Shown here: positions 1 through 64,000 of the stretch, one piece after another | Layout: the number at the start of each line of letters is the position of its first letter | Numbering within the stretch: position 1 is the stretch's first letter | Origin: Escherichia coli | Lineage (GTDB): Bacteria > Pseudomonadota > Gammaproteobacteria > Enterobacterales > Enterobacteriaceae | Length of the DNA stretch: 64,000 nt | Reading direction: 5' to 3' (one strand) | Assembly (NCBI RefSeq): GCF_030384885.1 | Contig: NZ_CP128613.1 | Notes under the pieces: model-generated | The model's input: the letters and a program-made list of their open reading frames with translations, nothing else | Database searches by the model: none | What the model was told of the DNA's origin: nothing | Program-made: the position numbers and the translations under genes

Positions 1-528
1 TGCTGCTTCAACGGCGGGATATCCTTGCAGCAAGCCGCTGCCGGAGAATGCCCCTATTACCGTACCAAATACCCACGATGACCATGAACTGAAGGCAATG
101 CCGATCATCCAGTTCTCGCTCCAGCGGCGATTATTGCGTACCAGTTTTGCGGTTGCGGCGGCAAAAACCTCATCCGTCAGGCCAAACGCCCACAGGGCAG
201 TTTTCGATTTTTGCAGACGCTGAATAATACGGCTACGCAGTGACGGGCCATACAAAACATGGCGAACATCCATTGCCATGACGGTCAGTGCAGCAACCCA
301 CAAACTACTCCCGGCTGCCAGCATCGCGGTAATGACGAACTGGCTCGCGCCTGCATAAATGATGCAGGAGAAAAAAACGCTTTCGAGAGGAGAGAATCCC
401 AGACGGGTCGCATTCAGACCAAACGCAAAGGCCACCGGAATATAACTAATAACAATCGGTAAACTGTCTTTGCATCCTTCCATGAAGGTCGCCGAACCAG
501 GAGCAGGCTGTGGAGTAGGGCTTTCCAT
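1..528 (-). CDS. ygaZ: AzlC-family branched-chain amino acid exporter subunit, N-terminal 176 aa (3' end lies beyond window start)
   Basis: Minus-strand translation from ATG (revcomp at 526-528) reads MESPTPQPAPGSATFMEGCKDSLPIVISYIP..., matching YgaZ; synteny next to ygaY/proX. Confidence 0.8.
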   Translation of the reverse strand, partial: MESPTPQPAPGSATFMEGCKDSLPIVISYIPVAFAFGLNATRLGFSPLESVFFSCIIYAGASQFVITAMLAAGSSLWVAALTVMAMDVRHVLYGPSLRSRIIQRLQKSKTALWAFGLTDEVFAAATAKLVRNNRRWSENWMIGIAFSSWSSWVFGTVIGAFSGSGLLQGYPAVEAA

Positions 529-651
529 AGAGTGTACGCTTAACGATTGTTAATATTATAAATAGACTGAATGAATATCTTAACCTTATCAGACTGATGG
601 GCTTCTTAACACCCTTATAAGTGTAAAGCCACGAAAACGGTTGCTGATTGC

Positions 652-1836
652 TTAAATTGCGGCTTCCTGACGATGAAAACCTCGCCACCAGACCAGTAAG
701 TTAACCAGGGCAATCGTCGCGCCAGCCAGACAAACGCCAGCCCAACCGCCATGTTGCCAGGCTGAGGCTGAAATTAGCGAACCGGCGGCACCGCCAATGA
801 AGTAGCTGGTCATGTAACCTGCGGTCAGGCGATTACGCGCATCAGGGTGTATTCGATAAATTACCGTCTGGTTAGTGATATGCACGCCCTGCACGGTGAG
901 ATCCAGCACCAGGATGCCGATAATCAAGGCCAGTACGGAAGTGTGTCCAAACCAGATAGCCAGCCATGAAAGTAACAGCAGCAGCAGGCCGAAAGTTGTG
1001 GTGAGGTGTGATTTGCCCTTATCGGCAAAACCGCCCGCCGGACGAGCGCCCAACGCTCCGGCAGCTCCCGCGAGTCCAAACAGACCAATTACGCCATCGC
1101 TGTAATTAAAAGGCGGAGCGGCGAGCAAAAAGGCCATTGAGGTCCAGAGAATGCTGAAGTTGGCAAAGGTCAGGCAGCCCAGCAACGCGCGGGTGCGCAG
1201 AATTTTATCGCTGATAAACATGCTGAAAACGGAACCAAGCAACTGTGGGTAGTTGAGGTGGGTTTCTGATTTCATTTGTGGCAGACCACGCCATAATGCC
1301 AGCGCCATCAGTGCCATTAACACCGAGGCAACCCAAAAGACGGTGCGCCAGCCGCCGAGGTTTGCCAGCAACCCGGCAACGGTTCGTGCCAGCAAGATCC
1401 CCAACAGCAGCCCGCTCATAATGGTGCCGACCACTTTGCCGCGTTTGTCCGGTGAAGCCAGCGTCGCTGCCAGCGGAACCAGAATTTGTGCCACGACCGA
1501 GAATAAACCGGTTAATGCCGTACCGAGGATCATCATCGCCAGCGACTGACTGCTGGCGGTAATCAACATACCGCCCGCTGCCAGTAAGGTCATCGAGACA
1601 ATCAGGCGGCGGCGTTCAAACATATCACCGAGGGGAACAAGAAACAGCAGACCTGCGGCATAGCCCAACTGCGCGGCGGTAACAATAAAGCCCGCCGAAC
1701 TGGCGGAAAGGGAAAAGTTACGCGCGATGGTGTCGAGTAATGGCTGGGCGTAATAGTTACTGGCTACCGCCAGACCGGTGGCGATAGACATCAGCACGAT
1801 CAGTGCCGGGCTAAGCTCATGATTAGGTTTAGTCAT
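652..1836 (-). CDS. ygaY: MFS transporter, intact 394 aa (K-12 ortholog ygaY is a pseudogene)
   Basis: 12-TM-like hydrophobic ORF from track; position between ygaZ and proX. Confidence 0.75.
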   Translation of the reverse strand: MTKPNHELSPALIVLMSIATGLAVASNYYAQPLLDTIARNFSLSASSAGFIVTAAQLGYAAGLLFLVPLGDMFERRRLIVSMTLLAAGGMLITASSQSLAMMILGTALTGLFSVVAQILVPLAATLASPDKRGKVVGTIMSGLLLGILLARTVAGLLANLGGWRTVFWVASVLMALMALALWRGLPQMKSETHLNYPQLLGSVFSMFISDKILRTRALLGCLTFANFSILWTSMAFLLAAPPFNYSDGVIGLFGLAGAAGALGARPAGGFADKGKSHLTTTFGLLLLLLSWLAIWFGHTSVLALIIGILVLDLTVQGVHITNQTVIYRIHPDARNRLTAGYMTSYFIGGAAGSLISASAWQHGGWAGVCLAGATIALVNLLVWWRGFHRQEAAI

Positions 1837-1939
1837 TATTTTTGTTCATCAGGTGATGATTAAGCTGGAAATCAATAATAGCGGATGTTGATGAATATGG
1901 GATGAAAGATAGATTGTTGAAATGTGCGGTGTGGTTTGC

Positions 1940-2020
1940 AGGCATGATAAGACGCGGCCGCGTCGCATCAGGCATTGTGTACAGAGCGGCGGATGAGGCA
2001 AAAGCGCCTTATCCGCCCGA
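1940..2020. repeat. REP (repetitive extragenic palindrome) elements in ygaY-proX intergenic region
   Basis: ggcatgataagacgcggccgcgtcgcatcaggc and gatgaggcaaaagcgccttatccgcc are classic REP-type palindromes. Confidence 0.5.
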
Positions 2021-2027
2021 ATAAAAA

Positions 2028-3020
2028 TTACTTCTGCGCTGCCAGCGCCTCATTCACCCAGCCATCGAACTGCTGCTGGTGGGCTTTGATCCAGCCATCA
2101 ACGTGGCCCTGGATATCGCCTTCTGAGGCTTTGCCGTCATGCATGATGGCGTTCTGGGCGTTAATGTCTGCCACCGGCAACTGCATAATGGCAAATAGTT
2201 TGGCTGCCGCCGGGTTTTTCTCGGCCCAGGCTTTGTTGGCAACGATATGCATGGTGCTGACCGGGAAGCCATAATTCGCACCATTCGGCAGTTTAGTGTC
2301 GGCGTTTTTATCGCCCGGCAGTGCGGAGAACGGCACCTGCAACCAGACGACATCTTTGCCCGGCTTCAGTTCGTTACTCACCCAGTACGGCGTCCAGGTG
2401 TAGTAAAACACCGGCTTACCCTCTTTGTAACGACTGATGGTGTCAGCCATCATCGCTGCGTAGTTCCCCTGATTATGCGTCACGGTATTGGTCAGTTCAT
2501 ACGCTGCAAGCTGGTGGTTGATCGCACCTTCGCAGCCCCAGCCTGGGTTACAGCCAGTCAAATCTGCTTTACCGTCGCCGTTGGTATCGAACAGTTTGGC
2601 GATCTTCGGATCTTTCAGTTGCGCGATGTTGGTGATTTTGTACTGGTCGGCGGTTTTCTTATCGATCAGGTAACCCTGTGCCGCGCCGTTAACGAATACC
2701 CCTTCACGATAAAATTTCTTATCGCCACCGGCAGCTTCGTACATGTTGTCATGCAGCGGCGTCCAGTTCACGGCGGTGAAGGTTGCATCGCCGGAAGCAA
2801 GTGAGGTGTAGCCAACGTTGTAATCCACTTCGCTGGGTTTATTGACGGTATAACCTAATTTCTCCAGCGCGCGGCTGACCAGCAGCGTCTGGAAAGTTTC
2901 TTCGGTGATGGTGCTCTGAACCGGATTAACAGTAATGCCTTTGCCCGGCAGGTCGGCAGCAAAAGTTTGTGTAGAGATAAGCGTGGCAAACGCTGTCGCA
3001 AAAAGTACGCTATGTCGCAT
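2028..3020 (-). CDS. proX: Glycine betaine/proline ABC transporter periplasmic binding protein
   Basis: ORF 2028..3062; K-12 ProX starts at internal [14 protein letters not shown] (330 aa); signal peptide plus binding-protein sequence. Confidence 0.95.
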
Positions 3021-3077
3021 TGTTATTCCTTTTTTTGGCAGGGTGATAATGCCCGGCGTCACCGGGCAAGTGCAGAG

Positions 3078-4142
3078 TTACTTAATGAATGGGCGGGTCA
3101 GCAGACCGACAGGGCCAGTGGTGTACCAGCGACGGTTGCCGCGACTGCGTGAGTCGCGCCCAACGGCCTGCGTCAGGCGGTCGAGGATAATGGCGAGGAT
3201 CACAATCCCGACGCCGCCAACGGTGGCAAGGCCCATATCCAGACGACCGATACCGCGTAGTACCATCTGACCCAGCCCGCCGACGGCAATCATCGAGGCG
3301 ATGACCACCATAGAAAGGGCCAGCATCAGCGTCTGGTTAACGCCCGCCATTATGGTCGGCATCGCCAGCGGTAACTGAACTTTGAACAGCATTTGACGCG
3401 GGCTGGCACCGAATGAGCGCGAGGCTTCAATTAAATCCGCCGGAACCTGATTAATACCAAGAATCGTCAGACGGATAATCGGCGGCAGAGCAAAGATTAT
3501 AGTCACCACTACGCCCGGCACGTTGCCGATACCAAACAGCATGACGATTGGCACCAGATAAACAAACGCTGGCGTGGTCTGCATGGCATCAAGCAGTGGA
3601 CGAATAATTTTCGCCGCTCGCGGACTTCTCGCGAGCCAGATCCCCAACGGCAAACCTATGACGATACAGAACAGCAGGGCGGTTAACACCAGCGCCAGGG
3701 TAACCATGGCCTGCGACCAGGCACCGATTGCGCCGATGGCAATCAGCGAAACCAGCGTCGCCACGCCCATTCCGACCCCGGAAATCTGCCAGGCGATGAG
3801 AGCGAAAACGATAATCGCCACCGGCGCGGGCATACCCAGCAGCAATTGCTGGAAACCGTTGAGGATGTAATCGACCGGAACGCGCACGCCCTGAAAGACG
3901 GGACGAAAATGGGTAACGACCCAGTCGATCCCTTCAGTGACCCAACTGTCGAGCGGGATCAGCGTTTTATGGAACGGATCGAGAATATTAAAATGTTCGA
4001 CATTTGGCGCAGGCGTACTGGTCAGCCAGTCAGCGCCACCGCCGTCAGTCGGTGCAGTCGCCGGTGTACCCCAGGCGTCTGCGGATTGTGCAGCACTGTC
4101 CGCCGCTGGCGTGGTATCCCACGGATTATTTTGATCAGCCAT
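3078..4142 (-). CDS. proW: Glycine betaine/proline ABC transporter permease
   Basis: 354-aa membrane ORF with long N-terminal periplasmic tail; proU synteny. Confidence 0.95.
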
Positions 4143-5337
4143 TATTTACCCCCTCACGATCTAAAGCGCGCAGCAGCATTCCTTTCGAAATGATGCCGAC
4201 ATACTGTTGGTCCTCGTCGACCACGGGCACCGCACAGGGCGCTTGTCCGACATGAGAGAGCAACTCGCTAAGAGGCGTTTGCGCATCGACTGCTAATGGT
4301 GCATCAATCAGCGCCGCATCAAGACCTTGCTGCTGCGTTAACGCGGTTTTAAGCGAATCGATAGACACAGCGCCGACAAACTTATTACCGCGTTCGATAA
4401 CGTAGCCATATTCGCGGTCTTCATCCTGCAATAATTTCAATGCCGAACGTGGGCCGAAGCCAGGGGTTTTACGAATTAAGCCATTCGGTGTCCGACGGGC
4501 AATATCTTTCGCACTGAATACCTGACTAATATCAACGCCACGGAAGAAGGTACGGACATAATCATTCGCCGGATTATTGAGAATTTCATCCGGTGTGCCA
4601 ACCTGCACCACTTCACCATTTTGCATAATGGCAATTCGGTCGCCAATACGCATAGCTTCGTCGAGATCGTGAGAAATAAAGACAATGGTACGTTGATGTT
4701 TCGCCTGTAATTTTACCAGCTCATCCTGCATCTCAGTGCGAATTAATGGATCAAGCGCCGAGAAGGCTTCGTCCATTAATAATATATCCGGATTAATTGC
4801 TAATGCGCGTGCTAATCCGACGCGTTGACGCATCCCACCAGAGAGCTCGTCCGGGTAGCTATGGGCATAATTTTCCAGCCCGACCTGACGCAGTGCATCA
4901 AGGGCTTTTTCCCGACGTTCTTCGGCATTAATTCCGGCCAATTCCATACCGAATGCAGTATTGTCCAGCACGGTCATATGCGGCATTAAGGCAAAGGACT
5001 GGAAGACCATCGCAATCTTTTTTCTGCGCACCTCACGGAGTTCGGCGTCGGATATTTTGGCAATATCCACACCATCAATCAGCACTTGCCCGCGGGTGGG
5101 TTCAATCAGGCGATTGAGAAGGCGTACCATTGTGGATTTACCCGAACCGGATAATCCCATGATGACAAATATCTCGCCTTCTTCAATGGCCAGACTGGCG
5201 TCTTTTACGCCAAGCGATAGCCCGGTTTTTTCCAGAATTTGTTCTTTTGAAAGTCCTTGTTCGATATATTTGAACGCTCGCTGAGGATGCTCGCCAAATA
5301 TTTTATAGAGATTTTTAATTTCTAATTTAATTGCCAT
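4135..5337 (-). CDS. proV: Glycine betaine/proline ABC transporter ATPase with tandem CBS domains
   Basis: 400 aa; Walker [18 protein letters not shown] signature, C-terminal CBS region. Confidence 0.95.
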
Positions 5338-5692
5338 GCAATAGAAAGATTCCTGTTATTTGTTTATGTCGATACATTACCCAATGGAAATAGTCACTTT
5401 TTTCTACCCTAACATACTGAGAATCTGAGGCAACCCCTGATGGTAAATGTGGCATGAATATTGATGCGAGCAAATCGCCGGAATTTCCCGTGATATAAGG
5501 GCTGAGAGCGAATCGAGAAAAGTTGATATTTTTTGTCATAGATAGCGAAAAAACGCCTGAATATTGTGGTTTCAGGCGAATAATGCAACAGAGTATCAGT
5601 GTAGATCACCACAAAATATTTGCGTGATAAAAAGCTATTTGGCAGGAATTATTTCCCTACTGTGGTTGGTGATATTTTTGAAAATAACACAC

Positions 5693-6661
<969 letters not shown>

Positions 6662-8806
6662 TTAAAGCGCGCAGGAGACGCAGCCTTCAATTTCAGTACC
6701 TTCCAGCGCCATCTGACGCAGGCGGATGTAGTAGAGCGTTTTGATACCTTTGCGCCAGGCGTAAATCTGCGCTTTGTTGATATCGCGAGTGGTGGCGGTA
6801 TCGGGGAAAAACAGTGTCAGCGACAGCCCCTGATCGACATGGCGAGTCGCTTCGGCGTAGGTGTCGATGATCTTTGCTGCGCCGATTTCGTAAGCGTCCT
6901 GATACAGCGCCAGATTCTCGTTAGTCATAAACGGGGCAGGGTAGTAAACGCGTCCTGTTTTGCCCTCTTTGCGTATCTCTACTTTCGCCACAATCGGATG
7001 AATACTCGACGTGGCATGGTTGATATAAGAGATGGAACCGGTTGGCGGCACCGCCTGGAGATTTTGGTTGTATATGCCATAGCGCATCACGTCGTCGCGC
7101 AGCTGCGCCCACATCTCACGGGTAGGTAACGTAATACCGCTGCGGGCAAACAGTTCGCCAACTTTCGCCGTTTTCGGCTGCCAGTTCCCTTGCAGATATT
7201 GGCTGAAATATTCACCATTGGCATAGCGTGACTGTTTGAACCCGGCGAAGGTTTCACTGCGTTCGCGCGCCAGCAACATCGAGGTACGCAGTGCGTGCCA
7301 GGTGATGGTATAGAAATAGAGATTGGTGAAATCCAGTGCTTCCGGCGAACCATAGGCGATGCCTTCTCGCGCCAGATAACCGTGTAAATTCATCTGCCCC
7401 AGACCGATAGCGTGTGAGGCGGCATTTCCGGCTTCGATGGACGGCACGCTGCGAATATGACTCATATCTGACACCGCAGTTAAACCGCGCACGGCGATCT
7501 CTACCGTGCGGGCAAAGTCGGGGGAATCCATGGTGTGGGCAATATTCAACGAACCTAAATTGCAGGAAATATCATGGCCTGTGCGGGCATAGTCGAGATT
7601 CTCGTCATACTCTGAGGCGCTGTTAACCTGTAAAATTTCTGAGCAGAGATTGCTCATATTTATGCGCCCGGCGATAGGGTTAGCACGGTTAACCGTGTCT
7701 TCATACATGATGTAGGGATAGCCGGACTCAAACTGGATTTCTGCCAGTCGCTGGAAGAAATCACGGGCGTTGATGTATTTTTTGCGGATTCGCTCATCGG
7801 CAACCAGTTCGTCATAGTGTTCACTGATGGCGATATCGGCAAACGGCTTGCCATAAACACGCTCAACGTCATAGGGCGAAAACAGTGCCATCTGCGCATT
7901 CTCTTTTGCCAGATGGAAGGTGATATCCGGGATAACCACGCCCAGCGACAGCGCTTTAATGCGGATTTTCTCGTCGGCATTTTCCCGCTTTGTATCGAGA
8001 AAACGCAGAATATCGGGATGATGGGCATGTAAATAGACTGCGCCAGCACCCTGACGAGCGCCGAGCTGGTTGGCATAGGAAAATGCGTCCTCCAGCATTT
8101 TCATCACCGGAATCACGCCAGAAGATTGATTTTCAATACGTTTAATTGGCGCGCCCGCTTCCCGCAGATTCGACAGCAAAAATGCCACGCCGCCGCCGCG
8201 TTTCGACAGTTGTAGTGCGGAATTTACCGCCCGGCCAATCGACTCCATATTGTCTTCAATACGCAGCAAAAAACAGGAAACCAGTTCGCCGCGCTGCCGC
8301 TTACCGCAGTTGAGGAATGTCGGTGTTGCAGGCTGAAAGCGTCCTGACAGCATCTCATCGGTCAGTTGCGTAGCCAGTGTTTTATCGCCTTGTGCCAGCG
8401 TCAGCGCCACCATCGTGACTCGATCGGCAAAATCTTCCAGATAATGCTTACCGTCGAATGTCTTCAACGTATAGCTGGTGTAAAACTTCCATGCTCCGAG
8501 GAATGTCTGAAAACGAAAACCGCTGGCGTGTGCGTGGGCAAACAGCGTAATGACAAAATCGCGAGAGTAGCGGTTGAGGACGTTTTCATCATAGTAACCT
8601 TCGTTGACCAGCCAGTTCAGGCGCTGCTGCTGGCTACTGAAGGTCACACTGTTCGGACGCACATGTGTCGCCATAAAGGCGTCAACGGCCTGGCGATCTT
8701 TATCGAACTGAATGCGACCTGCGCTATCGTAAAGGTTAAGCATCGCATTCAGAGCGTGGTAATCCATCGTTTCCTGCGTCAGGCGTTCTGCGGTTGTCGT
8801 TGCCAA
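6662..8806 (-). CDS. nrdE: Class Ib ribonucleotide reductase alpha subunit
   Basis: 714-aa ORF ending ...GCVSCAL (C-terminal redox cysteines). Confidence 0.95.
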
Positions 8807-9189
8807 AATTCGGTTACTCCTTTACGAACGTTTTCGATATCGCTTTGCGTACCCATGAGTTCAAAGCGGTACAGCCACGGCACGCCGCATTTCCGGGCAA
8901 TCACATCTCCGGCGCGGCCATACGCCTCACCAAAGTTGCGATTACCCGAAGCAATAACGCCGCGAAGCAACGCCCGGTTATGCTCGTCGTTTAAAAAGCG
9001 AATGACCTGTCGTGGCACCGCGCCAGCTGTACCGCCGCCGCCGTAAGAGGGCACGATCAGGATGTAAGGCTCGTCTACCTGAATCCGTTCCCGCTCATTG
9101 AGCGGGATGCGCACCGCGGGCAGCCCTAAACGTTCGATAAAACGCTGCGTATTTTCGGAGCTGCTGGAAAAGTAGACGAGCTGGCTCAT
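8779..9189 (-). CDS. nrdI: Flavodoxin-like NrdI
   Basis: 136-aa ORF overlapping nrdE start. Confidence 0.95.
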
Positions 9190-9431
9190 GCACTGGCCGC
9201 GTGTGGCGCTGAATGCAGACGATTGATCATGTCCGGGCGGAAACCAGACCAGCTAAGATCGCCTGCAATCACTACCGGCAACTGACGAAAGCCCTGAGCA
9301 CGTAACGCTTCCGCCGCTTCAGGAACGCGATCGACATTAATCATTTCAAAATCAAAGCCCCGGTTTTCCATCGCCCGTTTGGTGGCGTGGCACTGAACGC
9401 AATCGTTACGAGTGTAAATAGTAATGCGCAT
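9186..9431 (-). CDS. nrdH: Glutaredoxin-like NrdH-redoxin
   Basis: 81 aa, CVQC redox motif. Confidence 0.95.
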
Positions 9432-9639
9432 GATTCGTATTTCCGTTTAAAATGAAGATACGGCGCGATGATACGCGTCGGGTTGTCTCTCTGCTGATAC
9501 AGAGATACTAGATGTAGTTGAAAAAAGATTCAACCATACAAGATATGGGAATTTTAGATTGATTACACCACCGATGAATGGCTCAACGGGGTAGGGGATT
9601 TTGTGTTTTTTTGCCGGGCGATTGCCCGGCATCAGGAAG
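9432..9639 (-). promoter_or_regulatory. nrdHIEF upstream control region (Fur/NrdR-regulated in E. coli)
   Basis: AT-rich leader upstream of nrdH; assignment by established knowledge of nrdHIEF regulation, boxes not individually resolved. Confidence 0.3.
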
Positions 9640-10071
9640 TTACATCCGCATGGAAACGGCCAGGCGGTTAAAGCAATTCATCAGCCCGATGGCAAATGTT
9701 AAGTCGCTGATTTCTGCTGCGCTGAAATGCTCAAGCAAAGGCTGATAAACGTCGTCCTCCGCATGGGTTCGGGCAATATCGGTCACCGATTCCGCCCATG
9801 CCAGCGCCGCCCGCTCGCGATCGTCAAAATGATGGCTTACGCGCCAGCCTGCCAGGGCATCCAGCTTATGCTGCGGCACACCGGATTTGCGTAATGCTTT
9901 GCTGTGCATCTCCAGACAAAATGCGCAACCATTGATTTGCGAGACGCGCAAATAAACTAACTCCATCAGCGTAGTTTCCAGCGTGCTATTTTCCAGCGCC
10001 GTTTTGGCCTGCACCAGCGCGTTATATACCGTTGGGCTAAGTTCGTAGTAAGGCTGACGTAATGTAGTCAT
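9640..10071 (-). CDS. Carboxymuconolactone decarboxylase/AhpD-family protein
   Basis: 143 aa with AhpD-core CxxC..H motif (NGCAFCLEMH); absent from K-12 at this position. Confidence 0.7.
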   Translation of the reverse strand: MTTLRQPYYELSPTVYNALVQAKTALENSTLETTLMELVYLRVSQINGCAFCLEMHSKALRKSGVPQHKLDALAGWRVSHHFDDRERAALAWAESVTDIARTHAEDDVYQPLLEHFSAAEISDLTFAIGLMNCFNRLAVSMRM

Positions 10072-10158
10072 ACAGTTTCTCCTCTTATTAACGCCCGCAA
10101 TGTAGCACTATAATGGACTGCTAAAGAGAGCCATAAATTACCTAAAAAAGCAGACCAT

Positions 10159-11493
10159 ATGCCGCGCTATCAGGATATCGCCCGTCAGTTAAAAACGGCT
10201 ATTGAGCAAGGGGAACTGAAACCCGGCGCAAGGCTACCTTCAAGTCGTACCTGGTCGCAGGAACTGGGGGTGTCTCGATCCACTGTCGAAAATGCGTATG
10301 CTGAGCTGGTGGCGCAAGGATGGCTGATCAGGCGGGGACAGGCTGGCACATTTGTCAGTGAGCAGATATATCCGCAACAATCTACTGTACAAGTTGTGGC
10401 TTTTGCCGGTGAAAGTCAGCAACCGTTGCCATTTCAAATGGGATTACCCGCACTCGATCTCTTTCCGCGAGAGCTGTGGGCGCGGGTGATGGGGCGTCGC
10501 CTTCGTACCCAGACGCGCTTTGATTTGGCGTTAGGCGATGTCTGCGGTGAGGCGGCGTTGCGTGAGGCAATAGTTGATTACTTACGCGTTTCACGTGGGA
10601 TTGATTGTCAGCCAGAGCAGGTCTTTATCACTCACGGTTATGCGGCCTCAATGGCTTTAATTCTGCACGCGCTGGCGAAACCGGGAAACGGGATGTGGAT
10701 GGAAGATCCCGGCTTTCCACTGATTCGCCCGATTGTCACTCGCCACGGTGTGGAAATTTTGCCTGTGCCGGTTGATGACAACGGACTGGATATCACAAGA
10801 GGAATACAAAATTATCCTGATGCGTGTTTTGCCCTGATAACACCAGCACACCAAAGCCCGCTGGGTGTGGCGCTCTCTTTAGCGCGCAGGCATCAGATAC
10901 TGGAATGGGCAGAGCGTAGTCAGGCATGGATTATTGAAGATGATTATGACAGTGAGTTTCGCTATCACGGTAAGCCGTTACCGGCGTTAAAAAGTCTCGA
11001 TGCACCGCAGCGGGTAATTTATGCCGGAACATTCAGCAAAGCACTATTTCCTGCATTGCGCTGTGCGTGGCTGGTGGTGCCGGTGAAGCAAATTGCACAA
11101 TTCCGCCACCAGGCGTCACTGGCTCCATGTGCGGTACCTGTTCTATGGCAGAACACACTGGCAGACTTTCTTCGCGAGGGGCATTTCTGGCGGCATCTGA
11201 AGAAAATGCGTCAGCATTATGCTCAACGTCGGCAATGGATTGAGCAAGCGTTGACGCAGCAGGGATTTCAGGTTGTGCCGCAGAAAGGTGGTATCCAGAT
11301 GGTGATCAGAATGATGGGCGATGATATTGCCCATGCGCGTAAAGCCAATGCTGCAGGCCTTGCGGTGCAGGCACTTAGCGACTGGCGTATCCGCTCAAGT
11401 GGGGAAGGTGGATTACTTCTCTCTTTTACCAATATCGTTAACGAAGGTATGGCGCGACAGGTAGCACAACAATTACGTAAAGCCTTAAGCTAA
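10159..11493 (+). CDS. MocR/GabR-type regulator (GntR HTH + PLP aminotransferase-fold domain)
   Basis: 444 aa; N-terminal GntR-like HTH (SSRTWSQELGVSRSTVENAY), large class-I aminotransferase-like C-domain with SKALFP lysine region; divergent from AhpD-like gene. Confidence 0.8.
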   Translation: MPRYQDIARQLKTAIEQGELKPGARLPSSRTWSQELGVSRSTVENAYAELVAQGWLIRRGQAGTFVSEQIYPQQSTVQVVAFAGESQQPLPFQMGLPALDLFPRELWARVMGRRLRTQTRFDLALGDVCGEAALREAIVDYLRVSRGIDCQPEQVFITHGYAASMALILHALAKPGNGMWMEDPGFPLIRPIVTRHGVEILPVPVDDNGLDITRGIQNYPDACFALITPAHQSPLGVALSLARRHQILEWAERSQAWIIEDDYDSEFRYHGKPLPALKSLDAPQRVIYAGTFSKALFPALRCAWLVVPVKQIAQFRHQASLAPCAVPVLWQNTLADFLREGHFWRHLKKMRQHYAQRRQWIEQALTQQGFQVVPQKGGIQMVIRMMGDDIAHARKANAAGLAVQALSDWRIRSSGEGGLLLSFTNIVNEGMARQVAQQLRKALS

Positions 11494-11519
11494 AAAACCC
11501 CGAAATCAGGCTTCGGGGT
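11493..11519 (-). terminator. Rho-independent terminator downstream of ygaM (hairpin ccccgaa...ttcgggg followed by U-run on minus strand)
   Basis: aaaaaccccgaaatcaggcttcggggt; on the minus strand the stem is followed by TTTTT. Confidence 0.5.
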
Positions 11520-11549
11520 CAAAGACGCGTATTTATTATCATTGTTGCA

Positions 11550-11879
11550 CTACGATTTGCGCATGCTTAACAGTGCGCCGATAAAAATACCTACCGCAGC
11601 TGCTGTACCCACGCTACACCAGGGTCTTTCACGAACAAAAGAATCCGCGCAGCCAACGGCATCGCGCGCGGCTTGCTGGACGCGAGTACGACCATGCATT
11701 CGCGCTCTGGTTTCTTTCAGTAGAGCCTGCGCTTTACTACGAGCGGCTTCGGCTTCCCCTTTGGCGTCGCTGCCCCAGGACTTCAATACAGACTCGAGAC
11801 TGTCAGCCAATTGATTGACATCATTCTGGATATCCTGCACGCCATCATCAACGTCGTTGCGGTTCGGTCGGTTAAACAT
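11550..11879 (-). CDS. ygaM: ElaB/YqjD-family (DUF883) ribosome/membrane-associated protein
   Basis: ORF 11550..11891; K-12 start MFNRPNRNDVDDG (109 aa), C-terminal TM segment. Confidence 0.85.
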   Translation of the reverse strand: MFNRPNRNDVDDGVQDIQNDVNQLADSLESVLKSWGSDAKGEAEAARSKAQALLKETRARMHGRTRVQQAARDAVGCADSFVRERPWCSVGTAAAVGIFIGALLSMRKS

Positions 11880-12030
11880 ATGATCCCCCATTAGAATTCG
11901 ATGTAATTTTCAGTGTAGACCATAATTTTCTTAACTGAGGTTCATCGCGGCTTTATGGACTTTTCTGAAAGCGTTGTGAATGCGCAATCAGGTAAGGTAG
12001 GACCGCAGTTGATAATAACGAGGATCAAAT

Positions 12031-12375
12031 ATGTATTTACGACCAGACGAGGTGGCGCGCGTACTTGAAAAAGTCGGTTTTACTGTCGATGTGGTAACCC
12101 AGAAAGCTTATGGCTACCGCCGTGGGGAAAATTATGTCTATGTTAATCGCGAAGCGCGAATGGGACGTACCGCCCTGGTGATTCATCCAACATTAAAAGA
12201 ACGTAGTTCAACACTGGCTGAACCCGCTTCCGATATTAAAACGTGCGACCATTACCAGCAATTTCCGCTCTATTTAGCGGGTGAACGTCATGAGCATTAC
12301 GGTATCCCACATGGCTTTAGTTCGCGTGTTGCGCTTGAACGTTATTTGAATGGTTTATTTGGCGAAGCCAGTTAA
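12031..12375 (+). CDS. ygaC: Uncharacterized protein YgaC
   Basis: 114-aa ORF in conserved position between ygaM and alaE. Confidence 0.8.
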
Positions 12376-12411
12376 AGACGCGACTGGCGATGCCAGTCGC
12401 GAAAAGAAGGG

Positions 12412-12861
12412 TCAGGCTTTTACCTGCTGGTAACGGCTGACTTTAAACAGTCGGCGGCAATAATCGAGGAAGTAGCCATAAACCGCCCCCATCAACATCG
12501 AAACAACGATGTTTGAACTGACCGCCGCCATAATCTGATGCCAGTCTGCGCCCACCACTAACAAGATCGCCACATACACCGGTGACTGGAACGTCACATA
12601 CGCCAGGATATCCGCCAGATTTTTTACCCAGCCCGACGGACTAACTTTGCGTGCCGCGCGCATAAACAGATCGCGGTACATACCGTATGGCCATGCAATT
12701 AAGATGTTTACCGGAATCGCTACCAATCTGGAATAAATAGACTGTTCGAAGCTCATTCCGGAGAGGAAAACTTCAATACACATGTTCACGACAGAACAGT
12801 AAACAACCATCGCGAACGTATCTGCAACTGCATGACGCAAGCGTGACTGCGGTGAGAACAT
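12412..12861 (-). CDS. alaE: L-alanine exporter
   Basis: 149-aa 4-TM membrane protein; position upstream of stpA. Confidence 0.85.
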
Positions 12862-13528
12862 GCTAATGCTCCTTAATAAAAGCGTAATGGGACGTTAATA
12901 GAGATGAAAGCAGTGGATCTCATTGCCATCTGCATTTTCGCATAGCGTATATCGCTGGCTATGACTAATCAATTAGTGAAAAATTTTTATTTAATCTGTT
13001 TTTGTAGATAAAATATTCCGTAGCGGCGCGTTTTTTGTACATTGTGGATTTTTACATGCTGATATGATTTATTTTCAATTAAATCAATTAGATATGCACG
13101 TATCTTTATTTTCACTAATGAAAGTTTGGGGGTGAGGTAACGCTATAAGCGTAGAGAGTTCGGTGTATGCAGTGACTGGGTCATTTTCAGCATTTTTTAT
13201 GCCAGACAATGTACATTAACAGCAGAAAGCACCAGTGAGTGATGTTTATTTTTATTCGTATATATTGCATTTTTATTCGATTTGGTTTTATCAGGCTTGC
13301 GGGATTAGCGAGCGGCGAGCGCCGCTCTGTTCACCAATAACCGAAATTACTCATCAAATTGGCTAATATATAATCTTGAAATTATTCTGAGAGTTTCAGA
13401 AAATAACAGCTGAAATAATCTCGTGCAGGACTGTAAATAGATTAAATTTTGTGGAAATATAATAAGTGATCGCTTACACTACGCGACGAAATACTTTTTT
13501 GTTTTGGCGTTAAAAGGTTTTCTTTATT

Positions 13529-13933
13529 ATGTCCGTAATGTTACAAAGTTTAAATAACATTCGCACTCTCCGTGCGATGGCTCGCGAATTCTCCATTGAC
13601 GTTCTTGAAGAAATGCTCGAAAAATTCAGGGTTGTCACTAAAGAAAGACGTGAAGAAGAAGAACAGCAGCAGCGTGAACTGGCAGAGCGCCAGGAAAAAA
13701 TTAGCACCTGGCTGGAGCTGATGAAAGCTGACGGAATTAATCCGGAAGAGTTACTGGGTAATAGCTCTGCTGCTGCACCACGCGCTGGTAAAAAACGCCA
13801 GCCGCGTCCGGCAAAATATAAATTCACCGATGTTAACGGTGAAACTAAAACCTGGACCGGTCAGGGCCGTACACCGAAGCCAATCGCTCAGGCGCTGGCA
13901 GAAGGTAAATCTCTCGACGATTTCCTGATCTAA
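13529..13933 (+). CDS. stpA: H-NS paralog DNA-binding protein StpA
   Basis: 134 aa, [33 protein letters not shown]...; long AT-rich upstream region 12862-13528. Confidence 0.9.
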
Positions 13934-13979
13934 TTACTGAGGCCGGATGTCGCTGCTATGGCGCGTCCGGCGTCGCTTC

Positions 13980-14504
13980 TCAAGCTTGTTGGTTCCACGG
14001 CATCTTATCTAACAACCTTGCCATCCCACAAAAACCGCTAATTCCTGCAAACAGTAACCCGGCACCAACAAAGCCACTTAATAAGAAGAAACCACTATTT
14101 ACGGTATAACCCAGTACAACGCCGATTAATATTAAACCACCCGCGGCGATCTGCACCTGGCGCATTAACGGCAAGGGTTGAGACTTATTTACCGCAACTG
14201 GCAATCCTGCTTTTTTCCAGCCATCAATCCCATCTTCGAGTAAAAAGATTTCTGCGGGTGCGGCAATCGCTGCTAATTTATCGGCGTTATTACTGGTGCG
14301 TTTACCTGCCTGGCAGTGGAATATAATTTGCTCGCGACGTAATTTAGCCGGAAGACCTGACTGTTCGAGCACGGATAATGGAGCCAGATCTGCTTCAGGA
14401 ATATGTTCACGAAGATATTCATCAGCATCACGAATATCGATTAACTTTGCGCCGCGTGCGATTAATTCTTGTGCATCATGCGGCGAAATGGTTGTCAAAG
14501 CCAT
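13980..14504 (-). CDS. ygaP: Membrane-anchored rhodanese (thiosulfate sulfurtransferase)
   Basis: 174 aa, rhodanese domain with CQAGKR active-site loop plus C-terminal TM helices. Confidence 0.85.
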
Positions 14505-14513
14505 AGTGACTCC

Positions 14514-14813
14514 TTACGGACAATAGACATTTTTCAGGGTGGCGATAATGGCATTTACCGCCTCATTTTTAATGGAATATAGAATGCGTTGGGCATCCCG
14601 TTGGCTGTCGAGAAGCCCTTCGTCTCGCATACGAGCGAGATGCTGTGATGTCGCAGAGGCACTCAATCCGGTAATGCGCGTCAGCTCTCCCGCGCTGGTG
14701 CCGGGTGAACCGCTAAGCATGCACAGAATCAGCAACCGTTTGGGGTGGCTCATTGCTTTCAGTAAGGCTGCTGCCTGTTCGGCACTGGCCTGTAATTGCG
14801 CGAGTTCAGTCAT
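14514..14813 (-). CDS. ygaV: ArsR/SmtB-family transcriptional repressor
   Basis: 99 aa winged-HTH; upstream of ygaP. Confidence 0.85.
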   Translation of the reverse strand: MTELAQLQASAEQAAALLKAMSHPKRLLILCMLSGSPGTSAGELTRITGLSASATSQHLARMRDEGLLDSQRDAQRILYSIKNEAVNAIIATLKNVYCP

Positions 14814-14995
14814 AGTTATTTAAGTGTTTTCTAAATTAAGAAAACTCTAAACTAAAAATACAACATATGCCAGCATCAGCCGCGTAAATGAGAGTAAAAG
14901 CGTAAGCTGAAACTGGCAGGCTCCGCTAAAATTACTACGCTTAAGAGATAAAATCTCTTTTTAAACAATGAGTAATTTTCTTATAGGGAGTACAT

Positions 14996-15154
14996 ATGGG
15001 TTTTTGGAGAATCGTCATCACCATCATTCTGCCGCCGCTCGGCGTGCTGCTCGGTAAAGGGTTCGGTTGGGCGTTCATTATTAATATTCTGCTGACACTG
15101 CTTGGGTATATCCCCGGTTTGATTCACGCATTCTGGGTGCAAACCCGCGATTAA
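14996..15154 (+). CDS. yqaE: Pmp3/UPF0057 small membrane protein (52 aa)
   Basis: Translated by hand: MGFWRIVITIILPPLGVLLGKGFGWAFIINILLTLLGYIPGLIHAFWVQTRD; not in ORF track (<60 aa). Confidence 0.8.
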   Translation: MGFWRIVITIILPPLGVLLGKGFGWAFIINILLTLLGYIPGLIHAFWVQTRD

Positions 15155-15237
15155 ACCTGTCCTCACCCCCGCGGCGTTAACGCGCCGCGTTCCTCTGCTA
15201 CACTTTCTGAGTGTTTCCGTTAACGAATGAGGTAGCT

Positions 15238-15687
15238 ATGGGTCTGTTCAATTTTGTGAAAGATGCCGGAGAAAAACTCTGGGACGCGGTTACAGGTCAG
15301 CACGATAAAGACGATCAGGCGAAAAAGGTGCAGGAGCATCTGAATAAAACCGGTATACCTGATGCCGATAAAGTGAACATTCAAATTGCCGACGGCAAAG
15401 CGACGGTCACTGGTGACGGCTTAAGTCAGGAGGCGAAGGAGAAAATCCTTGTTGCGGTGGGGAATATTTCCGGTATTGCCAGTGTCGATGATCAGGTGAA
15501 AACGGCGACACCAGCCACTGCCAGCCAGTTTTATACCGTTAAGTCTGGCGATACTCTGAGTGCCATTTCCAAACAGGTCTACGGTAACGCCAATCTGTAC
15601 AATAAAATCTTCGAAGCGAATAAACCGATGCTGAAAAGCCCGGATAAAATTTACCCGGGGCAGGTGTTGCGTATTCCTGAAGAGTAG
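15238..15687 (+). CDS. kbp: K+-binding protein (BON + LysM domains)
   Basis: ORF 15211..15687; start at [15 protein letters not shown]; C-terminal LysM ([18 protein letters not shown]). Confidence 0.85.
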
Positions 15688-16350
15688 TTAATTGCCAGCC
15701 ATCGCCTGCTGGATAATGGGAATTGGCGTCAGTAAATGTTGGCGCATTAACTCACTGGCGCGCGCGGTATCTCGCGCCAGTACCGCCGCTGTCAGGGTCT
15801 GGTGCTGATCGTGTTTATCCTCCAGCATTTCTACCGAAAGCACTGTTCGCCGCAGCCAGATAAATCGATAACGCGCCGCCAGATCAAACAACCGTTCACG
15901 CATTTGCAGCAAATAGTGAGAACCACAGCCCGCCACAATTGCAGTATGAAACGCCTGATGACGCAGATCCCACTCATCAAGCATTTTCTCACTGGCGTCA
16001 CAGGCCTCAAGCTTACTGAGCAGATGCGCCTTCGCAAGAACGTCAGCCTCCCACTCATCGCCACCGCGGGCAATCGCCAGACTCACCAGCATCGCTTCCA
16101 TATTGGCGCGGGCGTCGAAAATATCGAGCAGCTCCTGCTCTGACATAGAAGCCACCCGATACCCTTTTTGATTCACCACCGTGACCAGTCGTTCTGCTAC
16201 CAGTTGCGAAAGCGCTTCCCGCAACGGCCCAACGCCAAGTGCATAACGCGATGTCAGCAAACTCATCCGTAATTTTTCATCCGGTTGAAAATTACCGCGA
16301 ATAATATCGTTCTTCAGCCAGCGATAGCCATCCAGAGACGTAATGGTCAT
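15688..16350 (-). CDS. csiR: GntR/FadR-family repressor of csiD-lhgO-gabDTP
   Basis: ORF 15688..16368, K-12-type start MTITSLDGYRWL (220 aa). Confidence 0.85.
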   Translation of the reverse strand: MTITSLDGYRWLKNDIIRGNFQPDEKLRMSLLTSRYALGVGPLREALSQLVAERLVTVVNQKGYRVASMSEQELLDIFDARANMEAMLVSLAIARGGDEWEADVLAKAHLLSKLEACDASEKMLDEWDLRHQAFHTAIVAGCGSHYLLQMRERLFDLAARYRFIWLRRTVLSVEMLEDKHDQHQTLTAAVLARDTARASELMRQHLLTPIPIIQQAMAGN

Positions 16351-16370
16351 GGTGTGACTCCTGATCATTA

Positions 16371-17771
16371 TTAGCGCGTATTATGAACGGGTGTTTTTTG
16401 CCACAATACCAGTTTTTTCCAGCGCGCCATAATCGGCACGGTACAGATTATCCCTATCGCTAATAAACCGGTGGAGATCACTTCTAACTGTTGCGCCGGG
16501 CGGAATAGCATCACTACCAACACAAAGGTAATAAAGCCGATTACCAGCCAGGTGAGCCACGGATAAAGCCACATCCGCAGGCGAATTTCGCTTCCTTCTG
16601 CTCGCAGAATTTTGCGCATCCGCAATTGTGAAACGGCGATGACTAAATAAACCAGCAGGGCGATAGCGCCGGAGCTGTCGATCAGAAATTTAAACACTTT
16701 CGCAGGCGCGTAATAGTTAACCACCACCGTTAAAAATGCCGCGCCGGTGGAGAGTAATACCGCCACATACGGGGTTTTACTGCGGTTGATTTTACCCATT
16801 ACCGCGGGAGCATCACCGCGACGGCTTAAGGAGTAGAGCATTCTGGAAGCGGTATACAGCGCCGAGTTCAGGCAACTGGTTACGGAAAGTAATATCACGC
16901 AGTCCATGATTAATTTCGCATGGGGAATATTGAGCAATTCCAGAACCGAGCGATAAGATCCAACGGCTTTCAGCCCCGGCATATTCCACGGTATTAATGC
17001 CACGACGACAAAAATAGAGCACAAATAGAAGATAGAAATACGCCAGATAACCGAGTTGGTGGCGCGGACAATATGTTTTTCCGGCGTGTCGGATTCCGCG
17101 GCGGCAATGGTGACAATTTCTGCGCCCATAAACGAGAACATGGTGATCAACATCGCGCTTAATACCGCACCGAAGCCATTGGGCATAAAGCCGCCGCTAT
17201 CCCACAATCTTGAGATCCCGCTCACTTCGGCATAAGGGTAAAAACCGCTAATTGCGACTGCACCAAGGAAAATAAAAGCCAGGATAGCGATGACTTTGCA
17301 CAGCGCCAGCCAGAACTCAAATTCGCCGTAGTTTTTAACGCTTAATAAATTACTGCCAGTTAAGGCGAGGGTAATGACGAGGGAAAATAACCAGATGGGA
17401 ATGCCTGGAACCCACGAGTGCAGGATCATGGCGGCGATGTTGGCTTCCAGCGGGATAACCAGTACCCAAAACCACCAGTACAGCCAGCCGATGGTATAAC
17501 CCGCCCAACGGCCAATAGCTTTATCGGCATAGGTGGAAAACGAACCCGTGTCGGGCGTGGCAACCGCCATTTCCGCCAGCATCCGCATAATCATAACTAC
17601 CAGTAATCCGGCGAACAAATAGGCCAGCAATACCGCCGGGCCCGCTTCGGCGATGGCGACGCTGGAACCAACAAACAGACTTGCGCCGATAACACCTGCA
17701 ATAGACAACATGGTGACGTGGCGTGACTTCAGCCCGCCGCCTAACTCATGTGGTTGTGATGATTGCCCCAT
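16371..17771 (-). CDS. gabP: GABA permease (APC family)
   Basis: ORF 16371..17834; start at MGQSSQPHELGGGLK (466 aa). Confidence 0.9.
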   Translation of the reverse strand: MGQSSQPHELGGGLKSRHVTMLSIAGVIGASLFVGSSVAIAEAGPAVLLAYLFAGLLVVMIMRMLAEMAVATPDTGSFSTYADKAIGRWAGYTIGWLYWWFWVLVIPLEANIAAMILHSWVPGIPIWLFSLVITLALTGSNLLSVKNYGEFEFWLALCKVIAILAFIFLGAVAISGFYPYAEVSGISRLWDSGGFMPNGFGAVLSAMLITMFSFMGAEIVTIAAAESDTPEKHIVRATNSVIWRISIFYLCSIFVVVALIPWNMPGLKAVGSYRSVLELLNIPHAKLIMDCVILLSVTSCLNSALYTASRMLYSLSRRGDAPAVMGKINRSKTPYVAVLLSTGAAFLTVVVNYYAPAKVFKFLIDSSGAIALLVYLVIAVSQLRMRKILRAEGSEIRLRMWLYPWLTWLVIGFITFVLVVMLFRPAQQLEVISTGLLAIGIICTVPIMARWKKLVLWQKTPVHNTR

Positions 17772-17860
17772 CCTGAATCCTCTCGAAAGTGTGACACTTG
17801 GGAGAGCGGCCCGACATTTCCCGCGTCGGGTCACGCGTTTAATTGTTATTGGTTCTTTTT

Positions 17861-18000
17861 GCCGGAGAGCGGCTCCGCCTTATCCGGCCGACATAGATTT
17901 ATTCCTGTTCACGTACAGATTGTTGGATGCGGCGTAAACGCCTTATCCGACCTGGATTCTCGTAGGCCGGACAAGACGCGAAGCGTCGCCTCCGGCATGG
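17861..18000. repeat. BIME/REP cluster between gabP and gabT
   Basis: Repeated gccttatccggcc/gccggatgcggcgtaaacgccttatccg units. Confidence 0.5.
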
Positions 18001-18008
18001 GTGCGGTG

Positions 18009-19289
18009 CTACTGCTTAGCCTCATCAAAACACTGGCTGATGATCTCCAGACCCTGACGGATCTGAGCGTCTTCAATGGTGAGCGGTACAAGGATGCGCA
18101 GCACGTTGTAATACGGGCCGCAGGAGAGAAGAATCAGGCCTTTATCGCGGGCGCGAGCCACGATCTCGGCGGTGAGTTTTGCGTCCGGTTTACTGTGATC
18201 GCCACCTTCAAACAGCTCTATAGCGATCATCGCCCCCAGCCCGCGAACGTCGCCGATCTCGGTGTGTTTTTCGGCGATCGCCAGCAATCCGTCTTTCAGC
18301 TTTTGCCCCAAATCGTTGGCTTTTTGCAGCAGATTTTCCTGCTCGAATACCTTCAACACTTCCAGCGCTGCCACGCAGGCAATCGGGTTACCCGCATAGG
18401 TACCGCCCAGACCGCCTGGAGCGACGGTATCCATCACTTCGGTGCGCCCGGTGACGCCCGCCAGCGGGAAACCGCCTGCGATCGATTTCGCAAAGGTGGT
18501 GAGATCCGGCGCGACGCCCATTTGCTCCATCGCAAACAGTGTGCCGGTACGCCCCGCGCCGCTTTGCACTTCATCGGCAATCAACATGATCCCGTGCTCG
18601 TCACACAGCGCGCGTAAACGCTGCATAAATGCAGGTGTCGCGGCGTAGAAACCGCCTTCACCCTGAACCGGCTCAATCACGATGGCGGCGATATCTTCCG
18701 GCGCAGCGTCATTTTTGAAGATCCGATGAATACTGGCGATAGCGTCATCTTCACTGATGCCGTGCAGCGGGCAAGGATAAAGCGCGCGATAAACATGGCC
18801 CGGCATCAGGCCCATGCCAGCAGAGTACGGGTTCACCTTACCAGTCAGCGCCAGCGTGTAGTGCGTGCGCCCGTGATACGCGCCGCTAAAGGCGATGGTA
18901 CCGCTACGTTTGGTGGCGGCGCGGGCGATTTTCACCGCGTTTTCCACCGCTTCGGAGCCCGTGGTGACCAGCAGCGTTTTTTTGGCGAAATCGCCTGGCA
19001 CCTTCTGATTCATAATCTCGCACAGCGCCAGATACGGCTCGTAGGCCAGCACCTGGAAGCAAGTGTGCGACAGCTTTTTCAACTGCGCTTCCACAGCCGC
19101 CACCACTTTCGGATGCAGGTGCCCGGTATTGAGCACCGCAATCCCGCCCGCGAAATCAAGATACTCACGGCCTTCAACGTCCCACACCCGGCAGTTTTCT
19201 GCGCGATCAGCGAAAATCGGGTGAATTTGCCCAACGCCACGGGGAATCGCCTGACTGCGGCGTTGCATTAACTCTTTATTGCTGCTCAT
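18009..19289 (-). CDS. gabT: 4-aminobutyrate aminotransferase
   Basis: 426 aa class-III aminotransferase. Confidence 0.95.
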   Translation of the reverse strand: MSSNKELMQRRSQAIPRGVGQIHPIFADRAENCRVWDVEGREYLDFAGGIAVLNTGHLHPKVVAAVEAQLKKLSHTCFQVLAYEPYLALCEIMNQKVPGDFAKKTLLVTTGSEAVENAVKIARAATKRSGTIAFSGAYHGRTHYTLALTGKVNPYSAGMGLMPGHVYRALYPCPLHGISEDDAIASIHRIFKNDAAPEDIAAIVIEPVQGEGGFYAATPAFMQRLRALCDEHGIMLIADEVQSGAGRTGTLFAMEQMGVAPDLTTFAKSIAGGFPLAGVTGRTEVMDTVAPGGLGGTYAGNPIACVAALEVLKVFEQENLLQKANDLGQKLKDGLLAIAEKHTEIGDVRGLGAMIAIELFEGGDHSKPDAKLTAEIVARARDKGLILLSCGPYYNVLRILVPLTIEDAQIRQGLEIISQCFDEAKQ

Positions 19290-19302
19290 TCGCGTTCTCC
19301 AG

Positions 19303-20751
19303 TTAAAGACCGATGCACATGTATTTGATTTCTAAATAATCTTCGATGCCATACTTCGAACCTTCACGACCCAGCCCCGAGGCTTTTATGCCGCCGAACG
19401 GGGCCACTTCATTGGAAATAATGCCGGTATTGATGCCGACGATGCCGTACTCCAGCGCCTCGCCCACGCGGAAGACGCGGCTTAAATCACGGGCGTAGAA
19501 ATAGGCGGCAAGACCAAACTCGGTGTCATTGGCCTGCGCAATCACATCGGCTTCATCTTTAAAGCGGAACAGCGGGGCGAGGGGGCCGAACGTCTCTTCT
19601 TTCGACACTTTGGCGTTGGCAGGAACATCCACCAGAATGGTTGGCTGGAAGAAGTTGCCGCCGCGTTCATGCGCTTTACCGCCGCAAACCACGCGCGCGC
19701 CTTTCTCCAGCGCATCGGCGATATGCTCTTCCACTTTTGCTACCGCTTTTTCATCGATCAGTGGCCCAATGGTGACGCCTTTTTCCAGCCCATCACCGAT
19801 GTACAGTTTGCTCACCGCCTGCTGCAATTTTTCAGCAAAGCGGTCATACACGCCGTCCTGTACATACAGGCGGTTGGCGCAGACGCAGGTTTGCCCGGCG
19901 TTACGGAATTTCGAGGCCAGCGCACCTTCCACGGCTTTATCGAGATCGGCATCGTCAAAGACGATAAACGGCGCGTTGCCGCCCAGCTCCAGCGACACTT
20001 TTTTGATGTCTTTCGCGCACTGTTCCATTAACTGGCGACCAATTTCGGTCGAGCCGGTAAACGACAGCTTGCGCACCAGCGGGTTGCTGGTCAGTTCGTT
20101 ACCGACCGCGCCCGCCGAACCGGTCACCACGTTAAATACGCCAGCCGGAATGCCCGCGCGAATCGCCAGCTCTGCCAGCGCCAGCGCAGAGAACGGCGTC
20201 TGACTGGCGGGCTTCAGCACCATCGTGCAGCCTGCCGCCAGCGCCGGACCGGCTTTACGGGTAATCATCGCCGCCGGGAAGTTCCACGGCGTGATAGCGG
20301 CGGTAACACCAATCGGCTGCTTGATGACAATCAGGCGCTTATCGGCCTGATGACCGGGAATGGTGTCGCCATAAATGCGTTTGCCTTCTTCGGCAAACCA
20401 CTCAATAAATGAGGCGGCGTAGCTGATTTCGCCTTTCGCTTCCGCCAGCGGTTTGCCCTGTTCGAGGGTCATCAGGCGCGCTAAATCGTCCTGATGCTCC
20501 ATCATCAAATTGAACCAGTTACGCAGAATGTTGGCGCGTTCTTTGGCGGTAAGGGCACGCCAGGCGGGCAGGGCGCGGTTGGCGGCGTCGATAGCGGCGC
20601 GGGTTTCATCTGCGCCCATTTTGGGTACGCTACCCAGCTTGTCGCCATTCGCCGGATTGGTGACCTCGATGACTTCGCCATTGTTGGCGTCCAGCCATTC
20701 CCCGTTAATTAACGCCTGCTGGCGGAATAAGTTACTGTCGTTCAGTTTCAT
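19303..20751 (-). CDS. gabD: Succinate-semialdehyde dehydrogenase (NADP+)
   Basis: 482-aa aldehyde dehydrogenase. Confidence 0.95.
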   Translation of the reverse strand: MKLNDSNLFRQQALINGEWLDANNGEVIEVTNPANGDKLGSVPKMGADETRAAIDAANRALPAWRALTAKERANILRNWFNLMMEHQDDLARLMTLEQGKPLAEAKGEISYAASFIEWFAEEGKRIYGDTIPGHQADKRLIVIKQPIGVTAAITPWNFPAAMITRKAGPALAAGCTMVLKPASQTPFSALALAELAIRAGIPAGVFNVVTGSAGAVGNELTSNPLVRKLSFTGSTEIGRQLMEQCAKDIKKVSLELGGNAPFIVFDDADLDKAVEGALASKFRNAGQTCVCANRLYVQDGVYDRFAEKLQQAVSKLYIGDGLEKGVTIGPLIDEKAVAKVEEHIADALEKGARVVCGGKAHERGGNFFQPTILVDVPANAKVSKEETFGPLAPLFRFKDEADVIAQANDTEFGLAAYFYARDLSRVFRVGEALEYGIVGINTGIISNEVAPFGGIKASGLGREGSKYGIEDYLEIKYMCIGL

Positions 20752-20773
20752 CGCTACATCCTGTTTTCAAAGG

Positions 20774-22042
20774 TTATTGATTAAAGGCGGCGTGTAAGGC
20801 ATCCACACTACGTGCCGCTCGCAGCGTGCGTCCGGGGTTACTCTGGCTTGCCAACAGCGTTTGTACCTTGCTGACAATATGCGCACCAATAGGAATTGCT
20901 GATGTCGCTGCCGGGGAGGGCGCATTGCAGGTGTGGATCGTGCGCGGGGTGGTGACAAACAGAAAATCGTCAATCAGCTTGCCGTCCGGCGATACTGCCT
21001 GCGCCCGCACACCGGCGGGCCAGGGCTGGAGATCGCTTAACGAAAGCCCGGGACAATACTTTTGCACCAGCCGCAGATAGCCGCTTTTGCACAGCGAGTT
21101 TTTCATCTCGCCCAGTCCTGAGCGTAGATGGTTTTGCAGCACCCGGCGAATCCCCGACGAGCCCAAAATTTCCAGCGTGTCGCTAAATGAGAAGTCGCGC
21201 TTGCGATAGCCTTCGCGTTTGAACGCCAACACCGCGTTTGGCCCAACGGTCACGCTGCCGTCGATCATCCGGGTGAGATGAACGCCTAAAAATGGCATTG
21301 CCGGGTCGGGAATGGGGTAAATCAGGTGGTTAACAATCTGGTTATGCGCCGGGGCAAGGCGGAAATATTCACCGCGGAACGGGCAGATGATAAAGCCCGG
21401 TTCGAGGCCGAGCATTTTCACCAGCCGGTCAGCCATCAGCCCGGAACAGCTAATCAGCGTCGATGCTTCATATTCACCGCCCTGACGGGTCCGTATCACC
21501 ACGCCGTTTTTATGCTCACTGAGGGCGCTGACTTCGGCGTTATAAATAATCTCACCGCCTCTGGCCTGGAAGATTTTTGCCATCGCCGCTGTCACTTCGC
21601 GGTAGCTGACAATACCGCTGGACGGCACAAAAATGCCGCCAAGCCCGGTGATATTCGGTTCGCGCTCGCGCAGTTCCTCGGCGTTTAACCACTCGCGCTC
21701 GATCCCGTTCGCCGCCGTGCGTTCCCATAAAGCGCGCATCCGTTCCATTTCGAGTTCAGACGTGGCGACCAGCATCTTGCCGCAGTTGTCGTAGCGAATG
21801 CCGTTTTGATCGCAAAAGGCTTTAGTGGCGCGGTTTCCCGCCAGGCAAAACTGCGCCTTCAGGCTGCCGGGCGTGTAATAGACCCCGGCATGGATCACGC
21901 CGCTGTTGTGGCCCGTCTGGTGACAGGCCGGGCCGGACTCTTTTTCCAGCAACGCAATACGGGCGTCCGGATAGACATCAATCAGTTGCATGGCGGTCGA
22001 CATGCCGATGATGCCGCCGCCAATAATCACAAAATCATACAT
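20774..22042 (-). CDS. lhgO: L-2-hydroxyglutarate oxidase/dehydrogenase (FAD)
   Basis: 422 aa, N-terminal FAD Rossmann DFVIIGGGIIG. Confidence 0.9.
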   Translation of the reverse strand: MYDFVIIGGGIIGMSTAMQLIDVYPDARIALLEKESGPACHQTGHNSGVIHAGVYYTPGSLKAQFCLAGNRATKAFCDQNGIRYDNCGKMLVATSELEMERMRALWERTAANGIEREWLNAEELREREPNITGLGGIFVPSSGIVSYREVTAAMAKIFQARGGEIIYNAEVSALSEHKNGVVIRTRQGGEYEASTLISCSGLMADRLVKMLGLEPGFIICPFRGEYFRLAPAHNQIVNHLIYPIPDPAMPFLGVHLTRMIDGSVTVGPNAVLAFKREGYRKRDFSFSDTLEILGSSGIRRVLQNHLRSGLGEMKNSLCKSGYLRLVQKYCPGLSLSDLQPWPAGVRAQAVSPDGKLIDDFLFVTTPRTIHTCNAPSPAATSAIPIGAHIVSKVQTLLASQSNPGRTLRAARSVDALHAAFNQ

Positions 22043-22061
22043 CCGCTCAATTCCTTTGCGC

Positions 22062-23373
<1,312 letters not shown>

Positions 23374-25626
23374 TTACAAATAGAAATAGTTCGGCGGTTC
23401 TCCTGTTTTCCCTAAAAGAAGAGCGCTGCGCCCAGGAATATTGATATTTAGAGCTCCGCCTCTAAGCGTAAATACTTTACCTGGGGGAATACTTTTGCGT
23501 GTATTATTATTATTAATGGTAACGCTATTACTCCCCATGTTTTTATATATTCCTGGTTGCAATTTGTTAGGCCAGGTACCTTCAACTTCTTCGTTTCCTT
23601 TATTTATTATAACTAGTCCATCATGAGGAGAGTGATTAATGTTCACAGAATCCCCACGACTAAAGGCCAGAACATTTTTAGTTGCAAATACACCCTCAAA
23701 TGCGCTCCATATTCCTTCTTTATCTATATATAATGCGTGGAATTCATTGTAGAGCTGCTGATAGGTAGAGCAACCTTTATTAAGCCACGCCTCACCGCCG
23801 ACACGAGTGGACCCATCATCATTTTTAATCTCAGTCGTTGATTTTAATACCTGACCATCCCAGTAAACTAAAGGCCTGCTGAACGGGAGAGCGGCCATAT
23901 ATGCCATTGCTAATTGTTCATCTTGCTGATGGTTAAATAAAAAGTCATTGAAAAGATTACCATTGTTAGGGAAATCGTGGTTGATGTTAATCAATATCCG
24001 TCTTTCTGATGGGATGCTTGAGATTGCGGAACCCGGTTTTGATGCAAGGGTTTGGAGATCTCCACCGAATGAAAAGGCTTTTATCGTCTTCATGAGCAAT
24101 GAAAAATCAATGGCGCTTAAATCATCTCTTTCATAAAGCAGCGATGACATTTGTTGTTCATCTAACGGACAAGTTACCAGGTATTCCATGTAATTCATAA
24201 CAGCTTTTTTTTGATATTTTGGATTAAATAAATTTGTATTGTGCAACCGCTCATTATAATTTTTAAGCGGTGGGGTTATCGACCTCTCTATTTGTTCATG
24301 TTTTGAGTGTTTTGCTGCATCATAACGTAAACCTCGTACGCCATATTTTCGCATTTCACGAACGTATTGATTTTGCAACATAATAACCTGGTCACTTTTG
24401 GGTGTTGTTTTAGGCATTCCATTTAAACGCTTTTCTTTTAATGCATGGAGGTTTTCCCATTCATCCTTAGAAATATTATCTTTACTTGCTTCGAAGTCTT
24501 TTGCAGTGAGATGTATATCTTCTGGATGGATTTGGTCACGTTCTTTTGTTACTGGATCTATAATAAAGGGAATCAAGACCTGACCTTGCCAATAGCCAGG
24601 GATACCACTTTCTATATCTTTACTAATCTTCGCTCGTATATCGGCAGAGGGATAATCCAGATCATTTTTACCACTTCCTCCGATCCCCATAAAGTTAAAT
24701 GTATAATCAGGAATGATATCGATGCCAAATTTTTTGGCATCTTTAACCAATGCGATAAAATCCTGCAAATCTCCCATTGGATTATGGATGGTACAAAGAT
24801 CTTCGGGTTGATAAGCGTGATACCAGTAACCTTTTTCTTCTTCAGGTGTTTCTGGTCCGTCGGCGCGGAAAGTTGTTACGGGAGGGATTTGTATATAACC
24901 ATAATGGCAACGTGCAAACTCGGCCATATTTTTCCTGATTTGCTGGTAGGTGGCATTAAAAGCATGAAGAATCGCCTCGCCAGGTTTTTTGGGTGTGATG
25001 ATTTCACATTGTGATTTCTGATCAGCAGTAAGAGATTTACGCTCAAGTGTTTGCCGTAGATGTTCTGGATTGATTAATATTTTAAATGTTTCTTGCTGGC
25101 CGGAAGGTGACGTTACGTTAATATTATATACATCAGCTGCCAGTTCATAGTCAGGAATGTTAATAGCATATGCAACATACTTATCTTTTGGAGACGGTTT
25201 GTCAGATATAATGTGAGTGAAATGTTCAGCTGGACCATACTGATGAACACCGCTGTTATCACCTCTTTCAATCATTGTATCTCGTTGATAAACCCATGTT
25301 TTTCCTTCTCCTATCCTGTCTGGCGCTGTAATGCTACGCTGTGCTGCTTTATTCAACTCTCGGTAAGTTGTATCTGGAAAAAGGGAAATTTTATAATCGT
25401 TTTTTAACAGATCATTAATGACTTTTTCTGCGTGAAAAGTTGATATAATTTCTCTGTCTTTTAAATCCTGAGGATAAACTCCACAAGAATTAATAATATT
25501 TGTTATACAGTTTAGATATTCTAATGTATTTAATTTGGAATTTAGAACCCCGTCAGTAATGTTCCATGATAACAATGTGGGGTTGTCGATAGGTAAATTT
25601 CTTGGTCCTGGTTTTATAGAAAACAT
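23374..25626 (-). CDS. ygaQ: AT-rich 750-aa glycoside-hydrolase family 13 (alpha-amylase)-like protein, intact version of K-12 ygaQ pseudogene
   Basis: GH13 region-II-like motif GVRGLRYDAAKH; ~32% GC; position between csiD and ileY where K-12 carries fragmented ygaQ. Confidence 0.65.
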   Translation of the reverse strand: MFSIKPGPRNLPIDNPTLLSWNITDGVLNSKLNTLEYLNCITNIINSCGVYPQDLKDREIISTFHAEKVINDLLKNDYKISLFPDTTYRELNKAAQRSITAPDRIGEGKTWVYQRDTMIERGDNSGVHQYGPAEHFTHIISDKPSPKDKYVAYAINIPDYELAADVYNINVTSPSGQQETFKILINPEHLRQTLERKSLTADQKSQCEIITPKKPGEAILHAFNATYQQIRKNMAEFARCHYGYIQIPPVTTFRADGPETPEEEKGYWYHAYQPEDLCTIHNPMGDLQDFIALVKDAKKFGIDIIPDYTFNFMGIGGSGKNDLDYPSADIRAKISKDIESGIPGYWQGQVLIPFIIDPVTKERDQIHPEDIHLTAKDFEASKDNISKDEWENLHALKEKRLNGMPKTTPKSDQVIMLQNQYVREMRKYGVRGLRYDAAKHSKHEQIERSITPPLKNYNERLHNTNLFNPKYQKKAVMNYMEYLVTCPLDEQQMSSLLYERDDLSAIDFSLLMKTIKAFSFGGDLQTLASKPGSAISSIPSERRILININHDFPNNGNLFNDFLFNHQQDEQLAMAYMAALPFSRPLVYWDGQVLKSTTEIKNDDGSTRVGGEAWLNKGCSTYQQLYNEFHALYIDKEGIWSAFEGVFATKNVLAFSRGDSVNINHSPHDGLVIINKGNEEVEGTWPNKLQPGIYKNMGSNSVTINNNNTRKSIPPGKVFTLRGGALNINIPGRSALLLGKTGEPPNYFYL

Positions 25627-26187
25627 AATAAAGTTCCTCTAATGGTAGAGTAATATGGTGTATACGGAAACATAAAAATGTTTAATTGTTGTGAAAGTAA
25701 TTGCAAACAGATGTCCTACTTTTATCCAATATTTATATGGAAAAGGATAATGCTTAAATCTGTTTTTTTTAATTATCGATGTGGTCTGGAGAGGCAACTG
25801 TCAAAAATCGCTCATACGAAACTAATGATTAGCAGAATAAGATCTATGAAAGAATATATTGCTATATGAAGTTTATTTTTATGGGGTGAAAAGTAACAGA
25901 TATCATAATGATGCGAAAACTCTTCAGTTAATGTAATAAACTTATATTATTAGATACAAAATCATTACAAAGTATCATTGAATCGATGATAACTATAGAT
26001 TGTGCTAATTATTAACATTTGCTTGTTGACTGCGAGTATCGACTTTGCGAATGGAGGTGGTGTCGGGTTTTATGTCGCAGGTATTGACGACCCAGGATGG
26101 ATGAGAACGCATAAAAAATCTGTTATTTACATCATAAGATCATCATGTTTATTGCGTGATTTATAAGTATTGTTATTGCATACTCAA

Positions 26188-26263
26188 GGCCCTTTAGCTC
26201 AGTGGTTAGAGCAGACGACTCATAATCGCCTGGTCGCTGGTTCAAGTCCAGCAAGGGCCACCA
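26188..26263 (+). tRNA. ileY: tRNA-Ile (anticodon CAU, lysidine-type; ileX/ileY family)
   Basis: ggccctttagctcagtggttagagcagacgactCATaatcgcctggtcgctggttcaagtccagcaagggccacca folds as cloverleaf with CAU anticodon; near-identical to E. coli ileY. Confidence 0.9.
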
Positions 26264-27019
26264 AATCATTATTCACGTATCAGGAAGAGTTAAGGTTACA
26301 AGGGGGACTCGATGGCGGTCAATATTTCACGACTAACGCCATTTTAAAGAAGCAATGCGGTAGGTGGTTTCGAATGAGGGCTGGTGTTTTGGTACGTGGC
26401 ACGCCACTGCAATGTATTTATCCATCAGTACTCATTCAAAAGTACCTGGAAAAAATGCCCGCTATGCCAAGCGGGCAAATTGCTTACATGTGGAATTAAG
26501 TAATTAACGATAAAGCCAGAGTATTATCATTTATCATGCATCTTCATTTAATCAGGTTAATTACTCAAATCACTGAACTATTCTCTGTTCGCTCACTGAT
26601 GATAAGTGAAGTGTCACAACCACGATTTGTATGTGGACCAATGCCGTAGAGTAAGGATGAAATGTCTCTGCCACGCCTTAAACATCTACTACTGACTAGA
26701 ACCGCCGTCGAATGCAGAAGAGTCTTGTGAGCGTTACAGGAGTCTGGCTTTGGTCATTAATCAACGCTATTTAGATATAAATTTCTAACACTCAAAAAAC
26801 GATTCTCACGAATAAATTATAACGGGTGGTTTTTATCATACAGTGAAATAACCTTTTGCTTATTAAATTTAACATTCTTGTGCTAAATTAATTAAAAGTA
26901 CCATGTATAGCATATGAAGCTGTTAATGCCAGCAATTGTCTCAAATGAGCGATTTTTTATAGTGACAAACAATAATAACATTAAAAATAGCCATGTAGAC
27001 ATTAACTGAGGAATAGACA

Positions 27020-28456
27020 ATGTTAGTTAGTAAAAGCAACGAAATTAACACTAGCACATTTATAAATAGTGGAAATTGTAATGAAAGAAAATCTTCTAAA
27101 TCCATGGAGTTACTAGCTTATAGTATTATAAAATTAATTTGTAAAGAAGCTGCCTCAGGGACGTATAACGGTGCTCTTGAAATTTTACAAAAAATGATGT
27201 CTGAATGTAAATATCATGAAGGCAATGCTTTTGTCATTATGGGAGCCGGAGAACAATTAAAACGTATTAAATATGATGCTAATGAAAATAAATTAAAAGT
27301 ATACAACGTACACTTTGATAATAATCAAGAGTTAGTTGCTGATGGTGAGCCTGACGTCGTATGTTTAAAAAAAACGGTGTGGGAAGACCTTCTCGTTAAA
27401 CTAAAGCTGGAGAACAAAGAAAATGCGGTTTCTGAAATTAACCTGTCATCTAATAAAAATAATGTTGATCAGTTTATTGAATGCGCTAAGAGAAATGAAC
27501 AGACCCTATTCGACAATATAAGAAAAAGTGATTTTCATGTTGCTTCACTTCAGCCAGGTAGAACGCGTAGTGTTATTTCAGAAACGCCGCCAAATGACTG
27601 TATGGAATCACATAATTTATATGAAAACCACACAGATAAGGTTGCAACTGTAACTAAAAATTCTCAGCAAGTTAAAGGTCACTATGGAGATAAGTTGAAA
27701 GAAATGCAGTTGTTCCTCAACCAGATGAGCAATGCACTTCAACAGGATTCATCTTTGTTAGAGTCAAAGGAACACACCATAGATATTCAAGAAAAAACGA
27801 ATAAGTTTGTGCAGCATTTTCAGCGGGTATTATTTGATAAAAATGGAAGGTCATCAGAGTTTCTACTTAATTTTTATGAGTGTTGCTATAAGTTTTTACC
27901 AAGAGCGCAGCCTCAAGATAAAATCGATAGCTATAATTCAGCACTGCAAGCTTTTTCCATATTTTGTTCATCTACGTTGACACATAATAATGTAGGGTTT
28001 AATTTCAAATTATTTCCAGAAGTCAAGCTGTCTGGAGGAGATCTTGAAACGGTATTCAAATACAAAAATGGCAATTTTGTCTGGGAGATAGCCAGAATTA
28101 AAATTACTCTCCCAAAAGAAGAGGGGGGGGTATATAATTTAGGTGGATTGGACTTTAAGGGGTGCTTCTTTTCTGGACAGAACTTCAGTAACTATGATAT
28201 TAAATATGTGAACTGGGGGACGTCATTGTTTGATGTTGATACTCCGTGTATTTTTAATACGCCTGCTAACAATGAGAGTTATGAAAAATCATTAAAGCCT
28301 GTGAGCGAAAACGGTTTAAATGGAGTCTTATCTGATCGTAATAAAAAAATAAAAATGATCACGGGCGTGTCACCATTCGATGGTATTTCATCTATGGATG
28401 ATGACTTTGATGATAGTTCCTCTGAGGATGAGCCCGTTGAGAATAGTCTGTTGTGA
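27020..28456 (+). CDS. AT-rich 478-aa hypothetical protein with pentapeptide-like repeats and acidic Ser/Asp C-terminus; possible secreted effector-like protein (K-12 has ypjC pseudogene here)
   Basis: ~30% GC ORF; ...NLGGLDFKGCFFSGQNFSNYDIKYVNWGTSLFDVD... repeat-like segment; ends DDDFDDSSSEDEPVENSLL. Confidence 0.55.
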   Translation: MLVSKSNEINTSTFINSGNCNERKSSKSMELLAYSIIKLICKEAASGTYNGALEILQKMMSECKYHEGNAFVIMGAGEQLKRIKYDANENKLKVYNVHFDNNQELVADGEPDVVCLKKTVWEDLLVKLKLENKENAVSEINLSSNKNNVDQFIECAKRNEQTLFDNIRKSDFHVASLQPGRTRSVISETPPNDCMESHNLYENHTDKVATVTKNSQQVKGHYGDKLKEMQLFLNQMSNALQQDSSLLESKEHTIDIQEKTNKFVQHFQRVLFDKNGRSSEFLLNFYECCYKFLPRAQPQDKIDSYNSALQAFSIFCSSTLTHNNVGFNFKLFPEVKLSGGDLETVFKYKNGNFVWEIARIKITLPKEEGGVYNLGGLDFKGCFFSGQNFSNYDIKYVNWGTSLFDVDTPCIFNTPANNESYEKSLKPVSENGLNGVLSDRNKKIKMITGVSPFDGISSMDDDFDDSSSEDEPVENSLL

Positions 28457-28591
28457 CTAGGCCCCTTGTATAAAGTTCTAAAAGCAGTTTTCAATGATAA
28501 ATAAATGGCGATTTTTACAAAGAGATAATAACGTAGATTGAAATAATATGTATTATTGATTGAGTAAACGGGATTATTCTTCACACTGCAT

Positions 28592-28677
28592 CCATTTTGC
28601 TGTCACTACCAAAGTAAAAGGGGCTATGATTTCACGTAACCCCTTGATTTATTTGATGAGTTGGCGGTGTCTGAACT
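28592..28677 (-). repeat. Diverged ancient copy of ssrA 3' end + ssrA terminator region (old att remnant)
   Basis: ccattttgctgtcactaccaaagtaaaaggggctatgatttcacgtaaccccttgatttatttgatgagttggcggtgtctgaac aligns with 48434-48520 (terminator plus first ~23 nt of ssrA 3' end). Confidence 0.55.
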
Positions 28678-28749
28678 GGTGCTGTAATTGGTTGAAATAT
28701 TTCATCTAATGTCTGGTTCAACTTTCCTTAGCTGCCTGAAAGTTTTTTT

Positions 28750-29090
28750 GATATTACCCATCAATAATAGGGTTACGGTGTACCACGCCTGACTGATGAA
28801 CTGCGTGCTCAGAGTTACCACTTCAGCGCATAACCGTGGCAGCAGGCCCGGACAGAACAAACGGCTCAGGACATTATCGGTAGGGGACGTACTGGTAGTC
28901 TGTAAACTAAACCGACTGGGGCGCAGTATGCGGCATCTTGCCGTGCTGTTGGAGGAGCTGTGAGAACGTGGTATTAACTTTCGTGCTCTGACTCTACCAA
29001 TATTTGCCCAACAATCGGTGGACGAAAGCTGTAAAAGTAAAACAATCTGCAATCTCAATATTATTGCGTGATTTTTATGTGAGCAGAAGA
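28750..29090 (+). pseudogene. pinH: Serine recombinase (Hin/Pin/resolvase family) pseudogene with in-frame stops and frameshifts (pinH-like)
   Basis: Translation fragments IGLRCTTPD (cf. IGYVRVSTxDQ) and EEL*ERGINFRALT (cf. ELRERGINFRSLTD) interrupted by stops. Confidence 0.55.
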
Positions 29091-29410
29091 TATTCATCAG
29101 AAACGATTATGTAAATCATTTTATTTTTCCGACGGCTTCAATGTCGAAAGAAAAGAATACGCCCGTATTTCCTGAATAGATTGACTTTTTTATCCAACCA
29201 CACTTCAGCTCACTGTGTTTAAAAAATGCCTCTTTCTTATGCGGAATATCATCATTTCATCATGATGTCTTTGATGAGCGGTGAACACAATACACTTGCG
29301 CTGTCTCTTCAGGATGAATCCCCTTGGTCTGGTGCCTGTGGGCTGATGTTGCAGCAGAGCTAAGGTTGCTTAAACGCTACTCAGTATTCACTTTTCAGAG
29401 GATGAAATTT

Positions 29411-32400
29411 ATGAACAGGACCAGTCCCTATTATTTTCGCCGCTCAGTACTTTCCTTATTGATATCTGCTTTGATATATGCCCCACCAGGGATGGCAGCT
29501 TTTACTTCAACCGTTATTGGCGTGGTAAACGATGAGACTGTAGATGGCGTCCAAAGAGTGGATGAACGAGGTACAACAAATAACACTCATATTATCAACC
29601 ACGGTTATCAGGATGTTTATGGCGGGGTATCTAATGGAAGTATTATTGAATCTGGTGGATATCAAGATGTAGGAGGTCATTACAATTTTGTGGGGCAGGC
29701 TAATAATACAACCATTAACGGGGGCAGACAGACAATTCATGACGGGGGTATTTCCACAGGTACGATAATCGAGAGTGGCAATCAGGACGTTTATACGGGT
29801 GGTATCAGCAATGGAACGACAATTAAGGGGGGTAATTCACACATAAGTGGGGGGACTGCGAATGGAACAATCATTGATGGTGGCAGCCAACGAGTAACAA
29901 CTCAGGGGCATGTCGACAGTACAACAATAAATAAGTCTGGCTCTCAGGACATCACGCAAGGAAGTCTGGCAACGAACACAACCATAAATGGTGGTCGACA
30001 GTATGTTGAACAGAGCACAGTAGAAACAACCACCATTAAAAATGGCGGTGAGCAAAGAGTATATGAAAACCATGCGCTGGACACGACGATTGAAGGTGGA
30101 ACTCAGTCTTTGAATAATAAGTCAACGGCAAAATATACTCAGATCTATTCTGGAGGTACTCAAATTGTTGATTACACCAGCACCTCGGATGTTATTGAAA
30201 TTTATTCCGGTGGCGTGCTTGATGTTAGTGGTGGTACGGCAACAAATGTTACCCAGCACGATGGTGCAATTTTAAAAACAAACACTAACGGTACGACGGT
30301 GAGCGGTACGAATAGTGAAGGGGCATTCTCTATTCACAATAACGTGGCAGACAATGTGTTGCTGGAAAACGGTGGTCATTTAGACGTATATGGTTCGGCA
30401 AACAAGACAATTATTAAAGATAACGGAACAATGTCAGTTTTAGCGAATGCTAAAGCTGATGCGACCCGAATAGATAATGGCGGCGTTATGGATGTTGCCG
30501 GAAACGCGACAAATACCATAATTAATGGTGGCACACAGAATATAAATAATCATGGTATTGCCACGGGAACCAATATCAACAGCGGAACACAAAATATCAA
30601 GAGCGGCGGGAAAGCTGACACGACAAATATCTCCTCCGGGAGCCGGCAGGTTGTTGAGAAAGATGGTACGGCAACTGGCAGCAATATTAGTGCCGGAGGC
30701 TCGCTGATTGTCTATACCGGTGGTATCGCACATGGGGTTAACCAGGAGACGGGTAGTGCTTTAGTTGCCAACACGGGCGCAGGGACTGATATTGAAGGAT
30801 ACAACAAGCTCTCTCACTTCACTATTACCGGAGGGGAGGCTAATTATGTTGTGCTGGAAAATACCGGCGAACTGACGGTAGTGGCTAAAACCACGGCGAA
30901 AAATACTACCGTTGATGCTGGCGGTAAGCTGATTGTCCAGAAGGAGGCTAAAACAGATAGCACCAGACTTAATAATGGTGGCGTTCTGGAGGTTCAGGAC
31001 GGTGGTGAGGCTAAGCATGTTGAGCAACAATCCGGCGGCGCATTAATTGCTTCCACGACTTCCGGAACACTTATCGAAGGAACTAACAGTTATGGTGATG
31101 CTTTCTACATCAGGAATTCAGAAGCTAAAAATGTAGTGCTGGAAAACGCTGGCTCATTAACAGTCGTTACTGGTTCCCGGGCAGTTGATACGATTATTAA
31201 TGCCAACGGCAAAATGGATGTTTATGGAAAAGATGTTGGCACTGTACTCAATAGTGCGGGCACCCAAACAATATATGCCAGTGCCACTTCTGATAAAGCA
31301 AATATCAAAGGTGGCAAGCAAACGGTATATGGTTTAGCCACTGAGGCAAATATCGAAAGTGGTGAACAAATTGTTGATGGTGGGTCAACAGATAAAACGC
31401 ACCTCAAAGGCGGCACGCAAACCGTTCAGAATTATGGTAAGGCGATCAATACCGATATCGTCTCTGGCCTACAACAAATTATGGCAAACGGGACAACGGA
31501 AGGTTCCATTATTAATGGCGGTTCACAGGTAGTTAATGAGGGCGGTCTGGCTGAAAACTCGGTACTTAATGACGGCGGCACACTCGATGTGCGGGAGAAA
31601 GGCAGCGCTACGGGGATACAGCAGAGTAGCCAGGGCGCGCTGGTGGCAACCACCAGGGCGACGCGGGTCACAGGGACACGCGCTGATGGCGTCGCGTTCA
31701 GCATCGAGCAGGATGCGGCGAACAATATCCTGCTGGCAAATGGCGGCGTGTTAACCGTGGAGTCAGACACCACTTCCGCCAAAACACAGGTCAATGCGGG
31801 CGGACGGGAGATCGTCAAAACAAAAGCCACTGCGACTGGCACGATGCTTACCGGCGGTGAACAAATCGTCGAGGGTGTGGCGAATGAGACAACGATTAAC
31901 GACGGCGGAATACAAACAGTTTCGGCTAACGGTGAGGCAGTAAAAACAACGATTAATGAAGGCGGTACGCTGACAGTCAACGATAATGGCAAAGCGACAG
32001 ATATCATCCAGAACAGCGGTGCCGCTCTCCAGACGAGCACGGCTAACGGTATTGAAATCAGCGGTACTCACCAGTACGGCACCTTTTCCATTGCCGGAAA
32101 TTTAGCGACCAATGCGTTGCTGGAAAATGGCGGTAATTTATTGGTATTAGCAGGTACCGAAGCTCGCGATTCCACGGTTGGCAACGGTGGGGCAATGCAA
32201 AACCTGGGTCAGGACTTCGCCACAAAGGTTAATTCCGGTGGGCAATATACCCTTGGTCGGTCAAAAGATGAGTTTCAGGCTCTGGCCCGGGCAGAAGATC
32301 TACAGGTCGCTGGCGGGACGGCAATCGTCTACGCAGGTACGCTGGCGGATGCATCGGTCAGTGGCGCGACAGGAAGCCTGTCGTTAATGACGCCACGGGA

Positions 32401-33979
32401 TAATGTTACGCCAGTTAAACTTGAAGGGGTGGTCCGGATTACCGATAGCGCGACATTAACTATCGGAAATGGCGTCGATACGACGCTTGCCGACCTGACG
32501 GCTGCCAGCCGGGGCAGTGTCTGGCTTAACAGCAATAATTCCTGTGCAGGCACCAGCAACTGCGAATATAGAGTAAACAGTTTGCTCCTCAACGACGGTG
32601 ATGTTTATTTATCAGCACAAACAGCAGCGCCTGCCACAACTAACGGTATCTACAATACGCTGACCACCAGTGAACTTTCCGGCAGCGGTAATTTCTACCT
32701 GCATACCAACGTTGCAGGCTCCCGGGGCGATCAACTGGTCGTCAACAACAACGCCACTGGCAATTTTAAAATCTTTGTTCAGGATACCGGCGTCAGCCCT
32801 CAGTCTGACGACGCGATGACGCTGGTGAAAACAGGGGGAGGGGATGCTTCGTTTACGCTGGGTAATACCGGCGGTTTCGTTGATCTTGGGACCTATGAGT
32901 ATGTCCTGAAAAGCGACGGCAACAGCAACTGGAACCTGACCAATGATGTCAAACCCAACCCGGATCCCAACCCAAATCCGAAACCGGATCCAAAACCAGA
33001 CCCAAAACCGGATCCGAAACCAGACCCGACTCCCGATCCAACGCCGACACCCGTCCCGGAGAAACGCATCACGCCTTCTACGGCAGCCGTACTCAATATG
33101 GCAGCAACATTACCGTTGGTCTTTGATGCTGAGCTAAACAGTATTCGCGAGCGGTTGAACATAATGAAAGCGAGTCCACACAACAATAATGTCTGGGGGA
33201 CGACGTATAACACCCGTAATAATGTCACCACCGATGCGGGTGCCGGGTTTGAGCAGACGCTGACCGGAATGACGGTGGGGATCGATAGCCGTAATGATAT
33301 TCCTGAGGGGATTGCGACGCTGGGCGCTTTTATGGGTTATTCCCATTCACATATCGGTTTTGATCGTGGAGGACATGGCAGTGTGGGCAGTTATTCTCTG
33401 GGGGGCTATGTCAGCTGGGAACATGAAAGTGGTTTCTATCTGGACGGTATCGTGAAGCTGAACCGCTTTGAAAGTAACGTAGCCGGTAAAATGAGCAGCG
33501 GTGGAGCCGCCAACGGCAGTTATCGCAGCAACGGGCTGGGTGGTCATCTTGAAACCGGGATGCGATTTACCGATGGTAACTGGAACCTGACGCCGTATGC
33601 ATCGTTAACGGGGTTCACCGCTGATAACCCCGAATATCATTTATCCAATGGTATGGAATCGAAATCAGTCGATACCCGCAGTATATATCGTGAACTGGGC
33701 GCAACGCTGAGTTACAACATGCGTCTGGGGAACGGCATGGAAGTTGAGCCGTGGCTGAAGGCGGCTGTGCGCAAAGAATTTGTCGATGATAACCGGGTGA
33801 AAGTGAATAATGACGGTAATTTTGTCAATGATTTGTCGGGCAGACGTGGAATATACCAGGCAGGTATTAAAGCCTCATTCAGCAGTTCGTTAAGCGGGCA
33901 TCTCGGGGTAGGGTATAGCAATGGTGCTGGTTTGGAATCCCCGTGGAACGCGGTGGCTGGTGTGAACTGGTCGTTCTGA
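29411..33979 (+). CDS. ypjA: AIDA-I/Ag43-type autotransporter adhesin (beta-helix passenger with ~19-aa repeats, Pro-rich linker, C-terminal beta-barrel translocator)
   Basis: Start MNRTSPYYFRRSVLSLLISALIYAPPGMAAF (signal peptide; SD aggatg upstream; alt ATG 29402); dozens of GGxQxVxxGGxAxxTxI repeats; C-terminal ...NAVAGVNWSF barrel; position next to ssrA island end as ypjA in K-12. Confidence 0.8.
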   Translation: MNRTSPYYFRRSVLSLLISALIYAPPGMAAFTSTVIGVVNDETVDGVQRVDERGTTNNTHIINHGYQDVYGGVSNGSIIESGGYQDVGGHYNFVGQANNTTINGGRQTIHDGGISTGTIIESGNQDVYTGGISNGTTIKGGNSHISGGTANGTIIDGGSQRVTTQGHVDSTTINKSGSQDITQGSLATNTTINGGRQYVEQSTVETTTIKNGGEQRVYENHALDTTIEGGTQSLNNKSTAKYTQIYSGGTQIVDYTSTSDVIEIYSGGVLDVSGGTATNVTQHDGAILKTNTNGTTVSGTNSEGAFSIHNNVADNVLLENGGHLDVYGSANKTIIKDNGTMSVLANAKADATRIDNGGVMDVAGNATNTIINGGTQNINNHGIATGTNINSGTQNIKSGGKADTTNISSGSRQVVEKDGTATGSNISAGGSLIVYTGGIAHGVNQETGSALVANTGAGTDIEGYNKLSHFTITGGEANYVVLENTGELTVVAKTTAKNTTVDAGGKLIVQKEAKTDSTRLNNGGVLEVQDGGEAKHVEQQSGGALIASTTSGTLIEGTNSYGDAFYIRNSEAKNVVLENAGSLTVVTGSRAVDTIINANGKMDVYGKDVGTVLNSAGTQTIYASATSDKANIKGGKQTVYGLATEANIESGEQIVDGGSTDKTHLKGGTQTVQNYGKAINTDIVSGLQQIMANGTTEGSIINGGSQVVNEGGLAENSVLNDGGTLDVREKGSATGIQQSSQGALVATTRATRVTGTRADGVAFSIEQDAANNILLANGGVLTVESDTTSAKTQVNAGGREIVKTKATATGTMLTGGEQIVEGVANETTINDGGIQTVSANGEAVKTTINEGGTLTVNDNGKATDIIQNSGAALQTSTANGIEISGTHQYGTFSIAGNLATNALLENGGNLLVLAGTEARDSTVGNGGAMQNLGQDFATKVNSGGQYTLGRSKDEFQALARAEDLQVAGGTAIVYAGTLADASVSGATGSLSLMTPRDNVTPVKLEGVVRITDSATLTIGNGVDTTLADLTAASRGSVWLNSNNSCAGTSNCEYRVNSLLLNDGDVYLSAQTAAPATTNGIYNTLTTSELSGSGNFYLHTNVAGSRGDQLVVNNNATGNFKIFVQDTGVSPQSDDAMTLVKTGGGDASFTLGNTGGFVDLGTYEYVLKSDGNSNWNLTNDVKPNPDPNPNPKPDPKPDPKPDPKPDPTPDPTPTPVPEKRITPSTAAVLNMAATLPLVFDAELNSIRERLNIMKASPHNNNVWGTTYNTRNNVTTDAGAGFEQTLTGMTVGIDSRNDIPEGIATLGAFMGYSHSHIGFDRGGHGSVGSYSLGGYVSWEHESGFYLDGIVKLNRFESNVAGKMSSGGAANGSYRSNGLGGHLETGMRFTDGNWNLTPYASLTGFTADNPEYHLSNGMESKSVDTRSIYRELGATLSYNMRLGNGMEVEPWLKAAVRKEFVDDNRVKVNNDGNFVNDLSGRRGIYQAGIKASFSSSLSGHLGVGYSNGAGLESPWNAVAGVNWSF
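32950..33058 (+). repeat. Hexanucleotide-based Pro-Asp/Pro-Lys tandem repeat (PNPDPNPNPKPDPKPDPKPDPKPDPTPDPTPTPVP linker)
   Basis: ccggatccaaaaccagacccaaaaccggatccgaaaccagacccg... directly visible. Confidence 0.6.
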
Positions 33980-34139
33980 CCATCAACGAAAAAGCCCACA
34001 TCTGTGGGCTTTCATATCACCAGGAGCCGCGGCTCCTTTGCGTATCCTTTTATGTCTCCTCACCGTCTGGTCGGTGTCTTGCTGAGACTTCTAACTTCCT
34101 GTTTTTGTTGGTGTTGTCCTTACACCGTCCAATCATGAT

Positions 34140-34183
34140 TGGTGGGCTGGCGGGAGTTGAACCCGCGTCCGAAATTCCTACAT
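34140..34183 (-). repeat. Partial direct repeat of ssrA 3' end (att site copy), one base shorter than the intact end
   Basis: tggtgggctggcgggagttgaacccgcgtccgaaattcctacat vs intact tggtggagctggcgggagttgaacccgcgtccgaaattcctacat at 48498. Confidence 0.75.
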
Positions 34184-34346
34184 ACTAATAATATATCTTT
34201 AAAATCAAAATATTCTATTATTTATCAATGTATTATGTTTATGTGGTGTTAAGGGGTTTATATGGGTTTTAGTTCTCTGCCGCCAAAATGCCGCCAAAAA
34301 AATTGAATGGTAAAACGCCAGTTCGTTGAACTGGCGAGATCTTGTC

Positions 34347-35114
34347 TTATTGTTTTATTATCTTAACGTGCGCCGTTCCTCCATTGACTTTTTCGAAATC
34401 TTGGAACAAGGCAGGGGCATCTTGAGTTACAATATCGTAAAGTTTTTCTGAAACTGTTCTCATTTCATAGTCACCCTGTATTGCTCCTCTCATTTCGAAG
34501 AAGTGTCGAATTGCGCGAGCATTTGCTGTGACGATTATTTTTGTCTCGGTTGCATTAGGCAATATAGAGCGAGAAGCGCTTCTTAAGGCCCGCATTTTTT
34601 CTTTTTTGTTCTCATACGATTGGTTTTCACGGATTTTTTTCAAGGATTGCTTATAAAAATCCAGACTACTTTCAATATGTTGGCACCATGACTTAAACAA
34701 TTCTGGGTCATTTTTTACTTCTATAGGGGCTACGAATTCAGCATCGGATTCATCATGATACTGTTGGGATAACTGGCTATATGAAAAACCAGCTCTATGC
34801 CGAACTAGCTGGTGTGTAAATGCACGAGATACCCCAGTAATTAAAAAGGTCCAGTTCAAATGTTCTAAGACACTTTCATGCCCTTGAATAATTAAATTGT
34901 TGATATATTGACTTGTAGTCCGTGGAGACTGCTTATCCTCTCCAAAAGACATATAACATAGCCTGCCAGCGGCCTCTACCAGAAGCTCAGCTTCGGTCGC
35001 CTGCCCTTTGCGAACCCATTGCAATGATGATGTGTTTAAAAAATCATCAAAAACATTACTTTCAAATGAAGGGTGTGATATGCATTTTACTGATAAATCA
35101 GAGATTTTTATCAT
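34347..35114 (-). CDS. thyX: Flavin-dependent thymidylate synthase ThyX
   Basis: 255 aa with ThyX signature RHRAGFSYSQLSQQY (RHRx7-8S...RY) and C-terminal ARAIRHFFEMR; AT-rich. Confidence 0.75.
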   Translation of the reverse strand: MIKISDLSVKCISHPSFESNVFDDFLNTSSLQWVRKGQATEAELLVEAAGRLCYMSFGEDKQSPRTTSQYINNLIIQGHESVLEHLNWTFLITGVSRAFTHQLVRHRAGFSYSQLSQQYHDESDAEFVAPIEVKNDPELFKSWCQHIESSLDFYKQSLKKIRENQSYENKKEKMRALRSASRSILPNATETKIIVTANARAIRHFFEMRGAIQGDYEMRTVSEKLYDIVTQDAPALFQDFEKVNGGTAHVKIIKQ

Positions 35115-35116
35115 TT

Positions 35117-35902
35117 TTACTCCCGTATAGCTTTTGGGGTGCTTACTTTAGCATCAACCTTTGGTTCGTTTGATTTAGCATTTTTTAGTAATTCAACGGT
35201 GCTTTTTAGGCTATTTATTTCATTTTGTTGAACTTTTATTGTTAATTCAAGATCTTTTGTACTACTGACATTACTGGATACTATTTGAAATAAGAAAGGA
35301 ATTGCTAGGGTTATCAACGTTAGCATTAAGGCTGCTATCGCAATTATAAAGCCAGTTTTTTTCGCAATGATTTTATTGATTTCTTTCGGAAGTCGTTTAT
35401 CAAGTCCTGCAAAATCCTTTCCCATTCTAGAAAGTTGATCATCATCCAATTTATTTACGATTTTTCCTTGGTAACCTTTAGTCGGTATTATTGTTTTAAA
35501 TAATAACATTCGGGCTACTGCTGAATTTTGTGTCAATGAGAATGGTTCTTTTGACATATTTACAAGATATATTGAAATTATGCCATTATATCCAGGGTCA
35601 ATATGCCCTGGATTCGTCATGATAATTCCATTTTTTGATAGTGTGTTTCTTGGAAATATTACACCAGCTAAATTTTTTGCAAGTTGGAATTTTTCATTTA
35701 ACTCTAATATTACAGTTTCCCCTGGCATCAGGATATGGTTGTTACGTGTTTTTTTATTGTCTTGACAGTCTGGTATATGTATTGTTTTTACAGAGAGATC
35801 AATGCTTGCAGATTGAACTTTAAATGTTCCATTTAATACCGTTAATGGATCAAAAATGTTGCCTCGCTGAATTTCATCATTGATTTCTATTTCAGACAGC
35901 AT
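35117..35902 (-). CDS. dCTP deaminase/dUTPase-fold (Dcd-like) domain protein with C-terminal TM helix and coiled-coil tail; catalytic Glu apparently replaced
   Basis: Aligns to E. coli Dcd: ASIDLSV / LMPGETVILEL / PRNTLSKNG / IDPGYNGIISIYLVN (Dcd has IDPGWSGCIVLEFYN); residues 185-210 hydrophobic (GFIIAIAALMLTLITLAIPFLF). Confidence 0.6.
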   Translation of the reverse strand: MLSEIEINDEIQRGNIFDPLTVLNGTFKVQSASIDLSVKTIHIPDCQDNKKTRNNHILMPGETVILELNEKFQLAKNLAGVIFPRNTLSKNGIIMTNPGHIDPGYNGIISIYLVNMSKEPFSLTQNSAVARMLLFKTIIPTKGYQGKIVNKLDDDQLSRMGKDFAGLDKRLPKEINKIIAKKTGFIIAIAALMLTLITLAIPFLFQIVSSNVSSTKDLELTIKVQQNEINSLKSTVELLKNAKSNEPKVDAKVSTPKAIRE

Positions 35903-35928
35903 ATCAAAATCCTATATTTGTAAAGTTA

Positions 35929-36942
35929 TTATAAATTAGCCAGAGGGTTTTTTATTACTGCATCTTCAAGATGCTCTGGGGAAAAATGTGCATAAATCAT
36001 AGTCATTTTTATATCAGAGTGGCCTAAAATATCTCGTAAAACCAAAATATTACCACCATTCATCATAAAATGGCTGGCGAATGTATGGCGCAGAACGTGA
36101 GTGCATTGGCCCTCTGGTAACTCAATGTCAGCTCGCTTTACTGCTCGTTCAAAGGCTTTTCTGCAAGGAGTGAATAACTTCCCTCTGTTCTTAGGGAGTT
36201 CGTCATACAGATCCTGAGATATCGGCACGGTACGGTTTTTCTTGCCCTTAGTCTTGGTATAGGTGATCCGGTATTTCGATAACTGATGGCCCTGCAGATT
36301 TTCGGCTTCACTCCAGCGCGCGCCGGTGGCCAGGCATATTTTTGTAATTAAAAGTAGACTGGGGCTTTGAGAATCAGCACAGGCATCCAGCAGACGTTTA
36401 ATTTCTTCCGGGGTCAGGAACGACAGTTCACCCTCAGCAATTTTAAATGTTGGCAGCCCGGCAAGCGGATTGGGGGCTGACCAGTGGCCCAACTTTTTCA
36501 GTGTGCCAAAAACAGATGATAGGTTGCGCTGTTCAAGGTTTACAGTGCGGGGCTTAACGGGCGACATAAGCGTGCCCTCTTCATTTCGCACTTCACCTTT
36601 TAGCCGCGCTTCTCGGTATTTAGTAAAATCACCGGCTGTCAGCTCTGAGGCGATGGGATCGCCTAGACCATTACAGATAATTCTAAGTTTCGCCATGAGG
36701 CGCTTGGGGTCTGCGAGTGTTTGACCATACAGGGAATACCACTGCTCAATTAATTCTGATAGGTGTCGCCGATCTTCCTTTTCCCCCAGCCATGGCTTTT
36801 TGTTCACTTCTTCCATTGTGAAGCTTTCAAAAGCAATGGCTTCGCCTTTCGTAGCAAATTGCTTACGCACGCGCTTGCCATTGCGTCCATGGGGATAGCA
36901 CTCGCACAACCATTTACCGTTTGGCTGTTTTCTGACAGTCAT
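35929..36942 (-). CDS. int: Tyrosine integrase, P2 family
   Basis: 337 aa; N-terminus MTVRKQPNGKWLCECYPHGRNGKRVRKQFATKGEAIAFE resembles P2 Int MAIKKLDDGRYEVDIRPTGRNGKRIRRKF...; C-terminal HxxR...Y catalytic region (HVLRHTFASH...MIYAH). Confidence 0.85.
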   Translation of the reverse strand: MTVRKQPNGKWLCECYPHGRNGKRVRKQFATKGEAIAFESFTMEEVNKKPWLGEKEDRRHLSELIEQWYSLYGQTLADPKRLMAKLRIICNGLGDPIASELTAGDFTKYREARLKGEVRNEEGTLMSPVKPRTVNLEQRNLSSVFGTLKKLGHWSAPNPLAGLPTFKIAEGELSFLTPEEIKRLLDACADSQSPSLLLITKICLATGARWSEAENLQGHQLSKYRITYTKTKGKKNRTVPISQDLYDELPKNRGKLFTPCRKAFERAVKRADIELPEGQCTHVLRHTFASHFMMNGGNILVLRDILGHSDIKMTMIYAHFSPEHLEDAVIKNPLANL

Positions 36943-36944
36943 GT

Positions 36945-37577
36945 TTAGATACTCTTTATTACTTTGACTGCACGCCCAATAACTTCCACATCATCAGTAG
37001 AGCACTCGAAAGACGCTTCATCTTGATTTACTACAATCTTATTGCCGGGAATCCGCATGATTTTTGCAACAATAATCATTCCATCAATATTGATAAGCCA
37101 GAATCCATTGCTGACCTGTTTAATTGATTTATCGATGAGATAACAATTAGTAGGGGTTTCTAAGAACATCAATTCTTCATAATCTGCAGGTAATATGCTG
37201 TGGTCTAGGAAAATCTCTTCATCAATACTGAGTTGTCCATTCTCCAGGGTTCCTTTAGGAATAGCTGGAGTTATGAGTTTGGATAACGGTTTAATTGCTT
37301 GTTTGTTCTCATTATGAGAACTTTTCTCAGGCTCAGCTCCTCCTTTCATGCTTCCCTGTCCTGTAGCTAACCAAAGCAACGAAACACCGGTTTCTAGTGC
37401 GCACTGAATTATCCAGTCAGCAGGAAAGCTGTCACGTAACACTCTGTTTGCCATAGTGCTTTTTGAGACATTCAGGTGCTCGCTTAATGCCTGCTTAGTT
37501 GTGAATCCATAAGCCTCAAGCAGCCTTTCAATAGCTGCCTTACCTCCCGTATCGGAACCCATTCTGATGTTTAACAT
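36945..37577 (-). CDS. CI-type immunity repressor (HTH N-domain + C-terminal oligomerisation domain, 186-like)
   Basis: 210 aa, HTH KQALSEHLNVSKSTMANRVLRD; located between int and divergent apl/cII as in coliphage 186. Confidence 0.65.
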   Translation of the reverse strand: MLNIRMGSDTGGKAAIERLLEAYGFTTKQALSEHLNVSKSTMANRVLRDSFPADWIIQCALETGVSLLWLATGQGSMKGGAEPEKSSHNENKQAIKPLSKLITPAIPKGTLENGQLSIDEEIFLDHSILPADYEELMFLETPTNCYLIDKSIKQVSNGFWLINIDGMIIVAKIMRIPGNKIVVNQDEASFECSTDDVEVIGRAVKVIKSI

Positions 37578-37698
37578 TGGTGATCTCCATTTGACAATCT
37601 TGAATCAAGATCGTAATGTCTTCATGTCTCTTGATGTGAGAGTTTAAGAGACGGGCTAAAACGAACTAACACGCACACAAAGTAAGAGATACTGCACT
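37578..37698. promoter_or_regulatory. Divergent lysogenic/lytic promoter-operator region between cI and apl
   Basis: Position by analogy with 186 pR/pL switch; inferred. Confidence 0.3.
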
Positions 37699-37941
37699 AT
37701 GAGTACTGATATTTCAATTCGTGTACCAAAAGAGATGGCTACGCCTGCAGAGTTCGCAGAGTGGGAGGGTATTTCCCGCGGCTCTGTTTACCAAAAAATT
37801 CACCATGGTCAACTTGCTAAGTACATGGTCAAGAAAGAAAAAAACAAAGGCCGCGTAAGCCTGCGTTATCTGATGTACAAAACCGATCAGGTCCGTGAAT
37901 CCCTCGGTCATTCCAACTTCCGCGTCATTGTTGGTAAGTAA
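37699..37941 (+). CDS. Apl/Cox-like small HTH excisionase-regulator
   Basis: 80 aa first gene of rightward operon; gene order int-cI / apl-cII. Confidence 0.5.
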   Translation: MSTDISIRVPKEMATPAEFAEWEGISRGSVYQKIHHGQLAKYMVKKEKNKGRVSLRYLMYKTDQVRESLGHSNFRVIVGK

Positions 37942-37973
37942 GTTCAATTATGGGAACTTTCTAAGGGGGCACC

Positions 37974-38483
37974 ATGTTTGATTACAAGATTTCCAAACAT
38001 CCGCATTTCGATGAAGCCTGTAGGGCTTTTGCACTGCGCCACAACCTGGTGCAACTGGCAGAACGTGCAGGCATGAATGTGCAGATTCTGCGGAACAAGC
38101 TGAACCCAGCTCAACCTCATTTATTAACTGCACCAGAAATCTGGTTGCTTACCGATCTGACTGAAGATTCAACGCTGGTAGATGGTTTTCTGGCTCAGAT
38201 TCACTGCCTGCCATGTGTACCGATTAATGAGGTGGCAAAAGAGAAACTGCCACATTACGTCATGAGTGCAACCGCAGAGATCGGGCGTGTCGCGGCAGGT
38301 GCGGTTTCTGGCGATGTAAAAACCAGTGCAGGCCGTCGTGATGCGATCAGCAGCATTAACTCTGTTACACGACTGATGGCGCTGGCTGCTGTTTCATTGC
38401 AGGCCCGTTTACAGGCTAATCCTGCGATGGCGAGTGCGGTTGATACCGTGACTGGCCTCGGTGCTTCATTCGGTTTGCTGTGA
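37974..38483 (+). CDS. CII-like lysogeny establishment activator (186 CII family)
   Basis: 169 aa, [45 protein letters not shown]... resembles 186 CII in length and sequence. Confidence 0.7.
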
Positions 38484-38490
38484 GGTGCTT

Positions 38491-38787
38491 ATGCTGATGA
38501 AAGAACCATCATTTGCATCGCTCCTGGTAAAACAAAGTCCGGCAATGCACTACGGTCACGGCTGGATCATGGGTGAGGATGGTAAACGCTGGCATCCGTA
38601 CCGTTCACAAGATGAATTGCTGTCTGAATTGACCACGAGGAAACGGAGAAAGTCCAAATGTATGCGGCAGAAAATAAAGTGGTTTATCACTTTCGTTACA
38701 GAGGGGAGAATTATTCAGTACCTGAAGATGATTTGCTCTGTTGCTATCCGTCGTTGTCGGGCGATGGTAGCTACTTTTTCACGCTAA
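38491..38787 (+). CDS. Small hypothetical early-operon protein (C-terminal part may be out-of-frame run-on)
   Basis: ATG 38491 MLMKEPSFASLLVKQSPAMHYGHGW...; overlaps next ORF in another frame. Confidence 0.3.
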   Translation: MLMKEPSFASLLVKQSPAMHYGHGWIMGEDGKRWHPYRSQDELLSELTTRKRRKSKCMRQKIKWFITFVTEGRIIQYLKMICSVAIRRCRAMVATFSR

Positions 38788-38882
38788 AGGATGGAACCTT
38801 TATACGTGGTGAAAAAGTACAAGAAGTGATGCGTATAAAGACATCACCTCTTGAACGTTATCGGCGAAATATTTATCGGTAA
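38658..38882 (+). CDS. Hypothetical 74-aa phage protein
   Basis: MYAAENKVVYHFRYRGENYSVPEDD...; protein-like composition. Confidence 0.4.
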   Translation: MYAAENKVVYHFRYRGENYSVPEDDLLCCYPSLSGDGSYFFTLKDGTFIRGEKVQEVMRIKTSPLERYRRNIYR

Positions 38883-39121
38883 CGATCTATCAGTGTCTGT
38901 ATCAGATGAGTGAATTCTTGTTGTTTAACCGAACCTAAAGGAAGTTTGTTTAATTCTTCGCGGAGGAGCTCAAAAAATGCTGATTGATTTGCTGAGTCAG
39001 TTCGAAATAAGGAGTGGATCAGACCTGAAACAAGAATTCGTTGAACAGCAACCTCATCGCGAAGACTGGAGATCTCGTTTTCAAGTTGCTCTATACGCTC
39101 TCTTTCAACCGGGTTCAACAT
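38873..39121 (-). CDS. Hypothetical 82-aa coiled-coil protein, opposite orientation to the early operon
   Basis: MLNPVERERIEQLENEISSLRDEVAVQRIL...; antisense partner ORF looks like junk. Confidence 0.3.
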   Translation of the reverse strand: MLNPVERERIEQLENEISSLRDEVAVQRILVSGLIHSLFRTDSANQSAFFELLREELNKLPLGSVKQQEFTHLIQTLIDRYR

Positions 39122-39202
39122 TGATGATTCCTTCTAGCTATCAATATGTTGGTAATGGATCATATCAAAAATTTTTTAGTAGATGTGTTGTGGGATGCAT
39201 AA

Positions 39203-39544
39203 ATGGCTATTGAAGGCACTGCGGCGACTGTTCCATTAAGCCCCGGTGAACGCCTGAATGGACTTAATCACATTGCGGAGTTAAGGGCGAAAGTTTTTGG
39301 CCTGAATATTGAGTCAGAGCTTGAGCGGTTTATTAAAGATATGCGTGATTCACGGGATATTAATAGCGAACAAAATAAACGGGCACTGGCTGCCATATTC
39401 TTTATGGCAAAAATTCCAGCTGAACGTCATAGCATCAGCATTAATGAGCTGACCACTGACGAAAAGCGGGAGTTGATTAAAGCAATGAATCATTTTCGTG
39501 CAGTGGTGAGCTTATTTCCCAGACGGCTAACCATGCCGAATTAA
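39203..39544 (+). CDS. Hypothetical 113-aa phage early protein
   Basis: ORF with start near SD; unknown function. Confidence 0.45.
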   Translation: MAIEGTAATVPLSPGERLNGLNHIAELRAKVFGLNIESELERFIKDMRDSRDINSEQNKRALAAIFFMAKIPAERHSISINELTTDEKRELIKAMNHFRAVVSLFPRRLTMPN

Positions 39545-39605
39545 CCAACTAATGAAATTAATGGCGTAAACCCGCCGGGCATCCCTTTATCTAAATTCAG
39601 GAGAA

Positions 39606-39845
39606 TTGATTATGCGTAATATTGAAACCCTCTCGACCAAAACCGGACCGGATGACGCAGGGCTTAATATTTTACTGACAGAGGCTCGTCTGGAAGAACG
39701 CCGGGCAAGGGCTGAAGCAATGGCAGCTCGCCTTGATAGCCTGGCGTGTCATATCACATCCCGCCAGCTAACCCACGTCGAAGCGGCAGAACTGCTTCGT
39801 GTGACTGCTGAAGCAATCCAGAACGAAGCGCAGGAGATCCACTGA
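39606..39845 (+). CDS. Hypothetical 79-aa phage early protein
   Basis: ATGA-coupled to following traR-like gene. Confidence 0.45.
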   Translation: MIMRNIETLSTKTGPDDAGLNILLTEARLEERRARAEAMAARLDSLACHITSRQLTHVEAAELLRVTAEAIQNEAQEIH

Positions 39846-40072
39846 TGGCTGATGCAATGGATCTCGTACAGCAGCGCGTTGAAGAAGAACGCCAACGCCA
39901 TATCCGTGCTGCCCGTGCCAAAACGCCGGGCGTGTCCCGCGTGCTTTGCATTGAGTGTGAAGCGCCAATTCCGCCAGCACGCCGCCGTGCCATTCCGGGT
40001 GTGCAGCTTTGCATTACCTGTCAGGAAATCGCAGAGCTGAAAGGCAAACATTACAACGGAGGTGCTGTATGA
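39845..40072 (+). CDS. TraR/DksA-family C4 zinc-finger protein
   Basis: 75 aa with CIECEAPIP...CITCQ four-Cys finger. Confidence 0.7.
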   Translation: MADAMDLVQQRVEEERQRHIRAARAKTPGVSRVLCIECEAPIPPARRRAIPGVQLCITCQEIAELKGKHYNGGAV

Positions 40073-40926
40073 GCACCATCCTGAAATGGGCGGGAAATAA
40101 AACTGCCATAATGTCCGAACTGAAAAAACATCTTCCTGCTGGCCCGCGACTGGTTGAACCTTTCGCGGGTTCCTGTGCTGTGATGATGGAGACGGATTAT
40201 CCCAGCTATCTGGTTGCGGATATTAATCCTGATTTAATCAACCTCTATAAAAAGGTTGCCGCTGATTGTGAATCGTTTATATCTCGCGCCAGAGTTTTAT
40301 TTGAGATCGCAAACAGGGAGGTGGCTTATTACAACATAAGGCAGGAGTTTAATTACTCAACTGAAATTACTGATTTCATGAAAGCGGTATATTTCCTGTA
40401 TCTCAATCGTCACGGTTACCGTGGTTTATGTCGCTATAACAAGAGCGGGCATTTCAACATTCCCTACGGTAATTATAAAAATCCGTATTTCCCTGAAAAA
40501 GAAATTCGCGCATTTGCAGAAAAGGCCCAGCGAGCAACGTTTATCTGCGCCAGCTTTGATGAAACGCTGGCGATGTTGAAGGCGGGGGATGTGGTGTATT
40601 GCGATCCGCCGTATGACGGTACGTTTTCCGGCTATCACACTGACGGCTTCACTGAAGATGACCAGTATCACCTGGCATCTGTTCTTGAACATCGGTCATC
40701 AGAAGGACATCCGGTCATTGTTTCTAACAGTGACACATCCCTGATCCGTTCGCTGTATCGCAATTTTACTCACCACTACATCAAGGCAAAACGCAGCATC
40801 GGTGTGGCAGCTGGCGAGGGTAAATCAGCAACAGAAATCATTGCTGTTTCCGGGCCGCGCTGCTGGGTGGGATTTGATTATTCGCGTGGCGTGGATAGTT
40901 CTGCCGTGTACGGAGTACGTGCATGA
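40069..40926 (+). CDS. dam: N6-adenine DNA methyltransferase (Dam/D12 class)
   Basis: [11 protein letters not shown]... N-terminal SAM-binding FxGxG-like region and DPPY motif ([10 protein letters not shown]); start overlaps traR-like stop (ATGA), stop overlaps repA start. Confidence 0.8.
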
Positions 40927-43337
40927 GTCATGCCGATATGAACAACTGCTGCGGCTTTAACGAAGCTGCCGCATCGTTCTCATGGAACAGCCCGAAAAAG
41001 GCCATTAACCCTTATCTGGACCCGGCGGAAGTTGCGCCGGTTTCTGCGCTTTCAAACCTGATCACTCTGTACGCTACTGATAACGAGCAGGAACAACTGC
41101 GCCGCGAGGCACTGAGTGATCAGGTCTGGGAGCGTTATTTCTTTAATGAATCCCGTGATCCTGTCCAACGCGAAATGGAGCAGGATAAGCTCATTAGCCG
41201 GGCAAAGATGGCGCATGAGCAGCAGCGTTTTAATCCAGACATGGTCATTCTGACTGACGTCAACGCCCAGCCTTCCCATATCAGCAAGCCGCTGATGCAA
41301 CGTATTGAATATTTCAGCAGCCTGGGCAGGCCAAAGGCTTATTCCCGCTATTTGCGTGAGACGATTAAGCCATGTCTGGAACGACTGGAGCATGTACGCG
41401 ACAGCCAGCTATCTGCATCTTTTCGTTTTATGGCAAGCCATGAAGGGCTGGACGGTCTGCTGATCCTGCCTGAAATGAGTCAGGATCAGGTGAAACGCCT
41501 GTCTACCCTTGTCGCTGCGCATATGAGCATGTGTCTTGATGCCGCTTGTGGTGATTTGTACGCCTCCGATGATGTTAAGCCAGAAGAAATCCGCAAGACA
41601 TGGGAAAAGGTGGCTGCAGAAACCCTGCGACTGGATGTCATACCGCCTGCGTTTGAGCAACTCCGCCGGAAAAGAAACCGCCGCAAACCTGTGCCTTATG
41701 AACTCATTCCGGGTTCGCTGGCGCGTATGCTGTGCGCCGACTGGTGGTATCGGAAATTATGGAAGATACGTTGCGAATGGCGGGAAGAGCAGTTGCGTGC
41801 TGTCTGCCTGGTCAGCAAAAAAGCATCTCCCTATGTCAGCTATGAAGCCGTGATGCATAAACGTGAGCAGCGCCGTAAGTCGCTGGAGTTTTTCCGTTCT
41901 CATGAACTGGTGAACGAAGACGGCGACACGCTGAACATGGAGGATGTGGTAAACACCAGCAGCAGCAACCCGGCGCATCGCCGCAACGAGATGATGGCCT
42001 GTGTTAAAGGCCTAGAGCTTATCGCGGAAATGCGTGGTGACTGCGCCGTTTTCTACACCATCACCTGTCCGTCACGTTTCCATTCCACGCTAAATAACGG
42101 CAGGCCAAACCCGACCTGGACCAACGCGACAGTAAGACAAAGCAGCGATTATCTGGTCGGCATGTTTGCTGCATTTCGTAAGGCTATGCACAAAGCCGGG
42201 TTGCGCTGGTATGGCGTGCGGGTGGCTGAGCCGCATCATGACGGCACAGTTCACTGGCACCTGTTGTGTTTCATGCGCAAAAAAGACCGCCGCGCCATTA
42301 CTGCATTGTTGCGTAAGTTTGCCATCCGTGAAGACCGCGAGGAGCTGGGCAATAACACGGGGCCACGCTTTAAGTCTGAGCTGATAAACCCGCGCAAAGG
42401 AACGCCGACAAGCTACATTGCGAAATATATCAGTAAGAATATTGACGGGCGTGGTCTGGCTGGCGAGATCAGTAAGGAAACGGGTAAATCCCTGCGTGAT
42501 AACGCTGAATACGTTAATGCCTGGGCGTCTCTGCATCGTGTTCAGCAATTCCGCTTCTTTGGCATTCCGGGGCGTCAGGCTTACCGTGAACTGCGATTGC
42601 TGGCTGGTCAGGCGGCAAGGCAACAGGGTGACAAAAAAGCAGGTGCGCCGGTACTGGATAACCCGCGCCTTGATGCCATCCTGGCTGCTGCTGATGCTGG
42701 TTGTTTTGCCTCCTACATCATGAAGCAGGGCGGCGTACTGGTTCCCCGCAAATATCACCTCATCAGAACCGCTTATGAAATCAACGAAGAGCCGACCGCC
42801 TATGGCGATCACGGTATTCGTATTTATGGCATCTGGTCACCCATTGCAGAGGGCAAGATCTGCACTCATGCAGTGAAGTGGAAAATGGTTCGTAAGGCCG
42901 TTGACGTTCAGGAGGCGGCAGCCGACCAGGGCGCTTGCGCCCCTTGGACTCGTGGCAATAACTGTCCCCTTGCTGAAAATTTGAACCAACAGGAGAAAGA
43001 TAAATCAGCTGATGGGGACACCAGAACGGACATTACCCGCATGGATGACAAGGAGTTGCACGATTACCTGCACAGTATGAGCAAAAAAGAGCGCCGGGAA
43101 CTGGCTGCAAGGTTACGCCAGGTGAAACCGAAACGGCGTAAAGACTACAAACAGCGAATTACAGACCATCAGCGACAGCAGCTCGTCTATGAACTGAAGT
43201 CCAGGGGATTTGATGGCAGTGAGAAAGAAGTCGATTTGCTCCTTCGCGGTGGCAGTATTCCGTCAGGAGCAGGCCTGCGTATTTTCTATCGGAACCAGCG
43301 TCTGAAGGAAGATGATAAGTGGCGGAACCTGTATTAA
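40923..43337 (+). CDS. P2 gpA-like rolling-circle replication initiation endonuclease
   Basis: 804 aa; HUH-type motif [10 protein letters not shown] and double-tyrosine motif YIAKYISK as in P2 A/phiX174 A proteins. Confidence 0.85.
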
Positions 43338-43489
43338 TTACGCGGGTTAACAATTCGTGCCCTTAATAATACCAGGCATATCAGGCTGATGAATGTAAAA
43401 AAACGTTTTACATCAGTAAGATTATTATATACTGTAAATATAAACAGTGGTTATCTATACAGTATTGCTTTGGTGTCATAGGAGGAAAG

Positions 43490-43678
43490 ATGCAGGACTA
43501 TTTTTTGGAGTCTTTGAAGCTCCAGCGCATTGATTTTTTTCTTAAGCTTGTAGCGGCTAGTGAGTGTAGTGATGAAGAGAAGGGGCTGGCTCTGCAGTGG
43601 GTTTCTGAACTGACAGATGAACTCATGGCAAAAATCAGAACCCACGAATACAACCGCTCAATGGATGTCATCAGCTGA
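43490..43678 (+). CDS. Hypothetical 62-aa protein
   Basis: Small ORF preceding dinI-like gene. Confidence 0.3.
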   Translation: MQDYFLESLKLQRIDFFLKLVAASECSDEEKGLALQWVSELTDELMAKIRTHEYNRSMDVIS

Positions 43679-43688
43679 GGTGACTTTT

Positions 43689-43922
43689 ATGCGCATTGAA
43701 ATAATGATCGATAAAGAGCAGAAGATTAGCCAGTCTACCCTGGACGCCCTTGAATCCGAGCTTTACCGCAATCTGCGCCCCCTGTATCCCAAAACGGTAA
43801 TCCGTATCCGTAAAGGTAGCTCTAACGGTGTGGAACTGACCGGACTGCAACTGGACGAAGAAAGAAAACAAGTGATGAAAATTATGCAGAAGGTGTGGGA
43901 AGACGACAGCTGGCTGCATTGA
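43689..43922 (+). CDS. DinI-family DNA-damage-inducible protein
   Basis: MRIEIMIDKEQKISQSTLDALESELYRNL...WEDDSWLH parallels DinI MRIEVTIAK...LSRR...WESADDW. Confidence 0.7.
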   Translation: MRIEIMIDKEQKISQSTLDALESELYRNLRPLYPKTVIRIRKGSSNGVELTGLQLDEERKQVMKIMQKVWEDDSWLH

Positions 43923-44035
43923 TTTTGTCAATAGACGCTTGTTTTTACTAATCAAAAAGGGTTACATATGAGTGAGAGGCGATGTCAATCAGATATCGCC
44001 TTGTTTTTTGTCAAGAAAAGAATAATAGGCTAAAA

Positions 44036-44713
44036 ATGAAAATTAATAATGTAGCGTTACCAATATCTCTTGCTGTAATCCTAACTGGTTGCGTGCCACA
44101 TGCTTCTAACCGAAATATCACTGCTATTGAAGTGGTGAAGCCTGCTATTGGGCAAAGTGCTACCGCCTACATGGGCGATCCCATTATCACATCTGCTACT
44201 GGATTTAAAACGGACGTACTAGAACTTGGTGCGGCTAATGGTGCATTGTCTTCTATCGCTGCTGGTACATATTGCAGTGAGGGGAATGGAATTTACCGCA
44301 ATTATCATAACCCTCAAGCTGTTGCGTTAAAAAATCTCTATGGGCAAATCGGTAACTATGTTGATTATGTTAGTTACGATGCTGCAAAAAATGAGATATC
44401 ACCGCCAAATGGTACTTCTTATACTGCATCAGAAATTTCTATCAAACGTGTTCCTGATGGGCTGTGTCGAGTTAGTAACTCATTGGTTAAGACTATCGAA
44501 TACAATGGAAATGCAGGCGGTGTAATGAAGTTCACCTATCGTGAATTTGCAAACGATATGGCTCGTGCAGCATTTACAACAGATTTTTCTGTAGATTCTA
44601 AGGGAAGTGACGTTATCGCTTACAAAGGTGCCAAGTTCAAAGTGAACAAGGCTGATAACTCGTCTATTTCTTATACAATTATTTCTGGCTTTGACAAGGC
44701 TGTCACGTTCTAG
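44036..44713 (+). CDS. Lipoprotein of unknown function (prophage hotspot cargo)
   Basis: MKINNVALPISLAVILTGC lipobox (LTGC); ~33% GC; start alternative 43982. Confidence 0.6.
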   Translation: MKINNVALPISLAVILTGCVPHASNRNITAIEVVKPAIGQSATAYMGDPIITSATGFKTDVLELGAANGALSSIAAGTYCSEGNGIYRNYHNPQAVALKNLYGQIGNYVDYVSYDAAKNEISPPNGTSYTASEISIKRVPDGLCRVSNSLVKTIEYNGNAGGVMKFTYREFANDMARAAFTTDFSVDSKGSDVIAYKGAKFKVNKADNSSISYTIISGFDKAVTF

Positions 44714-45038
44714 GTTTCACGCTTACTGAGTATGTTACGATTTTGCACATTCTGCATAAACGCGCATGTCTATGCTGCATGAGATCGCATGATCGTTTGA
44801 GGATCTTTTGTGTTAAGGCCCGCCAGTTCTGGCGGGCTTTTGCGTAGATCATGCAGGTGCATGAAAACCACTACATAAAGCGGGCAGGCGTGGCGGGGAT
44901 ACGAGCGCGCGTTATGACAAATAGATGATTAGCCTGATTTATTCACAGCTGTATAAATGATCACCTTGTAATTAGGTAAGTAATGTCTTCTATTATCATT
45001 GATTTGATAGGATTAATCTGTTTTTTGAGGATTAGAGG

Positions 45039-47375
45039 ATGATTGAAGAGGTAGTTATTGACAAAGTAGGCTCATATAATGGCCCTACTCAGCTTTTACA
45101 TGGGCTTTCTAAATTTAACTATTTATATGGAGCTAATGGTGCAGGTAAAACAACTATAAGTAAAATTATTAATGACCCTGAACAATATCCAACATGTCCG
45201 ATTAAATGGAAAAATAATATATCTTTAATAAGCTACGTATATAATAAAGATTTTGTTGAAAGAAATTTTAGTCAAGATAAAATTAAAGGTGTATTTACCC
45301 TTGGTAGCGATCTTAAGGAGGATGAAGAGAAATTAATATCTCTTGAAGAAGAAAAAAATAAGCTAATAGAATCTATTATAGCAAAGGAAAAGCTAATAGA
45401 TGGTGGTGATAATATATTAGGCGTTGTTAAACAAATCGAAGACCATGAAAAATCTTTTAAAGATTCATGTTGGAAGCAAAAAGTAAAACATGATAATGTG
45501 TTCTCAAAGGCTTTTGAGGGATTAAGGAATAGTAGTGAAAAATTTAAAGCTAGAGTGTTGGCTGAGTATGAAAATAACACATCAGAAGTTTGCTCAATAG
45601 CAGAGCTAATTGAGAAAGCAAAAATTGTTTTTTCTACTGAATTGACATCACATGTATCAATTACAATTCCATCCTTCAATGGGATAGATGATATTTTGAG
45701 TAGGGAGATTTGGAGTGAGCGTATTCTAGGGAAAAAAGACGTTAGTGTTTCAGACTTAATTACAATGCTCAATAACAGTGATTGGGTTAAGGAAGGTTTA
45801 ACATATTTCAGTAAATCTAATCCCAAGTGCCCATTCTGCCAGCAGGATGTAAATGATAATATATTTGATAATCTATCATCATATTTTGATAAAACATATG
45901 AGTTAAAAAAAAGAGAAATCGATGCATTGGTTTTACAATATGAACATCAACTTAATAATATCTTGCAGGCGATAGATGATATAAGGGCGATTAAATCTCC
46001 ATTCATAAATTATGAAGTGTTTGAGGATAAGGCTAAGATAGTATTATCTGAATTAAACAAGAATTTTGAATTGGCAAAAAATAAACGCAATTTTTTAAGT
46101 GAATCAGTTCATTTTAGTGACTTAAGTGAAGTTGTTGATGATTTTATTTCTTTTTTGAATGATTCAAATCTATTGATAGATAATAATAACAAAATACACA
46201 GTAATAGAAAGGTAGAGGCTAGTAATCTTTCTAATCAGATATGGGCATATATCGTAAAGGTGGAGTTAAAGTCTGAAATAACTTCTTACCGTAGCGAATC
46301 TGATAAATTTAATAGGAAGTTACAAGGGCTTAAATCTGGGTTAGAGGAAGACAAAAAGAAGTTAATGTTAAATGCTTCGGCTATTGAGGCAATTGAGTCT
46401 AATAAAACCAGTACTCTTCCAACTATTACAAAAATTAACAAGATTCTGGATTCTTATGGCTTCAAAAATTTTTACTTAAAACCCTCCGAAGATAAAAAGC
46501 ATTATATGATAGTGAGAGATAGTGGAGATAATGCTCGTACAACCCTTAGCGAGGGAGAAAAGACATTTATCACTTTTTTGTATTTTTATAGCCTTGTTAG
46601 AGGGAGTGATAATGCATCAGGTGTTTTAGATGATCGTGTTGTAGTATTTGATGATCCAATTTCAAGTTTAGATAGTGATATTCTGTTTATTGTAAGTTCG
46701 TTGATTAAAGATTTAATGGAGGATGTTCGTAAGGATGAAGGAAATATTAAGCAAATTATATTCCTTACACATAATATTTATTTTCATAAAGAGTTGACTT
46801 TTAATACTAAAAGATCCGGTAATCAAGCAATGAAAGAGGAGACTTTTTGGATTGTAAGGAAAAAAGGGAAGGTCTCATATCTTGAAAAGTGCGAATCAAA
46901 CCCAATAAAAACGTCTTATGATTTGCTCTGGTGCGAATTGAGAAGAACAGATATTAATAATAATACTATACAAAATACAATGCGAAGGATTTTGGAGAAT
47001 TACTTTAAGATATTAGGTGGGATGGATATTAGGAAGCTTGAATGTCATTTTTATGGTGATGAAAAAATCATATTTAAATCTTTAGTGTCATGGATTAATG
47101 ATGGTTCTCATTTTGCAGGTGATGATCTTTATATGAATTTAGATACGGAGTCTGTGCAAAAATATTTAATTGTTTTTCAGAAGATATTTGAGTGTAGTGA
47201 GCATACTGCCCATTACAAAATGATGATGGGTGAGTTTTATAGACCGTTAAATGAGTCACTTCATCTACAAGATGAGTTTGATATTGATGATAGTGCGAAT
47301 GATGAGTATGCTTCGTCAAAAATTGAGATAGAAGATGGAATAAACACATCTCTACATAGTAATACATATTTGTAA
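45039..47375 (+). CDS. RloC/PrrC-like ABC-ATPase with coiled-coil/CxxC hook insertion and C-terminal putative anticodon-nuclease domain (candidate anti-phage/abortive-infection protein)
   Basis: Walker A GANGAGKTT; signature LSEGEK; Walker B/D-loop VVVFDDPISSLD; H-loop FLTHN; ~450-aa K/E-rich insert containing KCPFCQ; C-terminal MRRILENYF...WINDGSHF (R...Nx3H); ~30% GC. Confidence 0.65.
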   Translation: MIEEVVIDKVGSYNGPTQLLHGLSKFNYLYGANGAGKTTISKIINDPEQYPTCPIKWKNNISLISYVYNKDFVERNFSQDKIKGVFTLGSDLKEDEEKLISLEEEKNKLIESIIAKEKLIDGGDNILGVVKQIEDHEKSFKDSCWKQKVKHDNVFSKAFEGLRNSSEKFKARVLAEYENNTSEVCSIAELIEKAKIVFSTELTSHVSITIPSFNGIDDILSREIWSERILGKKDVSVSDLITMLNNSDWVKEGLTYFSKSNPKCPFCQQDVNDNIFDNLSSYFDKTYELKKREIDALVLQYEHQLNNILQAIDDIRAIKSPFINYEVFEDKAKIVLSELNKNFELAKNKRNFLSESVHFSDLSEVVDDFISFLNDSNLLIDNNNKIHSNRKVEASNLSNQIWAYIVKVELKSEITSYRSESDKFNRKLQGLKSGLEEDKKKLMLNASAIEAIESNKTSTLPTITKINKILDSYGFKNFYLKPSEDKKHYMIVRDSGDNARTTLSEGEKTFITFLYFYSLVRGSDNASGVLDDRVVVFDDPISSLDSDILFIVSSLIKDLMEDVRKDEGNIKQIIFLTHNIYFHKELTFNTKRSGNQAMKEETFWIVRKKGKVSYLEKCESNPIKTSYDLLWCELRRTDINNNTIQNTMRRILENYFKILGGMDIRKLECHFYGDEKIIFKSLVSWINDGSHFAGDDLYMNLDTESVQKYLIVFQKIFECSEHTAHYKMMMGEFYRPLNESLHLQDEFDIDDSANDEYASSKIEIEDGINTSLHSNTYL

Positions 47376-47386
47376 TTTTATTGCAA

Positions 47387-47416
47387 TTGCCAGTAGCAAC
47401 AATACGGTACTGGCAA
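47387..47416. terminator. Hairpin between convergent RloC-like gene and portal fragment (possible bidirectional terminator)
   Basis: ttgccagta-gcaacaatacgg-tactggcaa 9-bp stem flanked by T/A runs. Confidence 0.35.
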
Positions 47417-47424
47417 CTAATATT

Positions 47425-47823
47425 TTAGTTAAGCTCATATGGAGAAAATTCTATAAGTTTCTCCCCGAGCCATGCGTTTATTTCCATAAATCGTTTTTGC
47501 AAAGGAATTAATTCATTTATCACAAAAACCTTACTAGCCTTCTCCACATCCCCAAACCCCCCAACATTATTAGGCATTATCCCCATCATTTGCGGCGGCA
47601 CACGGTGTGCCGCCATCATGTCGTCCCGGCTCACGTTCTTGATATTCAGAAACTCATCCTTCGCCGCGACTTCTGACAACGGGATAATCTGAAGCCCGTC
47701 CTTTTTGCCGTTAGGAGAGTACATAAACAGGTTGCGGAAGTTGCCTGGCCCTTTGGCACTTTTCATTGCGTTGCGGAGGTTGTTCACATCTTCTTGGTTC
47801 TGTGCGGCATCGGTCATGTACAT
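47425..47823 (-). pseudogene. Phage portal-like (P2 gpQ-like) C-terminal fragment; upstream part disrupted
   Basis: 132-aa ORF ...RVPPQMMGIMPNNVGGFGDVEK... oriented toward the hotspot as Q is relative to old/cos in P2; coding continues upstream only with frame breaks. Confidence 0.4.
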
Positions 47824-48153
47824 GATGAAACCTGCATGGCTGCCGTTGATGTAATACTTACGGCGGAACAGTGTGGCGGACTCGTTGAGCAGGGCTGACG
47901 GGATGGCAGAGAGATAACCTGGCAGGCCGTAGATCTCCTGGTTGATGTCCGGTTCCGCCCTTAATCATCTCAACCATGCGTTACAGCTCGATCCCCGCTG
48001 TGGCGTGAAAAAAGACAAACAGCAGCTGGAGCGCAGACTGCGCAATGACAGCCGCTGACAGAACGTGCCCCCGCGCACGGGCGGCACGGGGTGGCGAAAG
48101 GCACAGCCACATCAAAACCCCGTCCACCGCCCTTTATTTCAGGAGAAAGCAGC

Positions 48154-48357
48154 ATGAAGTTTGTTGCGCCAGAACAGGCACCGGAACAGGCGGAAATCAT
48201 CAGAAACACGCCGTTCTGGCCTGATGTGGACCTGTCGGAGTTTCGCAGTGTCATGCGCACTGACGGCACGGTGACGCAGCCGCGTTTAAAGCAGGTTGCG
48301 CTGTCGGCAATTTCGGAGGTCAACGCACCGATACGACCATTTGCATTGATGTAAACA
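48154..48357 (+). pseudogene. Short phage-derived ORF fragment adjacent to ssrA
   Basis: MKFVAPEQAPEQAEIIRNTPFWPDVDLSEFRSVMRTDGTVTQPRLKQ...; GC-rich unlike neighbouring cargo; likely truncated. Confidence 0.3.
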
Positions 48358-48446
48358 AAGTGAAGTTCTTCCATGTGAAACCTCTTTGCATGATTTCAAG
48401 ATGGCGACAGGCAAGATGGACGCAAAAGTCTGTCGCCATTTTGCCG

Positions 48447-48497
48447 CCACTACCAAAGAAAAAGGGGCTACGCTTTCACGTAACCCCTTGATTTATT
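48447..48497 (-). terminator. ssrA rho-independent terminator
   Basis: On minus strand: ggggttacgtgaaagcgtagcccc hairpin followed by TTTTT immediately after the CCA end. Confidence 0.6.
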
Positions 48498-48860
48498 TGG
48501 TGGAGCTGGCGGGAGTTGAACCCGCGTCCGAAATTCCTACATCCTCGGTACTACATGCTTAGTCAGTCTTTACATTCGCTTGCCAGCTGCGGACGGACAC
48601 GCCACTAACAAACTAGCCTGATTAAGTTTTAACGCTTCAACCCCAGGCAGGGCTTCCACGCGATCTCTTTTGGGTTTGACCTCTCTTGATCCCCGTCCTA
48701 AGAGCGGAGGCTAGGGAGAGAGGGCTCTAAGCAGGTTATTAAGCTGCTAAAGCGTAGTTTTCGTCGTTTGCGACTATTTTTTGCGGCTTTTTACGAGGCC
48801 AACCGCCCCTCGGCATGCACCTTGGGTTTCGCAAATCCCGTCGAATCCAGAATCAGCCCC
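48498..48860 (-). ncRNA. ssrA: tmRNA (transfer-messenger RNA, 363 nt)
   Basis: Reverse complement reads GGGGCTGATTCTGGATTCGACGGG...ANDENYALAA tag reading frame...GGTTCAACTCCCGCCAGCTCCACCA, matching E. coli ssrA end to end. Confidence 0.95.
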
Positions 48861-49074
48861 AATGTGTAACGGTAAGTATACCAGATTCATGAGTGCCATG
48901 ACCAGCCTCAATGGCGTTATCGTTAAAGATTTAGCACCCGTGTAGCCTGATATTTATTCGATTAAGCAATGGGATGGCAACATTTGGGTCGGATGTGATA
49001 GCCAATAAGATGTTCATTCGCGCCGCCGGAGAGGGTGGCGCGGTGAGGAACTGGTCAATAATTGGAGTGCAGAT

Positions 49075-49557
49075 TTAACGGTGGGCGTTTTTCATGATAC
49101 GCGCTTTATCCACCTGCCATTCGCGTTCTTTGATGTCTGAACGTTTATCGTGCTGTTTCTTACCTTTAGCGACGCCGATTTTCACTTTGCACCAGGCATT
49201 TTTCCAGTACAGGGAGAGCGCCACTACGGTATAGCCTTCTCGATTGACGCGACCGTACAATGAGTCCAGTTCGCGCTGGTTGAGAAGTAACTTGCGGGTA
49301 CGGGTAGGATCGCACACCACATGCGTGGATGCCACAGCCATTGGCGTGATGTTAGCGCCAAACAGAAATGCTTCTCCATCACGTAGAAGGACGTAGCTGT
49401 CGCTGATATTGGCTTTTCCTGCGCGCAGGGATTTAACCTCCCAGCCTTGCAGGGCAAGTCCCGCTTCGAACTCTTCTTCGATAAAGTATTCGTGACGGGC
49501 GCGCTTGTTAAGCGCGATGGTCGCTGAACCAGGTTTATGTGCTTTTTTCTTCGTCAT
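49075..49557 (-). CDS. smpB: SsrA-binding protein
   Basis: 160 aa [28 protein letters not shown]... Confidence 0.95.
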
Positions 49558-49688
49558 AAGCGTCGTGAATCATCGGTAATCTGAAATCGAAAACACCCCA
49601 TATCAATCCTGCGGGGGACAAGGCTCTATCTTAGCATGAACCCGATGTTACCCAGCGCCGGGATAGCGTTTTTTTTACAGCAGGATAA

Positions 49689-50165
49689 ATGATATTATTT
49701 GTTGGATTTTTGTTGATGGAAATTGTTATGCCTCAGATTAGCCGGACCGCACTGGTACCCTACAGCGCGGAGCAAATGTATCAGTTAGTGAATGACGTTC
49801 AGTCTTATCCTCAGTTTTTGCCGGGTTGTACCGGAAGTCGGATTCTGGAGTCCACTCCTGGGCAGATGACCGCGGCGGTAGATGTCTCTAAGGCTGGGAT
49901 CAGCAAAACGTTTACTACCCGCAACCAGTTGACCAGTAACCAAAGTATTCTTATGAATCTGGTGGATGGGCCGTTCAAGAAATTGATCGGTGGATGGAAG
50001 TTTACGCCGCTGAGCCAGGAGGCGTGTCGTATCGAGTTTCATCTCGACTTTGAGTTTACCAATAAGTTGATTGAACTCGCCTTTGGCCGCGTGTTTAAAG
50101 AGCTGGCGGCTAATATGGTCCAGGCTTTTACGGTTCGTGCGAAAGAGGTTTACAGTGCCAGGTAA
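49689..50165 (+). CDS. ratA: Ribosome association toxin RatA (PasT), SRPBCC fold
   Basis: 158-aa ORF containing [24 protein letters not shown]... Confidence 0.85.
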
Positions 50166-50445
50166 AATTGCCGTTGAGGTGGCTTATGCTCTACCTGAGA
50201 AGCAGTACCTGCAGCGCGTGACGCTGCAGGAGGGCGCGACGGTTGAAGAAGCTATTCGCACCAGTGGCTTGCTGGAATTGCGTACCGATATCGATTTAAC
50301 TAAAAACAAAGTCGGCATTTACAGCCGTCCGGCAAAACTGAGCGATACCGTGCATGATGGCGATCGGGTGGAGATTTATCGTCCTCTCATTGCCGATCCG
50401 AAAGAGCTTCGCAGGCAACGAGCAGAAAAATCAGCGAATAAATAA
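50155..50445 (+). CDS. ratB: RatB (YfjF/PasI) small protein, GTG start overlapping ratA end
   Basis: [27 protein letters not shown]... 96 aa in frame of ORF 50071..50445. Confidence 0.75.
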
Positions 50446-50506
50446 CAGACAGAAAAAAGGTGCTCATTGAGCACCTTTTTTAACGTCTTTGAGAGCAACT
50501 TTATTA

Positions 50507-50848
50507 TTAGTTACCACTCAGCGCAGGTTTGTTATCAATGTTGGTCAACACCCCGCTACTGTTAAAGGTCAGCGTCAGCGTTTGCTGCGTTACACCTTCA
50601 TGACCTGGTTGCTGGCGGAAGACATAGAACCAGGTATTCGTACCAAATGGATCGGACATCAGCGGTGTACCCAATGCGTACGCAACTTGTTGTTGCGTCA
50701 TGCCAACACGTATTTTGGATACGTCGTTAGCGGTCAGATAGTTCCCCTGGTTGATGTCAGGACGGTAAACCACTCGCTCCAGAGTGGAACAGCCTGCGGT
50801 CAACATCAATAGTACTGCTGCTGCAGCAGTCAGCGTTTTACAGCGCAT
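50507..50848 (-). CDS. bamE: Outer membrane protein assembly factor BamE (SmpA)
   Basis: 113 aa lipoprotein [24 protein letters not shown]. Confidence 0.9.
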
Positions 50849-50996
50849 AGTGATTTGATTCCTTTTCGGGCCCGAGCAGTACGTGGCTCATCTGTAATAT
50901 GCCGATGATAATAGACCTTTCATCACTTTAAAACCTTTTGCTTTCCGGTCTTACGGCGTTTTGCTGTTTACTCTGACCGTGAAGCAGGAAAAAAGT

Positions 50997-52658
50997 TTAC
51001 GCCGCAAGCAGTTCTTTCGCATTCGCCAGTGTGTTACGTGTGACTTCACTGCCACCAAGCAGGCGCGCCAGCTCTTGTAACCGCGCTTTTTTGTCCAGCG
51101 ACTCCATATGCGTTTCTGTCATCGCACCATCGGTTTCTTTGCTGACAAAATAGTGTTGATGACCACATCCCGCGACTTGTGGCAGGTGGGTAACACACAT
51201 CACCTGAGTTGATTCGCCGAGTTGACGCAGCAGTTTGCCGACAACTGCCGCTGTTGGACCGCTAATCCCTACATCCACTTCATCAAAAATCAGTGCCGGG
51301 GTTTCCATTTTACGCGCTGTGATGACCTGAATTGCCAATGCGATGCGGGACAATTCACCACCAGATGCGACTTTGGCAATAGGCTGCATTGGCTGACCTG
51401 GGTTGGTGGTTACCCGAAACTCAATACGATCAGCGCCGTCAGCGCCCAGGTGATGCTCGTCAAATTTAACATCAATCGTAAACTGCCCATGCGGCATAGA
51501 GAGTGCATGCATACTGTCGGTGATCAGCTGTGCCAACTCATTTGCATAATGCTGGCGTTGCTGGTGTAACGCGCGCGCCGTTTCCAGTGCCTGCTGATGA
51601 TGTTTCGTTACCGCCAGCGCGAGCGTTTCTTGTGAGTCGGCCTGATCGTCCAGTTGCTGCTGTTCTTCCAGTAGCGACTGGTAATACTGTGGCAATACCT
51701 CAGGGCTGACGTGATGTTTACGTGCCAGCGAAATCTGTTTTGAGATGCGCTGTTCAAGTTCAAACAGTCGGTTGGGATCAAGATCCAGACGATCGCAGTA
51801 GTGGCGCAGTTCGTCGCTGGCTTCAGCAATCTGGATGGTAGCCTCTTCCAGCATATCAAGTACGCCGGACAGTTTGCTGTCCATGCCAATCAATTCGCTC
51901 ACCAGTTGTTTAGCCGTGTAAAGCTGGCTTTGCAGGTTTGCGTCTTCGCCGTCGGCCATTAATGCCAATGCATTCTGGCTGGTGGTCAGCAATTGACCGC
52001 TGTTCGCCAGACGTTTGTACTCTTCGTCGATTTGCTCAAACTCTCCGGGCTGCGGATTAAATTCGTTCAGTTCTTTTAATTGGTATTGCAGCAGCTCCGC
52101 ACGAGCGGCGCGTTCCTGACTTAACTGTTGATGATGCGCGAGGTCGCGGCAGCTTTGATGCCACAACTGATAACGTGCGGTCATTTCCTGAAGCAGAGAG
52201 GTTTCATTGGCATAGCCATCAAGCAGGAATTTTTGGTGCTCGGGTTTGGTGAGTAATTGATGGGCGTGCTGACCATGGATCTGAATGAGCAACTGGCCCA
52301 GTTCGCGCAGTTGTGACAGTGGAACAGCTGTACCGTTGATAAAACCACGAGAGCGACCATCGCTACTGATTACGCGACGAAGCAGGCATTCACGGCCATC
52401 TTCCAGTTGGTTTTCTTCCAGCCAGCGCAGTGCTGCGGGTGTATCTTTCAGAGAAAAACGGGCGCACAGATCTGCGCGAGCAGCGCCGGTACGCACCATG
52501 TCGGCTTCAGCGCGACCGCCGAGACAAAGGCCCAGGGCATCTATTGCAATAGATTTACCCGCGCCGGTCTCGCCGGTGATTACGGTCATGCCGCTGTGAA
52601 AATCAATCTCAAGCTCACGAACGATAGCAAAGTTGCTGATGGTCAGTTGTGCCAACAT
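50997..52658 (-). CDS. recN: DNA repair protein RecN (SMC-like ATPase)
   Basis: 553 aa; Walker A GETGAGKS, coiled coil, C-terminal signature/Walker B. Confidence 0.95.
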
Positions 52659-52743
52659 AGTTGTTTTCCTGTATGAAAAACCATTACTGTTATTGTGTAC
52701 AGTATAAACTGGTTTTATATACAGTAAAGAGGCTGGCGTAAAA

Positions 52744-54336
<1,593 letters not shown>

Positions 54337-54344
54337 ATGTCTGA

Positions 54345-54372
54345 TGGCCGACGTGAAGTCGGCCATTTTTTT
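54345..54372 (+). terminator. grpE rho-independent terminator
   Basis: ggccgacgtgaagtcggcc hairpin followed by TTTTTTT. Confidence 0.6.
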
Positions 54373-55012
54373 AGCTTAAAAAATCCTGTACTTCCAGCCA
54401 CGGCGTGTTGAAATCATCTATTTTTTTATAGTCGTTCATTGGCAGAACGACCACGTTATAGGTGTCAGAACCTTCATTCAGATCAAAAATCTGAAAGCCT
54501 CTCTTATTGAGTTCGGTCTGGATGCGTTCAAAGATCTCGTCAAGGTAGCGGTCTCCGGCTTCACAGACATCGGAGATTTCATCCTCTTGGGTTATTTCGA
54601 CAAGAAGATTCCTTAATTCCTCAGAAGCTGTCAGGTTTTTTGTGAGTTCATAAAAGCGATCTGCAGCAAAATTAGCCAGCTCACCTTCTTCATCTTCACC
54701 TTTCCAGTCAACGAGTTGAATTAATCCTTCACTGCGTAGAACCTGTAAAAATGCCTGCGCCAGGTCATGATTTCCGAGATCGCCTCCACTGCAATCGAGA
54801 ACGTCTTGCAATCCATATTCGTCTTCATCTTCGTCTTCAAAGATTTCAGGTTGCGTCGAAAGTTGAGAGAAAATAGTGGGCCATAAGGTTGGGGTGTGCT
54901 GTAAAAAAACGCTGGCGACGACGTTGAGGTCGTCGGAAAAATCCTTATCCCATTCAATTACATAATCTTCTGACATAACATCAATATCCTTTCCGAATGC
55001 TTGAAAAGACAT
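54371..55012 (-). CDS. Highly acidic 213-aa hypothetical protein inserted between corB and grpE (no K-12 counterpart at this position)
   Basis: ORF with [13 protein letters not shown] tracts; co-oriented downstream of corB. Confidence 0.5.
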
Positions 55013-55096
55013 TATTACATTGCTAAGTAAATGACAGGAATTGATGGAATCCTAAAAGATGGCGATAAAAAAGGCGAACCGGAGTTCGCCATTGTG

Positions 55097-56359
55097 TTAC
55101 TCCGCCACACTCTCGCGCAGCGGTTTCACAGGAAAAACTTTTACCTGCTTAATCATATTGTCCTGTACATCGAGAATATCGATATCGTACTCGCCAATAC
55201 GCACGCGAGTTCCTGCGACAGGAATCTCTTCCAGTGCCTCAAGAATGACGCCATTAACCGTTCGTGCATCATCTTCCGGTAGATGCCAGTTAAAGGCTTT
55301 GTTGATTTCCCGCACGTTGGCAGTGCCATCGATAATCACCGAACCGTCGTTTTGCGGCGTGACCTCTTCGGCGAGCGTTGGCGACATCGACGTGGTGAAA
55401 TCACCAACAATCTCTTCGAGAATATCTTCGACCGTCACCAGACCCTGAATATCTCCATACTCGTTGACGACCAGGCCGACTTTCTTTTTGTTGCGCTGAA
55501 ACTTCACCAGCTGCGTGCTGAGCGGCGTACCTTCCGGGACAAAATAGATTTCGTCCGCGGCGCGTAGCATGGTTTCTTTGGTGAACTCTTTTTTCTCCGA
55601 CATCAACCGCCAGGCTTCACGCACACGCAGCATACTGATGGCGTCGTCCAGCGAGTCACGGTAGAGCACGATGCGTCCGTGAGGTGAGTGGGAGAGTTGG
55701 CGGAGAATCGATTTCCAGTCATCGTTGATATCAATACCGATAATTTCACTGCGCGGCACCATGATGTCATCGACAGTCATTTTTTCCAGATCGAGTACCG
55801 ACAACAGCATATCCTGATTGCGACGGGAAATTTGTGACCTCGATTCGTGCACAATGGTGCGTAATTCTTCTTTGCTTAAAGAGCCACTGACCACAATATC
55901 GGTTTTGATGCCCATCATGCGCATTAACATGCGGGTAATAGCGTTCAGCAACCAGACCAGCGGCATCATCAAAATTTGCAGCGGCGCCAGCAGAAAACTA
56001 CTTGGATAGGCGACTTTTTCCGGGTACAGCGCGGCAATGGTTTTCGGCAATACTTCAGCAAAAACCAGTACGACAAAAGTAAGCACACCAGTCGCAATTG
56101 CCACGCCCGCATCCCCGTACAAACGCATCCCCACAATAGTGCCGAGCGCGGAGGCAAGAATATTGACCAGGTTATTGCCGATTAACACCAGGCTTATCAG
56201 GCGGTCTGGCTTACGCAGCAATTTTTCGACACGTTTGGCCGAGCGATTACCCTGTTTCGCCATATGCCGCAGACGATAGCGGTTGAGGGTCATCATTCCG
56301 GTTTCGGACCCGGAAAAATAGGCTGAAATGACCACCATGATGATCAGAATAATGATCAA
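55097..56359 (-). CDS. corB: CNNM-family Mg2+/Co2+ efflux protein (DUF21 + tandem CBS + CorC_HlyC)
   Basis: 420 aa MIIILIIMVVISAYFSGSETGMM... Confidence 0.85.
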   Translation of the reverse strand: MIIILIIMVVISAYFSGSETGMMTLNRYRLRHMAKQGNRSAKRVEKLLRKPDRLISLVLIGNNLVNILASALGTIVGMRLYGDAGVAIATGVLTFVVLVFAEVLPKTIAALYPEKVAYPSSFLLAPLQILMMPLVWLLNAITRMLMRMMGIKTDIVVSGSLSKEELRTIVHESRSQISRRNQDMLLSVLDLEKMTVDDIMVPRSEIIGIDINDDWKSILRQLSHSPHGRIVLYRDSLDDAISMLRVREAWRLMSEKKEFTKETMLRAADEIYFVPEGTPLSTQLVKFQRNKKKVGLVVNEYGDIQGLVTVEDILEEIVGDFTTSMSPTLAEEVTPQNDGSVIIDGTANVREINKAFNWHLPEDDARTVNGVILEALEEIPVAGTRVRIGEYDIDILDVQDNMIKQVKVFPVKPLRESVAE

Positions 56360-56403
56360 CGTGGTAGTAGATATGTGTTCCAGGGGAAACTCCTTTTCTG
56401 GGG

Positions 56404-57195
56404 TTAGCTGATTAACTGCTGGACAATTCGGCTACCGAAGTAGGCCAGTGTCAGAATGACCGCACCCGCAACGTTAAACCAGACGACGCGGCGTCCACGC
56501 CATCCTTCATGATAATGTCCCCACAGCAGCACAATATAGACAAACCACGCCACGATAGAGAGCACGGCCTTGTCGATATTTTCCATGCTAAATAAGTTGT
56601 GCATGTAGAAGAGACCAGTGCAAAGAGTGAGCGTTAACAGCACCACGCCAATCTGCGTGATGTGGAACATTTTACGCTCGATACTCATCAACGGCGGCAT
56701 TTCCTGGTTAAACGCCAGCTTCTTGTTCTTCAGTTGGTAATCAATCCACGCCAGTTGTAATGCATACAGAGCGGCGATAATCAGCGTGGCATAGGAAAAG
56801 AGCGATAAGCCAATGTGAACCAGCATCCCAGGCGTTGCTTCCAGATGGGTGATGTATTCATTGGGCATAAAGGTGGCCAGCGCCAGGTTGATAAGCGCAA
56901 AGGCATAGACAATGGGTAGCAGCAACCAGCCACGATTGCGAGAAGCCACGATGGTCATTACCGTACAGATCATCAAACTGACCAGCGAACCAACGTTCAG
57001 CAGGCTGAGGTTTTGTCCGCTATCACCGTCGGGCAAGATACGGGCTTCCAGAGCGATTGCGTGGCAGACCAGCGCGATGACCGCAGAAATAATAGCCATG
57101 CGCCGCCAGCCGCCGTTTTTTTGCAGCAGACCGGGAACAATCAGCGCAAGACTGACGGAGTAGGCGACAAGCGCGAGCAGAGCAAAAACGGGCAT
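56404..57195 (-). CDS. ypjD: Inner membrane cytochrome-c-assembly-family protein
   Basis: ORF 56404..57270; K-12-length start at MPVFALLALVAYSV (263 aa). Confidence 0.75.
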   Translation of the reverse strand: MPVFALLALVAYSVSLALIVPGLLQKNGGWRRMAIISAVIALVCHAIALEARILPDGDSGQNLSLLNVGSLVSLMICTVMTIVASRNRGWLLLPIVYAFALINLALATFMPNEYITHLEATPGMLVHIGLSLFSYATLIIAALYALQLAWIDYQLKNKKLAFNQEMPPLMSIERKMFHITQIGVVLLTLTLCTGLFYMHNLFSMENIDKAVLSIVAWFVYIVLLWGHYHEGWRGRRVVWFNVAGAVILTLAYFGSRIVQQLIS

Positions 57196-57361
57196 AGTAA
57201 TGTCGACAGTTTGAGCAATAAGAAAGAGAAGCAGTATAGCGTCAGGTGAACGCTGCTCCAACCGTTGCATAACAACAAAGACGCCTTCATGTTATACTGC
57301 GGCAAAATACTGATGATGTGTCGCGATTGCGGCCAACCGTTTCCACCCCAGGCGAGAGACA

Positions 57362-58723
57362 ATGTTTGATAATTTAACCGATCGTTTGTCGCGCACGCTG
57401 CGCAATATCAGTGGCCGTGGACGCCTCACTGAAGACAACGTAAAAGATACGCTGCGCGAAGTGCGCATGGCGCTGCTGGAGGCGGACGTCGCCCTGCCGG
57501 TAGTGCGTGAGTTTATCAATCGCGTAAAAGAGAAAGCGGTTGGTCATGAAGTTAATAAGAGCCTGACGCCGGGGCAGGAGTTCGTCAAAATCGTCCGTAA
57601 CGAACTGGTTGCGGCGATGGGCGAAGAGAACCAGACCCTGAATCTGGCTGCGCAACCGCCAGCGGTGGTACTGATGGCGGGCCTGCAAGGTGCCGGTAAA
57701 ACAACCAGCGTGGGCAAGCTCGGTAAGTTCCTGCGTGAGAAGCACAAGAAAAAAGTGCTGGTGGTTTCTGCCGACGTTTATCGTCCGGCGGCAATCAAAC
57801 AGCTGGAGACGCTGGCAGAGCAGGTGGGTGTCGACTTCTTCCCTTCAGATGTTGGTCAGAAGCCGGTTGATATCGTTAACGCGGCGCTGAAAGAAGCCAA
57901 ACTGAAATTCTACGACGTGTTGCTGGTGGATACCGCCGGTCGTTTGCACGTTGACGAAGCGATGATGGACGAGATCAAACAGGTCCATGCATCGATTAAT
58001 CCGGTTGAAACCCTGTTTGTGGTTGATGCCATGACTGGTCAGGATGCGGCCAATACGGCAAAAGCATTCAATGAAGCGTTACCGCTGACCGGTGTGGTAC
58101 TGACTAAAGTCGACGGCGATGCTCGTGGCGGTGCGGCGCTCTCGATTCGTCACATCACTGGCAAACCGATCAAATTCCTCGGCGTTGGCGAGAAAACCGA
58201 GGCGCTGGAGCCGTTCCATCCGGACCGTATCGCTTCCCGTATTCTCGGCATGGGCGACGTACTGTCGCTGATCGAAGATATCGAAAGCAAAGTTGACCGC
58301 GCGCAGGCAGAGAAATTAGCCAGCAAGCTGAAAAAAGGCGACGGCTTCGATCTCAACGACTTCCTTGAGCAACTGCGCCAGATGAAAAATATGGGCGGCA
58401 TGGCTAGCCTGATGGGCAAACTGCCGGGTATGGGGCAGATCCCGGATAACGTCAAGTCGCAGATGGACGATAAAGTGCTGGTGCGTATGGAAGCCATCAT
58501 CAACTCGATGACGATGAAAGAGCGCGCTAAGCCAGAAATCATCAAAGGTTCGCGTAAACGCCGTATCGCTGCCGGTTGCGGTATGCAGGTGCAGGACGTT
58601 AACCGTCTTCTGAAACAGTTCGACGACATGCAGCGCATGATGAAGAAAATGAAGAAGGGCGGAATGGCGAAGATGATGAGAAGCATGAAAGGGATGATGC
58701 CGCCGGGATTTCCTGGTCGCTAA
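57362..58723 (+). CDS. ffh: Signal recognition particle protein Ffh
   Basis: 453 aa; GTPase motifs GLQGAGKTT, DTAGR, TKVDG; Met-rich C-terminal M domain. Confidence 0.95.
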   Translation: MFDNLTDRLSRTLRNISGRGRLTEDNVKDTLREVRMALLEADVALPVVREFINRVKEKAVGHEVNKSLTPGQEFVKIVRNELVAAMGEENQTLNLAAQPPAVVLMAGLQGAGKTTSVGKLGKFLREKHKKKVLVVSADVYRPAAIKQLETLAEQVGVDFFPSDVGQKPVDIVNAALKEAKLKFYDVLLVDTAGRLHVDEAMMDEIKQVHASINPVETLFVVDAMTGQDAANTAKAFNEALPLTGVVLTKVDGDARGGAALSIRHITGKPIKFLGVGEKTEALEPFHPDRIASRILGMGDVLSLIEDIESKVDRAQAEKLASKLKKGDGFDLNDFLEQLRQMKNMGGMASLMGKLPGMGQIPDNVKSQMDDKVLVRMEAIINSMTMKERAKPEIIKGSRKRRIAAGCGMQVQDVNRLLKQFDDMQRMMKKMKKGGMAKMMRSMKGMMPPGFPGR

Positions 58724-58781
58724 ATGACCTTATGCGACAGAGTTATTAACTGCTGATTGCATTTTCTCCAGAAATCAGTAA

Positions 58782-59108
<327 letters not shown>

Positions 59109-59126
59109 TCTGTCACGGTGGTCATG

Positions 59127-59675
59127 ATGAGCAAACAACTCACCGCGCAAGCACCTGTTGATCCCATCGTTTTGGGAAAAATGGGTTCGTCTTACGGTAT
59201 TCGTGGGTGGCTCAGAGTGTTTTCTTCCACCGAAGACGCCGAAAGCATTTTTGACTATCAGCCCTGGTTTATCCAGAAGGCGGGTCAGTGGCAGCAAGTC
59301 CAGCTGGAAAGCTGGAAGCACCACAATCAGGACATGATCATCAAGCTGAAAGGCGTTGACGATCGTGATGCGGCGAACCTGCTGACGAATTGTGAAATTG
59401 TCGTGGATTCATCGCAGTTGCCTCAGCTTGAAGAGGGTGACTACTACTGGAAAGACCTGATGGGCTGCCAGGTAGTAACCACTGAAGGCTACGATCTCGG
59501 TAAAGTCGTCGATATGATGGAAACCGGATCTAATGACGTTCTCGTCATTAAGGCAAACCTGAAAGATGCGTTTGGTATCAAGGAACGTCTCGTACCGTTC
59601 CTCGATGGGCAGGTTATCAAGAAAGTCGATCTCACTACTCGTTCAATCGAAGTAGATTGGGATCCTGGTTTTTAA
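59127..59675 (+). CDS. rimM: Ribosome maturation factor RimM
   Basis: [28 protein letters not shown]... (182 aa). Confidence 0.9.
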
Positions 59676-59705
59676 ACCACCGGATAAACGGTAAAAGACG
59701 GCGCT

Positions 59706-60473
59706 ATGTGGATTGGCATAATTAGCCTGTTTCCTGAAATGTTCCGCGCAATTACCGATTACGGGGTAACTGGCCGGGCAGTTAAAAATGGCCTGCTGAG
59801 CATCCAGAGCTGGAGTCCTCGTGACTTCACGCATGACCGGCACCGTACCGTGGACGATCGTCCTTACGGCGGCGGACCGGGGATGTTAATGATGGTGCAA
59901 CCTTTACGGGACGCCATTCATGCAGCAAAAGCCGCGGCGGGTGAAGGCGCAAAGGTGATTTATCTGTCACCGCAGGGGCGCAAGCTTGATCAAGCAGGCG
60001 TCAGCGAACTGGCAACGAATCAAAAATTGATTCTGGTGTGCGGTCGCTACGAAGGTATAGATGAGCGCGTGATCCAAACCGAAATTGACGAAGAATGGTC
60101 AATCGGCGATTACGTTCTCAGTGGTGGTGAGTTACCAGCAATGACGCTGATTGACTCCGTTTCCCGGTTTATTCCGGGAGTACTGGGACATGAAGCTTCG
60201 GCAACGGAAGATTCCTTTGCTGAAGGATTGCTGGATTGCCCGCACTATACGCGGCCTGAGGTGTTAGAAGGGATGGAAGTTCCGTCAGTGTTACTGTCGG
60301 GCAACCATGCTGAGATACGTCGCTGGCGTTTGAAACAGTCGCTGGGCCGTACCTGGCTTAGAAGACCTGAACTTCTGGAAAACCTGGCTCTGACTGAAGA
60401 GCAAGCAAGGTTGCTGGCGGAGTTCAAAACGGAACACGCACAACAGCAACATAAACATGATGGGATGGCGTAA
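59706..60473 (+). CDS. trmD: tRNA (guanine37-N1)-methyltransferase
   Basis: 255 aa [25 protein letters not shown]... Confidence 0.95.
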
Positions 60474-60511
60474 GCCCCCGAGATATCAGTTTACCCAGGA
60501 TAAGAGATTAA

Positions 60512-60862
<351 letters not shown>

Positions 60863-60891
60863 GATTTCGCTTAAGCGACATCCTGTTAAGA

Positions 60892-60927
60892 AGGGCTGGC
60901 CAATTGGCTGGCCCTTTTTTTATCTGT
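60892..60927. terminator. Rho-independent terminator after rplS (shared convergent with yfiB)
   Basis: gggctggccaattggctggccc hairpin + TTTTTTT. Confidence 0.7.
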
Positions 60928-60938
60928 TTGATCGTGTT

Positions 60939-61421
60939 TTAAGGTGTAGTAATCACCACTGCGACGCGGCGGTTCTCGGCTCTGCCCTGAGCGGTCTTGT
61001 TACTGGCGATGGGATATTTTTTTCCTAAACCCTGTGTGGTGAGGTTGCTGCGCGGAATTTGTCCACCTATAGCCCATGCATCGGCCACAACATTCGCCCG
61101 TTTCAATGATAAGGCTTCGTTGTAACTGTCTTCACCATAGTTGTCGGTGTGTCCATCCATACGGGCATGCGTTAGCCCTGTCGAGGCCAATTTGGCTGCC
61201 ATGGTTTGGATCTGTTGCTGGCTTTCCGGGAGCAATTTGTAGTCATTTTTTGCGAACAGAATGGCATCTGATAATCCCAGCGACCAGTCGCCGGCGGATT
61301 CAGTAAATCCATAAGATTGCATAGCGGCAACTTGCTCAGGAGTAAACTTTCCCTGAGGGGACTGGCAGCCAGTCAGTACTAGCGAGGTGAAAATCAGGGG
61401 TGCTACCAAGTGCTTTATCAT
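60939..61421 (-). CDS. yfiB: OmpA-family lipoprotein YfiB
   Basis: 160 aa, lipobox LTGC, OmpA-like C-domain. Confidence 0.85.
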   Translation of the reverse strand: MIKHLVAPLIFTSLVLTGCQSPQGKFTPEQVAAMQSYGFTESAGDWSLGLSDAILFAKNDYKLLPESQQQIQTMAAKLASTGLTHARMDGHTDNYGEDSYNEALSLKRANVVADAWAIGGQIPRSNLTTQGLGKKYPIASNKTAQGRAENRRVAVVITTP

Positions 61422-61436
61422 ATCGATATATCCTTG

Positions 61437-62663
61437 TTATCTCACCAGCTTTTCGGCACGCTGGTGTTTGGCCTGATACATATTGTGATCGGCCAGCTCT
61501 TGTAATTTTTCCGCAGAGGCATGCTCAATGGTCATCGCGTAACCAATGCTTAATGTCATGGTGGTCTGATGACCATTATGAAGATCAAACGGGCGATTAA
61601 AGATTTGTGTCAGTGCTGAGCAAATCCGATGTACTTCGGATTCCGACTGTACACCAAAGAGGACCATCGCAAATTCATCGCCGCCTATGCGGTATGCTTT
61701 ATGTTGCAGCCCGCCAAATTCAGCTAACCGTTTTGCTACCTCAATCAAGACACGATCGCCCGTCGCATGACCCCAGGTATCATTGATATATTTGAAATTA
61801 TCGCCATCAAGAAATAGTAACGCCGACGTTTTTCGGGCGTCGGAACTGCTCATCAACGTGTTGATGCCGCTACGAAACGCAGCCCGGTTCGCCAGCCCGG
61901 TTAATGGGTCATGTAGCGCGGTACGTAGAAGCTGCGCATTTTTGGCCTGTAAACGAAGCTGCCACTCTTCCATTTCATCCAGCAGACTGTTGAAGTCGAG
62001 AGCGAAGCGGTGAAACTCAGCGATACGTTCTTCCGAAACTCGTCGGGAAAAATTGCGGTTGGAACGCACATCATGTACGACATCGGTGATATTTTTCAGC
62101 GCTTCCACCAGGCCATTGTGCAAATGGCGGGTGAGGGTAATTGCGATGCCTGATGCCAGCAGAATACAACCGGTCAGGACAGCGAGCGAAAACCAGATAA
62201 AATGGCTGATTGAACTGTCGCGAGCGGTTAAGCGTACTTCGCCAATGGTTTCACCATTGTGACGAATCGGCTGAGTGATGGGGGCAGGGAAGAGCCAGTG
62301 GCTTATGAAATTGCTGAAAGTATCGCCTGGATCCTTACGGGTGTAATGCCAGGATGCCAGAATATTTTGCTGCTTATCACGCACTTCTGCAGTTGAAAAT
62401 TGCCCTTGCTTCCCCAGCGCTGCCAGTGTTTGAGTTGCTGCAGGGCCATCGGCAAAAACGACCGCTGCTTCCAGACTGTAAGTCATTGTTGCTGCTGTCA
62501 GTGCCAGGTTTTTTTGCGCGTACTGTTTCAGGGTCAGCACCGAGGTCACGGAAAGCAGCAACCAGATCAGCATCATAGTGATAAATATGCTGGTCATACT
62601 GATGTTGCGTAATGCTCTTTTAAACGTGGGGCGCTTATTAAGAGAATTATCGTTATCCATCAT
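61437..62663 (-). CDS. dgcN: Diguanylate cyclase DgcN (YfiN), HAMP-GGDEF
   Basis: 408 aa with RIGGDEF ([12 protein letters not shown]). Confidence 0.85.
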
Positions 62664-63171
62664 TTTTCTTCCGTGCGAGCATTAAGACATCTGGGTTCAC
62701 CTTTACACCGCTACGCGATAAGGCATCCAGGTTTACGGCAAATCTGACGTCATTATTGTGGATGATCAGACAAAAGGCGCTGCCAATAATGCACTCGGCA
62801 TTTTGTTCGGCAATTAATAATAACGCCTTTGACGGATATTGTTCGGTTAATTCCATCTGGAATGTTGGTGACTCGTTGCCAAAATAAAAACCATTGCAGC
62901 CTGATATCATCGCCTCTTGTTGAGAGTGAATGATGACAGGCAGATAAGGCAAAGATGTCGCGCCATTCTCTTGTAGGGCGGTACTAAAACGTGAAGATGA
63001 AAAGATACATAACTTTGGTAGGCCTGATAGCGCAGGCCAGCGAGTGTAACTGACAATACCGGAAACCATCGTACGCACGTTTTTCGCAACGTCTGAAGGT
63101 TCCTGAGCGAGTATTGGTGCTCCCGTCAGGAGGAGAATCAGCAGTAAGAACAGACGATGAGAAAAACGCAT
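62653..63171 (-). CDS. yfiR: Periplasmic repressor of DgcN, YfiR
   Basis: 172-aa secreted protein overlapping dgcN start. Confidence 0.85.
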
Positions 63172-63320
63172 TCAGGGATCCTCACCATCTTCGCTTGCAA
63201 TGCATCGATAATTTTTCAGAATGCTCATTAAAATATCATTCTTTCATGCGGTCGTCATCAATGTGAGAAATAAAACACAATGAGTAGAATCTCATGTTTA
63301 ATTTATTTGTGGGGGGGTAA

Positions 63321-63686
63321 TTAATTTAATCGTATTGTGCTGGCATTTTCATCAGCCCCTTTTTGCCATACTTCATGCAGTTGGCTGGCATTTTCAACAT
63401 TGTTGCAGCTGGCAGGAAAGCTTTTACCGGAAAGTCCTCGGGCATAAGTAAAATCGGTCTGGCAAGTTTTCTTTTGTCCTTCGGCATATCCTTTAAGGTA
63501 TAGACCGCGATCCGCCTGTGAATCGCTAAATGCATCGTCATCTTTTATGGCGTTGCCCGATATCGCATCTTCCATACCAACATCATACCAGTCGGTGCTG
63601 GTCAAGGTTGGCGCGTGAGTATAAGGATCAATCTGACATCCGCTAACCAGTAAAGCCAACAAGGGGGCGATAAACTTTTTCATCAT
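63321..63686 (-). CDS. yfiL: Lipoprotein YfiL
   Basis: ORF 63321..63725; likely start MMKKFIAPLLALLVSGCQ (lipobox). Confidence 0.7.
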   Translation of the reverse strand: MMKKFIAPLLALLVSGCQIDPYTHAPTLTSTDWYDVGMEDAISGNAIKDDDAFSDSQADRGLYLKGYAEGQKKTCQTDFTYARGLSGKSFPASCNNVENASQLHEVWQKGADENASTIRLN

Positions 63687-63731
63687 TTCTTTCTCCTTTT
63701 TCAAAGCATAGCGGATTGTTTTCAAAGGAGG

Positions 63732-63801
63732 TGTAAATTTATTTATACATAAACAAGGGTTAAAAGCGCGAATAAATTGCCTGTGTAAAGAAAAATGTAC
63801 G
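63732..63801 (+). promoter_or_regulatory. TyrR boxes upstream of aroF
   Basis: TGTAAAtttattTATACA (63732-49) and TGTAAAgaaaaaTGTACG (63784-801) match TGTAAA-N6-TTTACA. Confidence 0.5.
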
Positions 63802-63895
63802 AAATATGGATTGAAAACTTTACTTTATGTGTTATCGTTACGTCATCCTCGCTGAGGATCAACTATCGCAAACGAGCATAAACAGGATCGCCATC

Positions 63896-64000
63896 ATGCA
63901 AAAAGACGCGCTGAATAACGTACATATTACCGACGAACAAGTTTTAATGACTCCGGAACAACTGAAGGCCGCTTTTCCATTAAGCCTGCAACAGGAAGCC
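63896..64000 (+). CDS. aroF: DAHP synthase (Tyr-sensitive) AroF, N-terminal 35 codons (continues beyond window)
   Basis: MQKDALNNVHITDEQVLMTPEQLKAAFPLSLQQEA. Confidence 0.85.
   Translation, partial: MQKDALNNVHITDEQVLMTPEQLKAAFPLSLQQEA

Follow-up and report, generated by a model that had tools for sequence, protein, structure and literature searches.

Elements integrated at the 3' end of ssrA

The 3' end of the Escherichia coli ssrA gene is already well known as an integration hotspot, and the tmRNA locus has been reported in the literature as a multi-element hotspot. Tandem arrays at the tmRNA gene are said to have been described by Williams in 2003; that work reportedly assigns several integrase subfamilies to sublocations of the ssrA 3' end, with each insertion displacing the previous 3' fragment and a series of partial copies as the outcome. 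Peduoviridae of the Fels-2/RE-2010/Cartapus group integrate at ssrA in Salmonella, E. coli and Klebsiella. The CP4-57 element of E. coli K-12 has its attL in ssrA and its attR by the psaA pseudogene annotation, next to ypjA, and its excision deletes T357 and inactivates the tmRNA (PMC10107115).

The window analysed here (the whole stretch of E. coli DNA, 64,000 nt) corresponds to the ileY–ypjCB–pinH–ypjA–ssrA–smpB locus. An earlier note, made from the sequence alone, described three copies of the ssrA 3' end in this window and attributed them to successive integration events, with a P2-like element as the latest arrival. The analysis supported this view of a series of site-specific integrations at the 3' end of ssrA, the P2-like element being the latest: the three copies are very probably nested att junctions of tyrosine-recombinase elements targeting this site, each supplying a substitute 3' end. 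Such nested relics of att sites at ssrA are a well-established and ordinary kind of feature, and nothing fundamental distinguishes the window from tandem arrays of the type attributed to Williams; it is one more arrangement. The element resident in the window occupies the same chromosomal site as CP4-57, but is a P2-like remnant with an unrelated integrase, supplies a different terminator and has a core identity of 38–45 nt, versus about 14 nt for CP4-57. It resembles the RE-2010 group in its early region (95–97% identical) and has the same attP arms, terminator, 45-nt core and TGCCGCCA repeats, but all of its virion, lysis and late-control genes are gone and its cargo differs at both variable spots. 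The separation of phage-derived from chromosomal sequence allows this classic integration hotspot to be annotated correctly.

Three copies of the ssrA 3' end

The functional ssrA gene lies on the minus strand at 48498–48860 (ARAGORN; full-length match to Rfam RF00023, 295.8 bits). It alone matches the tmRNA covariance model along its whole length and contains a tag reading frame, the other two copies being fragments with at most 44 nt of ssrA sequence. The ssrA-proximal copy of the att core consists of the last 45 nt of the gene (48498–48542, minus strand). The middle copy lies 160 nt past the stop codon of ypjA (33979). The third copy lies, as the earlier note had it, beside a pinH homologue (a serine recombinase pseudogene relic, 28832–29071) and a 478-aa ORF, which proved to be YpjCB (27020–28456, plus strand; DUF5507+DUF5508), an intact fusion of K-12 ypjC and ypjB. 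The tRNA-Ile(CAU) gene ileY is located at 26188–26263.

The copies are real and their similarity is far beyond chance. Positions 34146–34183 of the middle copy are identical to 48505–48542 (38 nt), a 39-nt terminator pattern matches the third copy with two mismatches, and 0 matches were expected in shuffled sequences for either pattern; the third copy is 92% identical to 48436–48499 over 64 nt (blastn E 4e-20). No support was found for an origin by ordinary duplication or chance similarity unrelated to site-specific integration, the 14-nt palindrome described below being alone in occurring at a chance frequency. Every copy lies exactly where conserved chromosome meets the arm of an element, and such an origin is refuted by the empty ypjA|ssrA site of 2525 of the 5426 E. 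coli genomes surveyed, which consists of the flanks joined at the core (sequence detail from two of these genomes, L004 and L005), and by the free-phage attP, which consists of the inner arms joined. We consider its probability to be negligible.

The resident prophage and the ssrA terminator

The sequence at 34184–48497 (14.3 kb) is a defective Fels-2/RE-2010-type (P2-like, Peduoviridae) prophage remnant. Its gene order is thyX and DCD-like cargo, int, cI, a cox-like gene, cII, dam and gpA, followed by dinI, a PDC-S06 ATPase gene, a portal fragment, the gpM tail, a gpL fragment and the first 49 nt of a gp32-like gene. PADLOC found no defence system in the thyX/DCD pair. The capsid, tail, lysis, D and ogr genes have been deleted, such that only the portal fragment, gpM tail and gpL fragment are left of the full P2-type virion and lysis set. 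Breakpoints mapped against RE-2010 show its coordinates 12277–17150 and 17520 to about 33980 to be missing; these two internal deletions have cut the resident prophage to its present size since it integrated. The tyrosine integrase (35929–36942, minus strand; 337 aa; Pfam Int_N and Phage_integrase) is intact, adjoins one att junction and is 94% identical to RE-2010 Int over its full length, whereas its similarity to CP4-57 IntA is at the family level only.

The int-side P arm (34184–34346) contains the tandem repeats TGCCGCCA-N3-TGCCGCCA (34278–34296), which are found at an equal distance in Cartapus, RE-2010 and the IMG/VR provirus L027. The phage-derived P' arm, now the 3' flank of ssrA (48375–48497, minus strand), contains a terminator hairpin (about 48461–48490) and the tandem repeats TGTCGCCA/TGCCGCCA (48431–48449), conserved in five attPs. 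In both arms of five Fels-2-like attPs, TG[CT]CGCCA tandem repeats are symmetrically placed; by analogy with the arm sites of P2, 186 and lambda, they are presumed to be arm-type Int sites. The attP of free Cartapus matches both window junctions and corresponds to the two inner prophage arms joined at the core, and direct repeats of the ssrA 3' end are present at both ends of the prophage. The ssrA-proximal and middle copies form the two att junctions of the resident prophage.

The terminator hairpin recognised earlier was confirmed, the ssrA 3' end and a strong hairpin with a U-tract being located at 48434–48542. The predicted fold has an energy of -26.6 kcal/mol (z -3.6), a 12-bp stem and a UUUUUCUUU tail, and this GC-rich hairpin followed by a U-tract directly downstream of the gene has the form of an intrinsic (rho-independent) terminator. 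It is not, however, the original terminator of ssrA. When the Cartapus attP was compared with positions 48400–48560 (161 nt), 143 nt ending at the end of the core (48542) were 99.3% identical. Because free Cartapus has the terminator, the 45-nt ssrA end and the int-side arm in one contiguous run, the sequence comparison assigns the present ssrA 3' end and terminator to a phage attP. The 84-bp terminal repeats annotated in RE-2010 also include the terminator. The only tmRNA gene of this strain owes its working 3' end and terminator to a prophage remnant.

The middle copy and the loss of T357

The middle copy (34140–34183, minus strand), the distal att junction of the prophage, had been described as a perfect 44-nt repeat. 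Its extent stands, but the match is not perfect: beyond the 38 identical nucleotides, the remainder is TGGTGG, set off by a 1-nt deletion with respect to ssrA (44 versus 45 nt). The base missing is T357 of ssrA (U357 of the tmRNA). The attR of CP4-57 in K-12, beside the 14-nt psaA pseudogene annotation, has the identical TGGTGG-GCTGGCGG scar without T357, and shares with the window the adjacent palindrome CCAATCATGATTGG (34129–34142).

This palindrome is perfect, as reported earlier, but not unusual, with five perfect 14-nt palindromes observed in the window versus 3.4 expected in shuffled sequences. No significant fold was obtained for it (z -0.87), and it was rejected as a structural or statistical oddity. 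The earlier suggestion that it might be part of the attP of P2-like phages did not hold either: it is absent from the Cartapus attP and present in K-12, F1005 and the prophage-free, empty-site strains L004 and L005. In these last two strains, the two sequenced examples of the empty site, it overlaps the true ssrA 3' end, with T357 present. The palindrome belongs to the conserved E. coli ypjA–ssrA spacer and is not phage sequence.

On its left edge, the middle copy consists of pre-existing chromosomal DNA (the palindrome, TGGTGG and the T357 gap). This edge has a scar typical of P4/CP4-57-type junctions beside ypjA; an element of this type therefore probably once occupied the site, and may have been lost before phage integration or from a tandem array with the phage. 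One point against this history concerns T357: if crossover takes place where the published excision product places it, simple integration into a wild-type site would be expected to retain this base in the relic. The deletion could instead be a random mutation arising after integration and saying nothing about an earlier element, given that the relic is non-functional, unexpressed and free of constraint and that CP4-57-type integration at the published crossover would not itself remove T357 from a wild-type site. We nevertheless regard a random mutation as rather doubtful. The same base has been lost from the third copy, which is independent, in the K-12 allele as well as in that of the window, and from a junction formed by a third type of element (L022); the equivalent position has an A to G substitution in strain 1409, and the junctions of P4-like satellites have 4–5 nt deletions abutting GCTGGCGG instead of a single-base loss, whereas Fels-2-like junctions built on the arms of other elements retain the base.

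Since int and the cox-like gene, like the two cores and the arm repeats, have remained intact, the remnant is probably still excisable. Excision is predicted to inactivate the tmRNA: wherever in the 38-nt exact block the crossover falls, the resulting ssrA would lack U357, of the G3:U70 alanine identity pair. The expected outcome is the same as for CP4-57 (an inactive ΔU357 tmRNA), and loss of the remnant would be predicted to disable trans-translation, as known for CP4-57 in K-12.

A ΔT357 junction adjoining ypjA was present in 625 genomes, and all 12 of those sampled proved to be unannotated relics. An ssrA lacking T357 at an empty site occurred in only 1–2 of the 5426 E. coli genomes, one of which is a laboratory strain. 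It is conceivable, but in our opinion quite unlikely, that the scar acts as a lock-in device, with the site-specific loss of any element at ssrA yielding an inactive tmRNA, such that an element providing a good 3' end would have to remain at the site or take it over again. In relics adjacent to ypjA, the scar always removes or alters the base of the G3:U70 alanine-identity pair, and the near-absence of ΔT357 empty sites would fit with such a device. Lock-in, if it occurs, could help to explain the fixation of the ancient pinH–ypjA segment, the distal junction of which shares the scar. The association of alanine-identity-base scars with site occupancy in hundreds of genomes gives a modest and testable clue to how the occupancy of hotspots is maintained.

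The third copy and the pinH–ypjA segment

The third copy, which had been placed at 28592–28677 and described as a terminator followed by a degenerate ssrA end, consists of two parts. The left part (28585–28653, minus strand), interpreted as a relic of a Fels-2-like P' arm, contains the 64-nt match described above, and the homology of its terminator was confirmed. Its hairpin is weakened (-16.8 kcal/mol) and was missed by a terminator consensus scan. Decayed tandem repeats are present at 28587–28594 (TGCATCCA) and 28598–28605 (TGCTGTCA), and in the third copy, as in the intact one, 49 nt separate the second repeat from the ssrA end. The right part (28654–28729) is an att core relic, TGATGA-GTTGGCGG, running into a CP4-57-type arm. 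This arm, and not decayed ssrA, accounts for the degenerate ssrA end reported earlier, a stretch of 22–23 nt: the right part aligns with the K-12 CP4-57 attR arm over 76 nt, ungapped and 71% identical, and the 53 nt past the core are 68% identical in register and unmatched at any other of 21977 CP4-57 offsets. The junction has a core of the TGGTGG(A)GCTGGCGG type followed by an element-specific arm, and the core relic lacks the T357-equivalent base. K-12 carries the third copy too, with pinH and ypjB on either side, and so do most of the E. coli sampled.

The earlier note took this copy for the original ssrA 3' end, native terminator included, which a single insertion of an old ypjA/pinH island had displaced, a history involving two integrations only. 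RE-2010 has a very similar terminator in its left terminal repeat, and another is found in non-phage host DNA beside the ssrA-core junctions of six different IMG/VR proviruses, indicating that a terminator of this type can be a resident host feature; no phage homology was detected to the left of 28585 (left ORF against the phage gp32-like protein, YpjCB against all phage records). However, the homology of the third copy to the phage arm extends about 25 nt past the terminator, with identical repeat spacing, into the position of the tandem TGCCGCCA repeats, at which the Salmonella-type host flank common to the six proviruses diverges. This flank has no TGCCGCCA-type repeats. The int-side arm, which consists of phage DNA only, does have them. 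Furthermore, the absence of a T357-equivalent base and the CP4-57-type arm on the right speak against a native end, and the scar in the middle copy implies at least one further element. A displaced native end is, in our view, improbable: because the terminator part has decayed phage-specific TGCCGCCA repeats, the left side of the third copy is more likely to be the arm of an older Fels-2-like phage. The basis for this putative phage origin is the extra homology of about 25 nt and the two decayed 8-mers. In the reverse direction, the phage arm could have been captured from an Escherichia-like chromosome.

In the history that we favour, with an older phage arm on the left, the third copy would mark the distal junction left by an ancient element of the CP4-57 type, the remains of which (pinH, ypjA) have become fixed in E. 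coli. Judging from the decayed repeats, this element most probably displaced an arm, with its terminator, of an even older Fels-2-like prophage. The segment between the third and middle copies (28730–34139, plus strand) contains, in addition to pinH, the ypjA autotransporter gene with a bidirectional terminator (ORF 29324–33979; the alignment with K-12 ypjA starts at 29411). No integrase ORF was found between 28678 and 34139. The putative CP4-57-type assignment of this segment is based on about 76 nt of arm similarity, with no CP4-57-type gene left. The segment is fixed and not a variable island, because the predicted island-free junction (ypjCB-terminator-ssrA) was present in 0 of 5426 E. coli genomes, contrary to the role given to ypjA/pinH in the earlier note.

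ssrA contexts in other genomes

Apart from E. coli/Shigella representatives, a scan of one-per-species genomes for the terminator pattern retrieved a single genome, a contaminant MAG. SmpB homologues led to Salmonella-like contigs that have bapA between smpB and ssrA or end too early. In one relative (L020), the island is lacking, but ssrA has a CP4-57-type flank; another context obtained through SmpB homologues (L014) is a further P2-like prophage. Other E. coli carry arrays of a P4-like satellite and a P2-like prophage at the same ssrA site.

The ssrA locus and its repeats

The window contains a full-length tmRNA gene (ssrA) on the minus strand (48498-48860), detected with both ARAGORN and Rfam. 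Comparison with annotated E. coli genomes gave the gene order glaH–ygaQ–ileY–ypjCB–pinH–ypjA–insert–ssrA–smpB–ratA, which reads opposite to the K-12 orientation. Identity to E. coli strains was ~97.6-98.5% for the core genes and ~94-95% on the ypjA side. The tRNA gene at 26188-26263, labeled Met by ARAGORN (anticodon CAT), was reassigned to ileY, tRNA-Ile2 (CAU, lysidine-modified), on the basis of its position and 97% identity. The ypjCB gene (27020-28456) is an intact 478-aa fusion (DUF5507+DUF5508), whereas ypjC and ypjB are split in K-12. The 750-aa ORF at 23374-25626 is open in the window; the same place is occupied by the ygaQ pseudogene in K-12 and by a gene for an alpha-amylase C-terminal-domain protein in other strains.

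Sequences related to the ssrA 3' end occur at 48434-48541 (intact copy), 34140-34183 (middle copy) and 28592-28677 (third copy). Positions 34146-34183 and 48505-48542 are identical over 38 nt, for which no match is expected by chance. The middle copy, 44 nt long including the preceding TGGTGG, had been described as perfect, but its alignment to 45 nt of ssrA requires a single-base gap. The third copy is 92% identical to 48436-48499 over 64 nt (E 4e-20), confirming homology to the ssrA terminator beyond chance, and then continues as a degenerate stretch of 22-23 nt.

A defective P2-like prophage

A 14.3-kb P2-like prophage, now defective, fills 34184-48497, and its two junctions are the intact and middle copies. 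Its early region shares 95-97% identity with Salmonella phage RE-2010 (Felsduovirus), and the integrases of the two are 94% identical. The prophage encodes an intact tyrosine integrase, a CI repressor, a cox-like protein, CII, Dam, the replication protein gpA and DinI. Of the genes that follow, only pieces remain, namely part of the portal gene, the final 100 nt of gpM, and the initial 173 and 49 nt of gpL and a gp32-like gene, respectively; two deletions, corresponding to RE-2010 coordinates ~12277-17150 and ~17520-33980, removed the capsid, tail, lysis, D and ogr genes. Between the att junction and int, the minus strand (34347-35902) encodes a ThyX-type thymidylate synthase (255 aa) and a dCTP-deaminase/dUTPase-like protein (261 aa); neither matches any PADLOC model, and the pair could serve nucleotide-pool defence or counter-defence. 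In relatives, the cargo at this spot is an anti-phage dCTP deaminase, a RES-domain protein or other genes. Past gpA/dinI, where P2-like phages have their second variable spot, the plus strand (43982-47375) holds a 243-aa ORF that matched no family and the gene for an AAA_13 ATPase of 778 aa, which matches the PADLOC candidate defence family PDC-S06 (E 1.5e-266).

Tyrosine integrases recombine attP with the 3' ends of tRNA and tmRNA genes, and phage sequence restores the gene. The attP of Cartapus, present in the sequenced virion genome of this Escherichia phage, is contiguous and consists of the gp32-like gene start, TGTCGCCAtttTGCCGCCA, a terminator hairpin, a core of 45 nt identical to the ssrA 3' end, and an AT-rich int-side arm. 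Window positions 48400-48542 match the left half of this attP at 99.3% identity, and the int-side arm following the core at 34146-34183 has the same design as that of Cartapus. In the RE-2010 annotation, the terminator lies within 84-bp terminal repeats. The 3' end of ssrA as it now stands, together with the terminator, was therefore supplied by the phage. The hairpin attributed to ssrA in the earlier note is present (12-bp stem, -26.6 kcal/mol in the predicted fold), but it is phage DNA rather than part of the native gene.

The empty site and the T357 scar

The palindrome CCAATCATGATTGG (34129-34142) is one of five perfect 14-nt palindromes in the window (3.4 expected), and fold prediction for this stretch gave nothing significant. 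With a synthetic "excised" junction as the query, the empty site, in which ypjA directly abuts ssrA, was found in 2525 of 5426 complete E. coli genomes. The two empty-site loci fetched read CCAATCATGATTGGTGGAGCTGGCGGG, with T357, the tmRNA base pairing with G3, present and the palindrome overlapping the true tmRNA 3' end. Both the palindrome and the left flank of the middle copy belong to the chromosome, and the proposal that the palindrome belongs to the phage attP is not borne out.

The attR of K-12 element CP4-57 has the same flank as the window, with a 14-nt psaA pseudogene annotated there, and reads TGGTGG-GCTGGCGG, without T357. The window middle copy carries exactly this scar, but joined to a long Fels-2-type core. 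CP4-57 excision deletes T357/U357, the G3 partner in the G:U alanine-identity pair, and thereby inactivates tmRNA (PMC10107115). At the junction by ypjA, a 31-nt query without T357 matched 625 of the 5426 genomes (12 of 12 sampled were unannotated relics), and a 32-nt query with T357 matched 2292, mostly real ssrA. Genomes with the window arrangement, in which the deletion is joined to the long core, numbered 87 (42 at ≥99% identity), and ssrA lacking T357 at an empty site was found in only 1-2, of which the one listed is a laboratory strain. The remaining ypjA-adjacent variants all alter the T357 spot: A to G at the equivalent base in strain 1409, ΔA in NCTC9038 (a third element type), and deletions of 4-5 nt abutting GCTGGCGG at P4-like satellite junctions. 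Fels-2-like junctions on the arms of other elements retain the T357-equivalent base.

A P4/CP4-57-type element probably once stood beside ypjA in the window lineage and was lost, either before phage integration or through excision from a tandem array. Excision of the prophage remnant is predicted to leave an inactive ΔU357 tmRNA. Scars at the alanine-identity base go together with site occupancy, the one mildly interesting lead here; this could reflect locking of elements into the site by the relic, a reading that we consider unlikely.

The third copy

K-12 has the third copy, between pinH and ypjB, as do most of the other E. coli loci fetched; two alleles occur. In a locally hypervariable stretch, these differ at four of 17 core positions (GTTGGCGGTGTCTGAAC in the window, 28654-28670, and GCTGGCAGTGACTGAAT in K-12; reverse strand) and are 100% identical over the next 53 nt; the window allele is common to strains 2012C-4502 and SCU-172.

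From the core rightward, the third copy aligns with the CP4-57 attR arm, ungapped and in register, with 71% identity across 76 nt. Past the core, 53 nt are 68% identical to this arm, and none of the other 21977 CP4-57 offsets gives so high a value. The part previously read as a degenerate ssrA 3' end is therefore a CP4-57-type element arm. The pinH–ypjA segment, in which no integrase survives, is a remnant of that element or array.

On its left side, the third copy continues to match the Fels-2-type P' arm for 25 nt past the terminator. At this position, all five attPs examined have tandem repeats (TG[CT]CGCCA-N3-TG[CT]CGCCA), which recur in the int-side arm; repeats in both arms are typical of arm-type Int sites, a putative function here. 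The third copy contains decayed repeats (TGCATCCAtttTGCTGTCA) with an identical 49-nt spacing from the ssrA end. Six different IMG/VR proviruses share a host flank, probably from Salmonella, in which a similar terminator is present but the sequence departs at the place expected for the repeats. These features lead us to favor, with some reservation, an arm of a still older Fels-2-like prophage over a native ssrA end. Transfer in the opposite direction, between the third-copy terminator and the phage arm, is also conceivable, and no phage-like DNA was found left of 28585. An older prophage arm would disfavor the claim in the earlier note that a ypjA/pinH island displaced the original ssrA end. 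The island-free arrangement that was predicted occurs in none of the 5426 E. coli genomes, and the old segment is therefore fixed in E. coli.

Terminator copies and the proposed order of events

An Enterobacterales contig (L020, ~5867-6080) has an island-free smpB-ssrA-cstA arrangement, in which the ssrA 3' flank consists of a hairpin and a GCCCGCA...GCGGGCTTTTTT terminator; K-12 has an almost identical sequence in the ssrA-proximal arm of CP4-57. This suggests that each element family carries a mimic of some host's ssrA flank; attPs of both the CP4-57 type and the Fels-2 type apparently include copies of host ssrA terminators.

The repeats with their arms, the empty site, the free-phage attP and the deletions are directly observed and support repeated integration at ssrA; the succession proposed, with the pinH–ypjA segment preceding the P2-like prophage, is a reconstruction from them. 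Published work, in which Williams 2003 is cited, describes the tmRNA gene as a hotspot for several integrase subfamilies, often with tandem elements. The window is another arrangement of this well-described phenomenon, and nothing categorically new. Among other E. coli strains, the ssrA site holds a P4-like satellite and a P2-like prophage in tandem at two loci (L023 and L024), and a truncated-integrase/IS element with a P2-like prophage at a third (L022). The PGAP annotation of strain 1409 has a 177-nt partial 'ssrA' at the distal junction.

Follow-up and report, generated by a model that had tools for sequence, protein, structure and literature searches.

A prophage remnant occupies the 3' end of ssrA

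The 64-kb stretch of E. coli DNA analyzed here (the window) contains a 14.4-kb element that spans positions 34140-48545, between an intact ssrA gene and a second, 47-nt copy of its 3' end (Table 1). The original prediction had described this copy as a 44-nt partial repeat. The repeat is present, but 44 nt is the stretch up to the mismatch; read by eye, the full length is 47 nt at the left end and 48 nt at the right, and the longest ungapped match covers 41 nt at 98% identity (34146-34186 versus 48505-48545). A 27-nt att core occurs exactly twice in the window, where shuffled sequences gave an expectation of zero. Copies of the ssrA 3' end likewise number only two, which rules out a tandem array of islands at ssrA, and Rfam searches detected no other RNA genes within the element.

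Two results establish that the left repeat is a recombination junction, as had been proposed. First, homology to the closest complete genome, E. coli 2013C-4282, extends to position 34139, carries on over another 13 nt at the start of the repeat (TGGTGGGCTGGCG), and then diverges into a 2013C-4282 island. Second, joining the ends of the element rebuilt the attP of the virion-sequenced phage Cartapus in a collinear alignment, in which some 168 nt, core included, are nearly identical (~99%) and both arms contain TGCCGCCA motifs. The motif lies at an equal distance in Cartapus attP, and its tandem copies in the int-side arm are a candidate Int arm site. The 1-nt deletion in the attL core relative to attR could lower the efficiency of excision.

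The first 13 nt of attL (34140-34152) are also identical to K-12 psaA, the attR scar of CP4-57. CP4-57, the K-12 ssrA island with a P4-type IntA, occupies the same locus between ssrA and ypjA and shares this scar, and 2013C-4282 carries a CP4-57-type island there, but our element lacks intA, alpA, and other CP4-57 genes. Thus, as originally claimed, ssrA is occupied by a prophage remnant flanked by att repeats rather than by CP4-57, of which only the psaA scar is present, as a record of earlier CP4-57-type occupancy of ssrA.

Table 1. Positions of genes, sites, and deletion junctions at the ssrA locus.
Feature	Position	Strand	Remarks
attL core, displaced copy of ssrA 3' end	34140-34186		47 nt versus 48 nt in attR; one A missing, one mismatch
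int-side att arm	34187-34346		tandem TGCCGCCA at 34278 and 34289
ThyX-type flavin thymidylate synthase homolog	34347-35114	minus	255 aa
dCTP-deaminase/dUTPase-fold protein	35117-35902	minus	261 aa
int, tyrosine integrase	35929-36942	minus	337 aa; Pfam
CI repressor	36945-37577	minus	210 aa; Phage_CI_repr + Phage_CI_C
Apl/Cox-like excisionase-repressor	37699-37941	plus	80 aa; PHROG/Pfam search
CII	37974-38483	plus	169 aa; Phage_CP76
Fil cell-division inhibitor, long variant	38491-38787	plus	98 aa
ORF in post-fil insert	38658-38882	plus	74 aa; phrog_4312
Variable insert relative to RE-2010	38660-39201		0.54 kb
ORF in post-fil insert	38873-39121	minus	82 aa; phrog_26925
DUF5347	39203-39544	plus	
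DUF2732	39612-39845	plus	
TraR/DksA zinc finger	39845-40072	plus	
dam, Dam-type N6-adenine methyltransferase	40069-40926	plus	285 aa
GpA replication initiator	40923-43337	plus	804 aa; Phage_GPA E=7e-127
LexA box	43430-43449	plus	TACTGTAAATATAAACAGTG; CTGT-N8-ACAG pattern
62-aa ORF and DinI-like protein	43490-43922	plus	phrog_698; DinI-like protein at 43689-43922
Conserved phage ORF	43982-44713	plus	phrog_1353
cos region	44790-44911		Cartapus linear genome ends contiguous here, junction at about 44854/44855
AAA_13 ATPase	45039-47375	plus	778 aa; PADLOC candidate defense protein PDC-S06
Portal gene fragment	47425-47955	minus	residues about 169-344 of 346
Deletion junction 1	47948-47956		microhomology CCGG(C)TTCC
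M 3' end, intergenic region, start of L	47954-48326	plus	M to 48055; first ~58 codons of L from 48154
Deletion junction 2	about 48326/48327		
Start of Cartapus-gp32-like gene	48327-48374	minus	first 16 codons (MEELHFVYINANGRIG)
ssrA-side att arm	48375-48497		phage-derived, downstream of ssrA; TGCCGCCA at 48442
attR core	48498-48545		last 48 nt of ssrA
ssrA (tmRNA)	48498-48860	minus	intact; ARAGORN + Rfam; 295.8 bits, model positions 1-374 of 374

A complete early region with an SOS module and cos

Pfam and PHROG profile searches identified every early gene that had been named beforehand (int, a CI-like repressor, apl, cII, a TraR-like zinc finger, dam, and gpA with HUH and YxxKYxxK motifs, which read HWH and YIAKYISK in the GpA translation), and domain matches bore out a 186-type CI/Apl/CII switch in a P2-family remnant. 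The gpA gene is full length, as in RE-2010 and Cartapus, and presumably contains the replication origin, by analogy with P2. All other retained ORFs of the element are also full length.

Downstream of gpA, a LexA box precedes a Tum/DinI-like pair of genes; elsewhere in the window its pattern occurs only once, upstream of recN. We infer that the 62-aa ORF and the DinI-like protein constitute a split Tum-like SOS module. The product of the 62-aa ORF matches no Pfam family, and we take it to be an antirepressor by analogy with 186. The phrog_1353 ORF that follows encodes a lipoprotein-like signal ending in LTGC, provided that translation starts at an internal Met. The cos of the element matches the annotated cos of Cartapus plus its left flank; an approximate P2/186 cohesive-end sequence used as a query matched neither the window nor RE-2010. 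The AAA_13 ATPase is a full-length match to the PDC-S06 model (residues 1-733; E=1.5e-266) and is a candidate defense cargo protein, by sequence, in the hotspot between gpA and the portal gene.

Late-gene fragments mark two deletions

A tblastn search of the window with 25 late proteins of RE-2010 returned just three fragments: residues 169-344 of the portal protein, 183-216 of the terminase small subunit M, and 1-63 of the head-completion protein L. Intact Q-P-O-N-M-L head operons, a lysis cassette, tail genes, D, and ogr were absent across the 64 kb, in agreement with the claim that capsid, tail, and lysis genes are missing. A portal-like fragment and one further fragment next to ssrA had also been noted; both exist, and the second proved to consist of the end of M, the start of L, and 16 codons of a gene like Cartapus gp32.

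These fragments define two deletions. The first, between portal codon ~168 and M codon ~183, took out about 5.6 kb. The second starts at L codon ~58 and stops at codon 16 of the final gene ahead of attR, and with it went the lysis, tail, D, and ogr genes. Its size, about 16-17 kb, was estimated from RE-2010 and Cartapus, as the parental loci that we retrieved cover the part before the tail genes, and it may comprise more than one event. Because two internal junctions connect phage segments that are not normally adjacent, the element could in principle be an assembly artefact or a composite of two unrelated elements. Both junctions are present, however, in five independent Logan short-read assemblies at 99.94-100% identity, which rules out mis-assembly, there are only two att copies, and every segment is collinear with a single parent phage. 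We assign this explanation a negligible chance of being correct.

The element is a Fels-2-like member of the Peduoviridae

The element is a defective member of the Fels-2/RE-2010/Cartapus-type Peduoviridae and is not specifically P2- or 186-like. The original label 'P2/186-like' holds for the P2 family and for the 186-type switch, but the nearest relatives are RE-2010 and Cartapus. The top phage matches were these two and Klebsiella prophages; 186 and P2 gave no close DNA match. The element has in common with coliphage 186 the CI/Apl/CII/Fil switch type and, with both 186 and P2, a GpA rolling-circle initiator and cos packaging. Both of the P2-family hotspots (gpA-portal and att-int) are occupied. 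By contrast, the integration site is ileY/ileX for 186 and elsewhere again for P2, whereas the element lies at ssrA.

RE-2010, a Salmonella phage (Felsduovirus), is 94-97% identical to the element and collinear with it from int to fil and from DUF5347 to cos, also has att repeats of the ssrA 3' end, and displays the same order: att, cargo, int, cI, apl, cII, fil, DUF5347, DUF2732, TraR, dam, gpA, orf, dinI, cargo, portal. It differs in being complete (34.1 kb), in having an 84-bp repeat versus 47 nt, in lacking the 0.54-kb insert after fil, and in its cargo (gp01 beside att and, ahead of the portal gene, an AIPR protein). Cartapus, an Escherichia phage (Elveevirus), has a nearly identical attP over the ssrA-side arm and core, the same cos, the same early gene order, and a gp32 gene, of which 16 codons survive in the element; unlike the element, it is complete (33.4 kb) and carries a RES-domain cargo gene (gp33) by int and DUF4145 after cos.

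The placement of int at the end away from ssrA, with cargo genes separating it from the repeat, had been called unusual. This view does not stand: RE-2010, Cartapus, and the E. coli TUM12355 and MINF_1D elements have the same layout, with a cargo gene in the att-int interval, and that interval is listed in PMC13586616 as a P2 defense hotspot, holding 3% of P2 systems. An ssrA-distal int with att-int cargo is therefore the norm in this group.

A near-identical parent dates the truncation

Among the matches listed, a copy in GCA_903932185.1, one of at least 13 such places, differs from our sequence at just 2 of the 17,034 nt that stretch from the ypjA flank to position 47956 in the portal gene. 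This copy occupies the same chromosomal site next to ypjA, carries the same cargo, and continues beyond 47956 with a full portal gene (343 aa), terminase, scaffold, capsid, and M, within which the locus stops. A second locus, in GCA_028611705.1, shows a single mismatch over 11,918 nt, and the segment corresponding to 47948-48327 lies some 5.6 kb further on. To judge from their sequences, such copies represent an apparently complete parent, intact through the head genes. So small a difference from a parent at the same site means that the truncation is very recent. Very probably, then, the element is a defective Fels-2-like prophage in the ssrA 3' end, derived very recently and in place from a prophage that was apparently complete and belonged to the same E. 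coli lineage. Two simple deletions, each at a short microhomology, would explain its origin and would have left a complete early half, comprising both att cores and arms, int, CI/Apl/CII, fil, dam, gpA, the LexA-boxed Tum/DinI-like pair, cos, and three variable cargo loci.

The original prediction favored a domesticated core, in which selection keeps a regulatory and replication module with two cargo positions as a stable island of benefit to the host. Consistent with that idea, all retained ORFs are full length, and TUM12355, the closest match among complete E. coli genomes, contains a second, independently truncated copy with different deletions, in which int, CI, and both cargo loci survive as well. 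A class of defective P2-like prophages whose defense genes are intact is, moreover, described under cryptic islands in PMC13586616; in that account core genes are lost or pseudogenized and cargo is intact, as in our element and its TUM12355 sister. The same account names gpA as the commonest core pseudogene, whereas our element has lost late genes alone and retains an intact gpA within an intact early region. Three observations nevertheless make domestication very unlikely. First, a full-length parent with the same site and flank is only 2 mismatches away in 17 kb, which leaves no time for selection to act or show; the retained genes are intact because the deletion is recent, and selection is not demonstrably the cause. 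Second, apl is frameshifted and gpA truncated in TUM12355, so the 'core' is not the conserved part. Third, a search of 5,426 complete E. coli genomes found no copy covering 80% or more of the element. The same remnant, which had been proposed as something to look for in other Escherichia genomes, thus appeared in no complete E. coli genome; both of its junctions were found in the five Logan assemblies.

Truncated P2-family prophages with retained cargo are already described, and the element, which arose recently as a clonal variant of a phage in circulation, carries little weight in itself. The truncated copy and its full-length parent in near-identical hosts do, however, form a natural matched pair, which can be used to ask what a lysis-less, cos-bearing half-prophage, predicted to be SOS inducible, does once induced.

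Predicted behavior of the remnant

Judging by homology to 186 and P2, the remnant should be SOS inducible and should excise and replicate, but yield no virions. In a resting cell, its CI would hold the early operon off and confer immunity to homoimmune phages, and cargo genes would be expressed to the benefit of the host. DNA damage would cause cleavage of LexA, turning on the antirepressor and inactivating CI, after which Apl and Int would excise a 14.4-kb circle that GpA would replicate. Neither virions nor lysis would be expected to follow, as late activator, capsid, tail, and lysis genes are absent.

Could the element be an incipient satellite? In that reading, a Fels-2/P2-type helper, either co-resident or superinfecting, would provide Ogr, capsid, and terminase in trans, package the circle, and pass it on to other cells. 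The match to the cos and left flank of Cartapus, the intact att arms, and the full-length int, apl, and gpA genes would all suit this role. No determinant of capsid size or helper-activating gene (sid, psu, delta) is present, however; a search for P4-like satellite genes (P4-type integrase, alpha primase-helicase, psu/delta/sid) found none, and all ORFs longer than 70 aa fall in other families. In addition, 14.4 kb is less than half a Peduoviridae genome and would require multimer packaging in the manner of P2/P4, and the immunity conferred by CI would shut out homoimmune helpers. We consider a satellite role improbable and favor a recently truncated, defective prophage.

An unusual pair of cargo genes between att and int

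The sole unusual part of the element is the att-int cargo pair, a membrane-anchored dUTPase-like protein and a ThyX homolog. The latter exceeds the TIGR02170 cut-off (154.8 bits versus 87.9) and, where the family signature is RHR...S.RY, reads RHRAGFSYSQLSQQY, with Q in place of an R of M. tuberculosis ThyX (SQQY versus SQRY); SQQY is invariant in four cassette partners. The other protein, of trimeric-dUTPase fold, has a C-terminal transmembrane helix and a coiled coil, and lacks the deaminase catalytic Glu: where ITLELFN of 4xjc has its Glu, all members of the family have Y, C, or T. It scored 56 bits against the NCBIfam dCTP_deam model, under the cut-off of 92.8. This score, the missing Glu, and the lack of a PADLOC match argue against an anti-phage dCTP deaminase. 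The thymidylate synthase system DS-4 of DefensePredictor is also different, being of ThyA type (PF00303) and accompanied by a kinase and a TIR domain.

Neither gene matched PADLOC v2 or an NCBIfam defense family (the NCBIfam matches were thyX itself and dCTP-deaminase/dUTPase models under cut-off), and the literature searched contained no description of the pair. Tentatively, and at somewhat less than even chances in our estimate, the dUTPase-fold membrane protein and the ThyX with its altered substrate motif could form an unrecognized two-gene anti-phage or nucleotide-pool system. The att-int cargo may represent a new defense cassette; it is rare, widely dispersed, and found beside defense genes, and it would be cheap to clone and test. 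It occurs in 1 of 5,426 complete E. coli genomes, and the two genes are kept adjacent in E. coli, Morganella, Citrobacter, Brenneria, Pantoea, Shewanella, and Pseudomonas, where they reside in P2 and P4 hotspots or as ICE cargo. Their neighbors elsewhere include NsnAB, a DpdF/GajB-like helicase, and components of gop-beta-cll.

Bounds, gene content and layout of the element

The window contains a full-length tmRNA gene (ssrA, called by ARAGORN and Rfam) whose 3′ end has a second copy at 34140-34186. A repeat search of the window aligned 41 ungapped nt at 98% identity; by direct reading, the repeats span 47 and 48 nt and differ by one missing A and one mismatch. Because the window has exactly two occurrences of a 27-nt core (compared to 0 in 100 shuffles), the two copies bracket a single element at 34140-48545, as expected from the original prediction of an element bounded by the ssrA 3′-end repeat. 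When joined, the element ends correspond to the attP region of Escherichia phage Cartapus (Elveevirus): over ~168 nt that take in the ssrA-side arm and core, the two sequences are near-identical (~99%), and the int-side arm has diverged, with a CTCTGCCGCCAAAATG(C/T)CGCCA motif kept at the same distance. In the window, the ends of the linear Cartapus genome meet at about 44854/44855, and cos is therefore retained.

Thus bounded, the element contains the complete early half of a phage, with both att arms and cos. All seven genes named from the sequence alone, int, cI, apl, cII, TraR-like, dam and gpA, were found at full length. In megablast searches of phage records, Salmonella phage RE-2010 (Felsduovirus) ranked first, with Cartapus close behind, and the element is collinear with the RE-2010 prophage record. 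The predicted absence of late genes also held: in tblastn searches of 25 RE-2010 late proteins against all 64 kb, the only matches were fragments of the portal (residues 169-344), terminase-M (183-216) and head-completion-L (1-63) proteins, and no other late protein of this set matched.

Features of the element and its surroundings (window positions; RE, RE-2010 record)
Feature	Position	Strand	Remark
tRNA-Met (CAT)	26188-26263		ARAGORN
Left ssrA repeat	34140-34186		
dUTPase-fold/ThyX cassette	34347-35902	minus	
int	35929-36942	minus	full length
int to fil	35945-38660		RE 1438-4150, 94%
cI	36945-37577	minus	full length
apl	37699-37941		full length
cII	37974-38483		full length
0.54-kb insert	38660-39201		two small ORFs
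DUF5347 to cos	39201-44911		RE 4146-9856, 97%
TraR-like zinc finger	39845-40072		full length
dam	40069-40926		full length
gpA	40923-43337		full length; HWH and YIAKYISK visible in translation
LexA box	43430-43449		
LexA box, 62-aa ORF and DinI-like gene	43430-43922		
phrog_1353 ORF	43982-44713		
AAA_13 ATPase	44912-47491		different cargo from RE-2010
Portal fragment	47492-47956		RE portal
End of M, start of L	47954-48326		RE 17150-17520
gp32-like gene, first 16 codons	48327-48374		Cartapus gp32
ssrA-side att arm	48430-48542		RE right end
ssrA	48498-48860	minus	full length

The location of int distal to ssrA, with cargo between int and the repeat, had been considered unusual. The same order of att, cargo, int and cI, with ogr proximal to ssrA, is shared by RE-2010 (gp01), Cartapus (gp33), TUM12355 and MINF_1D. 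Moreover, of the P2 defence hotspots, gpA-portal is the main one and the att-int interval a minor one, with 3% of systems (PMC13586616). This integrase type is present in 191 of 5,426 complete E. coli genomes. The remnant is an ordinary object, with a known attachment site and a layout standard for its family.

Compared to RE-2010, the insert between fil and DUF5347 contains two small convergent ORFs of 74 aa (phrog_4312) and 82 aa (phrog_26925). This insert is a third variable locus of the element and falls in the int-gpA interval, another minor hotspot (PMC13586616). Just upstream of cos, the phrog_1353 ORF is conserved in phages and has a lipoprotein-type signal (…LTGC) if translated from an internal Met; no gene is annotated in the homologous stretch of the RE-2010 record (about 8927-9856, within the 97% block).

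Origin of the remnant

The remnant is clonal and derives, by two recent deletions, from a Fels-2-like prophage that is in circulation. The host flanks match E. coli 2013C-4282 (100% identity over the smpB-recN flank, 49000-53000; 99.9% over the ypjA-side flank, 25500-34139), identifying the host as E. coli, whereas ssrA of 2013C-4282 holds a CP4-57-type intA island rather than the Fels-2-like remnant. The remnant was present in 0 of the 5,426 complete E. coli genomes searched, and at least nine Logan contigs contain a chimeric ORF spanning junction 2 (47970-48374), where L joins the gp32-like gene. The five contigs compared are 99.94-100% identical to the window over both junctions, and the structure is therefore real and common to several sequenced isolates.

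The parent was identified by exact-protein look-ups with AAA_13 and gpA. From inside ypjA to 47956, GCA_903932185.1 (L046) differs from the window by 2 mismatches in 17,034 nt, a match that spans attL, the dUTPase-fold/ThyX pair, int, the whole early region and the AAA_13 gene; past this point it continues through a 343-aa portal and then terminase, scaffold, capsid and M. In GCA_028611705.1 (L037), with 1 mismatch in 11,918 nt, sequences corresponding to window 47948-47956 and 47948-48327 lie about 5.57 kb apart. Junction 1, which joins portal to M, falls within 8-9 nt of imperfect microhomology, CCGG(C)TTCC; at junction 2, just 2-3 bases are shared. Deletion 2 starts at L codon ~58, extends to the final gene ahead of attR and is estimated, by analogy with RE-2010 and Cartapus, at about 16-17 kb, the parent sequence compared ending within M. 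With a full-length copy this similar in the same chromosomal setting, the proposal of a domesticated regulatory/replication core is unsupported: a recent deletion leaves ORFs intact, and the intact ORFs are thus no evidence of selection.

E. coli TUM12355 (NZ_CP134376.1, 1229938-1245968) carries a sister remnant that comes from the same phage: the int side is 99.7% identical, and both the ThyX cassette and the AAA_13 cargo are shared. The deletions in this sister remnant differ from those in the window and are independent: gpA is N-terminally truncated, apl is frameshifted, portal and the tape-measure gene are fused, and U, D and ogr are retained. A second integrase island is arranged in tandem with it. 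The full-length relatives L037-L046 have an additional 235-aa Terminase_6N ORF between portal and the 588-aa large terminase (about 12415-13122 in L037), which resembles a partially duplicated terminase N-terminal domain.

The left repeat records earlier events at ssrA. Its first 13 nt, TGGTGGGCTGGCG (34140-34152), share a 1-nt deletion (one A) with the K-12 psaA pseudogene (2473-2486 in the K-12 locus L028), which is the attR scar of CP4-57; 34 nt matching ssrA follow, and the same 13 nt occur at the end of the 2013C-4282 intA island. This scar points to an earlier CP4-57-type island at ssrA, and the left repeat fits a compound junction in which such an island may have been lost before or after Fels-2-like integration. 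The repeat of a related full-length prophage (L045, 99.5% identity) lacks the 1-nt deletion, which is therefore polymorphic among carriers. The tRNA-Met (CAT) gene near ygaQ and ypjA appears unoccupied; from its position, it is probably ileY, the phage 186 attachment site.

Predicted response to DNA damage

The sequence TACTGTAAATATAAACAGTG is a perfect LexA box, positioned 40 nt ahead of a 62-aa ORF that is followed by a DinI-like gene. The one other CTGT-N8-ACAG in the window is at recN, a known SOS gene that serves as a positive control. In phage 186, the Tum antirepressor is under LexA control and Apl acts as an excisionase; in P2, the replication origin is inside gene A. The 62-aa ORF and DinI-like gene look like Tum split in two, and this LexA-boxed module predicts that the remnant is SOS-inducible. 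By analogy with 186 and P2, DNA damage would derepress the 62-aa/DinI pair, CI would then be inactivated, and Apl, CII, Fil, Dam and GpA would be produced. Int and Apl would excise a 14.4-kb circle for replication by GpA. Because Ogr and the capsid, tail and lysis genes are absent, neither packaging nor cell lysis would be expected. A satellite-like fate, with a helper packaging the circle through the retained cos, is a possible but improbable alternative. In the repressed state, CI should confer immunity against homoimmune phages and the cargo genes would work for the host.

Cargo genes

The 778-aa AAA_13 ATPase matches the PADLOC candidate PDC-S06 end to end (E=1.5e-266), and an identical protein is found in many full-length prophages of the same Fels-2-like group.

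The dUTPase-fold/ThyX cassette is the one lead from the remnant worth experiment. The first protein has a dCTP-deaminase/dUTPase fold, with the bifunctional DCD-DUT enzymes 4xjc and 4a6a as best structural matches; after the fold comes a single long helix (residues 167-244) with a hydrophobic membrane segment and coiled coil. The Glu of ITLELFN in 4xjc, taken by homology to be E138 (E. coli) or E145 (M. jannaschii), which is mutated in several solved deaminase structures, is Tyr in the window's protein and Tyr, Cys or Thr, but never Glu, across the family. The RefSeq name 'dCTP deaminase domain-containing protein' should therefore not be taken as deaminase activity. The second protein scores as ThyX above NCBI's cut-off. 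Its signature is RHRAGFSYSQLSQQY, compared to RHR-HFSYSQLSQRY in M. tuberculosis ThyX; SQQY replaces SQRY, with no variation at this Q among the Citrobacter, Pseudomonas and Morganella partners.

Neither protein had a PADLOC v2 match, and the pair did not turn up in literature searches. The DefensePredictor thymidylate synthase system was rejected as a match, being ThyA-type and unrelated. An anti-phage or nucleotide-pool role is plausible but unproven, and we suggest it tentatively.

Cassette DNA is present in 1 of 5,426 complete E. coli genomes, and a wider collection has the exact protein in 252 blocks. Rare in E. coli, the cassette is scattered over Enterobacterales and Pseudomonas, where it lies in P2/P4 hotspots, in ICE cargo and near known defence genes, and it occurs in seven further loci (L012, L013, L014, L017, L021, L024 and L026). 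Its genes are adjacent in every context with the downstream gene visible. These contexts include ICE cargo, a site adjoining NsnA/NsnB, a position with a DpdF/GajB-like giant helicase on one side and a PDC-M54A-like NTPase on the other, a P4-like island where gop-beta-cll components and HipA are neighbours, the end of a Pantoea P2-like prophage, and a lone islet.

What the first reader, a model, noticed from the sequence alone, without database searches (positions are those of the whole stretch)
34347..35902. AT-rich two-gene cassette at the att/int junction: membrane-anchored Dcd-like protein lacking the catalytic Glu, plus ThyX
The upstream protein aligns block by block with E. coli dCTP deaminase. 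Where Dcd has ...VLEFYN with the catalytic Glu, this protein has ...SIYLVN. It also carries a C-terminal hydrophobic helix and a coiled-coil, Lys-rich tail that Dcd enzymes do not have. The downstream gene has the ThyX signature RHR-x-FSYSQLSQQY. Both are ~30% GC and wedged between the ssrA repeat and the P2-type int. Two readings are possible. One is a phage nucleotide-pool module that channels dCTP to dUMP to dTMP. The other is a pool-depletion or decoy mechanism related to the dCTP-deaminase anti-phage strategy, with the TM anchor suggesting a sensor or effector role. A flavin-dependent ThyX in an enterobacterial chromosome is itself uncommon.
Basis: partly seen in the sequence, partly recalled or inferred. 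Interest (0 to 1): 0.65.

Follow-up and report, generated by a model that had tools for sequence, protein, structure and literature searches.

The report
Membrane-anchored Dcd-like protein plus variant ThyX
A decayed E. coli prophage carries a tightly linked gene pair, a membrane-anchored dCTP-deaminase-like protein with no deaminase residues and an unusual flavin thymidylate synthase; the pair travels together across many bacterial phyla, often among anti-phage genes, and I found no description of it.

Summary
Window 35117-35902(-) encodes a 261-aa Dcd-fold protein ("DcdL") with Tyr where Dcd has its catalytic Glu, followed by one transmembrane helix and a helical tail. Window 34347-35114(-) encodes a ThyX. 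Both lie between a P2/186-type integrase and a 41-nt ssrA repeat, in a cI-int-dcdL-thyX operon.

The pair is a conserved, mobile two-gene module. ThyX lies next to DcdL in nearly every one of about 60 loci with enough sequence, across at least seven phyla. In the reverse test, 54 of 55 loci seeded on this ThyX subtype carry DcdL, against 0 of 76 canonical phage ThyX loci.

Both partners lack a canonical catalytic residue family-wide:
- DcdL never has Glu or Asp at the Dcd catalytic position (297 sequences).
- The ThyX subtype has Gln where canonical ThyX has the Arg that reads the uracil edge (Mtb R107 / T. maritima R90).

One locus swaps ThyX for a ThyA-like gene with Asn177→Asp, the known dUMP→dCMP specificity switch.

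Contexts include the P2 int-att defence hotspot, Menshen and RM islands, an ICE, and operons with anti-phage dCTP deaminase.

My best reading is an undescribed pyrimidine-nucleotide conflict module, probably anti-phage. Its biochemistry is untested.

The parts
35117..35902 (-). dcdL: 261-aa membrane-anchored Dcd-family protein without deaminase residues
   Evidence: ORF. Pfam DCD and dUTPase. Full-length match to phrog_1663. Foldseek top hits are DCD-DUT 4xjc and 2qlp. The family profile finds 485 cluster representatives at E<=1e-30.
35447..35902 (-). Dcd-type beta-barrel domain (aa 1-152). Holds the family signature MTNPGHIDPGY-G...NM, and Tyr112 (35567-35569) in place of the Dcd catalytic Glu.
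   Evidence: AF2 pLDDT is about 90 or higher over most of residues 1-150. Alignments. Column statistics over 297 unique members: Glu column is T211/C39/Y33/A9; D102, N97, H100, N115 and M116 are near-invariant.
35393..35443 (-). Short helix carrying the invariant Asp163-Phe164...Arg170 motif just before the membrane helix. It may be the counterpart of the C-terminal arm of Dcd/Dut (inference).
   Evidence: Invariant columns D163, F164 and R170. Helix 154-163 in the model.
35279..35353 (-). Single transmembrane helix (aa 184-208). Lys-rich on its N-side, so predicted N-in/C-out.
   Evidence: Sequence. A hydrophobic 19-mer (Kyte-Doolittle >=1.6) is present at the same place in 277 of 283 family members.
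35120..35278 (-). 53-aa helical, Lys-rich tail beyond the membrane. Its sequence is variable but its presence is conserved (median 58 aa in the family).
   Evidence: Continuous helix 167-243 in the model. Tail statistics. No invariant column lies beyond residue 170, and only Leu232 is >=90% conserved.
34347..35114 (-). thyX-Q: 255-aa flavin-dependent thymidylate-synthase homologue of a distinct subfamily
   Evidence: Pfam Thy1 2.6e-48. TIGR02170 154.8, above the 87.9 cut-off. The closest solved structures are the M. tuberculosis and Corynebacterium ThyX.
34758..34802 (-). Motif RHRAGFSYSQLSQQY (aa 105-119). Gln118 replaces the conserved Arg (Mtb R107 / T. maritima R90).
   Evidence: Gln in 49 of 49 genome loci and 78 of 80 metagenome loci. 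Arg in 64 of 64 readable canonical viral ThyX. Role of the Arg: PMC6514825, PMC8316439, PMC12004180.
34311..34336 (-). Terminator-like hairpin CGCCAGTT-CAACG-AACTGGCG followed by TTTTA, 11 nt after the thyX stop. This is the likely end of the operon.
   Evidence: Read directly from the sequence. The consensus scanner did not report it.
34146..34186 (.). att repeat: a 41-nt duplicate of the 3' end of ssrA, marking the left end of the prophage remnant
   Evidence: Direct repeat with 48505-48545, 98% identical. tmRNA gene at 48498-48860.
35929..36942 (-). P2/186-type tyrosine integrase. Its stop lies 26 nt upstream of the dcdL start, and an AGGA ribosome-binding site sits in the gap.
   Evidence: Pfam Int_N + Phage_integrase. 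Junction sequence.
36945..37577 (-). 186-type CI repressor, the first gene of the cI-int-dcdL-thyX transcription unit (inferred from 2-, 26- and 2-nt gaps)
   Evidence: Pfam Phage_CI_repr + Phage_CI_C. Coordinates.
45039..47375 (+). Context only: a 778-aa AAA_13 ATPase in the GpA-GpQ hotspot of the same remnant. It matches PADLOC defence candidate PDC-S06.
   Evidence: Pfam AAA_13 5.8e-164. PADLOC PDC-S06 1.5e-266.

Best explanation
The two genes are one functional unit: a conserved, horizontally mobile operon. Here it is cargo in the integrase-att slot of a decayed 186/P2-like prophage at ssrA, and it is probably co-transcribed with cI and int, so it would be expressed in the lysogen.

DcdL would be a trimeric Dcd-fold nucleotide-binding protein held at the inner membrane by a C-terminal helix, with a helical tail outside. 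It cannot deaminate. It keeps the Asp used for hydrolysis in dUTPases and bifunctional DCD-DUT enzymes, so it binds, and may hydrolyse, a deoxypyrimidine triphosphate.

Most likely the module is a conflict (anti-phage or competitor-exclusion) system acting on the dC/dU/dT nucleotide branch. It would drain or divert deoxypyrimidine nucleotides that an infecting phage needs. The membrane anchor and tail would provide localisation or infection sensing.

What is shown:
- gene structure, fold and residue patterns;
- obligate co-occurrence of the two families;
- mobility and genomic contexts.

What is inferred:
- transcription unit, membrane topology and trimer state;
- substrates, enzymatic activity and the defence phenotype.
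For: Obligate pairing:
- ThyX lies immediately downstream of DcdL, often with overlapping stop and start codons, in nearly every genome or viral locus with enough sequence. These span Pseudomonadota, Acidobacteriota, Actinomycetota, Cyanobacteria, Verrucomicrobiota, Bacteroidota and Myxococcota.
- Only the pair is conserved; the flanks differ.
- Reverse test: 54 of 55 ThyX-Q-seeded metagenome loci with >=900 bp upstream carry DcdL, against 0 of 76 canonical viral ThyX loci.

Family-wide loss of canonical catalytic residues in both partners, alongside strong conservation elsewhere:
- DcdL.
- ThyX-Q.
- The missing Arg is part of the dUMP site, contacts the uracil Watson-Crick edge, and R90A cripples methylene transfer.

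Conserved TM helix and tail in 277 of 283 members.

Mobile and defence contexts:
- The P2 int-att slot is a reported minor defence hotspot. A sibling prophage carries different cargo in the same slot.
- In Pantoea the pair lies on the other side of att.
- In Citrobacter it lies at an ICE edge, and in another genome beside Menshen NsnABC plus an RM system.
- In P. aeruginosa it lies between a DpdF/PsyrT-like helicase, a STAND NTPase and PD-Lambda-3_B.
- In Shewanella and Serratia it forms isolated two-gene islets.

Contiguous accessory genes are all nucleotide enzymes:
- anti-phage-type dCTP deaminase in 6 loci (PADLOC dCTPase 8e-154; NF041025 1.6e-106);
- a NUDIX hydrolase in 21 loci and a partner gene with only a marginal MazG-domain match (Pfam E=2.4e-4, below cut-off) in 24 loci;
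- PfkB kinase in 7 loci.

Other points:
- The remnant lost its virion genes but kept this cassette intact, along with a PDC-S06 candidate.
- GC is 32-39% against 47.6% for the window, and the cassette is in 1 of 5,426 E. coli genomes.
Against: - There is no experimental evidence of any phenotype.
- There is no hit to PADLOC v2, and no paper was found.
- Defence-island association rests on a handful of inspected loci plus an uncontrolled neighbour count. Many flanks are ordinary metabolic genes.
- ThyX-Q passes NCBI's ThyX equivalog cut-off and keeps RHR, the catalytic Ser and Tyr, and the second Arg. It may therefore still make dTMP.
- DcdL has lost several phosphate-binding residues of Dcd/Dut and could be catalytically inert.
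- Constitutive expression from the lysogenic operon needs some form of activity control, which I cannot show.
Confidence: 0.5

Rival explanations
1. Ordinary auxiliary thymidylate module. DcdL acts as a Dcd-like dUTPase, as archaeal Dcd-type dUTPases do, and ThyX-Q converts the dUMP to dTMP. This would top up dTTP for phage replication or give the host a ThyA- and DHFR-independent route, for example under antifolate stress.
For: - ThyX-Q exceeds the TIGR02170 cut-off.
- DcdL keeps the dUTPase-type Asp and the sugar-gating Tyr/Phe, and it resembles Dcd-like archaeal dUTPases (8y1w, 9ln0) in fold.
- One locus has a ThyA-family gene instead of ThyX.
- The accessory genes are nucleotide enzymes.
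- Phages commonly carry thyX and dut.
Against: - The uracil-edge Arg is lost in the whole subfamily.
- The ThyA replacement carries Asn177→Asp and Tyr94→Val.
- A soluble enzyme needs no conserved TM helix and outer tail.
- None of 76 canonical phage ThyX loci has a DcdL.
- No true family member occurs in 50,697 GenBank phage records.
- The genes sit in the lysogenic, not the replicative, transcription unit.
- E. coli already has thyA, dcd and dut (established knowledge).
Confidence: 0.25
2. DNA-modification pathway. DcdL is a dCTP pyrophosphatase and ThyX-Q a dCMP C5-methylase or hydroxymethylase. With kinases, these would supply 5-substituted dCTP for incorporation into the element's or host's DNA, protecting it from restriction or CRISPR, as in T4 or XP12-type phages.
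For: - DcdL descends from the Dcd (cytosine-nucleotide) clade. The profile aligns from residue 1 with M. tuberculosis DCD-DUT.
- ThyX-Q changes the residue reading the base edge from Arg to Gln.
- The ThyA substitute has the Asn→Asp switch.
- Contiguous accessory genes: PfkB kinases, small P-loop proteins with no significant family match, NUDIX hydrolases, a gene with a marginal MazG-domain match, and dCMP/dCTP deaminases. Their nominal activities resemble the T4 gp56/gp42/gp1/Cd set (the T4 comparison is from established knowledge).
Against: - Most core loci, including this window, have no dedicated kinase or glycosyltransferase.
- The cassette is in the lysogenic operon of a temperate phage.
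- Most family members are in bacterial chromosomes, not viral contigs: 10 viral loci against more than 500 metagenome hits.
- The TM anchor is unexplained.
- Random m5C or hm5C incorporation would be a liability in hosts with McrBC or Mrr (established knowledge).
Confidence: 0.15
3. Non-functional relics. Two decaying genes dragged along in a dying prophage, with the missing catalytic residues reflecting loss of function.
For: The prophage is a 14.3-kb remnant with a truncated portal gene. Both proteins lack a canonical catalytic residue.
Against: - Both ORFs are intact.
- They are 100% identical in protein to copies on independent viral contigs and 99.8% identical in DNA to strain TUM12355.
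- The same substitutions are fixed in hundreds of homologues across phyla, with about 45 invariant columns in ThyX-Q and 17 in DcdL. That is purifying selection, not decay.
Confidence: 0.03

Closest known systems
[quoted passage not shown] PDB 4xjc, 2qlp, 1xs1)
   Same: - Same fold and same clade. The profile aligns from residue 1, including the MLLSD...G N-terminus. Foldseek E is 6e-12 and TM-score is 0.69-0.79.
- It keeps the Asp of I/V-D-P-G and the aromatic residue after it.
   Different: - No catalytic Glu in any of 297 members.
- The columns for Dcd Ser111 and Arg115 are not conserved, and the GRSS Arg is usually Pro.
- It scores below the TIGR02274 cut-off.
- It adds a DF...R motif, one TM helix and an outer helical tail.
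- It is always paired with a ThyX variant.
Canonical flavin-dependent thymidylate synthase ThyX (e.g. M. tuberculosis 2af6/3gwc, T. maritima 1o26)
   Same: - About 40% identical to actinobacterial ThyX (E=7e-42).
- Passes TIGR02170.
- Keeps RHR, the Ser and Tyr of S-x-x-Y, and the Arg equivalent to Mtb R199.
   Different: - Gln replaces the conserved Arg (Mtb R107 / Tm R90) in the entire subfamily.
- There is a one-residue insertion after RHR (RHRxG).
- Gly replaces the His of the canonical H-A-D/Q motif.
- It is strictly linked to DcdL, which canonical ThyX never is.
Anti-phage dCTP deaminase (AvcD-type; PADLOC 'dCTPase', NCBIfam NF041025), i.e. nucleotide-depletion defence
   Same: - Both act on the deoxycytidine/deoxyuridine branch.
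- It is physically adjacent and co-oriented with the pair in 6 loci from different phyla.
- The working logic I propose (starving phage of a dNTP) is the same.
   Different: - Unrelated fold (zinc cytidine deaminase with a P-loop domain).
- DcdL and ThyX-Q hit no PADLOC model.
- DcdL cannot deaminate.
- The pair usually occurs without AvcD, as it does here.
Phage T4 gp56 dCTPase + gp42 dCMP hydroxymethylase (+ gp1 kinase, Cd deaminase), and XP12-type dCMP methylation (comparison from established knowledge, not tested here)
   Same: - A dCTP-directed pyrophosphatase coupled to a C5 one-carbon transferase of the TS superfamily whose base-edge residue is switched (Asp in place of Asn).
- The one ThyA-type partner of DcdL has exactly that Asp.
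   Different: - The transferase here is ThyX-fold, not ThyA-fold.
- The first enzyme is membrane-anchored.
- The genes are expressed from a lysogenic operon and occur mostly in bacterial chromosomes.
- No activity is known.
DefensePredictor system DS-4 (ThyA-like TS + dNMP kinase + 5-hmdU-kinase-like protein + TIR)
   Same: It is an experimentally validated E. coli defence operon containing a thymidylate-synthase-family enzyme. This shows that TS-like enzymes can be defence components.
   Different: - Different TS fold (PF00303) and different partners.
- No Dcd-like or TM protein.
- WP_053891067 and WP_053891068 are absent from its tables as held.
Cargo of the integrase-att hotspot of P2-like prophages (PMC13586616)
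   Same: - Same position, between int and att. That region holds about 3% of recognisable P2 defence systems.
- A sibling prophage has a different gene in the slot.
   Different: The hotspot is a location, not a mechanism. This cargo is not among recognised systems.

Membership tests
dCTP deaminase Dcd (EC 3.5.4.13; TIGR02274) | Dcd/dUTPase-type jelly-roll fold | tested here: met
   Pfam DCD 5.9e-15. Foldseek to 4xjc, 2qlp and 1xs1 with probability 1.00.
dCTP deaminase Dcd (EC 3.5.4.13; TIGR02274) | Catalytic Glu (E. coli Glu138) activating the deaminating water | tested here: not met
   Tyr112 in the window protein. The column is T/C/Y/A/S/V in 297 family members and never Glu or Asp.
dCTP deaminase Dcd (EC 3.5.4.13; TIGR02274) | Ser111 and Arg115 (E. 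coli numbering) of the G-R-S-S-x-x-R motif | tested here: not met
   The aligned columns are S/N/A/T and K/S/F/A/V. The motif Arg is Pro in 252 of 297.
dCTP deaminase Dcd (EC 3.5.4.13; TIGR02274) | Score above the curated equivalog cut-off | tested here: not met
   56.2 bits against a cut-off of 92.8.
Trimeric dUTPase (Dut; NF001862/TIGR00576) | Motif III Asp (general base) and Tyr/Phe sugar gate | tested here: met
   D102 in 296 of 297. Y/F105 in 295 of 297.
Trimeric dUTPase (Dut; NF001862/TIGR00576) | Motif II Arg-Ser, motif IV Arg...Gln and the C-terminal motif V (P-loop-like arm) | tested here: not met
   The motif II Arg is Pro in most members. The motif IV positions read V-A-T/R-L. No G-F-G-S-T-G-like motif is present; the C-terminus is DF...R plus TM plus tail. 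45.5 bits against a cut-off of 103.
Flavin-dependent thymidylate synthase ThyX (TIGR02170) | Thy1 fold and score above the curated cut-off | tested here: met
   Pfam Thy1 2.6e-48. TIGR02170 154.8 against 87.9.
Flavin-dependent thymidylate synthase ThyX (TIGR02170) | ThyX motif RHR-x(7-8)-S-x-R-Y, with the Arg (Tm R90 / Mtb R107) in the dUMP site | tested here: not met
   RHR, Ser and Tyr are present, but the Arg is Gln118. This holds for 49 of 49 and 78 of 80 subfamily members, whereas 64 of 64 canonical viral ThyX have Arg.
Flavin-dependent thymidylate synthase ThyX (TIGR02170) | Second base-activating Arg (Tm R174 / Mtb R199) | tested here: met
   R209 is invariant in the subfamily alignment.
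Flavin-dependent thymidylate synthase ThyX (TIGR02170) | dUMP→dTMP activity with FAD, NADPH and CH2-THF | not testable with these tools
   Needs an enzyme assay or thyA complementation.
AvcD-type anti-phage dCTP deaminase / nucleotide-depletion defence | Cytidine-deaminase zinc domain with an N-terminal P-loop domain; match to PADLOC dCTPase or NF041025 | tested here: not met
   No PADLOC hit for either window protein. Such a gene is a neighbour of the pair in 6 other loci, not in the window.
Anti-phage defence system (generic) | Recurrent location in defence islands or MGE cargo hotspots | tested here: inconclusive
   Positive in the inspected cases: the P2 int-att hotspot, Menshen/RM, the PD-Lambda-3/STAND island and an ICE edge. 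No controlled enrichment statistic was computed, and some loci are plain islets.
Anti-phage defence system (generic) | Protection against phage when expressed | not testable with these tools
   Requires plaque assays.

The most novel reading that the evidence does not exclude
ThyX-Q would be the first flavin-dependent (ThyX-fold) deoxycytidylate C5-methylase or hydroxymethylase. DcdL would be a membrane-tethered, infection-gated dCTP pyrophosphatase that feeds it. Together they would form a previously unrecognised anti-phage system that irreversibly sinks the dC pool into 5-substituted dCMP, and into dTMP where an AvcD-type deaminase is attached.

The Arg→Gln change in ThyX and the Asn→Asp change in the rare ThyA substitute would then be convergent solutions for reading cytosine instead of uracil.
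Probability: 0.25. Interest if true: 0.85.

Novelty: new variant of a known kind. Interest (0 to 1): 0.72.

Why it matters
If the pair is a defence system, it adds a mechanistically distinct entry to the nucleotide-pool class of bacterial immunity, built from two housekeeping folds that annotation pipelines currently label 'dCTP deaminase' and 'thymidylate synthase'.

The residue patterns give sharp, cheap experiments. ThyX Q118R and DcdL Y112E or D102A should change substrate or phenotype.

If ThyX-Q acts on dCMP, it would extend ThyX chemistry to a new base. It would also offer a convergent parallel to the classic ThyA Asn/Asp specificity switch.

In practical terms, about 500 protein clusters in public data are probably mis-annotated. 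A TM-anchored Dcd fold would also be a new architecture for coupling nucleotide sensing to the membrane.

Tried and rejected
- **PADLOC v2 on both proteins, int and CI:** no hit. This is not a catalogued system.
- **megablast and tblastn against 50,697 GenBank phages and PLSDB plasmids:** only distant ordinary Dut/Dcd hits and no family member.
- **Eight full-text literature searches** (ThyX, dCTP deaminase, anti-phage, defence island, P2 hotspots): no paper describes the pair.
- **DefensePredictor:** its 'thymidylate synthase' system DS-4 is a ThyA-like, kinase and TIR operon, which is a different system. Its Table S3 lists 'FAD-dependent thymidylate synthase' and 'dCTP deaminase' among gene names with numeric scores. 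The part I read held only a feature table, so I could not interpret those rows and draw nothing from them.
- **Glu supplied from elsewhere in DcdL:** the invariant acidic residues E70, D35 and D102 are also conserved in canonical Dcd. The only family-specific one is D163 in the pre-TM helix.
- **More DcdL + ThyA-type pairs:** viral scans with the L062 proteins found only the same contig and one truncated relative. The Asn→Asp observation therefore rests on one locus.
- **Housekeeping TS of Acidobacteria:** rejected. The DcdL signature motif was found in only 51 loci among 185,579 species genomes. The flanks differ and gene order is shuffled.
- **Pseudogene decay:** rejected on family-wide conservation.
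- **Not done:** controlled defence-island enrichment, whole-genome thyA/thyX census of carriers, complex modelling, dN/dS.
Full report
**1. What is in the window**

Two minus-strand ORFs occupy 35117-35902 (261 aa) and 34347-35114 (255 aa).

The upstream protein, which I call DcdL:
- It matches Pfam DCD (5.9e-15) and dUTPase (1e-12), but falls far below the curated cut-offs for Dcd and Dut.
- It matches one PHROG (phrog_1663, 'dCTP deaminase') over almost its full length.
- HMMER alignments to solved Dcd and DCD-DUT enzymes place query ISIYLVN against ITLELFN/ITLELSN, so Tyr112 replaces the catalytic Glu.
- An AlphaFold2 model (pLDDT 80) shows a confident Dcd-type barrel for residues 1-150, a short helix, then one long helix from 167 to 243.
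- Foldseek ranks bifunctional dCTP deaminase-dUTPases and Dcd first.
- Residues 184-208 are strongly hydrophobic. They are preceded by a Lys-rich stretch and followed by a 53-residue tail with 8 Lys.

The downstream protein is a ThyX homologue (Pfam Thy1 2.6e-48; TIGR02170 154.8 against 87.9). Its closest solved relatives are the actinobacterial ThyX structures.

**2. Setting**

- The window is E. coli; the recN-smpB-ssrA flank is 99.7% identical to E. coli genomes.
- A 41-nt repeat at 34146-34186 duplicates the 3' end of ssrA at 48505-48545. This delimits a 14.3-kb remnant of a 186/P2-like prophage.
- The remnant holds CI, integrase, CII, a Dam-type methylase, GpA, DinI, an AAA_13 ATPase matching PADLOC candidate PDC-S06, and a portal fragment. 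It has no virion genes.
- cI, int, dcdL and thyX are separated by 2, 26 and 2 nt. Ribosome-binding sites sit in or before the preceding stop codon, and a hairpin plus T-run follows thyX. I therefore infer one lysogenic transcription unit.
- GC is 32.2% (dcdL) and 38.7% (thyX), against 47.6% for the window.
- The cassette occurs in 1 of 5,426 complete E. coli genomes, whereas the prophage backbone has relatives in 1,361.
- A 96%-identical sibling prophage carries a different gene in the int-att slot.
- A 2026 survey of P2-like prophages lists the int-att region as a minor defence hotspot.

**3. The pair is a conserved unit**

- A word-seeded search found 48 homologues of about 250-300 aa, from Enterobacterales to Pseudomonas and Shewanella.
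- A full profile search of 1.84 billion cluster representatives found 485 at E<=1e-30, nearly all full-length.
- Scanning one genome per species for the signature TNPGH[IV]DPG gave 51 loci. Viral contigs gave 10.
- In nearly all of these loci with enough sequence, a ThyX that is 43-61% identical to the window's lies directly downstream, frequently with overlapping stop and start codons. In a few loci it lies within about 3 kb in another orientation.
- Clustering of all flanking ORFs shows that only these two families are shared.
- Reverse test: I seeded on the ThyX subtype ([YF]SQLSQQY) in metagenomes. 54 of 55 loci with at least 900 bp upstream carry DcdL, and three more have it on the other side.
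- None of 76 canonical ThyX loci from viral contigs has a DcdL.

**4. Both partners are distinct subfamilies lacking a canonical catalytic residue**

DcdL, over 297 unique sequences:
- The Glu138 column is Thr, Cys, Tyr, Ala, Ser or Val, and never acidic.
- The Arg of GRSS is Pro in 252, and the column for Arg115 is not conserved.
- S33, D35, G61, E70, P84, T96-N-P-G-H100, D102-P-G, G107, N115-M116 and D163-F164...R170 are near-invariant.
- A hydrophobic helix sits at the same place in 277 of 283, with a median 58-residue tail.

ThyX partner:
- It always reads RHRxG[FWVI][SA][YF]SQ[LM]SQQY.
- The Arg of canonical S-x-R-Y is Gln in 49 of 49 genome loci and 78 of 80 metagenome loci. It is Arg in all 64 readable canonical viral ThyX.
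- That Arg (M. tuberculosis R107, T. maritima R90) is listed among conserved dUMP-site residues (PMC6514825).
- With R199 it makes electrostatic contact with the Watson-Crick edge of uracil (PMC12004180).
- R90A slows consumption of the flavin carbinolamine (PMC8316439).
- RHR, the Ser and Tyr, and the R199 equivalent are invariant.

**5. Variants of the module**

All accessory genes are contiguous with the pair:
- A NUDIX hydrolase (21 loci) and a 348-aa partner with only a marginal MazG-domain match (Pfam E=2.4e-4, below cut-off; no PHROG or NCBIfam hit) (24 loci), mainly in Acidobacteriota and in shuffled orders.
- A PfkB-family kinase (7 loci).
- A small P-loop protein (4 loci).
- An anti-phage-type dCTP deaminase (6 loci; PADLOC dCTPase 8e-154, NF041025 1.6e-106, just under its cut-off).

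One viral contig (L062) has no ThyX. Instead, a ThyA-family gene (PF00303, 5e-78) and a PfkB kinase abut DcdL.
- Aligned to E. coli ThyA (sequence from memory), it has Asp at Asn177 and Val at Tyr94.
- 77 of 80 readable ThyA-motif matches among the viral ThyA relatives have Asn.
- From established knowledge, Asn177/Asn229→Asp converts TS to a dCMP-preferring enzyme, and T4 dCMP hydroxymethylase carries Asp there.
- This is a single locus, so it is a lead and not proof.

**6. Genomic company**

- In Citrobacter koseri the pair is common. It lies at the edge of an ICE, or next to a complete Menshen system (NsnA/B/C, 1e-115 to 1e-83) and an m5C RM system.
- In P. aeruginosa it lies between a DpdF/PsyrT-like helicase, a STAND NTPase and PD-Lambda-3_B.
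- In Pantoea ananatis it is at the ogr/att end of a P2-like prophage.
- In Shewanella and Serratia it is a two-gene islet between housekeeping genes.
- Among 144 immediate neighbours, several hit defence models, but I have no control for that count.

**7. Interpretation**

Shown:
- A mobile, strictly co-inherited pair of novel subfamilies under purifying selection.
- The pair is placed in lysogen-expressed cargo positions and in defence islands.
- It is repeatedly joined to deoxypyrimidine-nucleotide enzymes, including a validated defence deaminase family.

Inferred:
- It is a conflict module acting on the dC/dU/dT branch.
- DcdL cannot deaminate. It may hydrolyse a triphosphate, or it may only bind one.
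- ThyX-Q probably has an altered substrate or altered chemistry.

The simplest chemical logic is as follows.
- Arg donates to the uracil O4.
- Gln can accept a hydrogen bond from the cytosine N4 amino group.
- The retained R199 equivalent can donate to the unprotonated cytosine N3.
- The lone ThyA substitute carries the Asn→Asp switch.

Together these make dCMP an attractive candidate substrate. That remains a hypothesis (probability about 0.25).

The membrane helix and outer tail are unexplained. Localisation at the DNA entry site or infection sensing are guesses.

**8. Known or new**

- Neither protein hits PADLOC v2.
- No isolated phage or plasmid record contains a family member.
- No paper in the searchable library links ThyX or a Dcd-like protein to defence in this form.
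- The validated DS-4 system uses a ThyA-like enzyme with different partners.
- I file the module as a new variant within nucleotide-directed conflict systems, not as a member of Dcd, Dut or canonical ThyX, because defining residues of each were tested and not met.

**9. Verdict**

The pool-depletion or sensor reading fits better than the dCTP→dUMP→dTMP channel.
- Confidence that this is a real, conserved two-gene functional unit is about 0.95.
- Confidence that it serves in conflict or defence is about 0.5-0.6.
- Confidence in any specific chemistry is 0.25 or less.

Noticed in passing
window 45039-47375 (+): A 778-aa AAA_13 ATPase (Pfam 5.8e-164) matches PADLOC defence candidate PDC-S06 at 1.5e-266. 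It sits between DinI/GpA and the portal fragment, which is the classical tin/old (GpA-GpQ) hotspot of P2-like phages. The decayed prophage kept it too.
   Followed up: partly
window 40009-40926 (+) and 40923-43337 (+): A Dam-type N6-adenine methyltransferase (PADLOC 'orphan MTase', 3e-111) overlaps the start of the replication gene gpA. It is a phage-borne orphan methylase in the early operon.
   Followed up: partly
window 34187-48504: The prophage at ssrA is only 14.3 kb. The portal gene is a 132-aa fragment (47425-47823) and all capsid, tail and lysis genes are gone, while the regulatory genes and the cargo genes are intact. The copy in E. coli TUM12355 (L001) still has the tape-measure, D and ogr genes, and it is followed by a second integrase, ParB genes and a type I RM system.
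   Followed up: partly
L316 2931-3860 (E. coli MINF_1D): A 96%-identical sibling prophage integrated elsewhere carries a different 309-aa gene (phrog_17460, unknown function, no PADLOC or NCBIfam hit) in the same integrase-att slot. This is another uncharacterised cargo candidate.
   Followed up: partly
L062 8719-9558 (= L223 5001-5840), viral contig IMGVR_UViG_2585428058_000004: A ThyA-family gene next to a DcdL and a PfkB kinase has Asp at the Asn177 position, Val at Tyr94 and Leu at His147 (E. coli numbering). 77 of the 80 readable ThyA-motif matches among the viral ThyA relatives have Asn, and one other (L274) also has Asp. It may be a dCMP-directed enzyme.
   Followed up: partly
L006, L009, L011, L013, L014, L024 and about 15 metagenome loci: In Acidobacteriota the pair is embedded in a four-gene cluster with a NUDIX(+WGR-like) protein and a 348-aa protein with only a marginal MazG-domain match (Pfam E=2.4e-4, below cut-off; no PHROG or NCBIfam hit). 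Gene order and orientation are shuffled between loci, yet the four genes stay contiguous.
   Followed up: partly
L130 (metagenome contig Ga0207684_10002863): This is the one ThyX-Q locus with ample upstream sequence but no DcdL. It has PfkB, NUDIX and the MazG-like partner instead, so it may be a DcdL-less variant or a rearrangement.
   Followed up: no
L039 2506-3798: A 430-aa protein clustering with the DcdL family lies upstream of a ThyX-Q / PfkB / DcdL array in a Myxococcales MAG. It may be a second, longer DcdL paralogue.
   Followed up: no
window 29324-33979 (+): A 1551-aa autotransporter-like ORF with a long (P-D/N/K) repeat linker ends 166 bp before the att repeat. It starts at a TTG in the mechanical ORF list, so the true start is uncertain.
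   Followed up: no
window 43982-44713 (+) and 47970-48374 (-): Two ORFs inside the remnant (243 aa and 134 aa) have no Pfam or PADLOC hit. The first lies just before the PDC-S06 gene in the hotspot.
   Followed up: no

What the first reader, a model, noticed from the sequence alone, without database searches (positions are those of the whole stretch)
43490..44713. Hotspot cargo upstream of the ATPase: DinI-like gene plus AT-rich lipoprotein of unknown function
Three genes lie between the replication gene and the RloC-like gene. The first is a 62-aa ORF. The second is a DinI homolog (MRIEIMIDK...WEDDSWLH), a RecA-filament modulator and SOS-linked. The third is a 226-aa lipoprotein (lipobox LTGC at Cys19) with no recognisable domain, ~33% GC. 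Phage-encoded lipoproteins at such loci are often superinfection-exclusion factors (Cor/Llp-type), but this one is much larger. It may be an independent moron or may function with the downstream ATPase.
Basis: partly seen in the sequence, partly recalled or inferred. Interest (0 to 1): 0.5.

Follow-up and report, generated by a model that had tools for sequence, protein, structure and literature searches.

The report
Prophage SOS operon with orphan lipoprotein
The first two genes are the DNA-damage-triggered induction switch of a Fels-2/186-type prophage, and the third is an uncharacterised lipoprotein (predicted outer-membrane) at the end of the same predicted LexA-controlled operon; the phage's genome-end (cos) site separates all three from the neighbouring ATPase, so the locus is largely ordinary.

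Summary
All three genes are real. Two details need correcting: the lipoprotein is 225 aa (44036-44713) and 40.7% GC, not 33%.

The first two genes are not hotspot cargo. They are the conserved LexA-controlled "tum" module of 186/Fels-2/PsP3-type phages. A near-consensus LexA box (43430-43449) precedes a TumA-like antirepressor (62 aa) and a DinI-like TumB (77 aa). This module occurs in 1124 of 5426 complete E. coli genomes.

The lipoprotein follows a terminator-like hairpin placed like 186's partial terminator t95a. It fills the slot that orf97 fills in phage 186, as the last gene before cos (44887-44905). Its 99%-identical Fels-2 ortholog STM2726 belongs to an operon in which all three genes rose after mutagen treatment.

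The ATPase lies beyond cos and assorts independently. No complete E. coli genome has the lipoprotein and this ATPase adjacent. Lipoprotein-bearing phages carry five other cargos in that position.

The lipoprotein belongs to a large family (about 2,570 clusters) with no Pfam domain. Its confident all-beta model has no fold match. It has no conserved neighbour. It occurs in phages, plasmids, islands and chromosomes.

Its function is unknown. My best guess, at low confidence, is envelope-level exclusion or protection.

The parts
43407..43449 (+). p95-like SOS promoter with LexA box. The -35 is TTTACA (43407-43412), followed by a 17-nt spacer and a -10 TACTGT (43430-43435). The LexA box TACTGTAAATATAAACAGTG is at 43430-43449.
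   Evidence: The LexA box is the only match in the 64-kb window to the consensus TACTGTATATATATACAGTA at up to 3 mismatches, with 0 expected by chance. The exact 20-mer is conserved in 11 related loci: Fels-2, Klebsiella phage 4LV2017 and 9 E. coli. The layout matches the annotated p95/LexA site of phage 186. The promoter hexamers are inferred by analogy. The consensus scan did not call them.
43490..43678 (+). tumA-like gene: 62-aa candidate antirepressor. It is the counterpart of Fels-2 STM2728.
   Evidence: It hits phrog_698 (3.6e-38), phrog_8554 (2.4e-8) and phrog_1993 (0.0022). The N-terminal half of 186 Tum hits the same three PHROGs, and PsP3 TumA hits phrog_1993. BLASTP alone finds nothing. 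PMC3121763 states that tum is split in Fels-2 and PSP3, and that in PSP3 the upstream gene is the antirepressor. The module aligns almost base for base with the Fels-2 sequence.
43689..43922 (+). tumB: 77-aa DinI-like protein.
   Evidence: PF06183 at 6.5e-23. It is 42% identical to residues 72-145 of 186 Tum, E 4e-24. It matches phrog_189 positions 72-148. It scores below the NCBIfam equivalog cut-off for host DinI, 39 against 111 bits.
43976..44009 (+). Intrinsic-terminator-like hairpin plus T-run between tumB and the lipoprotein gene. It is the positional counterpart of 186 t95a, a partial terminator.
   Evidence: The scan finds an 11-bp stem, a 5-nt loop and the tail GTTTTTTG. Folding gives -16.6 kcal/mol, z -4.5. 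In 186, t95a is annotated 'partial termination of p95 transcript' at the equivalent place.
44036..44713 (+). 225-aa lipoprotein of unknown function, predicted to be outer-membrane. It belongs to PHROG 1353 and is the ortholog of Fels-2 STM2726 and E. coli WP_000700647.1.
   Evidence: The lipobox is LTGC with Cys19. G18 and C19 are invariant, and Cys80 and Cys144 are at least 90% conserved. It matches phrog_1353 at 3e-105 and has no Pfam, PADLOC or NCBIfam family. The AF2 model has pLDDT 82.1 and is all-beta. It is 99-100% identical in Fels-2, RE2010, 24 Klebsiella phage records and 49 E. coli genomes.
44815..44845 (+). GC-rich hairpin AAGGCCCGCCAGTTCTGGCGGGC followed by TTTTG. It is the likely end of the SOS transcript and lies inside the conserved cos-flanking segment.
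   Evidence: Folding gives -22.3 kcal/mol, z -5.3. The sequence is conserved in loci with and without the lipoprotein. It aligns with the CGCCAGAGCTGGCG palindrome near the right end of 186 and PsP3. The terminator scan did not call it, because it is followed by only four T.
44763..44912 (+). Conserved cos region. The cohesive-end 19-mer GGCGTGGCGGGGATACGAG is at 44887-44905, with the cut after 44886.
   Evidence: The window reads ...CATAAAGCGGGCA|GGCGTGGCGGGGA.... The right end of PsP3 is ...CATAAAGCGGGCA and that of 186 is ...CATAAAGTGGGCA. The 186 and PsP3 left end is GGCGTGGCGGGGAAAGCAT, which matches 15 of 19 bases. The segment is near-invariant across five aligned loci, while the sequence to its right diverges completely. 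The junction motif occurs in 10 loci.
45039..47375 (+). Context only, not part of the unit: a 778-aa AAA_13 ATPase, which is post-cos hotspot cargo next to the portal gene.
   Evidence: PF13166 at 5.8e-164. PADLOC candidate family PDC-S06 at 1.5e-266. It occurs directly after tumB and cos without any lipoprotein in E. coli MINF_1D, and after other pre-cos genes in E. coli D2.

Best explanation
Window 43407-44912 is the right-end SOS operon of a Fels-2/186-type P2-family prophage. This prophage is a remnant inserted at ssrA in E. coli.

Proposed mechanism, step by step:
- In an undamaged cell, LexA sits on the box that overlaps the -10 of a p95-like promoter. The sequence is shown; the binding is inferred.
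- After DNA damage, RecA-stimulated LexA cleavage derepresses the operon.
- The 62-aa TumA-like protein then inactivates the 186-type CI repressor encoded at 36945-37577. This is inferred from profile-level homology, position, and genetics published for PsP3, Fels-2 and DuoHS.
- The 77-aa DinI-like TumB modulates RecA/SOS. This is inferred from family membership.
- A fraction of transcripts reads through a t95a-like terminator into the third gene. This is inferred from the hairpin and the 186 annotation. It is consistent with array data in which all three genes of the Fels-2 operon STM2726-2728 rose after mutagen treatment.
- The third gene encodes a Sec/Lgt/Lsp-processed lipoprotein. It has no Asp at +2, so it is predicted to go to the outer membrane. 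It has a probable Cys80-Cys144 disulfide.
- Transcription ends at the hairpin inside the conserved cos region.

The lipoprotein is a stand-alone accessory gene in a variable pre-cos slot, the slot of 186 orf97. It does not work with the ATPase, which is separate post-cos cargo.

Most likely role of the lipoprotein: it acts at the cell envelope to exclude or blunt incoming threats, either heterologous phage at a post-adsorption step or periplasm-acting toxins. In this phage lineage its expression is timed to the SOS response.

Sub-confidences:
- Operon identity and architecture: about 0.9.
- Independence from the ATPase: about 0.95.
- SOS co-induction of the lipoprotein: about 0.65.
- Envelope exclusion or protection as its function: about 0.35.

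The overall confidence of 0.7 refers to the operon identity, the architecture and the independence from the ATPase taken together, not to the functional guess.
For: Architecture:
- The LexA box is unique in the window, with 0 expected by chance, and is exactly conserved in 11 loci.
- The gene order and both hairpins mirror the annotated 186 operon p95/LexA-tum-t95a-orf97-t95b.

TumA and TumB:
- The PHROG hits are shared with the N-terminal half of 186 Tum and with PsP3 TumA.
- TumB is 42% identical to the C-terminal half of 186 Tum.
- A 186-type CI repressor is present in the window (PF07022 plus PF16452).

Literature:
- The split tum of Fels-2 and PSP3 is described in PMC3121763.
- In Salmonella carrying Fels-2, operon STM2726-STM2727-STM2728 had all three genes at p<0.05, all rising after mutagen MX. 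The gene with the smallest p rose 14.8-fold and the gene with the largest p rose 2.6-fold. STM2727 is listed in the LexA-regulon table (PMC2225428).
- DuoHS of E. coli HS has the same gene order, the exact LexA box and a 100%-identical lipoprotein gene. It needs tum and cleavable LexA for induction (PMC12055606).

The cos site lies between the lipoprotein and the ATPase.

Independence from the ATPase:
- 0 of 1286 matching E. coli records hold tumAB, the lipoprotein and this ATPase contiguously.
- The lipoprotein is in 49 of 5426 genomes, the tum module in 1124.
- Lipoprotein-bearing phages carry AIPR, a retron RT, hyp+STAS, hyp+HIRAN or a 463-aa protein after cos.
- The ATPase occurs without the lipoprotein.

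Lipoprotein family:
- The lipobox is invariant in close homologs and present in 127 of 161 family members, with +2 never Asp.
- There is no conserved neighbour in other contexts.
- Homologs sit as single inserted genes in Acinetobacter and Moraxella phage tail regions and on IncFIB non-mobilizable plasmids.
- 186 Orf97, in the same slot, is annotated 'expression from plasmid blocks 186 infection'.
Against: - There are no expression data for this locus. The array paper does not say which of the three genes showed 2.6-fold.
- The promoter hexamers are weak and the consensus scan did not call them.
- The TumA assignment rests on profile links. Pairwise BLASTP finds nothing.
- The lipoprotein is not homologous to 186 Orf97 (E 4.5), so the functional analogy is positional only.
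- No sequence or fold match gives any functional hint.
- Capsule-less DuoHS lysogens still bind DuoHS virions, and at high phage concentrations they are still cleared, which the authors attribute to lysis from without (PMC13622650). An identical lipoprotein gene therefore evidently does not prevent self-adsorption, though the gene itself was not tested there.
- Some family members lie in plain chromosomal neighbourhoods, for example Erwinia next to an SDR and an AraC-type regulator. The family's role is therefore not intrinsically phage-related.
- The prophage here has lost its late genes, so 'induction' cannot yield phage.
Confidence: 0.7

Rival explanations
1. The lipoprotein and the AAA_13 ATPase form one two-gene defence system. 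The lipoprotein would be an envelope sensor and the ATPase the effector.
For: The two genes are adjacent and on the same strand in this window. Both are lower in GC than the phage backbone.
Against: - A terminator-like hairpin and the cos site lie between them.
- 0 of 5426 complete E. coli genomes have them contiguous.
- The ATPase stands alone after tumB and cos in MINF_1D.
- The lipoprotein is paired with five other post-cos cargos.
- The homolog contexts examined showed no AAA_13-type ATPase adjacent. The IncFIB plasmids have a small 222-aa 'AAA family ATPase' two or three genes away on the opposite strand.
- GC differs by 10 points, 40.7% against 30.6%.
Confidence: 0.03
2. The lipoprotein is a host-fitness (lysogenic-conversion) factor unrelated to phage exclusion. 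Examples would be a Bor/TraT-like serum or complement resistance protein, or an orphan immunity protein against periplasm-acting toxins such as T6SS effectors or bacteriocins. On this reading its SOS linkage is incidental read-through.
For: - The family is very large (2571 cluster representatives at E<=1e-3).
- It spans plasmids, genomic islands and ordinary chromosomal sites with no phage genes nearby.
- It is a stand-alone gene with no partner.
- DuoHS lysogens are not shielded from their own virions (PMC13622650).
Against: - There is no homology to Bor, TraT or any named immunity family.
- Two of the island contexts also carry OLD-like or AbiC-like defence genes.
- Independent capture by at least three unrelated temperate-phage types is the pattern typical of exclusion or defence morons.
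Confidence: 0.3
3. The lipoprotein serves the phage's own lytic cycle after SOS induction. It might remodel the envelope for lysis or release, or protect progeny from being trapped on debris, in the way T5 Llp does.
For: It is placed in the LexA-controlled operon that fires at induction. The architecture resembles colicin operons, where a lysis lipoprotein is expressed by read-through of a partial terminator; this comparison rests on my own knowledge.
Against: - Only 49 of about 1124 tum-bearing E. coli genomes have it, and the slot is often empty or filled by unrelated genes. It is therefore dispensable for the lytic cycle.
- Homologs occur in non-phage settings.
- Lysate from capsule-less DuoHS lysogens still dampens virion infectivity (PMC13622650).
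- At 225 aa with a folded beta domain, it is unlike the roughly 30-aa mature bacteriocin-release lipoproteins.
Confidence: 0.15
4. The lipoprotein ORF is a decaying or non-functional hitch-hiker.
For: The prophage in this window is a remnant.
Against: The ORF is intact and 99-100% identical across E. coli, Salmonella and Klebsiella phages. Conservation across the family is strong, with 26 invariant columns among 23 sequences down to 35% identity. The structure model is confident.
Confidence: 0.03

Closest known systems
SOS operon of coliphage 186 (p95/LexA - tum - t95a - orf97 - t95b; annotation of NC_001317)
   Same: - Same position, between replication gene A and cos.
- A LexA box overlaps the promoter -10.
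- The antirepressor and DinI-like modules are homologous.
- A terminator-like hairpin precedes the third gene.
- The third gene is the last one before cos.

   Different: - In 186, tum is one 146-aa fusion. Here a stop codon splits it into 62-aa and 77-aa proteins.
- The third gene is unrelated. 186 Orf97 is a 243-aa protein with an N-terminal hydrophobic segment rather than a lipobox, and the BLASTP E-value is 4.5.
- 186 has no cargo between cos and the portal gene.
Fels-2 STM2728 / STM2726.1 (STM2727) / STM2726, and DuoHS of E. coli HS
   Same: These are essentially the same operon:
- The LexA box is identical.
- The tumA/tumB module aligns almost base for base with Fels-2.
- The lipoprotein is 99.1% (Fels-2) and 100% (HS) identical.
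- cos is in the same place.

Mutagen induction of the Fels-2 operon is reported in PMC2225428. The requirement for tum and LexA in DuoHS is reported in PMC12055606.
   Different: The post-cos cargo differs: AIPR in Fels-2 and a 463-aa hypothetical in HS, against the AAA_13 ATPase here. Those phages are complete, whereas this prophage has lost its late genes.
PsP3 tumA / tumB
   Same: PsP3 also has a split tum with the antirepressor upstream and the DinI-like gene downstream (PMC3121763). PsP3 TumA and the window's 62-aa ORF both hit phrog_1993.
   Different: Pairwise similarity of the TumA proteins is undetectable by BLASTP. In PsP3 the pre-cos slot holds gp37 (69 aa) and gp38 (139 aa), not a lipoprotein.
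Phage exclusion lipoproteins T5 Llp and phi80/N15 Cor (from my own knowledge)
   Same: These are small phage-encoded outer-membrane lipoproteins that act alone at the envelope.
   Different: - There is no sequence or fold relationship.
- Llp and Cor are roughly 60-80 aa and target FhuA.
- P2-type phages use LPS or O-antigen (PMC13622650), which a periplasm-facing lipoprotein cannot mask.
- An identical lipoprotein gene in DuoHS does not stop self-adsorption.
P2 tin and old (pre-cos exclusion genes of phage P2) and the P2 defence hotspot (PMC9122126, PMC9519451)
   Same: These are accessory genes between the replication gene and the portal gene of P2-family prophages, in a variable locus known to hold anti-phage genes.
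   Different: The lipoprotein matches no PADLOC model, including the PD-T4, PD-lambda and PD-T7 families. In this lineage the hotspot is bipartite, split by cos, and the lipoprotein is in the smaller pre-cos part, inside the SOS transcript.

Membership tests
186-type LexA-controlled tum (SOS) operon | A LexA operator overlaps the promoter immediately upstream of tum, downstream of replication gene A. | tested here: met
   TACTGTAAATATAAACAGTG at 43430-43449 matches 17 of 20 consensus positions with both CTGT/ACAG arms intact. It is unique in the window with 0 expected. It lies 93 nt after the gpA stop and 40 nt before the tumA ATG, with the same layout as 186.
186-type LexA-controlled tum (SOS) operon | An antirepressor module homologous to the N-terminal half of 186 Tum or to PsP3 TumA. 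| tested here: met
   The link is at profile level only. The 62-aa ORF and 186 Tum(1-70) both hit phrog_698, phrog_8554 and phrog_1993, and PsP3 TumA hits phrog_1993. BLASTP is negative.
186-type LexA-controlled tum (SOS) operon | A DinI-like module homologous to the C-terminal half of 186 Tum. | tested here: met
   42% identity over 74 aa, E 4e-24.
186-type LexA-controlled tum (SOS) operon | A cognate 186-type CI repressor in the same element. | tested here: met
   Window 36945-37577(-) matches PF07022 (1.8e-30) and PF16452 (3.3e-29).
186-type LexA-controlled tum (SOS) operon | [quoted passage not shown] | not testable with these tools
   Only literature on near-identical operons is available. 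The Fels-2 operon was induced by MX (PMC2225428). [quoted passage not shown]
DinI family (PF06183) | The Pfam model is matched above the gathering score. | tested here: met
   81.3 bits against a cut-off of 24.2.
Host DinI (NCBIfam equivalog NF007893) | The score reaches the equivalog cut-off. | tested here: not met
   39.2 bits against a cut-off of 111. The protein is DinI-like, not an ortholog of chromosomal DinI.
Bacterial lipoprotein (Lgt/LspA substrate) | An N-terminal signal peptide ends in a lipobox [LVI][ASTVI][GAS]C. | tested here: met
   The N-terminus is MKINNVALPISLAVILTG|C. G18 and C19 are invariant in 23 homologs. 127 of 161 family members have a lipobox, and +2 is never Asp. Lipidation itself is not testable here.
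Phage 186 Orf97 family (phrog_3403) | Sequence homology to Orf97. | tested here: not met
   BLASTP E 4.5. The two proteins belong to different PHROGs, 1353 against 3403. Only the genomic slot is shared.
Known anti-phage defence families (PADLOC-DB v2) | A match to any defence-protein model. | tested here: not met
   0 families at E<=0.01 for the lipoprotein, the 62-aa ORF and the DinI-like protein.
Cor/Llp-type exclusion lipoproteins | Sequence or fold similarity to a characterised exclusion lipoprotein. | tested here: not met
Two-gene system with the AAA_13 (PDC-S06) ATPase | Conserved co-occurrence and co-transcription of the two genes. | tested here: not met
   0 contiguous co-occurrences in 5426 E. 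coli genomes. A hairpin and cos lie between the genes. Each gene is found without the other.

The most novel reading that the evidence does not exclude
The lipoprotein is the first recognisable member of a very large family, about 2,570 clusters at 50% identity, with no Pfam domain and no detectable fold relative. On this reading the family consists of single-gene outer-membrane lipoproteins that give envelope-level protection, either by blocking phage genome entry after adsorption or by neutralising periplasm-acting toxins. Unrelated temperate phages, phage-plasmids and islands have captured it repeatedly. In the Fels-2/DuoHS lineage it is wired to LexA, so that protection is switched on exactly when the SOS response fires.
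Probability: 0.2. Interest if true: 0.55.

Novelty: new member of a known kind. Interest (0 to 1): 0.28.

Why it matters
The main value is as a correction. Annotators of P2-family 'defence hotspots' should not count the tumA/tumB SOS switch as cargo. They should also treat the hotspot in this lineage as two independently assorting slots separated by cos, so adjacency across cos does not imply a functional pair.

The lipoprotein is the only open item. It is a widespread, structurally unassigned lipoprotein family that phages keep acquiring. It is cheap to test, because identical copies sit in tractable phages (Fels-2, and DuoHS in E. coli HS). A positive exclusion phenotype would add a new envelope-level defence family. 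A negative result would leave an ordinary moron of unknown role.

Tried and rejected
- Homology of the lipoprotein to 186 Orf97. It occupies the same slot and the mechanical ORF has the same length. BLASTP gave E 4.5, so this was rejected.
- Pfam, NCBIfam and PADLOC on the lipoprotein, and Pfam on 34 diverse family members. Nothing was found.
- A profile search against PDB sequences. The only hit had E 0.68.
- The genome-contig scan for family loci returned only 4 loci, too few for statistics.
- A second profile word-index search returned mostly the same close homologs.
- An own sigma-70 promoter for the lipoprotein. The only called site (44008-44037) overlaps the start codon, and the TTGTCA/TACTAA candidate at 43925-43951 is weak and mutated in phage 4LV2017. 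Rejected.
- A conserved neighbour gene across homolog contexts. None was found.
- Literature searches for the protein accessions, EcHS_A0921 and phrog_1353. There were no papers. The single paper mentioning STM2726 gave the operon-level array result.
- The lipoprotein reported as a defence gene by Vassallo et al. (PMC9519451). PADLOC carries models named for the Vassallo PD-T4, PD-lambda and PD-T7 systems, and none matched.
Full report
**Observation**

- The first is a 62-aa ORF at 43490-43678.
- The second is a 77-aa DinI-like protein at 43689-43922 (PF06183, E 6.5e-23).
- The third is a lipoprotein gene.

The mechanical ORF for the lipoprotein starts at 43982 and is 243 aa. That ATG lies inside a terminator-like hairpin. 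Twenty-one of the 22 aligned homologs have no comparable N-terminal extension beyond the Met at 44036. The product is therefore 225 aa, with lipobox LTGC and Cys19. Its GC is 40.7%, not about 33%. The ATPase is the truly AT-rich gene at 30.6%.

**The first two genes are the prophage's SOS switch, not cargo**

Forty nucleotides upstream of the 62-aa ORF lies TACTGTAAATATAAACAGTG (43430-43449). It is the only sequence in the 64-kb window within three mismatches of the LexA consensus, and none is expected by chance. The exact 20-mer is conserved in Fels-2, Klebsiella phage 4LV2017 and nine E. coli loci.

The annotated genome of coliphage 186 shows the same layout after gene A. Promoter p95 has a LexA site starting at its -10. 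The antirepressor gene tum follows, then the partial terminator t95a, then orf97, then t95b and cos.

The DinI-like protein is 42% identical to the C-terminal half of 186 Tum (E 4e-24). The 62-aa ORF has no BLASTP similarity to Tum or to PsP3 TumA. It does hit phrog_698, phrog_8554 and phrog_1993. The N-terminal half of 186 Tum hits the same three families, and PsP3 TumA hits phrog_1993.

Lemire et al. (PMC3121763) state that Fels-2 and PSP3 have tum split by a stop codon. In PSP3 the upstream half is the antirepressor and the downstream half the DinI homologue. The PsP3 record annotates tumA and tumB accordingly. A 186-type CI repressor, the presumed target, is encoded at 36945-37577.

The tumA/tumB module is present in 1124 of 5426 complete E. 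coli genomes, so it is backbone rather than hotspot cargo.

**The lipoprotein is the third gene of that operon, in the orf97 slot**

Between tumB and the lipoprotein gene lies an 11-bp-stem hairpin followed by GTTTTTTG (43976-44009). It folds at -16.6 kcal/mol, z -4.5. Its spacing is almost the same as that of t95a in 186. I found no credible separate promoter.

The Fels-2 ortholog, STM2726, is 99.1% identical. In MX-treated Salmonella, operon STM2726-STM2727-STM2728 had all three genes significantly up and moving in the same direction. The fold change was 14.8 for the gene with the smallest p and 2.6 for the gene with the largest p. STM2727 is listed with the LexA regulon (PMC2225428). This fits attenuated read-through, but the paper does not say which gene showed 2.6-fold.

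E. coli HS carries the same gene order, the exact LexA box and a 100%-identical lipoprotein gene in its functional P2-like prophage DuoHS. [quoted passage not shown]

The lipoprotein is not homologous to 186 Orf97 (E 4.5). Only the slot is shared.

**A cos site separates the lipoprotein from the ATPase**

Aligning the window with Fels-2, 4LV2017 and two E. coli loci shows a near-invariant segment of about 150 bp (44763-44912). It is present whether or not the lipoprotein is there. To its right the sequences diverge completely.

This segment ends in ...CATAAAGCGGGCA|GGCGTGGCGGGGATACGAG. The left part is the right terminus of the PsP3 and 186 virion DNA. The right part matches 15 of 19 bases of their annotated cohesive end, GGCGTGGCGGGGAAAGCAT.

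The cos site is therefore at 44887-44905. [quoted passage not shown] The ATPase is cargo at the left end, next to the portal gene.

A GC-rich hairpin with a short T-run (44815-44845; -22.3 kcal/mol, z -5.3) lies inside the conserved segment. It probably ends the SOS transcript, although the terminator scan did not call it.

**Two independently variable slots**

The pre-cos slot varies among tum-bearing E. coli prophages:
- It is empty in MINF_1D and J31.
- It holds the lipoprotein in HS, EC361 and STEC1587.
- It holds unrelated genes in others: ComF plus a hypothetical in D2, a 141-aa protein in PK8568, 71- and 280-aa proteins in WS0115A, and a 352-aa protein in MS6198.

The post-cos slot in lipoprotein-bearing phages also varies:
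- AIPR in Fels-2.
- A retron reverse transcriptase in 4LV2017.
- A hypothetical plus a STAS-like protein in STEC1587.
- A hypothetical plus a HIRAN protein in EC361.
- A 463-aa protein in HS.
- The AAA_13 ATPase in this window.

The same ATPase follows tumB and cos directly in MINF_1D, and follows other pre-cos genes in D2. No complete E. coli genome has tumAB, the lipoprotein and this ATPase contiguous. The lipoprotein itself is in 49 of 5426 genomes. The idea that the lipoprotein works with the ATPase is therefore rejected. The conserved cos region is a plausible recombination anchor that lets the two slots assort; this is inference.

**What the lipoprotein is**

- It has no Pfam, NCBIfam or PADLOC family.
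- It is a full-length member of PHROG 1353, function unknown.
- A profile of 23 homologs finds 2571 cluster representatives at E<=1e-3 and 1409 at E<=1e-10. Among the 150 best listed, most are 210-240 aa.
- None of 34 sampled members carries a meaningful Pfam domain.
- 127 of 161 full-length members have a lipobox, and the +2 residue is never Asp. This predicts outer-membrane sorting in enterobacteria.
- The mature protein has two other cysteines, C80 and C144, both at least 90% conserved. This suggests a periplasmic disulfide.
- The AlphaFold2 model is confident (pLDDT 82.1, pTM 0.64) and all-beta, with 17 strands.

Homologs occur in several settings:
- At 54-61% identity they sit in Klebsiella, Citrobacter and Pantoea islands with recombinases. 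Two of these islands carry an OLD-like nuclease a few kilobases away, and one an AbiC-like gene.
- One homolog lies on a contig with a MobA/MobL relaxase.
- Others lie in plain chromosomal neighbourhoods in Erwiniaceae.

- At 24-38% identity they are single inserted genes in the tail regions of Acinetobacter (Vieuvirus) and Moraxella phages.
- They are also on IncFIB non-mobilizable plasmids of about 95-108 kb.

No neighbour is conserved across these settings. The protein is thus a stand-alone accessory envelope protein that mobile elements acquire repeatedly.

**Likely function**

Nothing measured here assigns a function. The points in favour of an envelope-level exclusion or protection role are these:
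- The slot is the one that 186 Orf97 occupies, and Orf97 is annotated as blocking 186 infection when expressed from a plasmid.
- The P2 hotspot has a known defence content (PMC9519451).
- Unrelated temperate phages have captured the gene repeatedly.
- It is a solitary lipoprotein.

Against a Cor/Llp-like block of self-adsorption, capsule-less DuoHS lysogens still bind DuoHS virions. At high phage concentrations they are still cleared, which the authors attribute to lysis from without. The receptor is O-antigen (PMC13622650). A periplasm-facing lipoprotein could not mask that receptor.

I therefore favour a post-adsorption or heterotypic protective role, at about 0.35. A host-fitness or toxin-immunity role is about 0.3, and a role in the phage's own lytic cycle about 0.15.

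**Verdict**

The reading as 'hotspot cargo upstream of the ATPase' is largely wrong. This is the known Fels-2/186-type SOS operon plus an uncharacterised moron lipoprotein, unlinked to the ATPase. The only novelty is that the lipoprotein family is large and structurally unassigned, so interest is low to moderate.

Noticed in passing
window 47425-48860: The prophage is a remnant. Only a 132-aa C-terminal portal fragment survives (47425-47823, minus strand; PF04860, E 1e-7), followed by an 87-aa ORF whose residues 37-80 match the first 44 positions of the gpL head-completion profile (48091-48354; PF05926). Then comes tmRNA (48498-48860, minus strand) and smpB. The terminase, capsid, tail and lysis genes appear to be deleted. 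The SOS switch therefore controls a defective element that retains CI, replication gene A, the lipoprotein and the ATPase.
   Followed up: partly
window 34347-35902 (minus strand): A ThyX-type thymidylate synthase (PF02511, E 2.6e-48) and a dCTP-deaminase/dUTPase-like protein (PF22769, PF00692) sit immediately beside the integrase (35929-36942). They may be nucleotide-metabolism or defence cargo at the int end of the element.
   Followed up: partly
window 45039-47375: The AAA_13 ATPase has a Walker A motif (GANGAGKT, residues 31-38). It has a CPFC motif at 264-267 that could be a Rad50/RloC-like zinc hook. It also has a C-terminal R-x3-E...H pattern (RRILE at 649-653, DGSH at 688-691) reminiscent of PrrC/RloC anticodon-nuclease domains. 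It matches the PADLOC candidate family PDC-S06 (1.5e-266) and weakly matches PrrC (2.5e-11). The 'RloC-like' label is plausible but was not tested further.
   Followed up: partly
window 44763-44912; loci L001, L003, L020, L021, L030, L032-L036: The conserved cos-flanking segment marks a sharp boundary between conserved and totally divergent sequence in every locus examined. This suggests that it serves as the homologous anchor for cargo exchange on both of its sides.
   Followed up: partly
L039 3456-4133; L040 3426-4103 (E. coli IncFIB plasmids of about 95-108 kb): Homologs of the lipoprotein at 37-38% identity lie as lone opposite-strand genes between a DnaB-like helicase and a ParA-like ATPase, near a DUF1778/GNAT toxin-antitoxin pair. 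The plasmids are typed non-mobilizable and look like SSU5/pHCM2-type phage-plasmids. That identification is my inference.
   Followed up: no
L020 2025-2150 compared with L004 6337-6420: In E. coli MINF_1D the 'empty' pre-cos slot retains a stretch (GGTTGAACAACGAGCCCTTGCGAGGCGTTAGC) nearly identical to sequence just downstream of orf97 in phage 186. This hints that the slot was emptied by deletion of an orf97-like gene.
   Followed up: no
window 29324-33979: A very long ORF (1551 aa, TTG start, plus strand) lies to the left of the prophage remnant. It was not examined.
   Followed up: no
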